From positions 41,905 to 105,904 of IMG/VR virus record IMGVR_UViG_3300017731_002846: a stretch of 64,000 nucleotides of DNA; one strand, given 5' to 3'. A program made the translations under genes and the position numbers. The notes beneath the pieces were generated by a model. It did no database searches and was not told the DNA's origin. It worked only from the letters and a program-made list of their open reading frames with translations. This document shows positions 1 to 64,000 of this stretch, in pieces. Numbering within the stretch: position 1 is the first letter of the stretch; each line of letters begins with the position of its first letter. The DNA is from a virus.

Positions 1-360
1 ATTCTCAATCATCATATATTTAGGCTTGAGGGACTCATAGATTTCCATAGCATAAACAATAAGTTTATTTCTGATGTCATCTGATGACCTCTGTGCATTT
101 GCTATGCTCATGCCTTGACAAGGGGGAGTGGCAATAATTAAATCTATTGGCCCGGCTTCTTCGCATGCTTGAATAATCGATGCCCTAGTCGATGCCTTGC
201 ATATATCCCCGCAAATAACATGAGAAGTATCAGGGTATAATTCTTTATAAAAATCAACACGATCTTGTAGTAGTTCATTCGCAACCACTACATTAAATCC
301 GTGCTCTTTTAAATAGAACTCACCGAAACCTACATTAGCAAATAAAGATAAAACTTTCAT
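1..360 (-). CDS. C5 DNA cytosine methyltransferase (N-terminal part, runs off window)
   Basis: Manual translation MKVLSLFANVGFGEF...IATPPCQGMS...MMIEN: motif I variant, catalytic PPCQ (motif IV) and start of ENV (motif VI). Confidence 0.9.
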   Translation of the reverse strand, partial: MKVLSLFANVGFGEFYLKEHGFNVVVANELLQDRVDFYKELYPDTSHVICGDICKASTRASIIQACEEAGPIDLIIATPPCQGMSIANAQRSSDDIRNKLIVYAMEIYESLKPKYMMIEN

Positions 361-366
361 ATAAAT

Positions 367-403
367 AAAAAAAAGAGGATCAGCCATTATAGCTGATCCT
401 CTT
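367..403 (-). terminator. Intrinsic terminator after porin/membrane protein pair
   Basis: 12-bp stem aagaggatcagc (373-384) / gctgatcctctt (392-403), 7-nt loop, followed on the minus strand by a T run. Confidence 0.8.
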
Positions 404-414
404 AGAGAAGTCAA
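386..414 (-). promoter_or_regulatory. sigma70-type promoter for the methyltransferase
   Basis: Minus strand TTGACT (414-409), 17 nt, TATAAT (391-386). The -10 lies in the terminator loop. Confidence 0.75.
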
Positions 415-427
415 GAGTAAATATTAT

Positions 428-688
428 TTATTTACTCTTTGAGCATTGCCCTTCGGTGCAGCTAAGTTTGCTAACCAAGGCAACTACAAGGATTAAGGTC
501 ACAAAAGAAGTGAACCCAGCTCCAGCTCCCACGAAACCGCCAAGCAAAGCTTCGAGATTACCGATAACATTAACAGGAGCAGCAGCTCCGAATACAGCTT
601 GAACTACAATCAAGAGCCCAAGAACACTAAGAAGTGTTGCGGCAATTCCTTTTACCGCACATGTGATATTACTTAATACGTCTTTCAT
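428..688 (-). CDS. Small two-helix membrane protein
   Basis: 86 aa with two hydrophobic segments; directly downstream of the porin gene. Confidence 0.75.
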   Translation of the reverse strand: MKDVLSNITCAVKGIAATLLSVLGLLIVVQAVFGAAAPVNVIGNLEALLGGFVGAGAGFTSFVTLILVVALVSKLSCTEGQCSKSK

Positions 689-714
689 ATTTTTATTTTT
701 ATTTTAGGGTTAAA

Positions 715-1362
715 TTAGAATTGAAATGTAAGTGCGCCAGCAAATACAAACTCACGATCAATGTCGTCGGAATCAACCAGGTCGACACCTAAAGATGCGA
801 CAGCAGAACCAATCGAGCGAGATAGTTCAGCTCCTACAGAATAGTAGTCACGAGAATTAGACTCTGTCACTTCGGTATTACCAATGCTTGCATCAAGGCC
901 TAGATCAGCAATCTTTAAATCAATGTCGTGAGAGACCGAACCTTCAAATGTATAAAGCTCGTCATCAATATTGCGGAAAACAGCCAAAGATGGATCGAGC
1001 AAAGAATCAACAGAGATCTTTACTGCCACTTCAGACAAGGCAGATCCTGGAACATCTTCAAAGTGATTGAATCCTACATAGGTAGATAGGAGTCCATCGA
1101 GAACACTTGTTCCAAGTCCGGCAGCTAATCCATAACTGTCGACACCAGAATCAACCGATTGGTTGGTGCATGCATGAATCGATGCATCTAGACCTGCGAC
1201 TTGTGCCCCGACATCAATCGATGATTGAAAGGACTCAAGGGCTTTTTGCTCTCCACGATAGAAGAAGTCAGAGGCATACCCAACCTTTGCAGAATTGCCA
1301 AGAACGGCGACGTTAGTAAGAAGCCCGAGGGCTGTGAACAATGATACGATTTTAATTTTCAT
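715..1362 (-). CDS. Outer-membrane beta-barrel protein, TorF/Gcw_chp-like putative porin
   Basis: Signal peptide, N-terminal SDFFYRG motif, alternating beta strands, C-terminal ...GALTFQF BAM signal. Confidence 0.75.
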   Translation of the reverse strand: MKIKIVSLFTALGLLTNVAVLGNSAKVGYASDFFYRGEQKALESFQSSIDVGAQVAGLDASIHACTNQSVDSGVDSYGLAAGLGTSVLDGLLSTYVGFNHFEDVPGSALSEVAVKISVDSLLDPSLAVFRNIDDELYTFEGSVSHDIDLKIADLGLDASIGNTEVTESNSRDYYSVGAELSRSIGSAVASLGVDLVDSDDIDREFVFAGALTFQF

Positions 1363-1379
1363 ATATTTTAGGGTTAAAT

Positions 1380-1970
1380 TTATTTTATTCTAACTTCTTT
1401 CCAAGCGATTAGTTTGCCTTTTACAAGATCCCTAATATGCCTTTGCTTTTTATTAAGCTGGCTATTACCACTTTTAATTTCGATGAATGTGATTTCATCA
1501 TCTCCGAATGATATATAATCAATCGGCTTGCCAAGGAATGTACAGTTTTCGGGGTCAAAATCAAATTGATCTAGGAATGGAGCCAGCGTTTCAGCTATGT
1601 GGCCTAATCGAACTTCACTGCTTTTCTTTTGAGAAGTAACTTTGCGGCGAGCCTCAGTTTCTTCTGACAGTTGTTTCTCTAGATCAGAAAATTCTTGTAA
1701 AAGTTTTTGTTCTTTTAATTGTATTTCAAGCTTGCGTTCTTTGATTGACTCCTGTTCTTTATCGAAACTAGATTGTAAATTTTGTATAGTTTGATTAAGT
1801 TGAGATTCGCGCTCTTGAAATTCAGAATGATTTTGGGTTAATTGATTCTTTAAAAATTCGTTTTCTCGATTTAAAGATTCAGCATTAAATTGTTTTTGTT
1901 TTAAATAATATATTTTATAACTTGTAAATATTATACAACCTACGAGGAAGATTTCTATAAAAAAATTCAA
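1380..1970 (-). CDS. Membrane-anchored Holliday-junction-resolvase-like endonuclease (Endonuc_Holl type)
   Basis: N-terminal TM, coiled coil, then G-HIAETLAPF...FLGKPIDYI...FIEIKSG...KKQRHIRD PD-(D/E)XK pattern. Confidence 0.8.
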   Translation of the reverse strand: MNFFIEIFLVGCIIFTSYKIYYLKQKQFNAESLNRENEFLKNQLTQNHSEFQERESQLNQTIQNLQSSFDKEQESIKERKLEIQLKEQKLLQEFSDLEKQLSEETEARRKVTSQKKSSEVRLGHIAETLAPFLDQFDFDPENCTFLGKPIDYISFGDDEITFIEIKSGNSQLNKKQRHIRDLVKGKLIAWKEVRIK

Positions 1971-1973
1971 AAC

Positions 1974-2219
1974 TCACTTTTTAGCCAAAGAAATAATTCT
2001 GTCATGCCTAAATGATCTAACAGATTTTCTGGCAAAACAATAAGCCCTAAAGCCTGCATTGTCTCTTTGTTCTCCCTTATTACCGAAGGATTTGTATAAA
2101 TTAATATCACCTATTAAATAAGTTTTAATTTTATCATTATGGTTTCTGTATACTACATAGTATTTGTCACCAATAAGACTGCTTTTAATTTTTTTTAATT
2201 TATTAAGAAATGTTCTCAT
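1974..2219 (-). CDS. Stand-alone WYL-like small protein
   Basis: C-terminal AYCFARKSVRSFRHDRI resembles the WYL-domain tail motif. Confidence 0.55.
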   Translation of the reverse strand: MRTFLNKLKKIKSSLIGDKYYVVYRNHNDKIKTYLIGDINLYKSFGNKGEQRDNAGFRAYCFARKSVRSFRHDRIISLAKK

Positions 2220-2419
2220 TATTTTAATTTAATATTGTTGTTTTCACAAAAAGATACCGCATAACCAGTTTTAAAAGAGAACTTATCAATAAAAATACAA
2301 GCTCCAATGATTAACGTTGACCTGAGGATATCTAAATTAGACTCATAGAATAATAAAAAAAATATTATTATGTATGGGCAAAATTTATTTAAGGAGTAAT
2401 TCACTATTATATTATTCAT
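2219..2419 (-). CDS. Hypothetical membrane protein
   Basis: 66 aa hydrophobic ORF translationally coupled to both neighbours. Confidence 0.55.
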   Translation of the reverse strand: MNNIIVNYSLNKFCPYIIIFFLLFYESNLDILRSTLIIGACIFIDKFSFKTGYAVSFCENNNIKLK

Positions 2420-2847
2420 TATCTTCCTGAACTACCAAAGCCACCTTGGCCACGAGTGCTAAAACTTAATACATCAGTTTCGATTAATTGAACCGCCGGC
2501 ATGCGGATGAAGACAATTTGACCAACCCTGTCCCCTATTTTATAACAAGTATTGCTCTCGTCTAAAGAAAAACGTAACTTAAGTTCTCCCCTATAACCGC
2601 AATCTATAACACCAACAGAGTTTCTTAAGAAGTGTTTTGTTCCACTAATACTAGAGCGTGGAAAAATAAATCCGGCATATCCTTTGGGTATTTCCAATGA
2701 AATACCTGTGCAGATTTCCACGAACACACCAGCAGACCCAGAAGGGTGAGTAACCGCAGTTGCATATAAGTCAAAGCCAGCGTCCTTAGGGTTGGCTTGA
2801 GTAGGAACCTTAGCCGCAGGGTTTAATCTTTGAAATTTTACTTTCAT
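2419..2847 (-). CDS. dut: Trimeric dUTPase
   Basis: Motifs AGFDL, RSS, GVIDCGYRGE, GDRVGQ, RGQGGFGSSG. Confidence 0.97.
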   Translation of the reverse strand: MKVKFQRLNPAAKVPTQANPKDAGFDLYATAVTHPSGSAGVFVEICTGISLEIPKGYAGFIFPRSSISGTKHFLRNSVGVIDCGYRGELKLRFSLDESNTCYKIGDRVGQIVFIRMPAVQLIETDVLSFSTRGQGGFGSSGR

Positions 2848-3059
2848 TAATAAACTTTATGTGGGGAGTTGGTCTGGATTATTGCGACTTTATTAAGAGT
2901 GGTCTTGTCCCACCTCTTTAACATGTCGCAAAGCCTCAAAGCACGGCTTTCTGCCTCTGATTTAACACGATAATTAGTGTCTTCAATTCTGCGACCATCT
3001 CTGGTTACAACATAAAAGCTATCACTATCTTTTGATACATTTCTTCGGATTAATTTCAT
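2847..3059 (-). CDS. Hypothetical protein
   Basis: 70 aa, first gene after a sigma70-like promoter, coupled to dut. Confidence 0.65.
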   Translation of the reverse strand: MKLIRRNVSKDSDSFYVVTRDGRRIEDTNYRVKSEAESRALRLCDMLKRWDKTTLNKVAIIQTNSPHKVY

Positions 3060-3068
3060 ATGGAGAAC

Positions 3069-3097
3069 AGTTTACCAGAAAAACTAAGAACTGTCAA
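3069..3097 (-). promoter_or_regulatory. sigma70-type promoter
   Basis: TTGACA (3097-3092), 17 nt, TAAACT (3074-3069), 9 nt before ATG at 3059. Confidence 0.7.
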
Positions 3098-3149
3098 GTT
3101 TTTAAAAAAAAAAATTCGATTTATAGGATAAATACTGTAATATAAAAAT

Positions 3150-3956
3150 ATGACAAAGAGAAAAATTCTTATTATGGGCTTACCAGGATCAGGCAAAACT
3201 ACTTTAGCTGAAATCTTAGTAAGAAAATTAAATGCCGCATGGTTTAATGCAGATGCAGTAAGACAAGAGATCCACAAGGACTTAGGTTTCACTGCAGAAG
3301 ACAGGCTCGAGCATTCAACTCGCATGGGCAAACTATGTGATTGGGCAAAACTCGGGGGGTCTTATGTAATCGCAGACTTTGTATGCCCAACTAAAGAAGC
3401 AAGGGAAGCTTTTAATCCTGACTTCGTCATCTGGGTAGATAGAATTCAAGAAGGTAGATATGCAGATACAAACAAAATGTTTGAAAAACCAGAAAATGCT
3501 GACGTTATATTAAAAGAAGGAACTCCTGACGAATGGGCAGAGCAAGCACTCGAAGGTTTATATAAAACAGAAGCATGGGACGATCAAGCCCCAACCGCAT
3601 TACTCATAGGCCGGTATCAACCTTTTCATATCGGACACAAAACATTAGTAGCAGAGTCTGTTAAAAGAACAGGTCAATGCTGTATAGCTCTAAGAAACGT
3701 GGCAGGTATAGATGAGAAAAATCCATACAATTTCGAGCAAGTTAAAAAAGAAATCGAAGCCGCTTGTGTTGAGTTTGGAGATAAAATAAAAATCGTTGAA
3801 CTGCCAAACATTACAGATATATTTTATGGACGCGGAGTTGGTTACAATATCGAGCAACTTGAATTAAGCAAAGAACTGCAAGCAGTTTCGGCAACTAAAA
3901 TCCGTGCAGGAGAAATCGGACAAGATGGTAAACCATTAGGCAAGAGGCCCGAATAA
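3150..3956 (+). CDS. Adenylylsulfate kinase-like domain fused to HIGH-family nucleotidyltransferase
   Basis: GLPGSGKTT P-loop, NADAVR, DLGF..EDR, ADFVCP, FEKP (CysC-like); C-terminal GRYQPFHIGH and VSATKIR. Confidence 0.85.
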   Translation: MTKRKILIMGLPGSGKTTLAEILVRKLNAAWFNADAVRQEIHKDLGFTAEDRLEHSTRMGKLCDWAKLGGSYVIADFVCPTKEAREAFNPDFVIWVDRIQEGRYADTNKMFEKPENADVILKEGTPDEWAEQALEGLYKTEAWDDQAPTALLIGRYQPFHIGHKTLVAESVKRTGQCCIALRNVAGIDEKNPYNFEQVKKEIEAACVEFGDKIKIVELPNITDIFYGRGVGYNIEQLELSKELQAVSATKIRAGEIGQDGKPLGKRPE

Positions 3957-4258
3957 TGGCATACGTAGTAACTGAAAAATGCGTGGACTGTAAGTTTACT
4001 AGCTGCGTTTCGGTATGCCCTGTAGATGCTTTTCACGAAACCCCAGATCGTTTATACATCAATCCAGAGTCCTGCATTGACTGCAATGCCTGTATGGATG
4101 AATGCCCTGTCGAAGCCATATACCCAGACATGGATGTGCCTGAGGAATTACAAGATTGGATCGAGCTAAACGAGCAAGCAGAGGAATACCCTCAATTGTT
4201 TGGGGAGAAAGAGCCTCTCAAGGGCCCTAAATGCGTTGACCCACAAGCGGACGAATAA
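3956..4258 (+). CDS. fdxA: FdxA-like 7Fe/8Fe ferredoxin
   Basis: CVDCKFTSCVSVCP and CIDCNACMDECP motifs plus acidic C-terminal extension. Confidence 0.92.
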   Translation: MAYVVTEKCVDCKFTSCVSVCPVDAFHETPDRLYINPESCIDCNACMDECPVEAIYPDMDVPEELQDWIELNEQAEEYPQLFGEKEPLKGPKCVDPQADE

Positions 4259-4296
4259 ATTATTACCCGTTAGCAAAAGCTAACTCTTCAAGAGAA

Positions 4297-4322
4297 AAAG
4301 CCCCCTAGCAATAGGGGGCTTT
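4297..4322. terminator. Bidirectional intrinsic terminator
   Basis: aaagccccct-agcaat-agggggcttt hairpin with A and T runs on both sides, between convergent genes. Confidence 0.85.
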
Positions 4323-4323
4323 A

Positions 4324-4476
4324 TTATTTAGATTTTTTCTTAGTCTTTTTAGACTGCATACAGACAGCGATCCTCTGCTTTACATCAGGATACTCTTTTC
4401 GCATGACCTTGTCAGCAATACATCTTGACATAAATCCAGAATCTGTTTCTGTTTTTGTTTTCTTTGGGATAGGCAT
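4324..4476 (-). CDS. Small basic phage protein, 50 aa (not in ORF track)
   Basis: MPIPKKTKTETDSGFMSRCIADKVMRKEYPDVKQRIAVCMQSKKTKKKSK; fills the gap between the tmRNA and the terminator; resembles a recurring small phage protein pattern (F.SRC..D....EYPD.KQR.AVC). Confidence 0.75.
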   Translation of the reverse strand: MPIPKKTKTETDSGFMSRCIADKVMRKEYPDVKQRIAVCMQSKKTKKKSK

Positions 4477-4488
4477 AATAAATTAAAA

Positions 4489-4852
4489 TGGTGGACGTGG
4501 CGGTAGTCGAAACCGCGTCTTTAAATCTTCAAGAAATATACATCTACAAGTTTAGTTTATTTTTTTTATAGTTATGATATAAACATCTAACTACTCGTTT
4601 CAGTTATTTACAGTTTGTGGAACAAGTAAACTTTTTCTGTTTTGCAGATACATAACCCCGCAATCTCAATATCTGCGTCAAGAGTTACGAGGTAGCGGAT
4701 ACTAGGCCGCTAAAGCAAGCTCTTCGCTTTTAGGCGAGTAAGCTTTGATACGTGACTTATTGCCATGTAAACTTTTGTGCCTTTTTAAGGAGCCAGACAC
4801 ACTCCTACTTGCAGTATACCAATTCAATTTAAATCAAATCCAGTACACGCCC
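4489..4852 (-). ncRNA. ssrA: tmRNA, 364 nt, tag peptide GNKSRIKAYSPKSEELALAA (4764-4702)
   Basis: 5' GGGCGTG pairs with CACGTCC-A-CCA 3' including the G3:U wobble; T-arm GCGGT-TTCGACT-ACCGC; internal ORF ending LALAA-TAG. Confidence 0.96.
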
Positions 4853-4880
4853 ATAAAATATTAAAGAACTAAATAATAAT

Positions 4881-4885
4881 TACAC
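4881..4885 (-). promoter_or_regulatory. GTGTA motif upstream of tmRNA (putative phage promoter)
   Basis: Same GTGTA plus AT-rich motif precedes at least 10 gene starts in the window. Confidence 0.6.
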
Positions 4886-4888
4886 TAG

Positions 4889-6013
4889 CTATTGCCCCTT
4901 AGTAATTTCTTGTTCGCCATCTTGGCTCACAATACTTGTTTGAGATCTAGCGGCTTCATATAATGCATTATAGTTTTTTGTAACCTTCTTGTATCTCCCG
5001 CGAGTGATTTCACGAAGAGATTCTTCAGTGATCCTACTAGGGCCTTCATCCTCAAACAACTTAAGTATTGCAAGATCTTTAAGAGTTACATCAACTTCCC
5101 ATTTAATTTGATACCCAAAATCAGGAATAGCCTGAGAGAGTTCGGGGGCAAATGCCCTTGGCTGATCTGCACTTTTAGACTCTGTCCAAGTAAATACAGG
5201 TACAACCCCATGCCAAGTTTCATGAAAAGCTCCAATATTAATTTTTTGCTCGACTATAGAGCCGTCAATCTTAGATGGATTGAGAGCATCAAATAAATTA
5301 TTATAAGCCAATGGAAAACCAAAGTCATGTTCTTCGTAACAATAAATATGCAAGTATTTAAACAAATTAAATGCTGACCAAGAACCATGATCTGCATTTT
5401 TTAATACAAGCCTCCTTTGAGCCGAAGGGTCAAGCTCTTTAAAGTTACCATAAAAACGATCAGTAAAATCGCAATAAGCATCGTGATCCTCTTTGCTAGG
5501 TTGGGAATTTAAATGCAAAGATATTGGCGCGGAAATATTTTCTTGAGCGCCTATTTCATCAAGGAACCAGGAATAAAAATTAATCTCTTTGATCGATTTT
5601 TCAACCACCGAGTCGTCGTCGTCAATTAATTTACAGAATTTATCAGGCTGAATAGACAAAGAAACCCCTTTGGTTACAGCCGTCCTGCCGATCTCTTTAA
5701 TTGCATTTAAAAGTTCACCATGTTCTGGCAAATCTGTGATAGATAAATCAGATGAAGGATCAGAAAGAATACCAAATACGGATGTATTTAATCGATAATG
5801 ATCGATTCCACTATCTCGGCAGAAATCAATAATCTTAACAGTAAGATTTAAATTACTTAAAATCTCGTCTTTTAATTTCTTGAGGGCAGCTTGATCACCC
5901 TGCTGCGAAGACAGCTCGGTGTAAGCTTTGCGGGTCATGCCCACAAAAGTGTTTGCCGGATCCTCTTGCTCGAGGATTTTTGAAGTGCAGACTAGTCCGT
6001 ATTTGGTATTCAT
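4889..6013 (-). CDS. UV-damage endonuclease (UvdE/UvsE)-fold protein, probably inactive
   Basis: YGLVC, NL..T.KI..F....GI.HYRL and RRLVL pattern match the UvdE TIM barrel, but most metal ligands are substituted. Confidence 0.75.
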   Translation of the reverse strand: MNTKYGLVCTSKILEQEDPANTFVGMTRKAYTELSSQQGDQAALKKLKDEILSNLNLTVKIIDFCRDSGIDHYRLNTSVFGILSDPSSDLSITDLPEHGELLNAIKEIGRTAVTKGVSLSIQPDKFCKLIDDDDSVVEKSIKEINFYSWFLDEIGAQENISAPISLHLNSQPSKEDHDAYCDFTDRFYGNFKELDPSAQRRLVLKNADHGSWSAFNLFKYLHIYCYEEHDFGFPLAYNNLFDALNPSKIDGSIVEQKINIGAFHETWHGVVPVFTWTESKSADQPRAFAPELSQAIPDFGYQIKWEVDVTLKDLAILKLFEDEGPSRITEESLREITRGRYKKVTKNYNALYEAARSQTSIVSQDGEQEITKGQ

Positions 6014-6027
6014 TAAATCCTTATATA

Positions 6028-6297
6028 TTAGATAAGATCAACTTCTTCGACTTCTTCAACTTCTTCAGCAACCTTGCCAGAAGACTTAGATCCACCTTGA
6101 TCCTGATCTTTTTGCTTATAGATCCGAAAGTCAGGAGCCTTAGGATTATCATCCTTAAACTTATTCTTAAAAAGAATAACTTTCTCTCCATTAACTTGAC
6201 CGGTCAGGTACTTCTCATTGGAACCCTGCTTGACGTTTACCCAAAGTGCACCCATTTCTCGGTTGCTCCACTCTTTATTTTCAGTATTTTCACTCAT
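6028..6297 (-). CDS. DUF736-like putative ssDNA-binding protein
   Basis: GALW...KYLTG...LFKN..K....PDFRIY with flexible linker and acidic tail EEVEEVEEVDLI. Confidence 0.6.
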   Translation of the reverse strand: MSENTENKEWSNREMGALWVNVKQGSNEKYLTGQVNGEKVILFKNKFKDDNPKAPDFRIYKQKDQDQGGSKSSGKVAEEVEEVEEVDLI

Positions 6298-6412
6298 AAT
6301 TTATTATATAGTATATTAATATTTAATTTAAAATTTTCTAAGTTCACCAGTATTTTTACAAAGTATATATGCCGCAAATAGCATAATTATTATTTTGATT
6401 ATTATCATGTCT

Positions 6413-6949
6413 TTATCTGTATTGTTTTCTTAGTAGTCGCCAGCGATCAGAATCTATAGGTTTGCTGCCATTATCTATAGCATACAACATATCTATGATT
6501 TCGTCAAGCGAATTATAAATATATTTATGTGGCATCATACCAAGCATCCATAGTGGGGTCTTTGCTTTGCCGCCTTCCATGCTAATAAAGATTGGCTTTT
6601 TCATGCGTACTGCCGTTACAATTTCTTCACCGCTACCCCAACTTGCAACCTCTGGAACAAGATGAGCAATAATAAAGTCACTGCGATCAACAAGGTTCAA
6701 ATCATATGAACGAACGGTCTTCATTTTCTCCGCAACACGATCATATTGCTTGGTCTTCATCCAAGTTTCCATCTCGATGCGAGAAGCTTCATCCTCTTCT
6801 ACATCCTTAATAAAAGGTTTTTCGTAGGGATTAAAGCAAGTAATATTAAGGTCCGAAAGTTTTTCGGTTACTTCTTGCCGCCAATCTCGGCCACTCAAAT
6901 ACTGCATGTGGCCAACTAAATATGTTTTTGTTTTATATAAGAGATTCAT
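6413..6949 (-). CDS. Nucleoside 2-deoxyribosyltransferase-like protein
   Basis: YLVG.M....DWR...FNP...DL.LVDRSDFIIA...SWGS.EE pattern. Confidence 0.75.
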   Translation of the reverse strand: MNLLYKTKTYLVGHMQYLSGRDWRQEVTEKLSDLNITCFNPYEKPFIKDVEEDEASRIEMETWMKTKQYDRVAEKMKTVRSYDLNLVDRSDFIIAHLVPEVASWGSGEEIVTAVRMKKPIFISMEGGKAKTPLWMLGMMPHKYIYNSLDEIIDMLYAIDNGSKPIDSDRWRLLRKQYR

Positions 6950-6959
6950 CTTGCCATAT

Positions 6960-6988
6960 AATATAGCAAAAATGAATTAAGTTGTCAA
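6960..6988 (-). promoter_or_regulatory. sigma70-type promoter
   Basis: TTGACA (6988-6983), 17 nt, TATATT (6965-6960). Confidence 0.7.
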
Positions 6989-6991
6989 GTA

Positions 6992-7237
6992 TTAATTATT
7001 ATTTAAACTTTCTAATATAACTTTTAAATCATCTGCATCAGAGCAAGCATCAATGTCCTCTTGGATTTTATTATATTTAACACGAATTTCTGCACGAGAT
7101 TTTTCCGCTTCAGCCGCATCATTCCCGGGAATTTGCTTCATAATGATAGCATCATATGGTTCGAATTCTTTTTCCCTTTCCACACGTCGAGAAGAGTGAA
7201 CAATTTCTTTCGCTTTGTTTAAATTAATTTTTATCAT
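6992..7237 (-). CDS. Tail fibre accessory/chaperone-like protein
   Basis: Likely start MIKINLNKAKEI at 7237; resembles small proteins that follow tail fibres in marine phages. Confidence 0.65.
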   Translation of the reverse strand: MIKINLNKAKEIVHSSRRVEREKEFEPYDAIIMKQIPGNDAAEAEKSRAEIRVKYNKIQEDIDACSDADDLKVILESLNNN

Positions 7238-8045
7238 CGGTAACCTCCTCAGTTTCTGCCACAACATGTCCCCTTCGGCTTTCTGGGGGTAATTTATTAA
7301 ATAATTGAAGTAATTTTTGCTGGTGTGTGCTGACCGCAGCCTGTGATTCAGCAACTAAAGAATTTGCATCAACAATAGAAAATTTAACTTGATTTATTTT
7401 ATTATTCTGATTGTTTAATTTTTCAACGAATTGATCGGATTCTAACCTGGCATTTGCTGCCTCTGTTTTATTATTAAATAATTTATCTTGGGCTTTGAAT
7501 GCATTTTTTGAGATCTTTCGAAGGTCAACGGCGGATTGTTTTTCCTCTTCGCTAGCTTCCTCTCCTTTATCTGCTACAATTTTCTCTGCATTTTCGGCGG
7601 CCAACTTTTTCTCTTTCCAATCAGACTTAGCAGCAAAAGCAGAATCCTTGGTGCCTGCCCATACTTTTTCTTTTTCGGTGGCTAAATTATTTAAGCTGGC
7701 ATGTTCAGCAGAAAGCTCTTCTAGTTCTGTCTCTAAGGCTTTTAAATTATTTTCAAAAGATTCTAATTGTTCTTGGCGGCTAGATAAAAGTTGTTTACTA
7801 TTAGATAGTAATTGTTTTGCGTTCGTTTCTCCACCGATGCCGTCATTTAAGTCGGATTCTTCAATGTCCCAAGCCGCACGGAATACACGATCCTGCGGAA
7901 GCTCCTCGGTTGTACCGACCCTGTATAGCACACCAAATGGCAACATTTTTTGAGCTTGTTCATGCACCCCTTCAACATCCAAAGAATCAACAAAATGAGT
8001 GATATGTAAATTGCCTTCTTGTTTATATATTAAAATGTTTTTCAT
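7224..8045 (-). CDS. Tail-fibre-associated domain plus long coiled coil
   Basis: N-terminal ...ELPQDRVFRAAW domain followed by about 190 aa of E/K/A-rich helical sequence; directly follows the fibre gene. Confidence 0.6.
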   Translation of the reverse strand: MKNILIYKQEGNLHITHFVDSLDVEGVHEQAQKMLPFGVLYRVGTTEELPQDRVFRAAWDIEESDLNDGIGGETNAKQLLSNSKQLLSSRQEQLESFENNLKALETELEELSAEHASLNNLATEKEKVWAGTKDSAFAAKSDWKEKKLAAENAEKIVADKGEEASEEEKQSAVDLRKISKNAFKAQDKLFNNKTEAANARLESDQFVEKLNNQNNKINQVKFSIVDANSLVAESQAAVSTHQQKLLQLFNKLPPESRRGHVVAETEEVTDDKN

Positions 8046-8057
8046 GACTCTTGAGCG

Positions 8058-11000
8058 TTAATGAATGACTACAGAAACTTTCTGATCAGCTGCTTGATTC
8101 GGGAACGTTCCGGCATCTCTACCCACTAGTATATCAACCTTTGTGGATGTGGCATTTCTATAACATGGATCGAACGGGGCAGTGGCCAATTCAATACCAA
8201 TAGTTACCACAGGGTTTGGGGTTGAGTTCGTATAGTTGACAGTATAATCGCCTGTGCCATTATCCGTTATACTTGCTACATTATAACTATTTGTTATGCT
8301 TGCAGTTAAATCTGCGCTGGCTCCATCAAATGCCACATAGGCACGTGGCCCGCCGCCAGTGCTATCGAAGTACCCATCTAGCCGGACCGCAGCCACGTTA
8401 TTAAAGCTCAAGTATATCCCTCTATCGCCAGCATTATTTGTAAATACCGGAGCAATTAATTGTTTAGAATTTGGATGACGAGGGCGGTTATATGTAGTTG
8501 AAGCTTGGTCCTCGACTAATTGAAGGGAGCCTAGATATGAACCGTCTAACTCTTGTTTTTGTGATGCATAAAGAGATGCAGTGGTCCAGGAATCGTTGGT
8601 TCTAGCCCAAAAGACCACCGACGATGCAGTGTCAGGTATACCCATGGCGGTCGTGGTGGTAAACCCGGAGCTAAGTGTTACCTGACTATCTAGGAAAATT
8701 GGCCCGCCGCCGGAACCTCCTCCGCCATTTGTTTGCACCCAACCAGTTCCATCTATATAAACATAAAGCTTGCCGACCGATTCATTGAACCACAAATCTC
8801 CATCTGATGGGTTAGTTGGAGCCACCGTACCTGTTGAGACATTTGTGCCGCCGCTACCGCCGCTGACAGCTTTCATATGACCGATAATTCTTAACCAATT
8901 TTTATTGAGTGTTGAAATAAATATACCTCTCGTTCCAGCGCCTGTTTCTTGCACCGGAACCAGATATTCTGAAGTCTCATATACATTGCCACCCCCGTCG
9001 CCAGCACCTCTTCCAGAATAATGAACCAATTGATCAGTCCAACCAGTTGCCGTATCTGAACCTGTATGTGTTTTGTGTGTTTTAAAATGTGCATATTCCT
9101 GCCAGCCCAAAGAAAGATGCTGAAAAGATATATGCAAATATTCAATGTCTGAATCCGTTACTTCGTAAAATCCATCTGCTAAATCTTCATGAGGCCAGAC
9201 TTGCGTTAATTCAGTGCCGCCGCCAGTGCCGCCGCCAGTGCCGCCGCCATTGGTTTGAACCCATCCAGTGCCACTTATATAAACATAGAGCTCACCTGTT
9301 GTTTCATTGAACCATAAATCGCCCTCCGATGCCCCAGTTGGAGCAGGCTCTGTTGAGACTATTACACTTGAGCCGCCACCTGGAACAGGCGCCCAGTTTC
9401 CGTCGGCACGTAAATATTCGCCGCCAGAAACTTCAAGAGCAGTTGGGCCAGGAACCAATCCTTTTGTGTCTTGAGAAAAAACCTCAGTCTTTACTTTAAT
9501 GGCCAGCTCATTAATTTTATTGCGAATATCCTCTAATGTGATTTCAAGACCCGGGCCTGGAATAGTACCAACTCCGCCAGGAGAAGCAGGAGAGCCATCA
9601 TCAACATCCTCGCCAAAAACAATTATAGAGCCAGTCATCGCATTTGGATGATTGTCGCATTGATATGTATAGTTGCCAGCACCAACACCAGCCAGTTTGA
9701 TGATATGCCGACCCTCTCCTCGTCCGTGGTTTAGGTAATGGTCTGCTCCCCATACACCTTTTGTGTCGGTTCCTCCGCCGCTAAGATAAGCTGCATAAGC
9801 AGCAGTTAAATCTGCATGATTATCGACATATGAATCATAATTATCCGAACGTAATACTGCAGTAAATAAATCGTTGTCATTATAAATATAAATCGGATGA
9901 TTAATGATCGAGTCCGTATGATTGATGTATTCTGCAGTGCCATCAACAAAATCAGCAACATCATTCATTGTAGGATATGTCCCTGGATCGTTTAAGAAAA
10001 AGTCTTCTTGGCCAGTAGTTGCGCCACGTAGAAGCAAAACTCCATAAAGTTCCTGAATTTTAGAAGCATCAGGAGTGGATGCTAAAAATGTACTAGTAAA
10101 AGCTGCCTTGCTTCGATAATCAGCTATATAAAAATCATCGCCTGTGCGAAGATAAAGAGTCGAGTCGCTTGCAGCTGAAGGGCTATCTACTTCAGTCAGC
10201 AACTTCGACCAATCGTTTGGATCAAGCGTCACATCTTTATACCATAAATAGGCACCAAAAGAAGGGTCGTTGGTAATCAAATAAGCACCTTCAGTATCAT
10301 GAGAAGAAATAGAAAGACCTTCATCCCTCCATGCAGGAGCCCCAGCACCATCAGTCTTCCATACCTTGTTAAGATTACCAGCACCAGCCGCTACCACCCC
10401 ATGTTTGTCGACTGAATTTGGAAAACTAGAGAGAGGGTAAAAATTGTTGTCGGCCGCTAACAGTTCAAGGTCGGTAATTTCTTGCGAATCAGGAGCACGA
10501 ACGAGGCCAGATACTCCTACTGAGAATAAATTAGCACCGCCGGGTAAAACTGCCCAGTTGCCGTCTGCAGCAAGATATCGATCATCCGCTGTGGTGGAGG
10601 CTGGTACAAGACCAGAAGCTGTAGTGCTAAATAGATCGTATGTCGCATTTTCATCATCTCTCCATGCAGGAGCCCCAGCACCATCAGTCTTCCATACCTT
10701 GTTAAGATTACCAGCACCAGCCGCTACCACCCCATGTTTATCGACTGAATTTGGAAAACTGGAGAGAGGGTAAAAATTGTTGTCGGCCGCTAACAGTTCA
10801 AGGCCGGTACTTTCTTGCGAATCAGGAGCACGAACGAGGCCAGATACTCCTACTGAGAATAAATTATTTACTGTATCTTCATCTTCTCTCCAGCCGGGTA
10901 CTCCAGCATTATCAGTCTTCCATACTTTATTAACTTGTCCAGCGCTAGAGGGTACAATGCCTGAGACAGTATCAGTGTTAACTGGCAATAAATCAAACAA

Positions 11001-11123
11001 ATTAGAAATACTAAACCTATATGTGTCCCCACCATCAAAATCGCAAACAGCTAACACATCGTTTGTTGTTATTGTGCTTATAGGATCTGGAAGATCTATC
11101 TCTCTAATTGTTTTAAATGACAT
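8058..11123 (-). CDS. Long tail fibre / receptor-binding protein, 1021 aa
   Basis: Gly/Thr-rich; repeats SGLVP..., YLxADGNW and GDLWFNE..G.LYVY..GTGWVQ; C-terminal AYVAFDG...SYNVASITDNGTGDYTVN module typical of phage fibres. Confidence 0.85.
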   Translation of the reverse strand: MSFKTIREIDLPDPISTITTNDVLAVCDFDGGDTYRFSISNLFDLLPVNTDTVSGIVPSSAGQVNKVWKTDNAGVPGWREDEDTVNNLFSVGVSGLVRAPDSQESTGLELLAADNNFYPLSSFPNSVDKHGVVAAGAGNLNKVWKTDGAGAPAWRDDENATYDLFSTTASGLVPASTTADDRYLAADGNWAVLPGGANLFSVGVSGLVRAPDSQEITDLELLAADNNFYPLSSFPNSVDKHGVVAAGAGNLNKVWKTDGAGAPAWRDEGLSISSHDTEGAYLITNDPSFGAYLWYKDVTLDPNDWSKLLTEVDSPSAASDSTLYLRTGDDFYIADYRSKAAFTSTFLASTPDASKIQELYGVLLLRGATTGQEDFFLNDPGTYPTMNDVADFVDGTAEYINHTDSIINHPIYIYNDNDLFTAVLRSDNYDSYVDNHADLTAAYAAYLSGGGTDTKGVWGADHYLNHGRGEGRHIIKLAGVGAGNYTYQCDNHPNAMTGSIIVFGEDVDDGSPASPGGVGTIPGPGLEITLEDIRNKINELAIKVKTEVFSQDTKGLVPGPTALEVSGGEYLRADGNWAPVPGGGSSVIVSTEPAPTGASEGDLWFNETTGELYVYISGTGWVQTNGGGTGGGTGGGTELTQVWPHEDLADGFYEVTDSDIEYLHISFQHLSLGWQEYAHFKTHKTHTGSDTATGWTDQLVHYSGRGAGDGGGNVYETSEYLVPVQETGAGTRGIFISTLNKNWLRIIGHMKAVSGGSGGTNVSTGTVAPTNPSDGDLWFNESVGKLYVYIDGTGWVQTNGGGGSGGGPIFLDSQVTLSSGFTTTTAMGIPDTASSVVFWARTNDSWTTASLYASQKQELDGSYLGSLQLVEDQASTTYNRPRHPNSKQLIAPVFTNNAGDRGIYLSFNNVAAVRLDGYFDSTGGGPRAYVAFDGASADLTASITNSYNVASITDNGTGDYTVNYTNSTPNPVVTIGIELATAPFDPCYRNATSTKVDILVGRDAGTFPNQAADQKVSVVIH
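9212..9249. repeat. 12-bp tandem repeat x3 (GGGT linker)
   Basis: cagtgccgccgc three times. Confidence 0.9.
10327..10866. repeat. ~207-bp direct repeat inside the fibre gene (10327-10533 and 10660-10866)
   Basis: Period 333 nt (111 codons), about 4 mismatches by eye. Confidence 0.92.
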
Positions 11124-11165
11124 TATGTTTATTGTTCTTCGGTATATTTATATACACATGAATAG

Positions 11166-11942
11166 TTACAGTTCATAGATTAAAATAGTTACTATACCTG
11201 TGTCGACATTGGTTCCATCTGTTAGTTTAATATTTAAGTCCAACTTATTGGCTGATTTTGTTATATGTAGATTTGCGAAATCACTAGTATTACAAATAGA
11301 TGCAATAACCTGATAGTCATTAATTGAAGCGAAAGCGCTGAAATTAAATCCTACTCTATAAAAACCGCTACTGATCTTATTTACAGCGAAACCCGAGCTA
11401 CCCCTTACAGTAGGTGATGCAGATAAGGTAAAATCTATTCCATACTTTGGGGATAAAGAATTACTAATTTGTCCATCTATATTTACATCTCCATGGATAT
11501 CGACCACTCCGTTATCCATCTCAACAAAAGTGTCGTTTTGCAGTTCACCAACAATCAGTTCATCTGTTAAGTGGCCAGATATTCCATCAATATCTTGATA
11601 GTATCCACTAACACCGCTAACCAGTTGTTGATTATAATCATAAATAAAATTTTCAGAACCAACAAGAGATGAACCGCTGACGAACTGAATATATTGATCC
11701 CCAACAAGATTAGATGCCGCCCCTCCACGAGGCTCACCAAGTTCAGCTATTTTAGACCAATCAGTGTTGTTATTCTCTCCGGTTTTTTCGTATAAAAAAT
11801 TAGTAGAAAGATCTAAAAACTTAGAACCCCGCATGCCGGCCGCTTTTAAACTCTTACCTTGACCAGTAGGCGGAGCAAAGTCAGAAATAAAAGGTTGACG
11901 TATACCTAAATTTGAGTTTACAAAATCTTCAAAAGCTCCCAT
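11166..11942 (-). CDS. Virion/tail protein
   Basis: Lies in the fibre cluster; beta-rich with VSG/ISG repeats and a C-terminal ...SGFYRVGF...DYQVIAS module. Confidence 0.6.
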   Translation of the reverse strand: MGAFEDFVNSNLGIRQPFISDFAPPTGQGKSLKAAGMRGSKFLDLSTNFLYEKTGENNNTDWSKIAELGEPRGGAASNLVGDQYIQFVSGSSLVGSENFIYDYNQQLVSGVSGYYQDIDGISGHLTDELIVGELQNDTFVEMDNGVVDIHGDVNIDGQISNSLSPKYGIDFTLSASPTVRGSSGFAVNKISSGFYRVGFNFSAFASINDYQVIASICNTSDFANLHITKSANKLDLNIKLTDGTNVDTGIVTILIYEL

Positions 11943-11944
11943 AA

Positions 11945-14641
11945 TTAATCCTCTTTTATGATATATTTAGCTGGATTGTTTACATCAGCATTGGCTGCTC
12001 TAGATAATGCATCTAAATTAAATACATGGTCTCCATCATTGTCAACTACTCCACTACTGTTACAAATACAAAATTTATTGTCATGGTTGAATGAAAAATC
12101 TAATTGAACCCCTTCCGACAACTGCAAGAAACTGTATATAGTACCGCCATTAGGACCAGAGCCGCCTTCACTGACGTTCTCAAAGAAAACATTACTAGGG
12201 TTTGTAACTGTCGTGCCGATAGATGCTAATCCAGCGGCGAGACTATTAGGTGAGGCCAGGATTTCTCTTTGATTAAACCCAGATATTAAATAATTGGGAT
12301 TAGTGAAAACAGTATTTGTTTCAATATTCGCTAAATTAAATGCAGAAACTTCCCAAAGAAACTGTCCTTTTTGGTCAATATCTTTCACGGTAATTCTAAA
12401 AGAATTTGAGCTCAATCCAGTGCCGCTATTTGTTTGAACCAATTGAGAAGCTGGGTTTTGAGATGAGTCGGTAGACAGTAAAGGTAATGCATTATACGAT
12501 TGATCGCTCACTAAGTTGAACAAATCAGAAAGACCCGCACTTGAACTAGACAGGCTCGAGGCAAGGTTGGTTATCGACAATTTTAACGGCTCGTTCGCTA
12601 TTTTAATAACCGTCGATGTGCTAACTTTTAATCCATTACTATCTTTTATAGCAACTATTTTAAAATTATCACTATTAATATTGTAAGTGCCACTATTATA
12701 ATTGCATGTTTTAACTGCTTCAAATGTTGATGGGCTATTAATAGAAATTTCTTTTGTGCCTAATGTCGGGTCGATGTACGAAATGGAATCGTAATTGGAT
12801 GCGGTGTGATTAACTGTGGCAGATTCGTTAAGTTTAATAGCTTGCTGGCCGGACGGGTAAGACACTGAAGATATGTTAACTGACGGTCCGATGTTATTAT
12901 TTAAAACAGTGTTCGATAAAGCTTCGTTGCCATCAATAGAGTATTGATTTTGAGCCTGTAATTTTACAGAAAGATTACCGTTCCTTGAACTGGTGACAAC
13001 TACCGGTACAGTGTAGCTATAAATGTCCCCATTAACCAAAGTGGAGTTGTAGCTAGCAAAAGAGGTTTGGGAACCATCTGCGAGTCCCTCGTTAAAGACT
13101 TTGATTTTAATTGAATTGTTGGTTTCACCTTGGGTATCAATTAAAGCAGTAACATTAACGGTGTCACCTCCTTTTAATTCAGACAAACCAATGTTATGCC
13201 CGGAAGCAGAAGAAATAGCAGGAGTTGCGACAGACACACTATTAATAATAGGGGCGTTGGCCACTTTAATTGTCAAATCTTTTGAATCTGTAGCTCCATT
13301 TGCGCCACGAACTACTTTTATGTTTAAATTATCTTGATCCGCATGCACCCCATTGACATAAGAAACAGTTTTAGAGCTTTCGAAAACAGAAGGCAAGTTG
13401 ATAGATATAGTCGAATTATTAACTACAGAAGCGGTATAAGAAATAACGTCAATAGAGTCATCAAAATTAGATACAGTATTATTAAAATTGGTTGACTCCG
13501 TTTCCCTCAAGCCATCAGTCCTGCCATTATAGGAAGACGGAGAAGATGCAGAGATAATGGGGTAATCTTGATCTAGTAACCTAGAGTCATTGCTTCCTGC
13601 GAAATCTATATCAGATGTTTGATATATCCCAGTAGAACCCATATTGTTTGTAGCCCTTAATTTTATTCCTTGTTCGCCAACTCTATCAGAAACTGTAATT
13701 GGGATAGTTGCTCTTTTAATGGAGCCTCCTACATCAATAAAACTATAACTTGAAAAGGGTATAGCATTTGAAATCCCATAATCATCAACTGCGATTTGAC
13801 TAGGGCTAGTCAATTCAGTATCAAATAAACTAGAGTCATAATCAATAAAAATATTTATAGAATCCCCAGCTTTTAATGCTGAAGATCCTAATTCTTCACC
13901 GTTTTTTGGTGTTGCATTATTAATAGTATCTATAGATATATTAGAAGCTGATGGCCCTGAACCTATTGTGATTAAATCAACAAGCCCAGTAAAGCCATTA
14001 ACAACTCCAGTAAGTTGAGTTGAGTCCTGAGCATTAAAATTATCTATATAACCTTCGAACCTTCTTGTTCCGGGCCCTAATTCCTGTATATTTGATTTAG
14101 GTATTTCAATATTGTTAATATATCCAGTACCCATATAATCGTTATTCGGGCCATCCCAGCGAAGAGAAACCCTTAAATTGCTTGAAGATTCAACGAAAGA
14201 ACCAGAAAGATGAGTACTTGGGGTCGGGGTATCGTAATATGTGGATATTTCTGCCCCATTATTATTAATAATAGAATTAAAAAAAACAAAAGAGCTGTCC
14301 GTATTACCACCAATAATGTTGATATTATTTATACTTTGTTCGAAGTAACCGCTCACATCGTTTAATTGATCAGCGAGGTCTGCGCCATCAATGTCGTCGA
14401 TTTCTCCTTGAAGGTGACCGCTGATATCATTTAATTGATCAGCGAGGCCTGCGCCATCAATGCCGTCAATTTGATCCTGGAAATAACCGCTGAAGCCATC
14501 AAGGTTAAGGTCAGCCGTAATGGCATTTGATAAATCAGGAAAAGTTACTCTATAATTCTCGTCTAATGTGGCTACTAAAAAATTGTACCCTTCTTTAGGG
14601 GAAACCTTTTCCAAGTCAGTAATTTTCTTGCTCTGGGCCAT
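11945..14641 (-). CDS. Large Ser/Asn-rich virion protein with Ig-like repeats, 898 aa
   Basis: Fibre-type N-terminus (KKITDL), 23-aa repeats, then duplicated beta-sandwich-like units (LK.GD..N...; I.IN.PS.FE..KT..Y..G). Confidence 0.65.
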   Translation of the reverse strand: MAQSKKITDLEKVSPKEGYNFLVATLDENYRVTFPDLSNAITADLNLDGFSGYFQDQIDGIDGAGLADQLNDISGHLQGEIDDIDGADLADQLNDVSGYFEQSINNINIIGGNTDSSFVFFNSIINNNGAEISTYYDTPTPSTHLSGSFVESSSNLRVSLRWDGPNNDYMGTGYINNIEIPKSNIQELGPGTRRFEGYIDNFNAQDSTQLTGVVNGFTGLVDLITIGSGPSASNISIDTINNATPKNGEELGSSALKAGDSINIFIDYDSSLFDTELTSPSQIAVDDYGISNAIPFSSYSFIDVGGSIKRATIPITVSDRVGEQGIKLRATNNMGSTGIYQTSDIDFAGSNDSRLLDQDYPIISASSPSSYNGRTDGLRETESTNFNNTVSNFDDSIDVISYTASVVNNSTISINLPSVFESSKTVSYVNGVHADQDNLNIKVVRGANGATDSKDLTIKVANAPIINSVSVATPAISSASGHNIGLSELKGGDTVNVTALIDTQGETNNSIKIKVFNEGLADGSQTSFASYNSTLVNGDIYSYTVPVVVTSSRNGNLSVKLQAQNQYSIDGNEALSNTVLNNNIGPSVNISSVSYPSGQQAIKLNESATVNHTASNYDSISYIDPTLGTKEISINSPSTFEAVKTCNYNSGTYNINSDNFKIVAIKDSNGLKVSTSTVIKIANEPLKLSITNLASSLSSSSAGLSDLFNLVSDQSYNALPLLSTDSSQNPASQLVQTNSGTGLSSNSFRITVKDIDQKGQFLWEVSAFNLANIETNTVFTNPNYLISGFNQREILASPNSLAAGLASIGTTVTNPSNVFFENVSEGGSGPNGGTIYSFLQLSEGVQLDFSFNHDNKFCICNSSGVVDNDGDHVFNLDALSRAANADVNNPAKYIIKED
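14348..14491. repeat. 69-bp imperfect tandem repeat (23-aa ...IDGAxLADQLNDxSG unit)
   Basis: accgct at 14348, 14417 and 14486; near-identical tttaattgatcagcgagg blocks at 14361 and 14430. Confidence 0.85.
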
Positions 14642-14650
14642 AAGGCGAAA

Positions 14651-16135
14651 TTACTGTTCAGACTCTAATCGGTCCATGCGAGATTTTAGCGACTTGTTTT
14701 CTTGAGATAATTCTTTTATCGATTCAATCAATACGGGTATCATTTTATGGTAATAAACCGCAAGGTTTCCGGCCGCATTTTCTGCAACTATTTCAGGCAA
14801 GACAGCTTGAACTTCTTGGGCTATAACACCAACATCTTTTTTGCCAACAAGAGAAGCATGTGCGGACTTATTCCAGGTAAAATAAATACCATTAATTTGA
14901 TTTAATTTTTCAGTGGCAGAATCAATTTTTATTTTGTCATCTTTTAAATTAATATCAGAGACCCAGAGAGCCGCCTCCGTAGCGGAAGACCAATCTGCTA
15001 TTTTTAAATAGCCATTATCCATAATTAGGCCGCCATAGTTTGTCGTATCGATATCTAGAGCTATCTTAACTCCGCCAGATACAACGTCACTGGCAGCATT
15101 TATACCTTCAAGGAAAAAACCTTCACCGTAAACATGAAAATTTGTATTAATTGTCCATGCATCACAAGGTTTTAGCCATGAAATATTTTTGTTGAAACCA
15201 TCTTGGCCTTGGCCGTTTTCCAAAAACTTTCTGTAACAAGTATCAGCCAAGGGAGTATTGCGATCAGAGGCAACCGCGCTCACCAAGTGTCCGGCATGGC
15301 AATTCAATAAGTCTGCAAAATCCCCTTGAGTTTTTTCTGATATTTCAGAATCGACTCCAAACATAATTGATATGTCTGTACGCTCCCACTTAGAATCTCC
15401 ATGTAAATTATTGGGGTCGGTAAGTATTACACCGTCTTCCAGAGAAAGCCCTGGCAAGGTAAGCATTGTTATCGATATATTATTGCCAAATGTACCGGCA
15501 ACTTGAGAAGTGATAGTTACCCCCTCAATGACAACCGATGCAAAAGAATCATTATCATGAGTTTTTAAAGTAATACCGCCAAAGTTTGCTGTATCTTCTG
15601 TGGTTAATTCTTTATGGTCACCTATTTCAATATTGCTATCTTCAACAACCAGCCTCTCGGTGTCTACGGTTGTGGTATTGCCAAGAACAGTAAGGTCTCC
15701 GCTGATAGTCGTATCATGTTTAACAAAAGCATTTCCATGAACATAAAGATCAATGAAATCAGCATTTCCAGATGCACTAACGTCTCCAGTGATTGACACA
15801 TTTTGATCAAAAAAAGCATTACCGTTAACGTGCAAGTCGCTTTCAGTATATAAATCACCAAGAACATATACATCGTCTTGAAGCTCAACAGGTCGATCAT
15901 CTCCGGGCTCAATGGATCCGATTCTTATTTTTAACCCATTTGCATCTATAACACTAGCACCCCCTCCAAAATCCTTAAGAATATCAGAAGATAGACCTGT
16001 AAAAGGAACTCTATAATTTGCAGCGTCTCTTGTTTCTGATGCTAGGCCACTAGCTACAACATAATAAACATCTGAATTTTGAGAAACTTCATGGTGCGGA
16101 AAGATTGGGAGTTCCGATATTTTACGATCTGCCAT
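14651..16135 (-). CDS. Tail fibre with C-terminal intramolecular chaperone (peptidase S74) domain
   Basis: SDINLKD...INGIYFTWN...DVGVIAQEVQAVLPE...IPVLIESIKEL; likely start MADRKISELP at 16135. Confidence 0.88.
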   Translation of the reverse strand: MADRKISELPIFPHHEVSQNSDVYYVVASGLASETRDAANYRVPFTGLSSDILKDFGGGASVIDANGLKIRIGSIEPGDDRPVELQDDVYVLGDLYTESDLHVNGNAFFDQNVSITGDVSASGNADFIDLYVHGNAFVKHDTTISGDLTVLGNTTTVDTERLVVEDSNIEIGDHKELTTEDTANFGGITLKTHDNDSFASVVIEGVTITSQVAGTFGNNISITMLTLPGLSLEDGVILTDPNNLHGDSKWERTDISIMFGVDSEISEKTQGDFADLLNCHAGHLVSAVASDRNTPLADTCYRKFLENGQGQDGFNKNISWLKPCDAWTINTNFHVYGEGFFLEGINAASDVVSGGVKIALDIDTTNYGGLIMDNGYLKIADWSSATEAALWVSDINLKDDKIKIDSATEKLNQINGIYFTWNKSAHASLVGKKDVGVIAQEVQAVLPEIVAENAAGNLAVYYHKMIPVLIESIKELSQENKSLKSRMDRLESEQ

Positions 16136-16173
16136 AATATGTTTATACACATATAACAGATGAAATAATTAAT

Positions 16174-18582
16174 TTATTCTAATAATTCGAACTCTATATC
16201 ACCTTTTAATACATAGAAATTAAAATTTAACCCTTTTTGAATCTCTGCATTAAAATAATGATCAACTATTACATCTTCAATATACTGCTTAATTAATCTT
16301 TTTAGGGGCCTCGCTCCCATTTTTTGCTCTGCAGCTAGACCACATACATGTTTAACTACATCTTGGGAGTAATTAATTTTAATCTTTTTCTTGCGGAGTT
16401 TCTTTTGCATGGATTGCAGCTCTTTTTTGAATATTTTATGAAGATCCTTATCTTTCAGGTGGCTAAAGACAACTATGTCGTCCAGCCTATTAATTAATTC
16501 AGGACTAAGAACTTTCTTGGCAGAAGATATAATCTTTGGGCCATTATCTACGGGCTCAGGAGAAAAACCAAGAGTACTTTTCGTGGTAAGGTCGGCTCCG
16601 ATATTGCTGGTCAAGATAATAATTGCGTCACTAAAATAAGACATTACCCCATTATTGTCCTTTAGCGACCCCTCATCCATTACTTGCAGTAATATTTGCT
16701 GAACAGATGGGTCAGCTTTTTCAATTTCATCAAAAAGCACAACAGAGTGAGGGTCTCGCTTTATCTTTTCGGTCAAAAGCCCTCCTTCTTCATAACCCAC
16801 ATACCCTGGAGATGAGCCAATTAATTTATTCGCAGAAATCTTATCAGAGTATTCAGACATGTCAAACCTGATAATCTTCTTTTCGGAACCAAAATAATGT
16901 TTGGCAAGCATTTTAGCCGTCCATGTCTTTCCGACGCCAGAAGCTCCCAGAAATAGAAATGAACCAATAGGCTTGTCAGCATCTTTAAGACCTATTTGCG
17001 ACCTTAATATTGATTTACTGATAGCAGATGTAGCATCCGTTTGATTAACGACGTCTCGAGTTAAAAGTTTTAAAAGGCGGGATGCCCTGTCGCTCTCTTC
17101 ATCAATTAAGTTATCAATAGGAATCTTAGATTTTCGAGAAATAATAGTCAATATATCATCTTTAGAAACATTCCTAATAGGAGCCTTTTTCCAATCATTA
17201 GATAATTTTTCGTAACGTTTTAAAAGCATTTCCTCTTCGTTGGCAGAGCAAGTATTTAAACTAAAACAATCATACAGCTTATTCTCCAGATCTTTTATCT
17301 CATCAGGAGCAGTAGAGTTTGCAATCTTAACCATCGCGCCGCATTCGTCAAGGACATCTATAGCTTTATCCGGAAACTTTTGAGCTGGCAAGTACAGGTC
17401 GCAAAGATTAACGATGTTTTTTAAGATTTTTTGATTGTATTTTGTTCCATGAAAATCCTCATAGTGACCTTTTATACCTTTCAGTATATCAAAACATTCC
17501 AATGGTGTCGGCTCGCTAACAGCTATAGACTCAAACCTACGAACCAAGGCCGAATCTTTTTCAAAATTTTTCTTATACTCAGAAAAGGTAGTGGCTGCGA
17601 TTAATTTAATTTTACCACGAGCCAATGCTGGCTTTAAGATGTTAGCAGCATCCATAGCTCCTTCAGCACTGCCAGCTCCAACCAAGGTGTGAGCTTCGTC
17701 TATAAATAAAATAACATTAGGCTTTTCTTTACACTCCTTTATTAAGGATTTAACTCTTTGCTCAAACTGACCACGGTATTTAGTTCCAGCTATCATTGAT
17801 GCTAAATCAATGGAATAAATTTCCTTATTAATTAAAAAATCAGGAACATCAGCTTTTGTTATTTTATAAGCAAGCCCTTCAACGATGGCAGTCTTACCAA
17901 CACCAGGATCTCCTAGTAATATAGGGTTGTTTTTATTTTTTCTGGCTAAAACCTCACAAATTCTTGAAATTTCAAAATGTTTACCAATGATCGGGTTGAT
18001 TTTTTTATCACGACATTCAGTATTTAAATTAGTAGCAAATGAATCCAGGATACTTTCAGTAGTTTTGGTGGACGCAGGGCCTTGGGATTTAGAACCAAAA
18101 GGAAAGTCTGGGGACTCATTTTTATCATAAAGGTCGCCAGACTTCATCCTAACCAAGTATTCTTCAGCAGCTTTACGGGCATCTACCCCTTCGGAAGTAA
18201 AGAAATGATATATAGGGCCATTTTTAGAATTTAGAAAACAAAAGAATATGTGATCGATACTAACATAATCGTTACCTATTTGGGATGCTAATTGATGCAC
18301 CGCAGCAAGGAACTGTACGAGATCATCAGAATAAGAGCAATCCTCAAACTCATCAGGGTCCTGTTTTTCGAGAGAGAAAAAAGAATTAATAAACAAAACT
18401 AACGAATCAAGATCGATACCTAAGTCGGCCAAGAAATTATCTATATTAAAATCATTAGACTTTAACAAAATAAGTAAAACATGGCAAGGCTCTACCTCCT
18501 GATAGTTTAGCGCTTTAGCTAAAGTTTTAGCCTGTCGGATTATTTTTTGAGCTTGAGGTGTGAAATTAGGAGAGATTTCCAT
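16174..18582 (-). CDS. clpC: ClpC/ClpA-family AAA+ unfoldase
   Basis: Clp N-domain, GDPGVGKT, LFIDEAH, FPDKAID, GASGVGKT, GSSPGYVGYEEGG, LFDEIEKA, LGF ClpP-loop-like motif, MGARPL. Confidence 0.93.
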   Translation of the reverse strand: MEISPNFTPQAQKIIRQAKTLAKALNYQEVEPCHVLLILLKSNDFNIDNFLADLGIDLDSLVLFINSFFSLEKQDPDEFEDCSYSDDLVQFLAAVHQLASQIGNDYVSIDHIFFCFLNSKNGPIYHFFTSEGVDARKAAEEYLVRMKSGDLYDKNESPDFPFGSKSQGPASTKTTESILDSFATNLNTECRDKKINPIIGKHFEISRICEVLARKNKNNPILLGDPGVGKTAIVEGLAYKITKADVPDFLINKEIYSIDLASMIAGTKYRGQFEQRVKSLIKECKEKPNVILFIDEAHTLVGAGSAEGAMDAANILKPALARGKIKLIAATTFSEYKKNFEKDSALVRRFESIAVSEPTPLECFDILKGIKGHYEDFHGTKYNQKILKNIVNLCDLYLPAQKFPDKAIDVLDECGAMVKIANSTAPDEIKDLENKLYDCFSLNTCSANEEEMLLKRYEKLSNDWKKAPIRNVSKDDILTIISRKSKIPIDNLIDEESDRASRLLKLLTRDVVNQTDATSAISKSILRSQIGLKDADKPIGSFLFLGASGVGKTWTAKMLAKHYFGSEKKIIRFDMSEYSDKISANKLIGSSPGYVGYEEGGLLTEKIKRDPHSVVLFDEIEKADPSVQQILLQVMDEGSLKDNNGVMSYFSDAIIILTSNIGADLTTKSTLGFSPEPVDNGPKIISSAKKVLSPELINRLDDIVVFSHLKDKDLHKIFKKELQSMQKKLRKKKIKINYSQDVVKHVCGLAAEQKMGARPLKRLIKQYIEDVIVDHYFNAEIQKGLNFNFYVLKGDIEFELLE

Positions 18583-18604
18583 ATGTATATTATATATATT
18601 ACAC

Positions 18605-21184
18605 TTAAGATTTTATATCTTTTAACTTCATGTAAATCATTTCGTCAATTATTTTCATGTTATTAACAAATATTGCATCTCCATCTCTAGTTTTTTCTCC
18701 GTTTATAGTTATAATACTTCCCTCTTTGGGGACAGGGTTCTTTTTTAAAAAGTTTGTGCACTTTCTTTCTCTAGCGGTATCGCAAAGAATTGCATCTACC
18801 GTACCAAACTCATCTTCCAACTCTAGCTTGATGTAGGTGTTGCCATTCCGGGACTTATCTTTCTTTGAAAATGCGACGCTAAATATATATTTAGCAGTAG
18901 AGCGAGGTTCCAGTGAATTAAAGTATATAGAGTTTTGAGGCGGATGATCTACATTGTGGAAAACTTTACACAACTCAGATGAATAACTAAAGCCTAATAG
19001 CTGTTTTTCAAAATACCAATTAGCAAATTTTTGACTCTTACTATTTTTATAATATATCTTTTTATATGGATCGTATTTTTTCTTTAAAGTTTGGTAGCGA
19101 GATTCCTTTATCAAAGGCTTATTGTCATCCCCGACCGCTTTAAATTCAGAATCTGTTACATTTTTAAAAATAGTAAATAGGTCTTTACCTTCTTTTTCCG
19201 AGATAGATATGAAGTTTCTTTTTTCCCTATCAGTTAGGATATTAAATAATTGAGCCTCAAGTACAAGCTTGGATCGATCTTCGCTTGGATCGTCACTGAG
19301 AGCCCCCGCCTGAATCAAAGCACTTAAGACCCCGATGTTTAATCCAGCCTGCTTTGCAGCTAAAAACAATTCAAACTTTGTGCTACTCTGCTCGTCTCTG
19401 AATTTACGAAGAGAATCAAGAGATTTCTCACTGATACCTTTAATACTGCTAAGGCCATAACGAATATTGTTGCCCTCAATTGAAAAATTCATTTTGGATT
19501 TCAATAAGCTCGGAGGTAATAATTTAATACCAAAAAATGGCAGCTCTTGACTAATCCTTGCAACTTCTGCCTGAGGTGTTGGCTCGAACTGGGTCATCTT
19601 GAGTAGGGACAAAAAGAACTGCTTAGGGTGATTGAACTTTAGATATGTGGTCCATGCAGCCAAGGTGCTATAAGCGATAGAGTGAGATTTATTAAAAGAA
19701 TAGTTAGCACTATCCTCGGCGACACTCCAAAGTACATCAGCAGCTTCAATCGGGAGTTGGTTTTCTATGATTTGTTTCTCAATTTTAGCTTTCCATTTAG
19801 GCATTTGGTCTATCTTTTTCTTGCCAACAATTCTACGAAGTTGCTCGGCCTCATCCAGGGTGAACCCTACTTGAACCGCCATCTTCATAAGTTGCTCCTG
19901 ATACAGCGGAATCCCGCCAGTATAAGATAGTACTTCGTCGTACAATTCATGCTGACTTTGAAAATCACCAGTGCGGACATAGTCTGCATATTGATCGGTA
20001 AAATCAAGTGCCCCGGGCCTTGCAATAGCAACAACCGCGCTTAATTGTTCTAAGTTTTTGGGTTTAATCTTTTTGCAAACACTAAAATTAGTATGAGCCT
20101 CAATCTGAAACAATCCGTGGGCATGCTCAAGCTCCTGAAGGGGTAGGTATGTTTTCTCGTCATCTAAGGGTATGGACATCGGGTCAATCTTAATAGCTTG
20201 ACAGGCATCATGAATGACGCTTAGAGTCCTTAGACCTAAGATATCAAACTTAACCATGAGCTCAGCCACCCAGTTCATGTCGTATGCAGTTACTAATGCC
20301 CCTTCATTTGTAGCCTGCAGGGGACAGATACTAGATATCTCATGGTGAGAAATTGCAATCCCAGAAGGATGCACCCCGCTGTTTTTATTTAGGCCTTCTA
20401 TCTTTTGGGCAATACGAAAAACTTCTTGGTTTGTATCTACCCACTCTTTGAATTTTTCGCTATCATCTGCCGCATCACAAAGACCAACAACCTTCCCGAA
20501 GTTTTTCGGGATTAAAGCTGTCACCGCATTAATATCTGATTCATTATAACCCCCGACGATTTTACCGCACTCACGAATACAAAGCTTACTACTCAATGTA
20601 TTAAGGGTTAAGATCTTAGCGGTTCTTCCGGGGTACTTGTTCTCGATATACTCAATAACTTTATGGCGATGTTCGTAAGAAATATCGTTATCGACGTCTG
20701 CTAAAAGGCTCCCATCTAAATATGTAATACCATCTTTTTCGGTTTTCTTAGCCCTGCTCTTACTCACGAACCTTTCAAAGAACAAATCATACTTAATTGG
20801 GTCAATTTTTGTGACATCAATTAAATAAAGAACCAAAGACCCAGCGGCACTACCGCGCCCCGGACCCGTGGGTATATCGTTTTCGTGACAAAAATTTAGG
20901 ATATCCCAATTCAGCAATATATAATCAATGAACCCAAGCTCTTTTAATATAGTTAACTCTTCTTTTACTCTGTCGTAATATTCCTGCTTATTTTTTTGCT
21001 TATCAATTTTTTTATCCTTTACCCCACGAAGGCAAAGTTCACGCAGGAAATCATAGTTTGAAGTATCTGGAGATTTATTTAAGTCAGAATATTGTTCCGA
21101 GCTAATTTCAATCTCTGGAAGCTGCACCCCCGGGGGGACACAGTCTTCATAGGCAGTAAATTGTTCGATGAAACTTGTTGTCAT
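18605..21184 (-). CDS. dnaE: DNA polymerase III alpha (DnaE) core lacking the PHP domain
   Basis: GRGSAAGSLV, FERF, ADVDND, HPSG, KFDILGL, YQEQ, YSFNKSH, IRYGLSSIKG and a C-terminal OB fold. Confidence 0.95.
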   Translation of the reverse strand: MTTSFIEQFTAYEDCVPPGVQLPEIEISSEQYSDLNKSPDTSNYDFLRELCLRGVKDKKIDKQKNKQEYYDRVKEELTILKELGFIDYILLNWDILNFCHENDIPTGPGRGSAAGSLVLYLIDVTKIDPIKYDLFFERFVSKSRAKKTEKDGITYLDGSLLADVDNDISYEHRHKVIEYIENKYPGRTAKILTLNTLSSKLCIRECGKIVGGYNESDINAVTALIPKNFGKVVGLCDAADDSEKFKEWVDTNQEVFRIAQKIEGLNKNSGVHPSGIAISHHEISSICPLQATNEGALVTAYDMNWVAELMVKFDILGLRTLSVIHDACQAIKIDPMSIPLDDEKTYLPLQELEHAHGLFQIEAHTNFSVCKKIKPKNLEQLSAVVAIARPGALDFTDQYADYVRTGDFQSQHELYDEVLSYTGGIPLYQEQLMKMAVQVGFTLDEAEQLRRIVGKKKIDQMPKWKAKIEKQIIENQLPIEAADVLWSVAEDSANYSFNKSHSIAYSTLAAWTTYLKFNHPKQFFLSLLKMTQFEPTPQAEVARISQELPFFGIKLLPPSLLKSKMNFSIEGNNIRYGLSSIKGISEKSLDSLRKFRDEQSSTKFELFLAAKQAGLNIGVLSALIQAGALSDDPSEDRSKLVLEAQLFNILTDREKRNFISISEKEGKDLFTIFKNVTDSEFKAVGDDNKPLIKESRYQTLKKKYDPYKKIYYKNSKSQKFANWYFEKQLLGFSYSSELCKVFHNVDHPPQNSIYFNSLEPRSTAKYIFSVAFSKKDKSRNGNTYIKLELEDEFGTVDAILCDTARERKCTNFLKKNPVPKEGSIITINGEKTRDGDAIFVNNMKIIDEMIYMKLKDIKS

Positions 21185-21408
21185 AAATTTTTAATGGAAT
21201 CATTTTTGCACTGTTCCAGTGCATTTTTGCTCGATTCAATTGAGTTAATTTGATCAACTATAGAATTAAACTCAGATCTATTCTTAAACCAATAATCATT
21301 AGGTTTGGATGTAATTGTATTATACAAGCAGTGAGCCTCATCTATCAGGATTGATAACTCATTAGTATATAAATCAAGGTGCATATTAATTTTATCTTTT
21401 AATTTCAT
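21181..21408 (-). CDS. Hypothetical helical protein between exonuclease and dnaE
   Basis: ATGA overlaps with both neighbours when started at 21408. Confidence 0.6.
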   Translation of the reverse strand: MKLKDKINMHLDLYTNELSILIDEAHCLYNTITSKPNDYWFKNRSEFNSIVDQINSIESSKNALEQCKNDSIKNL

Positions 21409-22046
21409 ATTTTTATTGTCCACATCATTTTTTTAAATACTTCATAGTTTTTTTGAATGTCATATAATGCATCATGCAGCTTTTCAGGGTCAAATTCAAC
21501 ATCATATGTTTTGCAGCATGCCCCCAAGTTTAATCTCATACCCCTTTCATATACCGAGTTCAACTTAAACTGCCAAGAAAGGAAATCAATTTCTTTGTCA
21601 TATTCTATATCTTTATGAATCGCTTTAGCTATAGAGAGTGTGTCGATAGATTGTTTTAAATAAGAATAGTCAGTAGGGCGACCTAAAAGTTTTCGGAATA
21701 TATTATGTATATAAATATCAAAACCAAGAATATTATGCCCTAAATTAATATAATCTTCATTATATAGGAATTTCTCAAAATGATCAAGAACTTTTTCCGC
21801 TGGTTGCGATAATTTTTTATACTTAGCATCATTGAACCCGGTAACCTTTCGAGCCCCGTCAGACATTCTAAGGTCATCCCAATGAATATGATAATCATTA
21901 GACTCCACCAACTTGTCACCATGGTAAATCAAAAATGCAAGCTGCCAGGGCTTGTTATGCTCTGAGACTAAATTCAAATTGCAAGTTTCAAAGTCAAAAA
22001 CAATATACTTTTGATTTTTTTTAAATCTTAATAAGTCTTCTATCAT
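21405..22046 (-). CDS. DEDDh 3'-5' exonuclease (DnaQ/epsilon-like)
   Basis: FDFET, GHNILGFD, IDTL, HDALYD motifs. Confidence 0.92.
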   Translation of the reverse strand: MIEDLLRFKKNQKYIVFDFETCNLNLVSEHNKPWQLAFLIYHGDKLVESNDYHIHWDDLRMSDGARKVTGFNDAKYKKLSQPAEKVLDHFEKFLYNEDYINLGHNILGFDIYIHNIFRKLLGRPTDYSYLKQSIDTLSIAKAIHKDIEYDKEIDFLSWQFKLNSVYERGMRLNLGACCKTYDVEFDPEKLHDALYDIQKNYEVFKKMMWTIKI

Positions 22047-22049
22047 AAT

Positions 22050-22832
22050 TTATGAACTTTTATTTTTTTCCAAGTAACTTTCCCAACAAAATTGATCACT
22101 GCCTAGGTGGTCGAAGTTAGGCTTTTCAATCGAAAGATCTCTACCCGCAAAAGAATTCCTGCCACATATTAGTTTGTAAGTTAAGTAAGCGGAGAAGTCT
22201 TTTTTGTTCTTGTAAAATATTGACTGAGCCTCTTGCATTGCGAAGCCATTAGACTCACAATACTTTACCACTGCATCTTTAGTTATAAAGTCAAATGGGA
22301 GACCGTTGTCTTCTATAAAAAAAGTAGGCTTTGTGAAAGTAAAATGAGCAAAGCAAGACTGGAATGTTGTTAAGTTTTTAAATATAAACGAATCGTAAAA
22401 AGGAATAGCTAAGGATAGCTGATCTTCTTTCCAAAACTTCTTTAATAAATTAAAGTCTGCCCAACCAAAATACTTTGTTTTACACTCGGTGTAAATTTCG
22501 TTTAAGAGCTTGCAGCCGCCTGAGTTTTTTGGGAAAATAATAACCTTATGCTTGCATTTAATTAGTTTTGAATCTTCTGCATTAGCGATATCATCACAAA
22601 CGTCAAGCCTTAAACCAAAAATTAATTGCTTGCCAAGGTCATCGCAAACTTTGCGAGCCTGCAGGAAACCCATAAAACTGTCCTCTATAAGAATGACTTT
22701 ATCAAGACAACCTTCTTCTGCTATATCAAAAACAGAATCTGGACTGTTAGCGTTCTCGTCTATCTTAGGGGAATCTAACGTAAGTATAGATTTTCCTATG
22801 GAAAAATGGCTTTTAAATAATGGAAGCGTCAC
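22050..22832 (-). CDS. Stand-alone DnaE N-terminal PHP domain
   Basis: SHFSIGKSIL, D-SFMGF.QA...KQLIFG.R, KN..G...L match the DnaE PHP N-terminus; likely GTG start at 22832. Confidence 0.8.
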   Translation of the reverse strand: MTLPLFKSHFSIGKSILTLDSPKIDENANSPDSVFDIAEEGCLDKVILIEDSFMGFLQARKVCDDLGKQLIFGLRLDVCDDIANAEDSKLIKCKHKVIIFPKNSGGCKLLNEIYTECKTKYFGWADFNLLKKFWKEDQLSLAIPFYDSFIFKNLTTFQSCFAHFTFTKPTFFIEDNGLPFDFITKDAVVKYCESNGFAMQEAQSIFYKNKKDFSAYLTYKLICGRNSFAGRDLSIEKPNFDHLGSDQFCWESYLEKNKSS

Positions 22833-22838
22833 ACATAC

Positions 22839-22867
22839 AAAGTAACGCAATCTTAACAAAAAGTCAA
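22839..22867 (-). promoter_or_regulatory. sigma70-type promoter, leaderless
   Basis: TTGACT (22867-22862), 17 nt, TACTTT (22844-22839), 6 nt, GTG. Confidence 0.7.
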
Positions 22868-22868
22868 G

Positions 22869-24032
22869 CTATTTCTTAACCCGTTCGATGAAGTGGTCAG
22901 CCAGGCCTCCTTCGTTCAAATACTCCTCAAGCTCAATTAATAATTTATTCCTAATTTCTTTGACATCAGGAGGCAGCTCTTCTTTTTTGCTCTGACTATA
23001 TGTCATCGTCGAGGCAATTAATAAAAGTATCGCTAGCGGATCAAATACAAAAATTAAGGTAATAATAACAATACGAATAGCTTGACTAGTCTCTATATCA
23101 GCCCCCGCCCACTCATTGAGTAAATTCGCTATATACAATATAGGGCCGACCTCAACCTCTAGAGCTCTAAGCTTGGATCCATATTGGAATTTCTCTGCCT
23201 CCAATTTAGAAATGCGGTCATATGCCTGCTCAACCTCTTTTTGCACTCCAGAATCGCTAGTAATACCACTAGGTTGACCTGCTCTGAGGCTAAGACTAGA
23301 GTCAATCTTGTCCCTAGATTCGGCTACCTTTTCATCAAAATAGCTGGAAATCTCTTGGATTTTATTTTCGGCGGCAGATTTATTATTATTAATTAATTCT
23401 CTTTCTTTCTCTTGAACTAATAACATCTTGTCGTATTTACTGCTTGAGCCAAGGAAGCCGCTGGATTTTGCTGAAGAAAGTTTTTTATCCAATTCAGATA
23501 ATCTATCGTTTAATTTATTAATTATAGATTCTTGTATTTGAATCGATTCAGTCTTCTCTACCTTTAAAGATTCCACCCTCTTTTGCAATGTCTGTACTAT
23601 ACTGTCAGAGTTATCTTTTTGGAAGTTTTGGTTAGTGTTTAATAAATTTAGCCGCTCTTTCTTTCGAGAGATAAGCTCTTGCTCTCGAGCAATCTTTTGG
23701 TCAATTTGAGATATGGTTGCCTGCTCCTTTTCCATGGAAGCATGATGCTCAACATGAGAGCGAGACAAAAACCCGAAGATACCCATGCTTGTAATTAAAC
23801 TAAGTACAACAACCGAGAATAAGAGGTACCTCTTTAAGAACTTGAATGAATCATTCCAGTTATGATGCAACCAGACTGAGGCAATTAACTTTCCAACCTC
23901 AAGTACCCCTCCCATTATAATAATAGCTTCTTTAGAGCCAGGGAACATAGTAGCTAGACCAATAACGCTAAAGTATGCTGCGGTTAATGAAATCGATACA
24001 GCCGATAAGAAAATGAGTGTTGCGAAAAACAT
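22869..24032 (-). CDS. Multi-TM membrane protein with long coiled coil
   Basis: Three N-terminal TMs (AAYFSVIGL, LEVGKL, TSMGIFGFLS), about 200 aa coiled coil, C-terminal TM IFVFDPLAILLL; pattern seen in large phages. Confidence 0.75.
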   Translation of the reverse strand: MFFATLIFLSAVSISLTAAYFSVIGLATMFPGSKEAIIIMGGVLEVGKLIASVWLHHNWNDSFKFLKRYLLFSVVVLSLITSMGIFGFLSRSHVEHHASMEKEQATISQIDQKIAREQELISRKKERLNLLNTNQNFQKDNSDSIVQTLQKRVESLKVEKTESIQIQESIINKLNDRLSELDKKLSSAKSSGFLGSSSKYDKMLLVQEKERELINNNKSAAENKIQEISSYFDEKVAESRDKIDSSLSLRAGQPSGITSDSGVQKEVEQAYDRISKLEAEKFQYGSKLRALEVEVGPILYIANLLNEWAGADIETSQAIRIVIITLIFVFDPLAILLLIASTMTYSQSKKEELPPDVKEIRNKLLIELEEYLNEGGLADHFIERVKK

Positions 24033-24299
24033 TTAAATTTCCCCAAGCCTGTCTTGATTATTGCAGTCAATAATTTTTTTATTTAATAATTCAAAATGAA
24101 CTAAAGTAAAATATTTACCGCTTTTTTTGTTTGAAGAGTATTCATATCCATAATTAGACAAGAATCTACTAAGCTCTGCTATATATTCATATTTAATATG
24201 AACAATTATTTTAAATGGAGCCCCGCACTCTGAAACATCTTGAGAAAACAAGGAATCTTCAGCATATTCGTGGCAAATTGCCTCTATTGAATGTGTCAT
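24033..24299 (-). CDS. Hypothetical protein
   Basis: ATG at 24299 lies 10 nt after a GTGTA motif. Confidence 0.6.
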   Translation of the reverse strand: MTHSIEAICHEYAEDSLFSQDVSECGAPFKIIVHIKYEYIAELSRFLSNYGYEYSSNKKSGKYFTLVHFELLNKKIIDCNNQDRLGEI

Positions 24300-24338
24300 T
24301 AAAATAATGTACACGCACAATTGCAATAATATACAAGA

Positions 24339-25646
24339 TTAGAAGTCTAGCACATCAAGCAAGGGCTCTCCATCATGAGCTATCTTGAAAGGCCGACCAG
24401 AAGGAGAATATTGGATATCATTAAGAGGAAGACCCATTGCATAACCAATTGTAGCATTTAACCCAGCTGGATCCACAAACCTACCTTCGACTGGGTTCCT
24501 GCCTATTTTATCCATCTTACCATAAACAGTTCCGCCTTTTACTCCTCCACCAGCAAGGAAAGCTGAGAACCCGTAAGGCCAGTGGTCTCTGCCATTTCCA
24601 TTATTAATTCTTGGAGTACGACCAAATTCCGAAACAAGGACAACCATTGTGTCTTGTAATAACCCTCGAAGCTCTAGGTCAATAAGTAAGGCACTGAGGC
24701 CTTTGTCTAGGTCGGCACAGTTATTAGCAACCGACTCGAAGTTGTTTGAGTGAGTATCCCAACCGCCACGATTCACTTCAATATAGCGAACCTTGTTTTC
24801 AACCAAACGCCTTGCAAGCAAACAGCCCTGTCCGAATGCGGAACGCCCATAAAGGTCTTTCATCGCGTCGGGTTCAGAAGCCACATCAAATGCTTTTAAG
24901 TCTTCACTACGCATCAGTTTGATCGCATCATTGTAAAGGTCCGTATAAGCACGAACCTGTTTTTGATCATAGTTGTCTAAAAAGCTGGCATTCATCTTTT
25001 GTGCCATGGCTAGTCTGCCGTCGAACCTAGATTGGTCGAGGTAATCCGCAGCTTTACTGTTTGCTAATCCTGCCGCTGGGTTGCCAATGGGGAGAGGACC
25101 AAACTTAGATTCCAGAAATCCTGAACTACCTGAGCGTCCGTTAATAGCAATGTTCATCGGGATTGTCGAGTTAATCGGGCCAGACATTTTTGCGATCCAA
25201 CTACCAAAGGTAGGGTGAGTAATCGTTCCCCGCATTTGATAACTTGTGTGCATCAGGTAATTGCCCTGCATGTGCGCACCTTGACTCGTCATCATTGTAC
25301 GAATGATAGCTCCATTATGCATATGCTTAGCTGTCTCCGGCAAGTATTCAGACAAAAACACCCCGTCTACGCTAGTCGGAATGGGGTTAACAGGCCCTTG
25401 GTAGGTATCTTTATCTGCATCAGTGTTGGGGGCAAATGTATCCATGTGAGACATCCCTGCAGACATGTATAAATAGATCAGATGTCTCGCCTTGGCTGGA
25501 CGGGTGCCAGGTTGAAGAGCTTGGGCAGGGGTATGGACATAAGAACCAGCCATAGGCAGTAGCCCAACACCTAAACAAGCTTTGGCTGCACTAGCAACAA
25601 ATTCCCTACGACTTAATTCGCTTAAATTCTTTATATCAGATTTCAT
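24339..25646 (-). CDS. DUF1501 family protein with Tat signal
   Basis: SRREF Tat motif; M.AG.SH.DTF.P, YG...FG.GCLLARRLVE, GGWDTH, SEFGRTPRIN..GRDHW, AGGGVKGG. Confidence 0.93.
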   Translation of the reverse strand: MKSDIKNLSELSRREFVASAAKACLGVGLLPMAGSYVHTPAQALQPGTRPAKARHLIYLYMSAGMSHMDTFAPNTDADKDTYQGPVNPIPTSVDGVFLSEYLPETAKHMHNGAIIRTMMTSQGAHMQGNYLMHTSYQMRGTITHPTFGSWIAKMSGPINSTIPMNIAINGRSGSSGFLESKFGPLPIGNPAAGLANSKAADYLDQSRFDGRLAMAQKMNASFLDNYDQKQVRAYTDLYNDAIKLMRSEDLKAFDVASEPDAMKDLYGRSAFGQGCLLARRLVENKVRYIEVNRGGWDTHSNNFESVANNCADLDKGLSALLIDLELRGLLQDTMVVLVSEFGRTPRINNGNGRDHWPYGFSAFLAGGGVKGGTVYGKMDKIGRNPVEGRFVDPAGLNATIGYAMGLPLNDIQYSPSGRPFKIAHDGEPLLDVLDF

Positions 25647-25651
25647 TCGCC

Positions 25652-26716
25652 TTATAGTAAGTCATCTATATCTATTTTAGGCTTATTCCAATACGGACAA
25701 CCTTTGTATTCCATTAATTCTAATATTTCGCCTTCTTCTTTATTTAAGATGATAGTATCTTTATCTTCTTCAAAGTAAGATTTAATAATCTTGCCGTCAG
25801 AATTTTTAACAACATAGTAATTCATTGGCTTCCTGTAGGAGCAAATATAAGCAACAACTGGATTTCCTTCTTTGTCAAGCAATGGGCTGCCTTTAGATAT
25901 TTTATATCCATCTTTGCCGCACATAAGTGGACCACCAAATGTTCCATCAGAGGGATAACCTTGAGCCCCTGCAAAATTAGACACCGCATCGTCTTCATCA
26001 AAATTGTCAAGAAATGTCTGTATGCCCGTCAGGAAGAGCTCGACACCTTCCAACTCTTCTTCACTAATTTCCGACATTTTAACACAGCCTGATGCATGCA
26101 AATCAAATTTAAGAAATAAGAATTCAACTTGACGTTTTTTAAAGTGAGGAAAAAGTTTACGGACGGCTAGGGTATAAAGAAGATCTTGTAAATTATCTGT
26201 AACCTCTTTGCCTTTAAAGACAGACTTACTACTCTTGAAGTCTCTAATTACAGCTAAACTTGAGTCCTCATAAAGGAACAACTTATCAATAAACCCTCGC
26301 ATCCTATAAAGTTTTTTACCTTCATCTACAGTAATATTAAACTCCTGCTCAGATATAGCTTGATCTGGTTCGCCTCTTGCTCCACCAAAAAAATCAAAAT
26401 GAAGTCCGGCCAAAGTCATGTCATTAATCATCTCTAAGTTTTCCGGGTCATTAACTTTTAGCTTTTTAGCATGGTACAAGACCAATCTCTTTACTGGTTC
26501 ACATGCAAAAATAGAGTCTTTTAGTATGATTTCATCATAAATTTTCCGATGCTTGTCGGCCCCGAGCAATTCAAAGATTAAGTGACAAATCCACCCCCTG
26601 CTTGCTCCATCATTACTACGATCAGGGACTTTTAAGATATATGTGGCCCAGTAGCTCCAAGAGCAACTTTGGGCCTTCTTTATACGACTTGCGGAAAGGG
26701 GTGTTAGATTACTCAT
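25652..26716 (-). CDS. PD-(D/E)XK exonuclease, RecB/Cas4-like
   Basis: LSASRI....CS.....G.ICH...E; SEQEF; GFIDKL...IRDFKS; C-terminal Cys residues. Confidence 0.85.
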   Translation of the reverse strand: MSNLTPLSASRIKKAQSCSWSYWATYILKVPDRSNDGASRGWICHLIFELLGADKHRKIYDEIILKDSIFACEPVKRLVLYHAKKLKVNDPENLEMINDMTLAGLHFDFFGGARGEPDQAISEQEFNITVDEGKKLYRMRGFIDKLFLYEDSSLAVIRDFKSSKSVFKGKEVTDNLQDLLYTLAVRKLFPHFKKRQVEFLFLKFDLHASGCVKMSEISEEELEGVELFLTGIQTFLDNFDEDDAVSNFAGAQGYPSDGTFGGPLMCGKDGYKISKGSPLLDKEGNPVVAYICSYRKPMNYYVVKNSDGKIIKSYFEEDKDTIILNKEEGEILELMEYKGCPYWNKPKIDIDDLL

Positions 26717-27758
26717 TGAAGAATTTATTTTTGTAAGAACTAGATGCTATCTCTTTCTGTTCGATTAATTCCAAAATTTCTTTTTGGTAAGAAGGTTGAT
26801 CAAAGATGTAATCTTCTTCATCCAAATAAGACTTCCATTCAGGAAACTGATTACTAGACATATCCCCAAAATCATTTTCGAGAGGCGAATGTATTATTAT
26901 ATTATCCTTATTGAAGTAATTCAAAAGTTTCAAGTAACACTTATATGCTCCAATCTTACCTCGGTTTTGATCTTTATCTTTGTCGTTGTTAAGCGATAGT
27001 ATAACTTTAGAGCAACCAGAACTAACCAAGAAGCATGTCATAGCAGAAGATATTGATGTACCAAATAAAACAAGAACGTTTTTTATACCATTTTGATTAA
27101 GGTTCAATAAGTCACCTATGCTTTCGACTAAAATCACAGAGCCTGATTCGGAGATTGCTGATTGCACAGATTCTCCGCTGGGGTTTGGAGCATAAAAAGG
27201 ATAAATCCATGATGATTTCTTCCCGACATGTTTCCATTTAGGGCGATTGTTTGGGCTGGGGGACATGTCGCGACCACTAAAACCGCAGATTGATCCCTCG
27301 GCATTATAAATAGGGAAGACAAATCTTTGATACATTGCTCCTTCTGTTGCTAAGCCTGAACTTAGAGCTTTCAATACAGATGAGTCAATTCCCCTGTCAT
27401 TATAAAACTTATAGTGAGGGAGTAGCCGATCAAGCATTGAAGGTGGGTATGTTTTTTCCATAACTAATTTTGGTTTTTCAATAGTTTCAGTAGGGGTATT
27501 GGCGAAGTCATATCCTCCTAGGATTTTTTTAAGCTCACCTTTGTCATTCGTCTGTAGGGTAGCAGAAACCAGTGACTCGAGAGGTAAGTAAGAAGAATTT
27601 TTAACAAAATCCACCCAAACACCCGAGTCTTTATAAACTTGAAGCGCGGTTGGGTTTTTACCTCCTCTGTATAAAGCACTTGTTCTCCAGTGATTACCAA
27701 AATCAGAAAGCTTATAACCTAGATTCGTTAGAATATCTTTAATTTTATCAGCCGTCAT
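26709..27758 (-). CDS. dnaG: DnaG-like primase
   Basis: RFVFPI...ICGFSGR...KWK, TOPRIM LVESIGD...LFGT...NND; adjacent to the helicase. Confidence 0.88.
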   Translation of the reverse strand: MTADKIKDILTNLGYKLSDFGNHWRTSALYRGGKNPTALQVYKDSGVWVDFVKNSSYLPLESLVSATLQTNDKGELKKILGGYDFANTPTETIEKPKLVMEKTYPPSMLDRLLPHYKFYNDRGIDSSVLKALSSGLATEGAMYQRFVFPIYNAEGSICGFSGRDMSPSPNNRPKWKHVGKKSSWIYPFYAPNPSGESVQSAISESGSVILVESIGDLLNLNQNGIKNVLVLFGTSISSAMTCFLVSSGCSKVILSLNNDKDKDQNRGKIGAYKCYLKLLNYFNKDNIIIHSPLENDFGDMSSNQFPEWKSYLDEEDYIFDQPSYQKEILELIEQKEIASSSYKNKFFNE

Positions 27759-29257
27759 AATTCAATAGATAAGTCTCTGTTGTTGTTGTCAGTTAAAGAA
27801 ACATCTACTTGAGCATCAACCATGTCTTGCAAGTCTCCAACTTCAGTGATATCAAAATTTTCAAAATTCAAGTTAATGAAATTTCTTCTTAAGTCAGTTC
27901 CGTTTGGCATTCTGACCGGCTGAATTGCTCGATGGATGTTTTCCCCTAAGTGCCTATACTTGAAGCAAGTAAGCCTATGGGTTCCGTATTGATTGTCTTC
28001 TTCGGCCAGCTCATCCATTGTCTTTTGACGTAATGAAAATAAATGAGAACTAAACTGAGTAATGCGATCAGAAAGAGAAACAATGCTTTCATCCTCAACG
28101 ATATTATCAGACGTACGATTATTGGTTATTCCAGAACGATTACTTTGGACACTTGTCATCATGGAAATTACAGGCTCGCCATCAAAAACGATATCTCTCT
28201 GAATCAACTTCTTGAATTTATCAACCATCTCTCCAACTATTTGCCACTCAGATTTATTGCCAGCTTTTTCAGCGGTTGTTTTAATGTAATCAAAACTTAG
28301 AATCATTTTATTACCCCTTTTAATATTTCCATAGTAAAAATGCTTTACCACTTGAATCATTGAGTCAATAGGCATCCCTCCTACGTTTTGATAGTAAAAC
28401 TTAAACCTCTTGATGATAGGCCAAACACTTCTGACCTTATTGACAATCTCCTCTCCGGCATGTCTCCATTGACCTGTCTCTAGTAAATGCATAGGCACTT
28501 TAGATAAGGCCGCACACTGACGCATCATTAACTCTTCTTTACTCATTTCGCCGTTATCAAGGTGAAGCACGGGTATATCTTCTTCCTTGGAAACTTTTAG
28601 ACAGAAGTCCATAACAAACTGTGTTTTACCCACACCGGTCCTAGCTACAAGTGTAGTGATATTTCCGGGACGCAATAAAGAACCATAAAGATTGTGCAGT
28701 CTTGAATGCGGGCCCTTGGGTCCAAATTCAGTTCGTGGGTTGTTTCCTCGAAATTCGATAACCTCTTCCATCTCAGAAAATATATTTTTAGGAGAGTTTT
28801 CTCCATTCTCATAAAGATTTATATTCTCAGCATAAATTGAATCAGCTTTATTGATGATATCCGTCAAGTTTTTTGACGAATCTATACTTTTCATTTCTTT
28901 AATTATGCCTTGTGCACTTTCTGAAATCTCCCGACGAACAGAAAACTTTTTAAGCTCTTTTGCAGACTCAATGACAGAAGACTGTGATGAACGCTTTAAC
29001 TTTAAAGCCTTAATATAGTCCGAGACATTAATATTGTCTTCGAAGGTTATTCCGGAGAGCCTAATTCTTTCAGATAATATAACTTCGTCAACAAAATTAC
29101 CAGACTCATAGTCTGATTTGAGGAAACTATAGATTATTTGATTTGGCTCAAAGAAAAAATCGTTAGAGGATACAAATGCAGCAATTTCAACATACTTGTC
29201 GGGATAATTTAAGAGCCCAGCAAGCAATTGCTTTTCAACTTCAGCGGAGAATACCAT
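27755..29257 (-). CDS. dnaB: DnaB-like replicative helicase
   Basis: DnaB N-domain, ARTGVGKT, EMS, FDYIK, QSNR. Confidence 0.93.
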   Translation of the reverse strand: MVFSAEVEKQLLAGLLNYPDKYVEIAAFVSSNDFFFEPNQIIYSFLKSDYESGNFVDEVILSERIRLSGITFEDNINVSDYIKALKLKRSSQSSVIESAKELKKFSVRREISESAQGIIKEMKSIDSSKNLTDIINKADSIYAENINLYENGENSPKNIFSEMEEVIEFRGNNPRTEFGPKGPHSRLHNLYGSLLRPGNITTLVARTGVGKTQFVMDFCLKVSKEEDIPVLHLDNGEMSKEELMMRQCAALSKVPMHLLETGQWRHAGEEIVNKVRSVWPIIKRFKFYYQNVGGMPIDSMIQVVKHFYYGNIKRGNKMILSFDYIKTTAEKAGNKSEWQIVGEMVDKFKKLIQRDIVFDGEPVISMMTSVQSNRSGITNNRTSDNIVEDESIVSLSDRITQFSSHLFSLRQKTMDELAEEDNQYGTHRLTCFKYRHLGENIHRAIQPVRMPNGTDLRRNFINLNFENFDITEVGDLQDMVDAQVDVSLTDNNNRDLSIEL

Positions 29258-29264
29258 GACGGTT

Positions 29265-29293
29265 ATATTAGCAGAAAAAAATTAATTAGTCAA
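29265..29293 (-). promoter_or_regulatory. sigma70-type promoter, leaderless
   Basis: TTGACT (29293-29288), 17 nt, TAATAT (29270-29265), 7 nt, ATG of dnaB. Confidence 0.7.
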
Positions 29294-29564
29294 GACCATT
29301 TTCTGGGTCATCATTCTCTGCGCCATACATATGATCAGCTTCTTCTAAGCTAATCAAGTATTTTTCGAGAGATTTTCTTAATCCCATTTCAATGATTTGA
29401 CTTTGACACCGAGTATAAACCATAGGATTTCCCTGTTGGTCTACATATGCTAGAACGAAACCTTTATTATGGTCTGCATCACCAGTCAGCTCGAAAAGTT
29501 TCTCTAGGATACTTTCCGGAAGCTGAAAGGAGTTAAAACTATCTGGGTTTATTTCTTCGCTCAC
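29286..29564 (-). CDS. Hypothetical acidic protein
   Basis: GTG start 10 nt after a GTGTA motif. Confidence 0.7.
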   Translation of the reverse strand: MSEEINPDSFNSFQLPESILEKLFELTGDADHNKGFVLAYVDQQGNPMVYTRCQSQIIEMGLRKSLEKYLISLEEADHMYGAENDDPENGLD

Positions 29565-29584
29565 TATATTTAGTTACACATGTG

Positions 29585-29995
29585 TTACAGGACAATACCA
29601 AAAGATTTAAACAAATCTTCTGACAAAACATCCTTGGGGTAAATTTCAACAAGCTTTATATTATTCAATTCGCAAAATTTTTGTTTGTCATTGTCCCTTC
29701 TTATTTGACTAAGGAAGGTAGACTTTGATTTTCCATGAAAAAATGGAGTATACTTTAAGTGCTGGCCTCCTTGGACTTCTATAGCTATGTTTTTATTAGA
29801 GTTATAGAAATCAAAACTCATTTTAGTGCCAGCTATAGGGAACTCTTCAAATACGATATCCATATCCCAATAAGGCTGAATAAACTCTTTAACAGAGTAC
29901 TGTAGCTTGCTTCGACTGGAAGCAGTCCATTTGATTAAGTATTTTTTAGGCTTCTTTACTCGTTTAGTTGAACCAACTAATGTTTTAAATATCAT
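29585..29995 (-). CDS. Vsr/DUF559-like endonuclease
   Basis: EEFP...FDFY....IAIEVQGGQH...RDNDKQ.FC..NNIKL. Confidence 0.8.
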   Translation of the reverse strand: MIFKTLVGSTKRVKKPKKYLIKWTASSRSKLQYSVKEFIQPYWDMDIVFEEFPIAGTKMSFDFYNSNKNIAIEVQGGQHLKYTPFFHGKSKSTFLSQIRRDNDKQKFCELNNIKLVEIYPKDVLSEDLFKSFGIVL

Positions 29996-31120
29996 TTAAT
30001 TATTTTCTTGGTAAATAAGTTCTTTAAAATGTTTTATTAAGAATGATGTTAAGTCAGGTGAGTCTTCAAGTAAAGAATTTAATTTAGGCTCACCTTGAAT
30101 CTTCTCTGGAAACTCCAACTTCTCCTTGGCAAGTAAATCTATAAAGTCTTGCTCAACAGAAATCCATGCACCTTTTTTATTTATATAACCCCAAAGATAT
30201 AGCATATCAATAACTTCTCTTTCAATCCATATAGATGTCCCATTTATTCTTCCATACTTGATTGGGTATTCCAAAGTATAATTGGTCTTTTCGTTTGGAG
30301 ATTTTTTAACTGTAATTTTAGCTATATGACCTATGATTTTATTTTTCTGTTGATCGATAGGCTGAGTTTGGTTTTCAAGTATTAGATCCTTCTTAAACCT
30401 GGGCTCGAACTCAAGAATGTAGTTGGCGAAGTGAAGTAAAGCATTACCCCCTGTAGCAGTAGTCTGCCTGACTGGAGCCTTACTATAAGGGTCGAGTTTG
30501 ATGTCGGCACGAACTTGAGATATAAATATAGCCATATGACCCCTCTTGGCTAAAGCGATACTCATCTTTTGCATAAATTTAGCACCAAGAAGTGCTCCGC
30601 CTGCAACCTTATGAGAATCTTCAAAGCCCTTTTTTAGGTCATCTTTCATGATCAAGCCGTCAAGAGAGTCTAGGATAAAGCAATACTTTGTGCCCTCGGG
30701 ATTTTTAGCCACCAAGATCCTCATTAAGTCAAGTACTGTCTCGTAAATATTACAGTCAAAAACAAAGCATTTGCCGGCATCCCAGCCATCTTCTTTATCT
30801 ACAAAGTCAATACCGCACCGTTTTCGCATCTCTTTTGAAAGCCTTCCTTCGGCCTTAATGTAGATGCCTTTAGAGTTAGGCATTTGTAGGAAATTTTTCA
30901 TAACCTCGAGAGCTTCAGAGCTTTTACCACCCTCATTCATACCAGTGAACCTATGTAGGCCGGGGCCTAAACCGCCATTAAGCTCAAAGTCAACCTTTAA
31001 GCTTCCACAAGATACTTTGTAATCAATTTCATCTTCGAAATTATAATGATGCTCTTCGTTTTGCTTTAAGAACGATGTTAATGCCTGCTTAGTCTCTGCA
31101 ACTTCTTTTGTTTTACTCAT
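29996..31120 (-). CDS. recA: RecA/UvsX-like recombinase
   Basis: GMNEGGKSS Walker A, KAEG, ILDS, FISQVR, TGGNALLHFA, G.I.KKGAW. Confidence 0.9.
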   Translation of the reverse strand: MSKTKEVAETKQALTSFLKQNEEHHYNFEDEIDYKVSCGSLKVDFELNGGLGPGLHRFTGMNEGGKSSEALEVMKNFLQMPNSKGIYIKAEGRLSKEMRKRCGIDFVDKEDGWDAGKCFVFDCNIYETVLDLMRILVAKNPEGTKYCFILDSLDGLIMKDDLKKGFEDSHKVAGGALLGAKFMQKMSIALAKRGHMAIFISQVRADIKLDPYSKAPVRQTTATGGNALLHFANYILEFEPRFKKDLILENQTQPIDQQKNKIIGHIAKITVKKSPNEKTNYTLEYPIKYGRINGTSIWIEREVIDMLYLWGYINKKGAWISVEQDFIDLLAKEKLEFPEKIQGEPKLNSLLEDSPDLTSFLIKHFKELIYQENN

Positions 31121-31449
31121 GATAAAAAATCTCTCAATGTCTTCGGTTTTTTGTCTATATTAAAATCTTCTCCGTATTTTTCTCCCAATTTAATTTCTTT
31201 TTTAGTAGGGATATTATACTTAAATAGATTGTATCTTCTTTTTAATTCGTTTTGGTAAAAACCAGAACGGAATAGAATCATACTATCAAGTTTCTGAGGA
31301 AAAGTCAAGCCTTTCCAGAATTTAGATTCAGGATAAAGCTCTAATAAAATATTAAGAGTCTTAATTTCTCTGCCCCAAAATAAACGTTTTTGCTTGTCTG
31401 GAACATTAAGTAATTTCTCGATAACTTTTTTCTTTTCAGTATGAGTCAC
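31117..31449 (-). CDS. Hypothetical basic protein
   Basis: First gene of the recA unit, ATGA-coupled to recA. Confidence 0.7.
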   Translation of the reverse strand: MTHTEKKKVIEKLLNVPDKQKRLFWGREIKTLNILLELYPESKFWKGLTFPQKLDSMILFRSGFYQNELKRRYNLFKYNIPTKKEIKLGEKYGEDFNIDKKPKTLRDFLS

Positions 31450-31455
31450 TTAACC

Positions 31456-31484
31456 ATAATAGCATTCAGTGACAAATTAGTCAA
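31456..31484 (-). promoter_or_regulatory. sigma70-type promoter, leaderless
   Basis: TTGACT (31484-31479), 17 nt, TATTAT (31461-31456), 6 nt, GTG. Confidence 0.7.
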
Positions 31485-31491
31485 GGTAAAA

Positions 31492-31737
31492 TTAAAAATC
31501 TTCCTCAGGGAACCAAGAAGGAGAAGACTCCTCGACTGTATAAATAGAGTCACCTAATACATCAAGATAAGGAACAATATATTTCCCGTCAGTGATTCGA
31601 GCTTGCTCGAGGGCCCAGGATGTAGTTGTTAAGGTATATTCTTCGGGGGCATCGTTTAAACTTGATATATATGCATTATGGCATGCATCTAGGCAAGCAG
31701 ATGAGTCTTCTTCAGAGTCTAGAATGTAATATTTCAT
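31492..31737 (-). CDS. Small acidic fibre-associated protein
   Basis: MKYYILDSEE...TTTSWA...DGKYIVP...WFPEEDF; ATGA-coupled to the upstream virion gene. Confidence 0.65.
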   Translation of the reverse strand: MKYYILDSEEDSSACLDACHNAYISSLNDAPEEYTLTTTSWALEQARITDGKYIVPYLDVLGDSIYTVEESSPSWFPEEDF

Positions 31738-33269
31738 ACGGCGAGAGGCTGATCTGTTTGATATACATGCCCGACTGGAAGTGTTTGACCCCATTTATAT
31801 GCCAAGTAGCCTTCTGTTTTTTTACGTAAAGAATCGCTGACAACAATATTATAATTAATAAATTCCCCTAATTGGAAATTAGTCCTGTTGCCCAATCTAA
31901 AGGATGCTGTGGCTGACGGCTCTATCGTTTTGTTGGTACCGGTTCCTTGTGTAACATCGACCCCGTTTTTATAGTGTTTCCTTAGTGTTCTTGATGCACT
32001 ATTTTGGAAATTAATAATATATTCATCGTTTGCAGAGACTGAGGGACCAAACGAACGGCCCGTTGCATCGTTTTCATTAATATCAATATAGAAAACTCCA
32101 TTTTCCCAAGGGGTATGTGCATTAAAATAAGATGTACTGCCCTTTATGGAATCGGTTAAAGAGAAACCATTACTTCTTGTCAAGGTTAATGTTTTTACTA
32201 CACAAAAAATAGACATTTCATTTATTGAAGATGTGTTGCCAAAAATGTTGAAGCCTGATGATGTCCCTAAGAAAGAATTGTTTGTGCTGGCAGCCTGATT
32301 CCATGTAAATTCAACTGTATCAAGCCCGTTAATAGCAGAAGAAGCCACGGTTGGTTGCAGTGAAGCTGTTGATTGAGTGAAATTAGAGTTTGAGCCTAGT
32401 GTGCCTAAATTTTTCCAAGTAGAAACAAGAGACGAACTCTGTATGATCTTGGATGTATCAGAGCTGTCAGATGCATCAAACCATGAAGCCGTAGAAACCT
32501 CACTTGGTGTCCATGCCTTGGTTGTAATAGACTCGGCATTTGACCAATCAGTAACTGTTGCGCCAGCTTCTGCTCTGGCACGATAGTAATATGTGGTAAT
32601 TGAATCCGGGGCATGCTCAAAGACTATGTCATTGGTAGCATTAGGAAGTTCTGTGAGAGTATTGATTATATTTGCAAAATCAGAAGATTTTGAAACTTGC
32701 AATCGATACAAGCTGGCAGACTCCGTGTAAGGAACGCTAATTAAGATCTTAAGCTTATCATCTTGGTTGTCTTGGGCTGATATAATAGGCGCGGCGACTA
32801 TGCTGTAATTCGCAGTGATGGTAACATTACCCGCGCCAACAGTAAAAGTTGTGTTGGCTGAAGTGGTACTGCCAATTTCGCCAGGGCCGACAACAGCCCA
32901 GGAATCAAATTGATAAAGATCATTTGGGTTTGCAGTAATATTAATAGTTGTGCCGATCTCTATATCTCCGCCTCCCGTTTCAGCTCCATTATTACCGTTA
33001 ACCGTAACAGTAAATGTCTGAATTCCAGATTCAAGAATCGGACGAAACCCAGAATCATAAGGGTCTGTAATTAAATACTCAAGCCCATAATTATATAACT
33101 TGCGGAAAAGTTCTCTACCCGTATGATTAATGTAATAGCTCTCCTCGGAGGGTTGCTCGAATAATACTGTAGCGATTCGAGACTGAAACTCAGGAAAGCG
33201 AGAGTTCAACTCACTGGGAGTTTCAACGGAATGAATTTCTTGCAATAATTTTGGTAATGTGTCGGACAT
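31734..33269 (-). CDS. Virion protein with B-repeat, FN3 and lectin/LamG-like domains
   Basis: ITANP...YQFDSW (InlB-B/Flg_new repeat), YYYRARAE...WS (FN3), WTP....WFDASD...EGYLAYKWG (C-terminal module); start MSDTLPK 12 nt after GTGTA. Confidence 0.7.
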   Translation of the reverse strand: MSDTLPKLLQEIHSVETPSELNSRFPEFQSRIATVLFEQPSEESYYINHTGRELFRKLYNYGLEYLITDPYDSGFRPILESGIQTFTVTVNGNNGAETGGGDIEIGTTINITANPNDLYQFDSWAVVGPGEIGSTTSANTTFTVGAGNVTITANYSIVAAPIISAQDNQDDKLKILISVPYTESASLYRLQVSKSSDFANIINTLTELPNATNDIVFEHAPDSITTYYYRARAEAGATVTDWSNAESITTKAWTPSEVSTASWFDASDSSDTSKIIQSSSLVSTWKNLGTLGSNSNFTQSTASLQPTVASSAINGLDTVEFTWNQAASTNNSFLGTSSGFNIFGNTSSINEMSIFCVVKTLTLTRSNGFSLTDSIKGSTSYFNAHTPWENGVFYIDINENDATGRSFGPSVSANDEYIINFQNSASRTLRKHYKNGVDVTQGTGTNKTIEPSATASFRLGNRTNFQLGEFINYNIVVSDSLRKKTEGYLAYKWGQTLPVGHVYQTDQPLAV

Positions 33270-33285
33270 GCATATATAATATACA

Positions 33286-33720
33286 CTATCTTCTCTTACT
33301 TGGGATGGCATAAAACCCTACAACCATAAAACATAAATCAATAAACGAAGAAAGCATGAGCCCGCCCGTTAACTTAACCACCTCCCAGTCTTTACCCCCG
33401 AAAATCCAACTAAAAAACCCCCACTTTGAGCTATCTCCCCTTGGTACGATAATTTCATAAGAAATATCAGGGTTGTGGGCATAATAAATCATGAGGTAAC
33501 ACATAGTAAAAGTAATAGACATGAATAGCATGCGGCGAGTAATCTTAACAAATGGATCACTGGCCTGCCGAGATTGATTATCTAGAATCGCCTTCATCAT
33601 TTCAGTATCTCTAGCGGCCAGCATCATTTGATCTTGCCTTTTTTGCTCCAGCCAGGAATTAATTAAATTGCAGGCCAGCTTAATACCAGCCCCTAAGATT
33701 GTGTTGAAGATTGGACCCAT
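33286..33720 (-). CDS. Membrane protein, possibly holin-like
   Basis: Amphipathic N-terminus, two TM segments, basic C-terminus. Confidence 0.5.
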   Translation of the reverse strand: MGPIFNTILGAGIKLACNLINSWLEQKRQDQMMLAARDTEMMKAILDNQSRQASDPFVKITRRMLFMSITFTMCYLMIYYAHNPDISYEIIVPRGDSSKWGFFSWIFGGKDWEVVKLTGGLMLSSFIDLCFMVVGFYAIPSKRR

Positions 33721-33911
33721 TAATCAGGTAAGTTATCGTAGTCAGCCTTACTACAAAACCTGGTCAACTTGGTTCCTTCATCAACAGCCTTAAGGCAGTA
33801 CCTGATAGAAAGCTTACCTGTTTTGGTAGTTTTTTCGATAGTATGCTTGGTTACGTCTGACTCAGAGATTTGAACCTTTTCTTTTTTCTTTACATTATAA
33901 AACTCAATCAT
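33720..33911 (-). CDS. Small basic protein, DUF5679/CC1-like putative DNA-binding
   Basis: MIEFYNVKKKEKV...RYCLKAVDEGTKLTRF; ATG 9 nt after GTGTA. Confidence 0.55.
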   Translation of the reverse strand: MIEFYNVKKKEKVQISESDVTKHTIEKTTKTGKLSIRYCLKAVDEGTKLTRFCSKADYDNLPD

Positions 33912-33925
33912 AGTGATATGTACAC

Positions 33926-34918
33926 TTAATAGCCTTCGGACTCGCCACAATTTTGCATTTGATCATAAATCCAAGAGTAAGTTTTCTCGAGGCCATCTTC
34001 AAGTGTGATGGATGGCGCCCACCCAAGAACTTCTTTAATCATGTTGTTGTCACTATTGCGACCACGAACCCCTTGGGGGGCATCTAAATTATAATTTCTT
34101 TTTAACTTAATCCCTCCAATTCCTTCAACAATATCAACAAGCTGATTAATTGATACCATGCGATCACTACCAAGGTTTAATGGGCGAGTGTCGCCTTTCG
34201 CCCACATTAACTCCATACCAGTAATGCAATCATCGATGAACATAAAAGAGCGGGTTTGTTCGCCGTCGCCCCAGATCTCGATTTCATGTTTGCCGCTCAT
34301 TTTAGCCTCAATAACCTTGCGGCATATTGCAGCAGGCGCTTTTTCACGACCACCACGCCATGTTCCGAACGGCCCGTAAACATTATGATAACGGCAGGTA
34401 CGAGAGTCGATACCAAAATCTTTTCCGTAATAATGAGTAATAAGCTCGCTGAATAATTTTTCCCAACCATACCCATCATCTGGATTTGCTGGAAACACAT
34501 CAGACTCTTTGAGAGCTTGAGAAGATTGATCTTTAATCTCAGACTGAATAGAAGCTGGATAAACACAAGCTGTAGAACTATAAAGAACTTCCTTTACACC
34601 ATTGTCTCGTGCGGCCATCATCATGTGAGTTTGAATCAAAACATTCTCCATGCAAAGAGCTTGATTGTTTTCAACAAAACCCATGCCGCCCATATTACAG
34701 GCAAGATTGTAGATTCGATCAACCCCTTTACTTAATTTGTAACAGTGACCCTTCTCCTGCAGATTGCAATCAGCATGATTTTCGGCGGCATTAAATGTCT
34801 GATACCACATGTTGGCCGGCTTGATATCTGCCGCAACAACTTCATGGCCTTGAGCTAATAAATCTTTAACTAAATAACCGGCAATAAAACCGCCTGCTCC
34901 TCCAACTAGTATTTTCAT
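33926..34918 (-). CDS. GDP-mannose 3,5-epimerase-like extended SDR
   Basis: GAGGFIA, NLACNMGGMGF, YGWEK, GGREKAPAAICRK, IWGDGEQTRSF, GVRGRNSDN. Confidence 0.92.
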   Translation of the reverse strand: MKILVGGAGGFIAGYLVKDLLAQGHEVVAADIKPANMWYQTFNAAENHADCNLQEKGHCYKLSKGVDRIYNLACNMGGMGFVENNQALCMENVLIQTHMMMAARDNGVKEVLYSSTACVYPASIQSEIKDQSSQALKESDVFPANPDDGYGWEKLFSELITHYYGKDFGIDSRTCRYHNVYGPFGTWRGGREKAPAAICRKVIEAKMSGKHEIEIWGDGEQTRSFMFIDDCITGMELMWAKGDTRPLNLGSDRMVSINQLVDIVEGIGGIKLKRNYNLDAPQGVRGRNSDNNMIKEVLGWAPSITLEDGLEKTYSWIYDQMQNCGESEGY

Positions 34919-35493
34919 TTTTTTTCTAAGATGTATTGATATTTAAGAGTTTGAAAGTTTGATATTTCATCAAAATGATGTTCAAGAAAAGCATCGATAG
35001 CTGGAATAATTCCAAAATCTAATAACCTAATCTGAGCATCATTATCTTGATATGCATTCCCGCATAAATATCCTCCAGGTTTTAATTTATGCCACCAGGT
35101 TTCCAGATCTTGTTGTATGAAAGAAAAAGAGTGATTCGCATCTAGGTATATCCAGTCTAGCGAATTGTCGTCAAAATTATCAAGGGCATCGATGGAGTGT
35201 TTCTGAATAACATCAACCCTAGAGTCAGTAGAAAATCTGTCAATAACACTTCGCTTGATTTCATCCATATCAGACTGAGGGATGGCATGCCATCTTGCAG
35301 GTATATCGATAATGCTAACCCATGGATCTATTAAATGAAGTTCAGACGGCTCCATTTTTAATATAAATTCAGAAAAATCGCCTTTAAAAACACCAATTTC
35401 AGCACACCTGTATCCAGGTTTTATCTTCTCTAACAAAAAGAGTCTCGAATCATCTAATTCGAATTCATAAGGCAGTGGTAATTGCTTATCCAT
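34915..35493 (-). CDS. SAM methyltransferase (Methyltransf_24-like)
   Basis: EIGVFKG, LIDPW, DWIYLDANHS, KPGGYLCG. Confidence 0.88.
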   Translation of the reverse strand: MDKQLPLPYEFELDDSRLFLLEKIKPGYRCAEIGVFKGDFSEFILKMEPSELHLIDPWVSIIDIPARWHAIPQSDMDEIKRSVIDRFSTDSRVDVIQKHSIDALDNFDDNSLDWIYLDANHSFSFIQQDLETWWHKLKPGGYLCGNAYQDNDAQIRLLDFGIIPAIDAFLEHHFDEISNFQTLKYQYILEKK

Positions 35494-35498
35494 GATAT

Positions 35499-36086
35499 TT
35501 AAAATTTATAATTATATTTTTTAATGTCTTCTTGATATATATTATACACAACCCTCTTGCTATCTTCTATATATAATTGTCTATAATTTAAATTATTTGT
35601 TGAGTTGACTTTACGAAGATTAGCGTTGGGCAATTTAAGCTTTGCCAAGATGAATGCATAATCTTGTTGAATGTTTTCAAATTTACCAAGAAAGTCAATG
35701 CTTGAGTCGAGGAAATAATTATAGGGTTTGAAGTGAATGCCAGACTCAAAAGAACCTTCTTCTCTTTTCATCAACTTCATAAAATCAGGTATATGATTCA
35801 CAAATTCATTAAAATCCATTTCATTAGCGGCATCCGATATTATACTGTTTCTTTTGTACCAACGATGGCCTTGTTTTAATTTCTGGAAATATTTATATGC
35901 AGAAGCTACTCTATCGTATGGGTTTCTTACAAAAGTAAAAGAAAAATAATCTTTATGTTCAGAATGATGGGATGCTGGCGCATGTCCAGAGAAACCTAAT
36001 GATTCCAGTTTTAATTGCTGGTTTATTGAGCTGCCAGCACATTTTGGGATGTGCACAAAAATGCACTTCAAAGAATGAGAAATCAC
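35499..36086 (-). CDS. Sulfotransferase family 2
   Basis: FVHIPKCAGSS (5'-PSB) and FVRNPYDRVASAY (3'-PB). Confidence 0.92.
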   Translation of the reverse strand: MISHSLKCIFVHIPKCAGSSINQQLKLESLGFSGHAPASHHSEHKDYFSFTFVRNPYDRVASAYKYFQKLKQGHRWYKRNSIISDAANEMDFNEFVNHIPDFMKLMKREEGSFESGIHFKPYNYFLDSSIDFLGKFENIQQDYAFILAKLKLPNANLRKVNSTNNLNYRQLYIEDSKRVVYNIYQEDIKKYNYKF

Positions 36087-36625
36087 TTTTTTTGAAAAAC
36101 GAATTGGTCCTTAATTAATTCCGAATGAGAAATCTCGGATTCTTTTTCCTCCCTAAACTCATCAACCGCCTGAACCACTCCAAATTTTAATTGCTCTACT
36201 TGATATTTGCCATCAATGTAATCATCTCCGCATAAGTATCCGCCACTTTTTAGTTTGGGCCACCATCCATTTAAGTCTTCTTTTACAAATTCGTAGCTAT
36301 GGTTGCCGTCAATGTATATCCAGTCTGCAGAACCATCTTTAATATCTGACATGGCATCGGCAGAAAATTTACGGATCAATTGGACTTTATTATTAAAAAA
36401 GAAACGACGACGAACCTTATTATGGATATCGTCAAGTATTTTTTGGTCAGTGTTATGAAGCCTGCCTTCTACATCATTAATTGACTTCCAGGGGTCAATA
36501 AGATAAAGCCTCGATATTGGTAGTTGAGTTATCTGGCGAGAGAGATCCCCCTGCCAAACTCCAACTTCTATGCAGACAGCATCGTGCTTTATAAACTCTA
36601 AAGTAGCATTGTTACCTAAACTCAT
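36083..36625 (-). CDS. SAM methyltransferase (Methyltransf_24-like)
   Basis: EVGVWQG, LIDPW, DWIYIDGNHSY, GGYLCGDDY. Confidence 0.9.
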   Translation of the reverse strand: MSLGNNATLEFIKHDAVCIEVGVWQGDLSRQITQLPISRLYLIDPWKSINDVEGRLHNTDQKILDDIHNKVRRRFFFNNKVQLIRKFSADAMSDIKDGSADWIYIDGNHSYEFVKEDLNGWWPKLKSGGYLCGDDYIDGKYQVEQLKFGVVQAVDEFREEKESEISHSELIKDQFVFQKK

Positions 36626-36627
36626 AA

Positions 36628-37332
36628 TTAATCCTTATATATCATTGTTTTATTGCAGCGAGAAATGTTTGGTATTTTAAATTTATCCTCATTCATATGG
36701 TACACTAAATTAGATGTTAATTTACCCTGATCAAGAGACTCGGCGATATTAATATAGTTTTCTTGAAATGAATACAAATCTTTAATTGGCTTAAAACCCA
36801 TAATCGGATATAACTCTGATAAGGGATAATGCTCTGAAAGTCTATTATTTAAATATAAAAATTCTATAATTTCTTTTTTTATTAGCTGTGGTTGAAATAT
36901 CTGATGGTGGTTTCTTTTTTTAACTAGTTTATATGGGCCAAAGTCATGTTTTGTTTTAAGAAAACTTTTGTGAGCATCCGCATTTTTTGTAAACATAAAC
37001 CCGCCGATATCATTAGAATTAAATTCGTATAAATCTGTGATCATCTGCTTATTCTTGAAATCCAGAATGTATTTGTCATCTTGAGCCCACCATATAAATT
37101 CATTTTCATTAACAACTGAAAGAAGTGTTCTGATAGTCGGTTTAATAGCGCTGTCTGTTTGCAGTAACTTAATTTTATCTGAACCGTATTGGCCGATTAA
37201 GTGTTGAGGTTTAGTCTTGTTCCAGGGAACATAAAATACAAAAGGATTATCTGGCCAACACTTAAAATATGTATGCAGAACATACTCCATAATCGGTATA
37301 TTACGATCAAATGTAAAACAAAGAGCTTTCAT
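36628..37332 (-). CDS. Putative GT-A glycosyltransferase
   Basis: EFIWWAQDD DxD-like motif and cluster context. Confidence 0.5.
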   Translation of the reverse strand: MKALCFTFDRNIPIMEYVLHTYFKCWPDNPFVFYVPWNKTKPQHLIGQYGSDKIKLLQTDSAIKPTIRTLLSVVNENEFIWWAQDDKYILDFKNKQMITDLYEFNSNDIGGFMFTKNADAHKSFLKTKHDFGPYKLVKKRNHHQIFQPQLIKKEIIEFLYLNNRLSEHYPLSELYPIMGFKPIKDLYSFQENYINIAESLDQGKLTSNLVYHMNEDKFKIPNISRCNKTMIYKD

Positions 37333-38099
37333 TAGAACTCAGGCAAGTAATAATCAGGAAACCAATTATTTTTACACTCATTAACTCGATACATTTCTAG
37401 GTCAGGATTAATTATCTTTGCCCAGCTGGAAAAGGCAGAGTGAGATTTTATAACACACCCACACTTTGATAGAAGTAGCATTTCTATAATAGAATTTTTG
37501 GTAATAGTGAGTTTATCGGGATTGGAGGATAATGTCTTGTGGAAATGTGGAGATGAATCGGTTGATAAAACTGCAAGACCTAAATTTTTAAGAAGTCTTA
37601 TAATGGTTTGCTTACTATCTTCATCATCTGATATAACAAATACTGAATCGAAACAACGGCCTTTTAAAAAAGAATTTAATTTTAATAAAAAATTATCCAA
37701 ATCAATGACTTTGCAATCTTTATTGTTGGTTAATTTATCTGTACCTCGAAAGTGAATGCCAAGGCATTTTTGTGGTATAAAATCAATATCAAGTTGATCT
37801 GTGATGCTTGAGCAAAACCGAAAGTACTCATTAAAGTAAAAGTTAGCTTCCTTGAAATCGGTATATTTGTGTCTTTCTATATCTAATAGCTCTATTGTTT
37901 CCGTTGAGCTTTTCGATTGCTTTTTTGGCTTAATAATGTGGGGGATAATTCTATCTTGATCTAACGGGTTTCCGTGGTTTATATTTCTAATATCCCATTC
38001 AGGGTATATTTTATTTTTATGTAAATAAGGTAGTCTTGCATTGATCCAGTTTAAAGACGAACCAAATAAACCTTCCTTGCTCTCATTGAAAATTTTCAT
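37332..38099 (-). CDS. NodZ/O-fucosyltransferase-like GT-B
   Basis: GLFG, GIHFRGTDK, FVISDD, EMLLLSKC...SAFS. Confidence 0.8.
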   Translation of the reverse strand: MKIFNESKEGLFGSSLNWINARLPYLHKNKIYPEWDIRNINHGNPLDQDRIIPHIIKPKKQSKSSTETIELLDIERHKYTDFKEANFYFNEYFRFCSSITDQLDIDFIPQKCLGIHFRGTDKLTNNKDCKVIDLDNFLLKLNSFLKGRCFDSVFVISDDEDSKQTIIRLLKNLGLAVLSTDSSPHFHKTLSSNPDKLTITKNSIIEMLLLSKCGCVIKSHSAFSSWAKIINPDLEMYRVNECKNNWFPDYYLPEF

Positions 38100-38746
38100 T
38101 TGTTGATGTTAAACTTCAATACAGGCTTATCTTTCCATGGATTGATTTGCATTGGTAGTATGCCTGATTTTTCTAAATGCTTGGCTACAGCAAGATCTTC
38201 ATAAATATCGCGATATCTAACTTCTGAAAGATTGTTAAGATTTTTGAATTTATTTAAAGACCGAGAACTAAGCAAATAAGTTGTACCTCCGTCAATCCAG
38301 TCTACATACTCGCCGTTGTATCTTTTGTTATACCAAGGAGAATCTTCTGCAACTCTTCCTATGTGCCAGCCCCGCTTGCCTTCCTTTTGCATTAGTTTGA
38401 AACCTGCATAATCAAGGCCCCCTAGTGAATCTATCAGCCCCTGCTCACGTCCTTCATTCCAGCGCATAAAATCAACATCATCATCTATCTTCCAAAAATA
38501 GTCATACTGATCTGTATAATTATTGGCGGCCAAATATTTATATATGGCGAACATTTTTTCTGGCAGATCTTCGTACAAATCGCGGCATTTTAATTGAATT
38601 ACATTTTCTTCTAATTGTTTTTCTTCTTCGCCACCGACAAAAATTAAGTAATCACCAAGCTTCCATTTGTTGACGCGAGCTTTTATATCTTCAACTCTGT
38701 GGATATACTTATGGCAACACACAAAAACTTTAAATACTTTTTTCAT
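38096..38746 (-). CDS. GT31 (galactosyl_T/Fringe)-like glycosyltransferase
   Basis: YEDLPEK, KIDDD, GG..YLLS, EDLAV. Confidence 0.8.
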   Translation of the reverse strand: MKKVFKVFVCCHKYIHRVEDIKARVNKWKLGDYLIFVGGEEEKQLEENVIQLKCRDLYEDLPEKMFAIYKYLAANNYTDQYDYFWKIDDDVDFMRWNEGREQGLIDSLGGLDYAGFKLMQKEGKRGWHIGRVAEDSPWYNKRYNGEYVDWIDGGTTYLLSSRSLNKFKNLNNLSEVRYRDIYEDLAVAKHLEKSGILPMQINPWKDKPVLKFNINK

Positions 38747-39372
38747 ACTAGCCAGTGATTAAATTGTTTCATTTTATCCATCTTTCCTTCTATAGAGTCT
38801 ATACTATTATAATGAATAATAGATGGATTCAATTTTTTATGCCATTTATACCATCGATAGCCATTAGGGAAATTATCTCGATTAAGCTTGTGAACCTTTA
38901 AATCAGAATATTTATCTAGTTGTAATTTAGTGTGAATATAATTTTGATCGCCTTGCTCGCCGTCCAGGATAAGTTGCTCGCTCGTGTCAAAAAGATCTAT
39001 CGTTAAATCAGAAGGCTTAGCCATATAAAAGCCCGTACAAAGTCTATCGAAATCATTTTGCCCAACGATATCAAAATTATTAAGCAACTCATACATGTAT
39101 TCTATCGGGTCTTTTAGGTAGAAAATATCCAAATCAGTGCAAAAAACAGTATAACCTTGTTTTAATAATTGATGGGTATATTCTAATTTTTTATATACAG
39201 TATCGAGAAAACCCTGGCTTTGCCAGTCTCCTGATTTGGTATCGACAGTTATTACCTTAACACCAGAAATGATTGAGTTAAAGGAGGATATGTTAGCTAA
39301 AAAATTATCATGAATAGGTTTGTATTCATTATCTCCAGAGCTAATTACAGAAATTAACTTTAAATTAGTCAT
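38743..39372 (-). CDS. Nucleotide-diphospho-sugar transferase (GT77/Nucleotid_trans-like)
   Basis: TDLDI...KDP, LCTGF, DQ, FPNG, IIHYN...K...MK...W. Confidence 0.82.
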   Translation of the reverse strand: MTNLKLISVISSGDNEYKPIHDNFLANISSFNSIISGVKVITVDTKSGDWQSQGFLDTVYKKLEYTHQLLKQGYTVFCTDLDIFYLKDPIEYMYELLNNFDIVGQNDFDRLCTGFYMAKPSDLTIDLFDTSEQLILDGEQGDQNYIHTKLQLDKYSDLKVHKLNRDNFPNGYRWYKWHKKLNPSIIHYNSIDSIEGKMDKMKQFNHWLV

Positions 39373-40156
39373 AGGTTATATGATCTTTGTAAGCCGGATA
39401 ATCTTTATTAAAATTTTTTGATTTCTTTTTACCTTGAATGTCAAGGCCTGATTCAAGCCTGTCTTTAACAAGATCAATATTTTGCAGCAATTCATCAACC
39501 CATTCTTCTCCGTTATGAGCAAAGCTTTGTAGTTTAATAATTAAATCTTCAGGTTTCATGAACCAAGATGCATGCCACCCAGATAATTCTTCTCTTTTAA
39601 TTGGTTGAGGAAATTTAGGGTGATCCCAGCGCCAGCCGCATTGCATGCCTTTCCATCGAGCCATCCTTTTTTTAAGCTCACCCCAATAGGAAAATATAAT
39701 ACTATAATGATCCCATGCGCCAAGATAGCAATCCCATGATACATTAAACCAGTGAGGGCAAACTAAAAGTGGAGCATCTTGAGGCAACTCTTCTTTGTAA
39801 TTTAAGATTAATCTAGGATCAATAATTTCGTCTAAATCACAAAATGAAACAATGTCTTTATCATTCAAGTTAAGAGAGGCCACACCTTTAGATAAGACCT
39901 CATATCTTTGGGCATACTCTCTCTTCCAGTTATCTTTCCCTCGAGTGTTGCTTTTTATATGAACTATCTTGTCGGAAAATTGAGAAAACCTTTTTTTGTT
40001 TTCTTCGAAGTGCAATGGTTTTTTGTTGCCGCTAAAAGTCCATGAGTTTTCATAGACAACAAACTTATCTACATAATCGTTTAATTCATGTAGCCTGAAA
40101 TTAAGTATATCAAGCTCATTATTAAACATAAAGGCATCTATTATCTTAGGCTTCAT
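39365..40156 (-). CDS. GT17 family glycosyltransferase
   Basis: IIDAFMFNNELDIL.FRL.EL..YVD.FV..E...TFSG..KPL.F, DLDEI, GWH.SW, KL.SFAH. Confidence 0.9.
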   Translation of the reverse strand: MKPKIIDAFMFNNELDILNFRLHELNDYVDKFVVYENSWTFSGNKKPLHFEENKKRFSQFSDKIVHIKSNTRGKDNWKREYAQRYEVLSKGVASLNLNDKDIVSFCDLDEIIDPRLILNYKEELPQDAPLLVCPHWFNVSWDCYLGAWDHYSIIFSYWGELKKRMARWKGMQCGWRWDHPKFPQPIKREELSGWHASWFMKPEDLIIKLQSFAHNGEEWVDELLQNIDLVKDRLESGLDIQGKKKSKNFNKDYPAYKDHITYD

Positions 40157-40767
40157 GACCATTTTTTATAATTAAGAAATTTTAAGTCATTCAAATAAAC
40201 ACTCTCTAAGATATCGAGAGATTCTTTGTTTAAAATTTGATTTTTATCCTTATTGACACCTTGATTTTTATGAGGTATAGCAATATTAAACTCAAGTGTA
40301 GACAAAATTTTAGGTAGTTCGTAGCTAATGTTTTCTAGCCTAATTAAATGATCAACAAGAAGGTTGTTTTTAAAGTAAAAAGCATTCCATTGGAGCTGAA
40401 AATGTAAATCTATTTTGTTTGGGTTAGATTTTTTTGTTAAATTTTTAGCAACGAAATCATTTATGTCAGAACATGGGTCTATTCGATTTTTTTTAGCAAG
40501 ATAAAAATAAGCTGAGATGAATTTATCTAAGGGGTGCCTGCATATGGCAAAAGTATTTAATCTCTGCCATTCTTTCTCGTTTAAATATTTTTCAGAATAA
40601 GAAAGCCATAAATCTTTATCATCTTTCTTTACAATAGCTCTATCTCTTAGTATGTTTCTTGTTATGCTAGTTTGAGCTGCTTTATTTATAGGTATATAAG
40701 CAAATGCACCAAGCTTGTCAAAGATAATGGGATTTGGTAATTTAGATAAATATTGAAATTTATCCAT
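40153..40767 (-). CDS. Sulfotransferase family 2
   Basis: YIPINKAAQTS, RHPLDKFISAY, HF..Q. Confidence 0.85.
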   Translation of the reverse strand: MDKFQYLSKLPNPIIFDKLGAFAYIPINKAAQTSITRNILRDRAIVKKDDKDLWLSYSEKYLNEKEWQRLNTFAICRHPLDKFISAYFYLAKKNRIDPCSDINDFVAKNLTKKSNPNKIDLHFQLQWNAFYFKNNLLVDHLIRLENISYELPKILSTLEFNIAIPHKNQGVNKDKNQILNKESLDILESVYLNDLKFLNYKKWS

Positions 40768-41560
40768 TTGGAAAAACCTCCGAATAGGCTTTTAATTTTG
40801 CAGAATCTTCAGAAAAGCCTTTTGATATTAGGTCCCATTTTTTATTAAAATATGATTTCCCTAAATGACTTGTAAATTGTTTAGGATTTTTATCGTGATC
40901 TAAATGAAAGCCAATTGTTTGAAGACAAAATTTAATCGACTTACCTAACCTTGATAATCTTCTAGCAATGTCAAAATCTTCTCCGCCCCAACCTTTAAAA
41001 TTTTCATCTAAACCCCCAACTTCATCGAAGTCTTTTCTGGAACAAGACCAATTTCCTCCGTGCATCCTTCTTGCAACGGTATCTTTACCGTCAAAAATGT
41101 AGGGTTTTTCTGTTTTTTCGATAAACCGAGACCTCCTGTCTTTATTTGATAAAGACCTGATAAATGAAAAATTATTCTTGATTAAATCTTTAGTCACAAG
41201 AGGGACTTTATTAATTGGTATTGAAGGGTAAGATCCTGCTACTACATCACCCGCGAATTGTAAATGAGAATAGATGTGATCTGGAGACCATATAATATCT
41301 GAATTACCAAAAATTAATCTATCTCCAGTTGCTAGTTCGGCGCCTCGATTCCAAATATATGCAAGCCTGTAACCCTCATTTGGGCGGTTAAAATATTTTA
41401 TCCCCTCTTTTTTTAAATATTCTACGGTTCCATCTGTTGATCCATCATCAGCTATAATAATCTCAAAATCTTTTTCTGTTTGATACTTCAAGCTTTCAAT
41501 ACTTAACTCAAGTGCGGATAGGTTATTGTAAGACGATAATATGATAGAAACTTTAGGCAT
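40760..41560 (-). CDS. GT2 glycosyltransferase with GT7C-like C-terminus
   Basis: VSIIL..YN, ADDGSTD, N.G, NSD, GGLDENFKGWGGED. Confidence 0.9.
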   Translation of the reverse strand: MPKVSIILSSYNNLSALELSIESLKYQTEKDFEIIIADDGSTDGTVEYLKKEGIKYFNRPNEGYRLAYIWNRGAELATGDRLIFGNSDIIWSPDHIYSHLQFAGDVVAGSYPSIPINKVPLVTKDLIKNNFSFIRSLSNKDRRSRFIEKTEKPYIFDGKDTVARRMHGGNWSCSRKDFDEVGGLDENFKGWGGEDFDIARRLSRLGKSIKFCLQTIGFHLDHDKNPKQFTSHLGKSYFNKKWDLISKGFSEDSAKLKAYSEVFPNG

Positions 41561-42215
41561 AACTGACACTTTCTCCTATTTTGTTTTTATTCCATTTTTT
41601 TAAATTATATTGCTCGCCCCATTTTCTGCCAGCATCTTCAAATACACCGTTAAAGCTAATCCGATTTACATTTTTTAAGTGATTAGGATCTTTAGATTTC
41701 GTTTGTTTGTGGTGATTAATAAGTAGCTGTTCTGGATCAATAGACTCTTCTGAAGCTGCAAAGGGTTTGTATACATTTTTCACAAAGAAATCTTTGCTCC
41801 ACATAGTTGGGTTGAACGAAAACTCAAAAAAATGATGAAAATGAAAGCCAATATATTCGTAGTCGCTATCAACTAATTCACCCATATTAAAGGGAATGAG
41901 TAAATCCCAGTCATCTTCAAGCCACATAACATAGCCGTCTAAGTTTTGAAGCTCGTTGTATGCCGAAGTGATTACATGCTTTGCCGCCGAATAAAAGCAA
42001 GCCTTGTCTGATATATGTAAATCTTGAGTGCCTCCGGTAAAGTGTTTAAAATTATCTATAGCTTCTTGTGTTTTTTTAAATGGAGAATCTAAATTAATAA
42101 ACCATTTATAATTAATATCTTGATCTTCAAGTATATCGAAGAATGGTGGCAAGGTCTGATTGTGTAAATCAGGCCTATCAATTGCTGTAGTTAATATGTA
42201 AAGATCGTAATGCAT
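41553..42215 (-). CDS. Putative GT-A glycosyltransferase
   Basis: TTA.DRP.L, WFINLD, WLEDDW, SFNP..W. Confidence 0.65.
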   Translation of the reverse strand: MHYDLYILTTAIDRPDLHNQTLPPFFDILEDQDINYKWFINLDSPFKKTQEAIDNFKHFTGGTQDLHISDKACFYSAAKHVITSAYNELQNLDGYVMWLEDDWDLLIPFNMGELVDSDYEYIGFHFHHFFEFSFNPTMWSKDFFVKNVYKPFAASEESIDPEQLLINHHKQTKSKDPNHLKNVNRISFNGVFEDAGRKWGEQYNLKKWNKNKIGESVSYA

Positions 42216-42217
42216 TG

Positions 42218-42739
42218 TTAAGATTTTCTGTGAGAGCCATGTAGCCCGTATATTGGATCAACATAAGACCTGGGTAGTGTGGAGATTTCAGCATATCTCT
42301 TGTTCATTTTATCAATTCTTGTAAGCATTTGTTGCTTAATGGATTCAGTGCTTTGATTAGGTAATAAGCTTGTAGGAAAAAAATTCAAAAAAGAGTCGAA
42401 GATATAATCCGTATCACGTAATTTATTAAACTCTATAATAAGAATATTGTCTCTCGATAAATATTTACTATCTAAATTTCTGAAAACTCTTTTTGGTCTA
42501 AGTGGATCGTTTTCACGATAAGAGCTTACAAAAAATAATTCATACCTAGGGCCAAATCTTCTTTCAAAATCATCCAGTTTTAGGTAGTGAGTTTTGGTAA
42601 CAAGATTATCTTCAATGTTAGAGTCTACGCCAAAGACGGCGGGAGAATCGGGGCAAAAAAAACCAACCAGATAATTGATTAGTAAAGTGCTTCCAGTAAA
42701 CTCTCCAGAAGCCTGTATGATTCTGGCATTTGATTTCAT
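42218..42739 (-). CDS. Short sulfotransferase-like protein
   Basis: FTGSTLL.N 5'-PSB-like motif, TKTH, SYR. Confidence 0.5.
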   Translation of the reverse strand: MKSNARIIQASGEFTGSTLLINYLVGFFCPDSPAVFGVDSNIEDNLVTKTHYLKLDDFERRFGPRYELFFVSSYRENDPLRPKRVFRNLDSKYLSRDNILIIEFNKLRDTDYIFDSFLNFFPTSLLPNQSTESIKQQMLTRIDKMNKRYAEISTLPRSYVDPIYGLHGSHRKS

Positions 42740-42740
42740 A

Positions 42741-43598
42741 TTAAAAGAGAATTGTTTGATTGAATTTAGGCATAAAGAGTCTGGGCCAATAATTAAAGTT
42801 AGATTGATTGCAGATTAAAAAATCAGAATGATTCTTCATCAAAAACATACATGTTGCTGCTTCATTTATTTTCTTTAAGGAGTCATTTTCTTTTGTCAAG
42901 TGTAAGGCTTGGTTGTTATCGGGATAAGAATTTAAAGTATCAATGCACTCGTATTCTTCTGATAATAATTTTGCAAAATATTGACAATCAGTAAATATCA
43001 TAACCAGTAAATCACTATTAAATGATAATAATTCATCTATTTTTTTCTTGTATAATTTAAAGCAGTTGATTATGTTGTTTTGTTTTGTATCCCCTTCAGA
43101 AAAACCTAATAATCTGAATTGCTTGCGATTGCCTCTAAATAAGAATTGATCGTGATCGCCATAGCGAAAATGAACAGATAATATTTCGCGCCCTTTTAGT
43201 TTTTTTTTATAAAAATTTTTAATGGTGTTTCTAATTGATGTATTTAAGTTAAGTTTTTTAAGAAAATTATATGCAATGAAGTCCTGCTCTAATTCATCGA
43301 ATTTATAATCTTTTAGCATCATTTTTGAGTATTGATTTGAAAATTTATTTTTAATTTGAATATCATAATCATTATTAAAATCACAAGGTTCAAAAATCTG
43401 AACCCCATCAATGCTTTCATTATTAAATATGGTGCTAAATAAATTAACTGGAGTTTTATAATTATTGTAAACGGTTTTTTGCCAATCGACTATTAAATCA
43501 GAATTAGATTTTTTTGCAAGATACCAGCATAATGCCGCATTACCCAAGATATCCCCGAGGCCGCAATTTCTGTTAGCTATAAGAAAGGGTTTACTCAT
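42741..43598 (-). CDS. NodZ-like fucosyltransferase
   Basis: GLGD.L......IVDW, NLF..IF, SVHFRYGD, IFTD, MFLM...S.F. Confidence 0.8.
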   Translation of the reverse strand: MSKPFLIANRNCGLGDILGNAALCWYLAKKSNSDLIVDWQKTVYNNYKTPVNLFSTIFNNESIDGVQIFEPCDFNNDYDIQIKNKFSNQYSKMMLKDYKFDELEQDFIAYNFLKKLNLNTSIRNTIKNFYKKKLKGREILSVHFRYGDHDQFLFRGNRKQFRLLGFSEGDTKQNNIINCFKLYKKKIDELLSFNSDLLVMIFTDCQYFAKLLSEEYECIDTLNSYPDNNQALHLTKENDSLKKINEAATCMFLMKNHSDFLICNQSNFNYWPRLFMPKFNQTILF

Positions 43599-44340
43599 GC
43601 CCATTGAAACCTCTCATATGGAAAATTTTAGTTTGATTAAAGTCCCAGTCGCTTTCTAGCAAGTGTTTGTATTGAGCATTTCTGCAATTCCAAATTTTGT
43701 TGTCTAATATATTCCAGTGTAGCGACCTGGCAATGTTAATCATATTCTTGATAGAATAAGGTTTGCCATCTGGGTTTTTATGCTGCATCCTTAATATGCC
43801 ATTGAAGCACCCCTGGTCATCGGGAGTTTTGTTTGAAAACTTTTTTTGCTCAGAGATAACCTTCGCTTTTGTTGATAGCATTTGATCTAGCCATAATTCA
43901 AGAAAATTCACAAGAATATCGTTATTTTTGTTAAAAGCTAAAACTCCGGTATTTAAAATTTCTTTATCCAAGAATTCCGTACCGACACAAAAATCAAAAC
44001 TTTCAAGCTGATCAAAAAGGTCAGAAATATTTTGTGCAATATAAGTATCGCAATCTAAAAAGACAGTTTTTTCATATGGACTATTTTTGATACCAAAAAC
44101 CTTTGGGATAAAACCAAAGTCATTTTTTATTGGGATTATTTTATCAGCTGAAGATTCGCAAAACAACTCCTTATTAAAATCAGAAAACACAGTTATATTT
44201 AAATCTGGATTAGATTTTTTAAGGGAATTTATTGAGTTTAAAACATCTCTTAGTATAGATTTTTTACCACTGTTGAATTTAAAAGGAGATGGTGAGGTTT
44301 CCGGATCAACCGCTACATAAATAACTCCGCAATTATTCAC
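43591..44340 (-). CDS. GT-A glycosyltransferase (GT8/Nucleotid_trans-like)
   Basis: GVIYVA, SPYEKTVFLDCD, NTGV, DQ, WNCR, KIFH. Confidence 0.8.
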   Translation of the reverse strand: MNNCGVIYVAVDPETSPSPFKFNSGKKSILRDVLNSINSLKKSNPDLNITVFSDFNKELFCESSADKIIPIKNDFGFIPKVFGIKNSPYEKTVFLDCDTYIAQNISDLFDQLESFDFCVGTEFLDKEILNTGVLAFNKNNDILVNFLELWLDQMLSTKAKVISEQKKFSNKTPDDQGCFNGILRMQHKNPDGKPYSIKNMINIARSLHWNILDNKIWNCRNAQYKHLLESDWDFNQTKIFHMRGFNGHE

Positions 44341-46057
44341 TTTTTTGTTTTACTTGAGAATACTTATTTTCATAGAAATCACTAATGCTTTCATCTATAT
44401 CTGAGGGTCTAGCTAGTGGGTTTCTATACATAGAAATTTCTCTAATCAACATTTCAGATATATGTAATGATAAAAGAAAAGGCGAGTTTTCTTTGTAAAG
44501 TCTTTGAAATTTTGGATTCCCGTTATTAATTAATATTGTAAAGTCAGATATATCATCAACTTTAGACATTAATTTTTTTTGATCTTCTCCAAAGTCAATA
44601 ATTTTATACCTTAATCTTTTGGATTGTTTGGGTTTTTGGTTTTTGAATTTATCCCAAAGAGGCGGGATATTGTTTTCAGGCTCAGGCTCTTGTTCTTCCT
44701 CCTCTTCTTCTGGTTCAAGCTCTTCGGGTTCTGGCTCAAAAACCCATTCTTTGTCGATAGTAAATTCAGCAAATTTTTCCAATTCTTGACGCTCTTCCTC
44801 TTCTTGGATTTCTTCTTCGCTTAAGTCTTCATCATCTTCTTCTTCCTCTTCGTCATCCCAGAGGTCGGAGAAGTCTTCATCTTCAAAGTATTCCGCCAAC
44901 ATACTTGAGACTTCATTAGCCAAAGCATCAAGGATGTTCATTTTCTCTTCTTGATTTAATTTAATATATTCAACAATCCATTCGATTATAACTTTATAAA
45001 CTCGAGTATAGAAAGGTATCGTTACTGGATGATCGTTACGTAGACCGTGATGCGATAAATCTTTGGCGGGCATTCCGGTGTTATCCATTACTTCAGATAA
45101 TTCATTGCACGAAATAAAACCAATTAATTGATTAAATACATTATGAATCTTATCTTTGTTTTCAATTGCCTCTCCATTTTTATCTTCTAACCAATTAAGG
45201 GTTGATTCAATCCTATCTTGATCTGATTAATGCAAAGGGCAAATTTTAACTTTAGAAATAATGTCAATATTTTTAAGGGGGTGGTTTTTAATCAAAGATC
45301 GATTATAAATCAATGAAAGCCTAAACTCAATGTTTCCTGTTTTCGTTTCACCATAATACTCATAATCAAAAGAACGACGAATAATAGGGATGTTTGAGCC
45401 AGGAAGTTTGTATGAAAAATCTAAGCTTTTACCATTAAGATAAATATTGAAACTCTTTCCTTCTTTCTCTAATTGGGGAAGCAAGAAGCCAAAGAATGTG
45501 CAAAGCTCGTTACTGATTGCCCCAGATGGCCATCCATTTTTTTGAATGTCCTCTTTTAAGGTAACTATTGTAATTTTAGTGCCAGACTCCGTCTCGATAG
45601 AACAATCGTCTGCGGCAATTTCTTTTAAAGAAGGAGAATATTCATTTAAAAACTCAGTTCCAGAGGGTTTATATTCAACCAAGAAACACTTGCCGTGCCT
45701 GTTTTTTGTTTCAATAGTCCAATGTATATCTGTTTCATGCGAAAGTTTGTCGTTGGCTAATTTACCACCGATCCCCATTTGGCCAAGCTTAACCCCTTTT
45801 CCACCAGTTAAGTCATAAGAGTTTCCAAAAACAAAATATTTTTCGAACCCACTCATGCCGTTTTCGTCTTCAAGATGATCAAAACCTTGACCGTCATCAA
45901 CCATAGTAGCGCTTGATTGATCAAAGTCAATTTTGCAGAAAGTTGAAAAATTTTGGATTGAGTTCTTAACTAACTCTGTGAATGCTTGAGGTATATTTAC
46001 TGTAGATTGAAGCAGCCTGCTTAAGTTGGCTCCTGTTTTAATTTGTATATTATTCAT
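44333..46057 (-). pseudogene. MORC/GHKL ATPase (~574 codons) interrupted by one in-frame TAA at 45229-45227
   Basis: ELVKNS, DDGQG, GQMGIGGK, GTKI GHKL motifs; after the TAA the same frame stays open for 46 codons into ORF 44333..45088. Confidence 0.8.
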
Positions 46058-46062
46058 AGTAT

Positions 46063-46536
46063 TTATATTACACTATATAGAAGTTCAGTTCTGTTTTGTT
46101 TTACAAATTTAGCTTTATTTTGCATAAACGACTCTATGTTTTTTTTGTTTTGTTTAAAGTCTTTTGTTTTTACTGGGTTAATAGCAATGCAGAAATATTT
46201 AATTGTATACTTGGAGAAATCGATAGACTCTAAAACTTCAAGTGCAATATCGGGGTCAAGTATAGATAGGAAATCAATAGATGTTGGAGAGTCGGACAAA
46301 GATTTGTAAACTTTATACCCTAAGTATTTCTCGCCTACAGATGTATTTGAGTCTTTGTTATTTTTAAACGGGCTAATTTCAACACATGTTAAATCTTTCG
46401 CAAAGCCTGTTTCGCGTAAGAACCAGCGGTCACTCAACCATTTACTTGTCGAGTTAACAACTTCGCCGCTATCAAGTTTTATTAAATTAATAACATGCTT
46501 ATTTGGGCCTTCAAGATGTGATGTTAAATTTTCCAT
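46063..46536 (-). CDS. FkbM-like methyltransferase fragment or degenerate homologue
   Basis: IDFLSI....LEVLESIDFSKY.I..FCI resembles the FkbM C-terminal half; SAM motif degenerate. Confidence 0.5.
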   Translation of the reverse strand: MENLTSHLEGPNKHVINLIKLDSGEVVNSTSKWLSDRWFLRETGFAKDLTCVEISPFKNNKDSNTSVGEKYLGYKVYKSLSDSPTSIDFLSILDPDIALEVLESIDFSKYTIKYFCIAINPVKTKDFKQNKKNIESFMQNKAKFVKQNRTELLYSVI

Positions 46537-47216
46537 TCTCTGCTATGCCTGCCTTTCCAGTTAGTTCCCGTGGCACCCAAGTGAACACAGTATTTTCCTT
46601 CTTTTAAATTGATACATTCGCCGCCTTTTCTTTTAAAATTTTCGGAAACAAAAAGATGATCTGATTTGCCAGCATGACCAAAATCTTCAGACATTCGAAT
46701 ATTTTTTCGGAACTTAAAAAGCTGCATATACCCGATGCCAGCAAGATCCGGCCCAGCCCTTCTGTCGACTCCTGTATCATGAGACTTGCCCGACTTAATG
46801 TGCTCTAAATATCTATTGAATTGATTTTCGTTTTGACAGAAAGCTCGAGATAATGAATATAGGTTTTTATCTTGTAAGTTAGATATTAAAGATTTTAATT
46901 CAGGGGGAAAAATAATATCAGAGTCAGTTAAGCAAATTAAATCATTAAAATTTTGATCATTTAAAAAATCAAAAAATTTATTATAAATTGCTCCCTTGTT
47001 GAAGTTGCCATGTTTTTTAACAATGTTATTGTCAACTATAAAGCATTCCACATTATCGTATTGTGAGCATATATCTATGCATTTTTTCTCTTCTCTGGTA
47101 GTGATGACATAAATAGTGTCAAATATTTTAGTATTAAATGGCAAAACTAATCCTAGGAAATCAGAATAGTTTACAGAAATTAATGCTGCAATTAGTTTTT
47201 TATTCAAAGTAGCCAT
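46524..47216 (-). CDS. Putative GT-A glycosyltransferase
   Basis: SVNYSDFL..VLP.N, FNKG, TDSDI, GYMQLF, HLG....NW.GR. Confidence 0.7.
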   Translation of the reverse strand: MATLNKKLIAALISVNYSDFLGLVLPFNTKIFDTIYVITTREEKKCIDICSQYDNVECFIVDNNIVKKHGNFNKGAIYNKFFDFLNDQNFNDLICLTDSDIIFPPELKSLISNLQDKNLYSLSRAFCQNENQFNRYLEHIKSGKSHDTGVDRRAGPDLAGIGYMQLFKFRKNIRMSEDFGHAGKSDHLFVSENFKRKGGECINLKEGKYCVHLGATGTNWKGRHSREWKI

Positions 47217-47950
47217 TTCTTTCTGTCTACAAATGATTGCTTTTTGTGCTCAGCCTCTTTTTTTGTGTTTGGGTGCCAAACATATGTTTCTTCCTCTATT
47301 GGTCCCCGCTTTACTAGGGGTTTACTTAATGCTAGTAAAGAGAGTCCTTGATAATTGTAATCTTGATCTGCGATATTATCAATAATTAACTCGTCGCCAA
47401 GTTTATGGGCTTGAGAAGATGGGTGGTTGCTTAATAAAAATTGATTAAAATTTTTCTGGTCAGACCCTTTAATTTCTCTGGTGTTAAGGAATCTATCTAA
47501 ATAGTTTATCGTTCTGTGATTACTGCGAAAGAAAATCCAGCCCATACAGCATGTAAACCCAAAGGCTTCGCGGACTTCTGGTGGAAATGCTTCTCCGTGA
47601 CGAACTGTAGAAACAATAATGTCTTGATTGTTTGACTCTATTAGTTCGGATATTGGATTTTTTAACCAAAGAGCATCAGTATCGGAGTGGATTATATCAA
47701 AACCTTCTTCTAGGTATTTTTTAAATATAAATGTCCTGCGCATTGTATGTTTGCACCCAGAAATCCAGTCGTCATTAAATTCATTAAGGACTCTTGAGTG
47801 ACATCCGTAAGATTTTAAATATTCATCAGACTCAGGGTCTAGGCATAAAACTTCATAATTATCTATAGATAATTTATTAAGATGTTTAACCCAGTTAAGT
47901 GCTATTTCTCTATAAGGGTAATTGCAGAATGATATAATTTTAAGCTTCAT
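47204..47950 (-). CDS. Nucleotide-diphospho-sugar transferase (GT77/Nucleotid_trans-like)
   Basis: A.NW..HL..L.I.NY, SDTDALWLKNP, CMGW, SDQ..FN, WHP. Confidence 0.82.
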   Translation of the reverse strand: MKLKIISFCNYPYREIALNWVKHLNKLSIDNYEVLCLDPESDEYLKSYGCHSRVLNEFNDDWISGCKHTMRRTFIFKKYLEEGFDIIHSDTDALWLKNPISELIESNNQDIIVSTVRHGEAFPPEVREAFGFTCCMGWIFFRSNHRTINYLDRFLNTREIKGSDQKNFNQFLLSNHPSSQAHKLGDELIIDNIADQDYNYQGLSLLALSKPLVKRGPIEEETYVWHPNTKKEAEHKKQSFVDRKKWLL

Positions 47951-57284: not shown

Positions 57285-58584
57285 TTTTTGTTTTAGACTC
57301 TAATTCAAACTTCATATCCCAATCAACCTCACCGTTTTCATTTAACCATTCGGGGCTATCTCCTTCTTCTTCTTCGGAAAAATAAACAAAGAAACCTAAG
57401 ACACATATGATAACAAAAGCTATTGAGCAAAAAATCCATGCTAAATTTTTAAGAAAGAAATCTTTTATTACAGGCCTAGGTTTAGGTGTGGGTTCAGGGT
57501 CGGGAGTAGGCTTGGGAGTCGGCTGGGGCGTAGGTGTGGGCTTAGGTTTGGGATCGGGCTTAGGTTTGGGATCGGGCTTAGGTTTGGGATCGGGCTTAGG
57601 TTTGGGATCGGGCTTAGGTTCGGGATCGGGCTTAGGTTTGGGATCGGGCTTAGGTGTGGGTTTAGGTTTGGGCTCGGGTTTTTTAGGATCAGGGGTGCCA
57701 GTAATCATGCCGTCCGCATCAACTATTCCATAACCAAAAGACCAGTCCTTGCCTTCGGGTCCCGCGTCGTCGGCATGAGTTTTTAATAAATCCCTGATTT
57801 CAGATACGGTATAACTCTTACCTTCTGATTTTAACTTTGACATTAACAAGGCAACGACTCCGGCTACAAACGGACAAGCCATGGATGTCCCGCTTAATTT
57901 AGAATAAGATTGATTAGTATATGTACTTAGTATATTAACTCCTGGCGCAGCTATTTCGACTTGATGGCCCCTTGAGGAGAAGTATGCTATTTTTTTACTT
58001 TTACTAAAAGCCCCAACAGCTATACACTCCTGAAATGCAGCCGGGTAATTAACGCCAGCTATCCCAGAATTACCAGCGGCACATATAACTGCTATATTGG
58101 CATCGTAGGCTCTTTTTACAGCTAAAGATATAGATTCTTTTGGGCTTGAAGAACCTAAAGACATACTAATGATATCAACTTTTGAGTCAATACAATAGTT
58201 AATTGCGGATGCTACGGAGCTTGAACTGCCTGAGCCGGAGTTACTTAACCCTTTGACGCAAAGACACTTAGAGTCTGGAGCAACCCCAACCATTCCTTCG
58301 GAATTATTTTTAGCTGAAATGATTCCAACACAATGTGTTTGGTGCCCATGCTTATCTTCGATTGTTTCTCCATCTATGAAGCTTTTACCCTCAATAGCAT
58401 TATCTCCAATATCTTTATGGTTTGGCATTCCGGTATCTATAACACCTATGGTGATACCTTTTCCAGTTGTAGTCTCCCATATTTTAGGAATATTTAATTG
58501 ACTTAAGCCCCAGTCCGTTGTTTGAGAAAAAGTAGATAATACCTTTTCTACCTTGATGGGCGGGAGTTTGAATTCATCACTCAT
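57271..58584 (-). CDS. Subtilisin-like S8 peptidase with Pro-rich stalk and C-terminal TM
   Basis: VIDTG, HQTH, AAGNSG, GTSMACP catalytic motifs; (PKPKPD)n; TM near C-terminus. Confidence 0.93.
57538..57654. repeat. 18-bp tandem repeat x6 encoding DPKPKP
   Basis: gggcttaggtttgggatc units, one carrying a single change. Confidence 0.95.
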
Positions 58585-58602
58585 ATATTATATAATAATA
58601 AT

Positions 58603-61059
58603 TTATTGGCAACTTTCACATGTTCCGCCATTTTGCATAGCCTCTAAACTGCAGGCAGATGGATCATTTTCTTTTGAACCTTCATTGTTGTCACTAGATG
58701 TTGACTTCTCGATTTTACTTGCAGCCCTGTTTCTTAAATAATATGTAGTTTTTAAACCAGATTCCCAGCACGACATATATATGTCGTTTAAATACTTTAA
58801 AGATGTAGATTTATTATACAAGTTAAAGCTAACTGCTTGATCTATCCATTTTTGACGAACCGCATTAACCTCGATAAGCTTAAACATATCACGGTCAAAT
58901 GCCGTTTTGTACTTATTTATAATTTCTTCTGGTATAGAGCCATTTAAAAGGGAAAGATCCCCGTCTGAGTCTTTAACTATAGAGGCCATCTCGGCGCTCC
59001 ATAAACCTGCGGACTTCATATCATCAACAAAGTGAGGATTTGTAATATAAAAGTTGCCGCTTTTATTTTCGTAAACAAAAAGAACAGAGAAGTTCGGTTC
59101 GATGCTTTGCTCAACACCATTAATATATCCAATAGTAGCTGTAGGGGCGATAGCCATAACATTACTATTACGCATTCCGTGTTTAGCAATATGAGACCTT
59201 AGGGATTTCCAGTCATTTTTAAAACTTTCTCCCCTACCTAAGAATGGGCTCTTTTTATACTCAGATAAAACACTGTAAGAGTCAATTGGCAAAATGTTTT
59301 GACTCCATAAAGAGCCTTCATATGTCTTGTACCTACCTTTTTCTTTTGCAAGTTTACTACTGGCTGAAATCGCATGATAGGAATAAAACTCAAATAAATC
59401 ATCATTTAATTTTATAGCTTCGTCGCTATCAATGTTAATGTTCATCTTATGGCATATGTCGTGCAAGGCCATCATACCTAGACCAATTGGTCGGTTCCTT
59501 AAGTTAGAATTACTAGCTTCTTCTGTTGGGTAAAAATTAATATCTATAACGTTGTCCAGCATCCTTACCGCAGTATTGATTGTGGATTGAAGTTTGTCAT
59601 AATCTATAGTGTTGTTTTCTTTTAGGTGGTTTAATAAATTAATAGAACCCAAATTACAAACAGCAGTTTCTCCAGTTTTAGTTTTCTTGCCTGAAGAATA
59701 TTCGGAGGCTTTTGTGTGCAATGTGATTTCAGTACAAAGGTTACTGCTATGAACCACCCCTTCATGTTGATTTGTGTATCGAATATTACAGGGGTCTTTA
59801 AATGTACACCATGGGTGAGATGTCTCAAATAATACCTTGAGCATTTTTTTCCATAATTCTTTAGCTGGAATTATTCTATAATTTTTAATTAATCCTTTTT
59901 CCGCTTGGTCGCAAAGTTCGTTGTATCGATTGTCGAATTCTTGCCCGAAAAGATCATGAAGAGTTGTGCCATCTTCGAGCGCTGTATCTTTAGGGTCAAA
60001 GTAATACCATGCATCTTCATTTTGAACTCTACGCATAAATTCATCAGGAATCCAGGATGCAGTATTCATATCGTGACAACGCAACCTGTCATCCCCTGTG
60101 TTTCTACGGAGATTAAGGAAATCCTCAAAGTCCAAGTGCCAGGGTTCAAGGTATGCGCAGCCTGCACCTGGACGCTTACCTCCTTGATTTACAGCCACAA
60201 GTAAATCGTTATAAATCTTTAACCAAGGAACAATTCCACTAGAAATACCATTAGTTCCCTCAATATGAGAACCTGTAGAGCGAAAAGGGGTAACATCAAG
60301 GCCAAGACCACCAGCGTACTTTGATTTACGAGCCTCCTGCCAAGCTCCGTCAAAAATTCCGTCAATACTATCATCGAAAGTATTAAGATAGCAGGAGCTA
60401 AGCTGAGAGTGAGTAGTTCCACTATTGAATAAAGTTGGTGTGGAGGATGTATAAAGAAGTTGACTTAATAAGTCGTAAAACTCGATAGCTTTAGCGTTCT
60501 TATCTGTTTCGTTGATAGCAAGACCCATAGAAACCCGCATCCAAAAAGACTGAGGTGTCTCCATGATTTTATTATCCTGCCTGATAAAGTAGCGGTCATA
60601 GAGTATTTGTACACCAAGATATTTTAAATTTTTATCCCTTCTAATCTTTAATGATTCTGATAGTTGAGATAAGTCGAATTCTAGCAACCTTTTATCTAGC
60701 CTGTTTTCTTTTACTAATTTTTTAGTATTTTGTATAAAGCTTTTACGGTATTGCAATTTAAATGTATCTGAGTCCACCCCCTCTTTGAAGACCTCTTTGT
60801 ATAGGCAGTTTAATAGTAGACCAGCAGCAGCGTAAGAGTAGTTTGGCTCTTTTTCTATTTTTTCTCTTGCCGAAAAGACCAAAGCTTGATCTATTTCTTT
60901 TGATGTTATCTTGTCAAATAACTGCAATTGAGCATCTAAAACTATCTCACTAGGGGAAACATCCTCTATACCTTCGCATGCTCTTTGCGCACTCGCATTT
61001 ATTTTATCTACTATAAAGTCTTCTAACCTTCCGTTTCTTTTTTTTATTTTTATATCCAT
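58603..61059 (-). CDS. nrdA: Ribonucleotide reductase alpha subunit with ATP cone
   Basis: KKRNG ATP cone, TPTLFN, SSCY, QGGKRPG, SNLCTEI, CNLGS, APTAT, KTTYYLR, C-terminal CESCQ. Confidence 0.97.
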   Translation of the reverse strand: MDIKIKKRNGRLEDFIVDKINASAQRACEGIEDVSPSEIVLDAQLQLFDKITSKEIDQALVFSAREKIEKEPNYSYAAAGLLLNCLYKEVFKEGVDSDTFKLQYRKSFIQNTKKLVKENRLDKRLLEFDLSQLSESLKIRRDKNLKYLGVQILYDRYFIRQDNKIMETPQSFWMRVSMGLAINETDKNAKAIEFYDLLSQLLYTSSTPTLFNSGTTHSQLSSCYLNTFDDSIDGIFDGAWQEARKSKYAGGLGLDVTPFRSTGSHIEGTNGISSGIVPWLKIYNDLLVAVNQGGKRPGAGCAYLEPWHLDFEDFLNLRRNTGDDRLRCHDMNTASWIPDEFMRRVQNEDAWYYFDPKDTALEDGTTLHDLFGQEFDNRYNELCDQAEKGLIKNYRIIPAKELWKKMLKVLFETSHPWCTFKDPCNIRYTNQHEGVVHSSNLCTEITLHTKASEYSSGKKTKTGETAVCNLGSINLLNHLKENNTIDYDKLQSTINTAVRMLDNVIDINFYPTEEASNSNLRNRPIGLGMMALHDICHKMNINIDSDEAIKLNDDLFEFYSYHAISASSKLAKEKGRYKTYEGSLWSQNILPIDSYSVLSEYKKSPFLGRGESFKNDWKSLRSHIAKHGMRNSNVMAIAPTATIGYINGVEQSIEPNFSVLFVYENKSGNFYITNPHFVDDMKSAGLWSAEMASIVKDSDGDLSLLNGSIPEEIINKYKTAFDRDMFKLIEVNAVRQKWIDQAVSFNLYNKSTSLKYLNDIYMSCWESGLKTTYYLRNRAASKIEKSTSSDNNEGSKENDPSACSLEAMQNGGTCESCQ

Positions 61060-61097
61060 GAGGTAGTTGTTTACACAATTGTAATTGTATATAATGA

Positions 61098-61137
61098 AAT
61101 ATCAACAATATTGATATTGTAAAAGCATTTTACAATA
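61098..61137. repeat. Two overlapping inverted repeats upstream of nrdA
   Basis: aatatcaa-N5-ttgatatt (61098-61118) and tattgtaaaa-N3-ttttacaata (61115-61137). Confidence 0.65.
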
Positions 61138-61183
61138 AAATACCGCGTATGGCAAGCAAAAAACTTGCTAAGTTATTAACAAT

Positions 61184-62014
61184 TTACTCTTTAACGGCAG
61201 ATTCGGACCTAGACCAGTCTAGATCGCTCCTGACATTAAGGTTAATATCCCATGCGGATTTTAAAAGCTTGGGGTCTAAACCATTTTTTTCAAATGTTTT
61301 AATTAATGCGTTAAGATCTTTAGGGAAGCATGTCCCTCCGAATCCTTTATCTCCATCATGGCCAGGAACTTGAAAATGAGATTGCCCTATTCTTTTATCG
61401 CTCATAACTCCATTAATTATCGAGTGCCAGTCTAGCCCGAGTTTATCAATCAAAATGTGAATTTCGTTAAAGAAACTAACTTTTGTAGCAAAAAAGCAAT
61501 TAGCTATATACTTTACAGACTCAGATTCGTCACTTTTCATTAGAACTGTCTGAATATTAGGAAAAGCTTTATTGAATAATTGAATAACTTTATTGCCAAC
61601 ACTCTTCTTTTTTGTATAACCAACAATATGTCGATCCGCATTTAAGAAGTCTTCTTTAGCAAATTTAGCGGTTAGGAATTCAGGGGAATGAACTATATTT
61701 AAGCTGGGATGCTTTGATTGAAGAGATTTAGTAGTCCCAATTGGCACTGTTGATTTAATAATAAAGATAGCTTTCGAGCCAATGGACTCAATCTCCTCAA
61801 AGCATGATTCGATAATAGATAGATTACAGTCAGCGCCCATTGCATCTCTCATGGGAGTTGGAACACTAATGAAAATAAAATCCTGAAGCAATGTTTCCTC
61901 TAATGTGTTTTGGGATATGTTTGGGTTTTTATCAAAAACCTTTACATTATAAGTATTGAATCCATTAGCTATAGCCGAGCCAACGAAGCCATTGCCAATA
62001 ACCCCTATTTTCAT
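61184..62014 (-). CDS. ugd: UDP-glucose/GDP-mannose dehydrogenase family (short form)
   Basis: GNGFVG, ISVPTP, KSTVP.GT, SPEFL, KY.AN.F.A.K..F.NE, GFGGTCFPKD. Confidence 0.92.
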   Translation of the reverse strand: MKIGVIGNGFVGSAIANGFNTYNVKVFDKNPNISQNTLEETLLQDFIFISVPTPMRDAMGADCNLSIIESCFEEIESIGSKAIFIIKSTVPIGTTKSLQSKHPSLNIVHSPEFLTAKFAKEDFLNADRHIVGYTKKKSVGNKVIQLFNKAFPNIQTVLMKSDESESVKYIANCFFATKVSFFNEIHILIDKLGLDWHSIINGVMSDKRIGQSHFQVPGHDGDKGFGGTCFPKDLNALIKTFEKNGLDPKLLKSAWDINLNVRSDLDWSRSESAVKE

Positions 62015-62922
62015 TATGGCCTGTTTTCTTCTATCCAATCTTCAAATTTTTGAATGGGGTTCCATTTAAGCATATTTTTAGCCTTATTGTTATCAGCCAA
62101 TGTCTCACGAGATTCTCCAGGCCTGGAATCGATATGAACATGATCTCCATCAACAAGTTTAACAATATCAAGAACTGAATGATTTGTGCCAGTACCGAGA
62201 TTAAACATTTCCCCGATAATTTCTTTGTTTTCTGATTCTCCAGCTAGGTACATAGCTTGGGCAATATCTTTAACATAAGTATAGTCTCTTGTTTGTAGAC
62301 CATCTCCTACCACCGTCATTGGTTTTCCAGCCTCCTTCTGCCTGAAGAATAACCCAACAACCGGAGCATAGTCTCCGGCTAAAGGTTGGCGTTCGCCGTA
62401 AACATTAAAGAAGCGAAATAAAACTGTTTCAACTCCAAAAAGTTTTGTATACATCTTGCACAATTCTTCGCAGTTAGCTTTACTAACCGAATAAGGATTT
62501 AAGCAATCATTGGGCATATCTTCTTTTAATGGAATAGGGTTTACTAAGCCATAACACGAAGAAGTGCCAGCAAACATAACCCTCTTGCATTTGTTTAGTC
62601 TAGCTGCCTGTAACACATTTACGGTTCCAAGGGAGTTATTTTTAACGGCATCAGATGGATCTTGTACACAAATTTGAATACGAGACCTTGCGGCTAAATG
62701 AAATACTAAATCCACACCTTTAAACAAGGGTTCTAATTTTTCAAAATCACAAATATCAACTTTATGATTTTCTGTATCATCTCTCCAGTTGAATTGGGTA
62801 TTTGCGGTAGAGGATTCATCATCAACAACTACGACATCATGACCAGCATTAATTAATATTTCAACAAGGTGGCTACCAATAAAACCAGCCCCTCCAGTAA
62901 CTAAACATTTCTTCTTAGACAT
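62014..62922 (-). CDS. NAD-dependent nucleotide-sugar epimerase/dehydratase
   Basis: TGGAGFIGS, HLAA, YSVSK, RFFNVYG, GDGLQTRDYTYV. Confidence 0.92.
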   Translation of the reverse strand: MSKKKCLVTGGAGFIGSHLVEILINAGHDVVVVDDESSTANTQFNWRDDTENHKVDICDFEKLEPLFKGVDLVFHLAARSRIQICVQDPSDAVKNNSLGTVNVLQAARLNKCKRVMFAGTSSCYGLVNPIPLKEDMPNDCLNPYSVSKANCEELCKMYTKLFGVETVLFRFFNVYGERQPLAGDYAPVVGLFFRQKEAGKPMTVVGDGLQTRDYTYVKDIAQAMYLAGESENKEIIGEMFNLGTGTNHSVLDIVKLVDGDHVHIDSRPGESRETLADNNKAKNMLKWNPIQKFEDWIEENRP

Positions 62923-62931
62923 AAGTAATTA

Positions 62932-63876
62932 TTACACGTTATTTTGATACCATTTATAAGTTTTTTTAAGACCTTCTTTTAGTGTATGTTTTTGTGAGTA
63001 CCCTAGGTTTTTGATTCTTGAGTTATCCATCTTTTTCCTGAATGTACCGTCAGGTTTGGATGGGTCAAATGTCACCTCACCTTCGTACCCTATGATTTGC
63101 TTGATATTCTCAAGTAGGTCCCTGATGGACACCTCGTCTTCAGATCCACAGTTTAAGTGAGATATACCGGAAGAATATATGGATTTAGCACTAATACTCT
63201 CTAAGCAAAAAACAATTGCATCAGCCAAATCATCAACATATAAAAATTCTCTTAAAGGATTACCACTACCCCAAACTTCAACAGAATTAGAATTAGATAG
63301 TTTCGCTGCATTTACTTTATTAATAAAAGCAGGCAAGACATGCGATGTTTGGAGGTCGAAATTATCTCCAGGGCCATATAGGTTGCAAGGCATTAATGAA
63401 TAAAAGTTAGATCCGTATTGTTGGTAAAAAGCTTCACACATTTTAAGAGCCGCTATCTTTGCGATTGCATATGGCTCGTTAGTATTCTCTAGGACACCGG
63501 TAAGCAGGTACTCTTCCTTGATTGGTATATCTGCGTCTTTTGGATATATACAAGAAGACCCTAAATTAATTAGTTTTTGAACACCACTAGAATGGCTCGC
63601 CTTTATAATGTTAGAAGATATTTGTATGTTGTCATATATAAAATCAGCCCTATATGTGTTATTAGCTAAAATACCGCCAACCTTTGCTGCGCACAAAATA
63701 ACATAATCAAATCTTTCCTGGGAAAATAGACTATCAACACTTTCTTGATTTGATAAATCTACCTGGTTTCTTGTTTTGGTGACAATATTATCGTAACCAG
63801 AAGATTGTAGTTTATTTACAACCGAGGATCCGACCATACCTCGATGACCAGCAACGAAGATCTTTGAGCTTTTCAC
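62932..63876 (-). CDS. fcl: GDP-L-fucose synthase
   Basis: GHRGMVGS, AAKVGGI.AN, LGSSCIYPK, YAIAK, NLYGPGDNF, WGSG.PLREFL, KPDGT.RK. Confidence 0.96.
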   Translation of the reverse strand: MKSSKIFVAGHRGMVGSSVVNKLQSSGYDNIVTKTRNQVDLSNQESVDSLFSQERFDYVILCAAKVGGILANNTYRADFIYDNIQISSNIIKASHSSGVQKLINLGSSCIYPKDADIPIKEEYLLTGVLENTNEPYAIAKIAALKMCEAFYQQYGSNFYSLMPCNLYGPGDNFDLQTSHVLPAFINKVNAAKLSNSNSVEVWGSGNPLREFLYVDDLADAIVFCLESISAKSIYSSGISHLNCGSEDEVSIRDLLENIKQIIGYEGEVTFDPSKPDGTFRKKMDNSRIKNLGYSQKHTLKEGLKKTYKWYQNNV

Positions 63877-64000
63877 TGAGATAAAATAGCGTAATCGTTT
63901 TCGTACATTTTTTTAACAAGACCATAAAAATCAGTCTTACGTGACCAGCCGATTTCTTTTTCAGCCAAACTGCAATCTCCGCAAAGCTCATGAACTTCAG
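63873..64000 (-). CDS. gmd: GDP-mannose 4,6-dehydratase, C-terminal end (partial)
   Basis: ...EVHELCGDCSLAEKEIGWSRKTDFYGLVKKMYEND...; GTGA-coupled to fcl. Confidence 0.8.
   Translation of the reverse strand, partial: EVHELCGDCSLAEKEIGWSRKTDFYGLVKKMYENDYAILSQ

What the first reader, a model, noticed from the sequence alone, without database searches (positions are those of the whole stretch)
3135..62937. Recurring GTGTA-N10-start motif: a candidate phage-specific, -10-only, leaderless promoter
Seen: minus-strand GTGTA (plus-strand tacac) sits upstream of starts at 16146 (10 nt spacer), 24310 (10), 29575 (10), 56858 (10), 62933 (10), 33921 (9), 46069 (11), 33282 (12), 61072 (12), 18600 (17) and 11153 (29), and before the tmRNA (4881). 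The only plus-strand operon has CTGTA at 3135, 10 nt before its ATG. No -35 box or Shine-Dalgarno accompanies the motif. If the TA is the start of a -10 hexamer, a 10-nt spacer puts +1 on the start codon. Inference: a promoter read by a phage sigma factor or RNA polymerase, analogous to T4 late TATAAATA but with a different sequence. It also corrects several start calls in the ORF track.
Basis: partly seen in the sequence, partly recalled or inferred. Interest (0 to 1): 0.75.

Follow-up and report, generated by a model that had tools for sequence, protein, structure and literature searches.

The report
Phage GTGTA promoters abutting start codons
An uncultured marine phage, probably of Verrucomicrobia, and dozens of relatives place the invariant word GTGTA 9-13 bases before many start codons; it is most likely a one-piece promoter read by a phage-made sigma factor, giving messages with almost no leader, which is a new example of a known phage strategy.

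Summary
In a blind scan of all 1024 pentamers, GTGTA is the only word enriched 9-11 nt before ORF-opening start codons: 13 of 74 copies against a 1.7% background, P=4e-10. In 47 related phage loci it is 117 of 812 (P=2e-73), with spacers peaking at 9, 10 and 12. All 15 one-mismatch variants sit near background, so the CTGTA at 3135 is not a supported variant.

There is no -35 box and no Shine-Dalgarno sequence. The motif also precedes a phage tmRNA and three of four plus-strand units of the 105.9-kb contig, so it is a promoter, not a ribosome site.

A second class, TTGACA-N17-TAnnnT-N6-ATG, drives early genes with the same leaderless geometry.

No phage RNA polymerase was detected. The family carries up to three sigma classes. 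A conserved ~200-aa one is in 7 of 7 near-complete relatives. It is missing from three distant records; two of these lack the motif and the third was weak in one locus. By synteny it should lie just beyond this contig's end.

No transcription start was mapped.

The closest analogue is the phiEco32 gp36 promoter (AATGTA).

The scan has reported this motif before in related genomes. The verdict is a new variant of a known kind.

The parts
16146..16150 (-). GTGTA element, 10 nt before the ATG at 16135 (tail-fibre protein, 494 aa)
   Evidence: It corrects the naive GTG start at 16150.
18600..18604 (-). GTGTA element, 17 nt before the ATG at 18582 (ClpB-like AAA+ ATPase)
   Evidence: Orthologues in eight relatives carry GTGTA at N9-12 with diverged flanks.
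11153..11157 (-). GTGTA element, 29 nt before the ATG at 11123 (1021-aa tail protein). This site would give a leader of about 19 nt.
24310..24314 (-). GTGTA element, 10 nt before the ATG at 24299 (88-aa ORF)
   Evidence: It corrects the TTG start at 24326.
29575..29579 (-). GTGTA element, 10 nt before the GTG at 29564 (92-aa ORF)
33282..33286 (-). GTGTA element, 12 nt before the ATG at 33269 (511-aa virion protein). It overlaps the upstream gene's stop codon.
33921..33925 (-). GTGTA element, 9 nt before the ATG at 33911 (63-aa ORF)
46069..46073 (-). GTGTA element, 11 nt before the ATG at 46057 (276 aa, HATPase_c_3)
56858..56862 (-). GTGTA element, 10 nt before the GTG at 56847 (105-aa ORF)
56557..56561 (-). 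GTGTA element, 19 nt before the ATG at 56537 (93-aa ORF).
61072..61076 (-). GTGTA element, 12 nt before the ATG at 61059 (ribonucleotide reductase large subunit)
   Evidence: Two relatives' loci (L021, L026) have GTGTA at N10 before an ~817-aa ORF with a near-identical N-terminus (MDIKVKK.../MNIKVKK...), apparently the RNR orthologue; orthology was not tested.
62933..62937 (-). GTGTA element, 10 nt before the ATG at 62922 (NAD-dependent sugar epimerase/dehydratase). The TA of the motif is part of the upstream gene's TAA stop.
4881..4885 (-). GTGTA element, 28 nt before the mature 5' end of the tmRNA. The predicted precursor start is about 17-18 nt upstream of the mature end.
4489..4852 (-). 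Phage-encoded tmRNA gene
   Evidence: Rfam RF00023, 114.9 bits, E=3.6e-44, full length.
3135..3139 (+). CTGTA, 10 nt before the ATG at 3150. This is not a supported GTGTA variant. It reads better as the weak host-type promoter TTCGAT-N17-TAATAT-N6-ATG.
   Evidence: sequence. CTGTA scores 2.1% against a 2.0% background.
29265..29293 (-). Host-type promoter TTGACT-N17-TAATAT, 7 nt before the ATG at 29257 (DnaB-like helicase operon)
31456..31484 (-). Host-type promoter TTGACT-N17-TATTAT, 6 nt before the GTG at 31449
6960..6988 (-). Host-type promoter TTGACA-N17-TATATT, 10 nt before the ATG at 6949 (nucleoside deoxyribosyltransferase-like)
3069..3097 (-). Host-type promoter TTGACA-N17-TAAACT, 9 nt before the ATG at 3059
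22839..22867 (-). Host-type promoter TTGACT-N17-TACTTT, 6 nt before the GTG at 22832

Best explanation
GTGTA is the sole sequence-specific element of a phage-specific middle/late promoter class.

Proposed cascade (inferred):
1. Host RNA polymerase with the host primary sigma first reads the phage's TTGACA-N17-TAnnnT promoters.
2. These drive the early genes, including the phage sigma genes.
3. A phage sigma then directs the host core enzyme to GTGTA. The motif lies at about -15 to -11, flanked by A/T tracts, with no -35 box.
4. Transcription starts about 10-11 nt after the motif's final A.
5. Because the start codon sits 9-13 nt after the motif, the mRNA begins at the AUG or GUG or 1-3 nt before it. 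It would then be translated as a leaderless message without a Shine-Dalgarno sequence.

The best candidate reader is the conserved ~200-aa two-domain sigma ('sigC'). It is present in all near-complete relatives and, by synteny, is predicted to lie just past this contig's right end. The ECF-like sigma encoded in this contig (genome 21338-21874, outside the window) is the second candidate.

Shown here: the motif's position, invariance, conservation, phage specificity and co-occurrence with sigC.

Inferred: the transcription start, which sigma reads the motif, and the temporal class.
For: Statistics:
- GTGTA is the only pentamer enriched 9-11 nt before ORF-opening starts (P=3.8e-10).
- In 47 related loci P=1.7e-73.
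- Spacers peak sharply at 9-13 nt.
- Every single-base variant is near background (at most 3.4% against 20%).

Promoter rather than ribosome site:
- The motif precedes the tmRNA.
- Three of the four plus-strand units in a minus-strand genome start with GTGTA-N9.
- There is no Shine-Dalgarno sequence.

Geometry:
- The TA of the motif sits where T-12/A-11 sits in about 11 TTGACA-N17-hexamer-N6/7-start promoters of the same genome (six exact TTGACn-N17-TAnnnT-N6/7-start matches of at least 50 codons, five more with a 16-nt spacer, CAnnnT or a 9-10-nt gap).
- Sites with spacer 12-13 carry G or A at +10/+11.

Conservation and avoidance:
- GTGTA is invariant at orthologous promoters of the ClpB-like gene, the sheath gene and the next gene, while the flanks vary.
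- It is depleted elsewhere: 30 copies against 53.5 expected on the antisense strand.

Phage-specific:
- Five putative host MAGs show 61-91 matches against 50-82 for the control pattern.

- No multisubunit or T7-type RNA polymerase was detected in four complete relatives; the T7-type model had no positive control.
- Sigma70_r2 hits occur in 5 of 5 genomes searched.
- sigC is in 33 of 39 records and 7 of 7 that are at least 90% complete. Among others it is absent from three distant records: two showed no motif enrichment record-wide, and the third was only weak in its one locus.
- The sigC model has pLDDT 81, and the listed Foldseek hits (top 50) are all sigma factors.
- In four of ten relatives' loci a TTGAC box lies about 20-45 nt before the sigC start; no canonical -10 hexamer at a 17-nt spacing was found.
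- The ECF-like sigma lies in an operon headed by such a promoter.

Precedent:
- phiEco32 gp36 reads a single AATGTA element centred at -11.5, with no -35 box (PMC12276001, PMC8948821).
Against: - No transcription start has been mapped. RNA-library contigs covered the phage only in fragments and gave no ends.
- sigC is not in this 68%-complete contig, so its presence in this phage is only a synteny prediction.
- sigC has a sigma-4-like domain, yet no -35 element is visible.
- A few sites (spacers 17, 19, 29) would give leaders without an obvious ribosome site.
- The putative host shows no leaderless signature in 360 kb, so efficient leaderless translation there is unproven.
- Many motifs overlap the 3' end or stop codon of the upstream gene, so read-through transcription also reaches these genes.
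Confidence: 0.68

Rival explanations
1. The host primary-sigma holoenzyme itself reads GTGTA as an unusual extended -10 promoter. This would resemble the middle and late promoters of Thermus phages P23-45 and phiYS40. Small phage proteins that disable -35 recognition might help.
For: - Thermus phages use -10-only or TG(TG)-extended promoters and leaderless mRNAs with host RNA polymerase (PMC5758890; bioRxiv 10.64898/2026.04.20.719267).
- GTG+TA resembles TGTG-n-TA.
- The TA occupies the -12/-11 position.
Against: - The GTG abuts TA with no spacer base, unlike TGnTAnnnT.
- The sixth hexamer position is T in only 45% of sites, whereas the best TTGACA-class promoters of the same genome nearly all end the hexamer in T (read by eye, not tallied).
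- The five bases are invariant, far stricter than a primary-sigma -10 element.
- The motif is not enriched before genes in putative host genomes.
- Its distribution follows a phage sigma.
Confidence: 0.13
2. The ECF-like sigma encoded in this contig (178 aa, genome 21338-21874) is the reader of GTGTA, not sigC.
For: - It is the only sigma found in this contig.
- It matches the ECF family over its full length (TIGR02989, 1.5e-30, 106 bits, below that model's 124.55-bit cut-off; TIGR02937, 1e-17).
- It lies in an early operon.
- ECF -10 elements are short and strict.
Against: - It is found in only 8 of 39 related records.
- It is missing from two complete genomes (G015, G040) that are rich in GTGTA-N9-10-ATG: 25 against 3 and 22 against 7 control matches.
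- It evolves fast (23-25% identity among syntenic copies) while the motif is invariant.
- No AAC-type -35 box accompanies the motif.
Confidence: 0.1
3. GTGTA acts on RNA, not DNA. It would be a non-Shine-Dalgarno ribosome-binding or re-initiation signal, or a processing site that trims leaders.
For: - It lies at a fixed short distance from start codons.
- Many copies overlap the stop codon of the upstream gene.
- Genes are tightly packed.
Against: - It precedes a non-coding tmRNA.
- It heads divergent plus-strand units that need their own promoter.
- Most genes inside operons lack it.
- I saw no complementarity to the conserved 16S 3' tail. This rests on my own knowledge of that sequence; the host 16S was not examined.
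- It is depleted on the antisense strand, which an RNA signal would not explain.
Confidence: 0.05
4. An unrecognised phage RNA polymerase, for example a highly diverged phiKZ-type enzyme, reads GTGTA.
For: - The tail sheath's nearest cultured relatives are phiKZ-like jumbo phages (27-31% identity).
- Those phages carry very diverged RNA polymerases that Pfam models can miss.
Against: - No hit to Rpb1, Rpb2 or T7-type domains in four complete relatives.
- Early genes carry textbook TTGACA/TAnnnT promoters, so the phage depends on host RNA polymerase.
- Sigma genes are conserved.
Confidence: 0.04

Closest known systems
Middle/late promoters of Escherichia phage phiEco32, read by phage sigma gp36 with gp79 (PMC8948821, PMC12276001)
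   Same: - A single strictly conserved element (tAATGTAtA, core AATGTA centred at -11.5) shares TGTA with GTGTA and lies at nearly the same distance from the start.
- There is no -35 box.
- A phage-made sigma works on host core polymerase.
- Early genes are read from host sigma-70 promoters.
   Different: - The first bases differ (GTGTA against AATGTA).
- Here the element abuts the start codon, so messages would be leaderless.
- The candidate sigma is not detectably related to gp36 (hhalign probability 0.07). It keeps a sigma-4-like domain, which gp36 is reported to lack.
- The host is probably a verrucomicrobium, and the virus is a large myovirus.
- No gp79 homologue was looked for.
Leaderless middle/late transcription of Thermus phages phiYS40, P23-45 and Lalka27a (Sevostyanova 2007 as cited in PMC12340547; PMC5758890; bioRxiv 10.64898/2026.04.20.719267)
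   Same: - A -10 element lies 6 nt before the initiator codon.
- Most transcripts are leaderless.
- Early promoters are TTGACA/TAnnnT, and later ones lack a -35 box and carry a class-specific -10 motif.
   Different: - Those promoters are read by host sigma-A holoenzyme, sometimes modified by small phage proteins, and keep the TAnnnT hexamer (TG(TG)-n-TAnnnT, or TAGGGT).
- Here T-7 is not conserved, the GTG abuts TA, and phage sigma genes are present.
- The Thermus host is itself rich in leaderless genes. The putative host here showed no such signature.
T4 late promoters (TATAAATA) read by gp55 with gp33 and the sliding clamp (PMC2988020)
   Same: - A single invariant element at -10 with no -35 box.
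- A dedicated phage sigma on host core polymerase.
   Different: - The sequence is different.
- T4 late mRNAs have leaders with Shine-Dalgarno sites.
- gp55 lacks sigma-4 and needs gp33 and gp45. No such partners were tested here.

Membership tests
Single-element promoters read by a phage sigma (phiEco32 gp36 type) | One strictly conserved element near -10 and no -35 element | tested here: met
   Position matrix of 140 unique sites, k-mer search upstream, and mismatch scan.
Single-element promoters read by a phage sigma (phiEco32 gp36 type) | Transcription starts 6-9 bp downstream of the element | not testable with these tools
   This is only inferred, from start-codon spacing (9-13 nt) and G/A enrichment at +10/+11. 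RNA contigs gave no ends.
Single-element promoters read by a phage sigma (phiEco32 gp36 type) | The phage encodes its own sigma factor | tested here: met
   An ECF-like sigma lies in this contig. sigC is in 33 of 39 related records and has a sigma fold. sigC itself was not found in this 68%-complete contig.
Single-element promoters read by a phage sigma (phiEco32 gp36 type) | The sigma is homologous to gp36 and lacks region 4 | tested here: not met
   hhalign of the sigC alignment against gp36 gives probability 0.07. sigC has a C-terminal helix-turn-helix domain that matches sigma-4 of FliA.
Extended -10 promoters of the primary sigma (TGnTAnnnT) | TG at -15/-14, separated by one base from a TAnnnT hexamer with conserved T-7 | tested here: not met
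   The GTG directly abuts TA. The sixth hexamer position is T 45% and A 41%.
Extended -10 promoters of the primary sigma (TGnTAnnnT) | Used by the host's own genes | tested here: not met
   GTGTA-N9-10-ATG gives 61-91 matches against 50-82 control matches in five Opitutales MAGs. There is no spacer peak in 360 kb. That these MAGs represent the host is itself inferred.
Leaderless mRNA | The promoter's -10 element lies 5-8 nt before the initiator codon and there is no Shine-Dalgarno sequence | tested here: met
   Both promoter classes show this.
Leaderless mRNA | The 5' triphosphate end lies at the A or G of the start codon | not testable with these tools
   No run with raw reads was available, and read laying returned contigs only.
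T4-type late promoter (gp55) | TATAAATA at -10 | tested here: not met
   The enriched word is GTGTA. No A/T-only word was enriched at this position.

The most novel reading that the evidence does not exclude
The phage imposes a leaderless regime on a host that does not itself use one. A dedicated phage sigma would read a bare 5-bp word and start exactly at the AUG. Phage messages would then bypass Shine-Dalgarno-dependent initiation, and the phage could gain a translational advantage, for instance by altering initiation factors or using its own tmRNA and ClpB-like chaperone. That would be a combined transcription-translation takeover in abundant marine Verrucomicrobia phages.
Probability: 0.15. 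Interest if true: 0.8.

Novelty: new variant of a known kind. Interest (0 to 1): 0.55.

Why it matters
- Annotation. The motif gives a simple, testable rule for annotating transcription units and true start codons across a large, widespread family of uncultured marine phages. The window's DNA turned up in runs from 14 studies, and 47 related loci were found.
- Candidate pair. It links the motif to one candidate sigma that could be expressed and tested with core RNA polymerase in vitro.
- Orthogonal parts. A 5-bp, one-element promoter with its own sigma would be a compact orthogonal expression pair.
- Host. The 84-95% identical DUF1501 gene ties the phage to marine Opitutales, a group for which I know of no cultured phage (my knowledge; one literature search found none).
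- Leaderless translation. If leaderless expression is confirmed in a host that lacks it, this becomes a useful system for studying how leaderless translation is favoured during infection.

Tried and rejected
Relatives were reached through the search for related loci instead.
- A single-protein scan of viral contigs with the sheath protein found nothing. An alignment was needed.
- RNA evidence. Three RNA-library runs held 5-10% of the words. Laid on window 4400-24399, they gave short scattered contigs with no usable ends, so nothing can be said about start sites, expression level or silent parts.
- The phiYS40 paper (PMC1885378) is not held. Its content is cited only through other papers and my own memory.
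- The idea that this is a phiYS40 relative was dropped. The DnaE and sheath proteins have no close cultured relatives.
- A search for a -35 box found none. The enriched G+C-rich words upstream are a conserved hairpin shared by 11 orthologous loci, not a promoter box.
- The generic sigma-70 and terminator scans are at chance level overall. Only the best hits coincide with gene starts, and no terminators were seen just upstream of GTGTA sites in this window.
- The host leaderless test was crude (start codons assigned naively, one MAG, 360 kb) and found no peak. This is not proof of absence.
- Literature searches for GTGTA promoters and for Verrucomicrobia phages gave nothing relevant.
- The T7-type polymerase family search had no positive control.

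Full report
**What the window is.** The window is bases 41905-105904 of a 105.9-kb IMG/VR virus contig rated 68% complete. It has 36% G+C, and almost all genes lie on the minus strand.

It encodes the following:
- virion proteins: tail sheath, tail fibres and other structural proteins;
- a replication set: DnaE-type polymerase, DnaB, primase, UvsX-like recombinase;
- ribonucleotide reductase and a ClpB-like ATPase;
- a long glycan-synthesis block;
- a tmRNA.

It is a large myovirus. The sheath's nearest cultured relatives are phiKZ-like phages at only 27-31% identity. Its DNA is found in seawater and marine virome runs from 14 studies.

**The observation.** All listed sites are present at the stated coordinates and spacers. 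The total number of GTGTA copies is not raised (51 against 67 expected). The signal lies in position.

I scored every pentamer on both strands of the whole contig for lying 9-11 nt before a start codon that opens an ORF of at least 60 codons. GTGTA is first, with 13 of 74 copies against a background of 1.7% (P=3.8e-10, Bonferroni 3.9e-7). No other word comes near.

An alignment of sheath homologues brought in 47 related loci. Pooled, GTGTA scores 117 of 812 against 1.5% (P=1.7e-73).

The distance from the motif to the first ORF-opening start peaks at 9 (74 sites), 10 (34), 12 (32), 13 (11) and 11 (10). Other distances hold 1-9 each, mostly 3-5.

All fifteen one-mismatch variants sit near background (at most 3.4%, against 20% for GTGTA). 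The element is therefore five near-invariant bases, and the CTGTA at 3135 is not a supported variant. That site reads better as a weak host-type promoter, TTCGAT-N17-TAATAT-N6-ATG.

**Anatomy.** A matrix of 140 unique sites shows A/T tracts on both sides. There is no conserved position in the -35 region and no Shine-Dalgarno sequence. The base where a primary-sigma hexamer has its invariant T-7 is T 45% and A 41%.

A k-mer search upstream found only a G+C-rich hairpin shared by 11 orthologous loci.

In sites with spacer 12 or 13, G or A is enriched at +10/+11 after the motif. In spacer-9 and spacer-10 sites that position is the A of the ATG. This fits a start about 10-11 nt after the motif's last base. 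The leaders would then be 0-3 nt long.

Several motifs overlap the stop codon of the upstream gene (for example GTG-TAA at 62933), so the promoters are embedded in a tightly packed genome.

**A second class with the same geometry.** About 11 sites in the contig read TTGACA-N17-TAnnnT followed by 6-7 nt and a start codon (six exact matches before ORFs of at least 50 codons, the rest with a 16-nt spacer, CAnnnT or a 9-10-nt gap); the distance from TTGAC to the start peaks at 35-36.

They cluster in the small-gene region at 0-24 kb of the contig. In the window they stand before the DnaB operon (29293) and before the genes starting at 31449, 22832, 6949 and 3059. In the best of these the hexamer ends in T.

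The TA of GTGTA-N10-ATG falls exactly where T-12/A-11 falls in this class. This is the strongest internal argument that GTGTA is a -10-type element placed to start at the codon.

**Promoter, not an RNA signal.**
- The motif stands 28 nt before the mature 5' end of the tmRNA (Rfam 114.9 bits).
- Three of the four plus-strand units in this minus-strand genome begin with GTGTA-N9.
- Most genes inside operons lack the motif.
- At orthologous promoters of the ClpB-like gene, the sheath gene and the gene after it, GTGTA is invariant while the flanks and spacers have diverged.
- GTGTA is depleted elsewhere. There are 30 copies against 53.5 expected on the mostly antisense strand, the seventh most avoided of 1024 words. 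On the coding strand, about half of the 44 copies are the promoter sites.

**Who reads it.** No Rpb1 or Rpb2 domain was found in this contig or in four complete relatives. The T7-type model also found nothing, but that search had no positive control.

Sigma70_r2 hits occur in all five genomes searched. Three sigma classes emerge.

| Class | Size | Distribution | Notes |
|---|---|---|---|
| A, ECF-like | about 180 aa | 8 of 39 records, 5 of 7 complete | In this contig at genome 21338-21874, in an operon headed by a TTGACT-N17-TATACT promoter. Best match TIGR02989, the Rhodopirellula/Verrucomicrobium family, E=1.5e-30. Syntenic copies share only 23-25% identity. Missing from complete genomes that are rich in the motif. 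|
| B | about 260 aa | seen in the loci of three complete relatives; 249-282-aa Sigma70_r2 ORFs in three more records may be the same class | Not studied further. |
| C ('sigC') | about 200 aa | 33 of 39 records, 7 of 7 at least 90% complete | Well conserved (mean column identity 57%). The copy in G026 is broken by stop codons. |

sigC is missing only from this contig, from two other fragments, and from three distant records. Two of those showed no motif enrichment record-wide, and the third was weak in its one locus.

Its model (pLDDT 81) matches only sigma factors among the 50 Foldseek hits listed: sigma-32, sigma-A, sigma-E, AlgU and WhiG. PHROG 351 and the PDB profile search agree.

In four of ten relatives' loci a TTGAC box lies about 20-45 nt before the sigC start; no canonical -10 hexamer at a 17-nt spacing was found.

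By synteny with the closest relative (sigC at 93.4 kb, with an offset of about 14-16 kb), sigC should lie about 2-4 kb beyond this contig's right end.

I therefore rank sigC first and the ECF-like sigma second. This ranking rests on co-occurrence only.

**Host.** The DUF1501 gene (24339-25646) is 84-95% identical in protein to genes on contigs of marine Opitutales (Verrucomicrobiota) MAGs of 2.1-2.5 Mb. Those MAGs do not hold the phage sheath gene. This points to a recent exchange with that group, and the ECF sigma's family fits the same superphylum.

In five such MAGs, GTGTA-N9-10-ATG is no more common than a reversed control: 61-91 against 50-82. For comparison, ten matches lie in the 106-kb phage contig.

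In 360 kb of one MAG there is no peak of GTGTA, TTGAC or TAnnnT at leaderless distances. That test was crude. Taken at face value, the motif is phage-specific and the leaderless layout may be phage-specific too.

**Comparison with known systems.** The closest analogue is phiEco32. Its middle and late promoters are a single element, tAATGTAtA (AATGTA centred at -11.5), with no -35 box. They are read by phage sigma gp36, and early genes use host sigma-70 (PMC8948821, PMC12276001). The TGTA core and its distance to the start agree within 1-2 nt.

Membership of that family fails on the protein side. sigC shows no relation to gp36 and keeps a sigma-4-like domain.

Thermus phages supply the precedent for leaderless phage transcription with class-specific -10 elements. 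Those are read by host sigma-A and keep TAnnnT (PMC5758890; bioRxiv 10.64898/2026.04.20.719267).

T4 late promoters share the one-element logic only.

**Limits.**
- No start site was mapped. The RNA-library contigs were too sparse.
- The temporal class is inferred from gene content and from the promoter cascade.
- The host assignment rests on one gene.

**Earlier work in the scan.** The scan has reported the same motif in several related genomes, and follow-ups reached the same reading. My analysis was done before I read those notes, and it agrees with them.

This report adds:
- the sigma phyletic argument favouring sigC;
- the Opitutales link;
- the host-genome control;
- the mismatch scan that removes CTGTA;
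- the start-position inference.

**Verdict.** This is a new variant of a known kind of phage promoter.

Noticed in passing
window 4489-4852 (-): A full-length phage-encoded tmRNA (Rfam 114.9 bits). ARAGORN did not call it. A strong bidirectional terminator hairpin lies at 4297-4322, about 165 nt beyond its 3' end (a 50-codon ORF, 4324-4476, lies between).
   Followed up: partly
window 24339-25646 (-): A DUF1501 gene (sulfatase/phosphatase-clan family). Its protein is 84-95% identical to genes in marine Opitutales MAGs that lack the phage sheath. It is probably a recently host-derived auxiliary gene and the best clue to the host.
   Followed up: partly
contig 515-23836 (outside the window) and window 3097, 6988, 22867, 29293, 31484: A class of textbook TTGACA-N17-TAnnnT promoters placed exactly 6-7 nt before start codons. 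Early genes would therefore also be leaderless. No such peak was seen in 360 kb of a putative host genome.
   Followed up: partly
contig 21338-21874 (-), outside the window (L052:1186-1722): An ECF-like sigma factor whose best match is the Rhodopirellula/Verrucomicrobium family TIGR02989. Syntenic copies in relatives share only 23-25% identity. Its own promoter motif is unknown.
   Followed up: partly
G026:C1:109798-110363 (a related record): The otherwise universal sigC gene is interrupted by TGA, TAG and TAA stops in one 90%-complete relative. It could be a broken gene, an assembly error or a recoding event.
   Followed up: no
L025, L018/L045, L038/L036 (related loci): Other words are strongly enriched 9-11 nt before starts in single relatives: ACAGA 20 of 91 in L025, AACGC/CAACG in L018 and L045, ATTAC/TTACT in L038 and L036. 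These may be repeated gene cassettes or further promoter classes.
   Followed up: no
contig 27001-27651 and 28996-29625 (outside the window): Two ORFs (216 and 209 aa) share an identical 5' end (ATGATCTTTTGGAATACACAATCTGTTTTT). They look like recent tandem paralogues in the glycan/sulfotransferase block.
   Followed up: no
related loci, about 20-45 nt upstream of some GTGTA sites: A conserved G+C-rich inverted repeat (GGGGTCGCCCA / TGGGCGACCCC) recurs in 11 loci just upstream of a GTGTA promoter. It is probably a terminator that separates units.
   Followed up: no
window 33926-54444: A run of about 25 ORFs of 170-310 aa. It opens with an NAD-dependent sugar epimerase/dehydratase gene (33926-34918). 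A similar gene (62014-62922) and an APS-kinase fusion (3150-3956) lie elsewhere in the window. This matches the sulfated-glycan pathway noted by other readers. Only one of these genes (45227-46057) has its own GTGTA promoter at a typical 9-13-nt spacing (two further GTGTA copies lie 40 and about 47 nt before the starts at 37332 and 35493).
   Followed up: no
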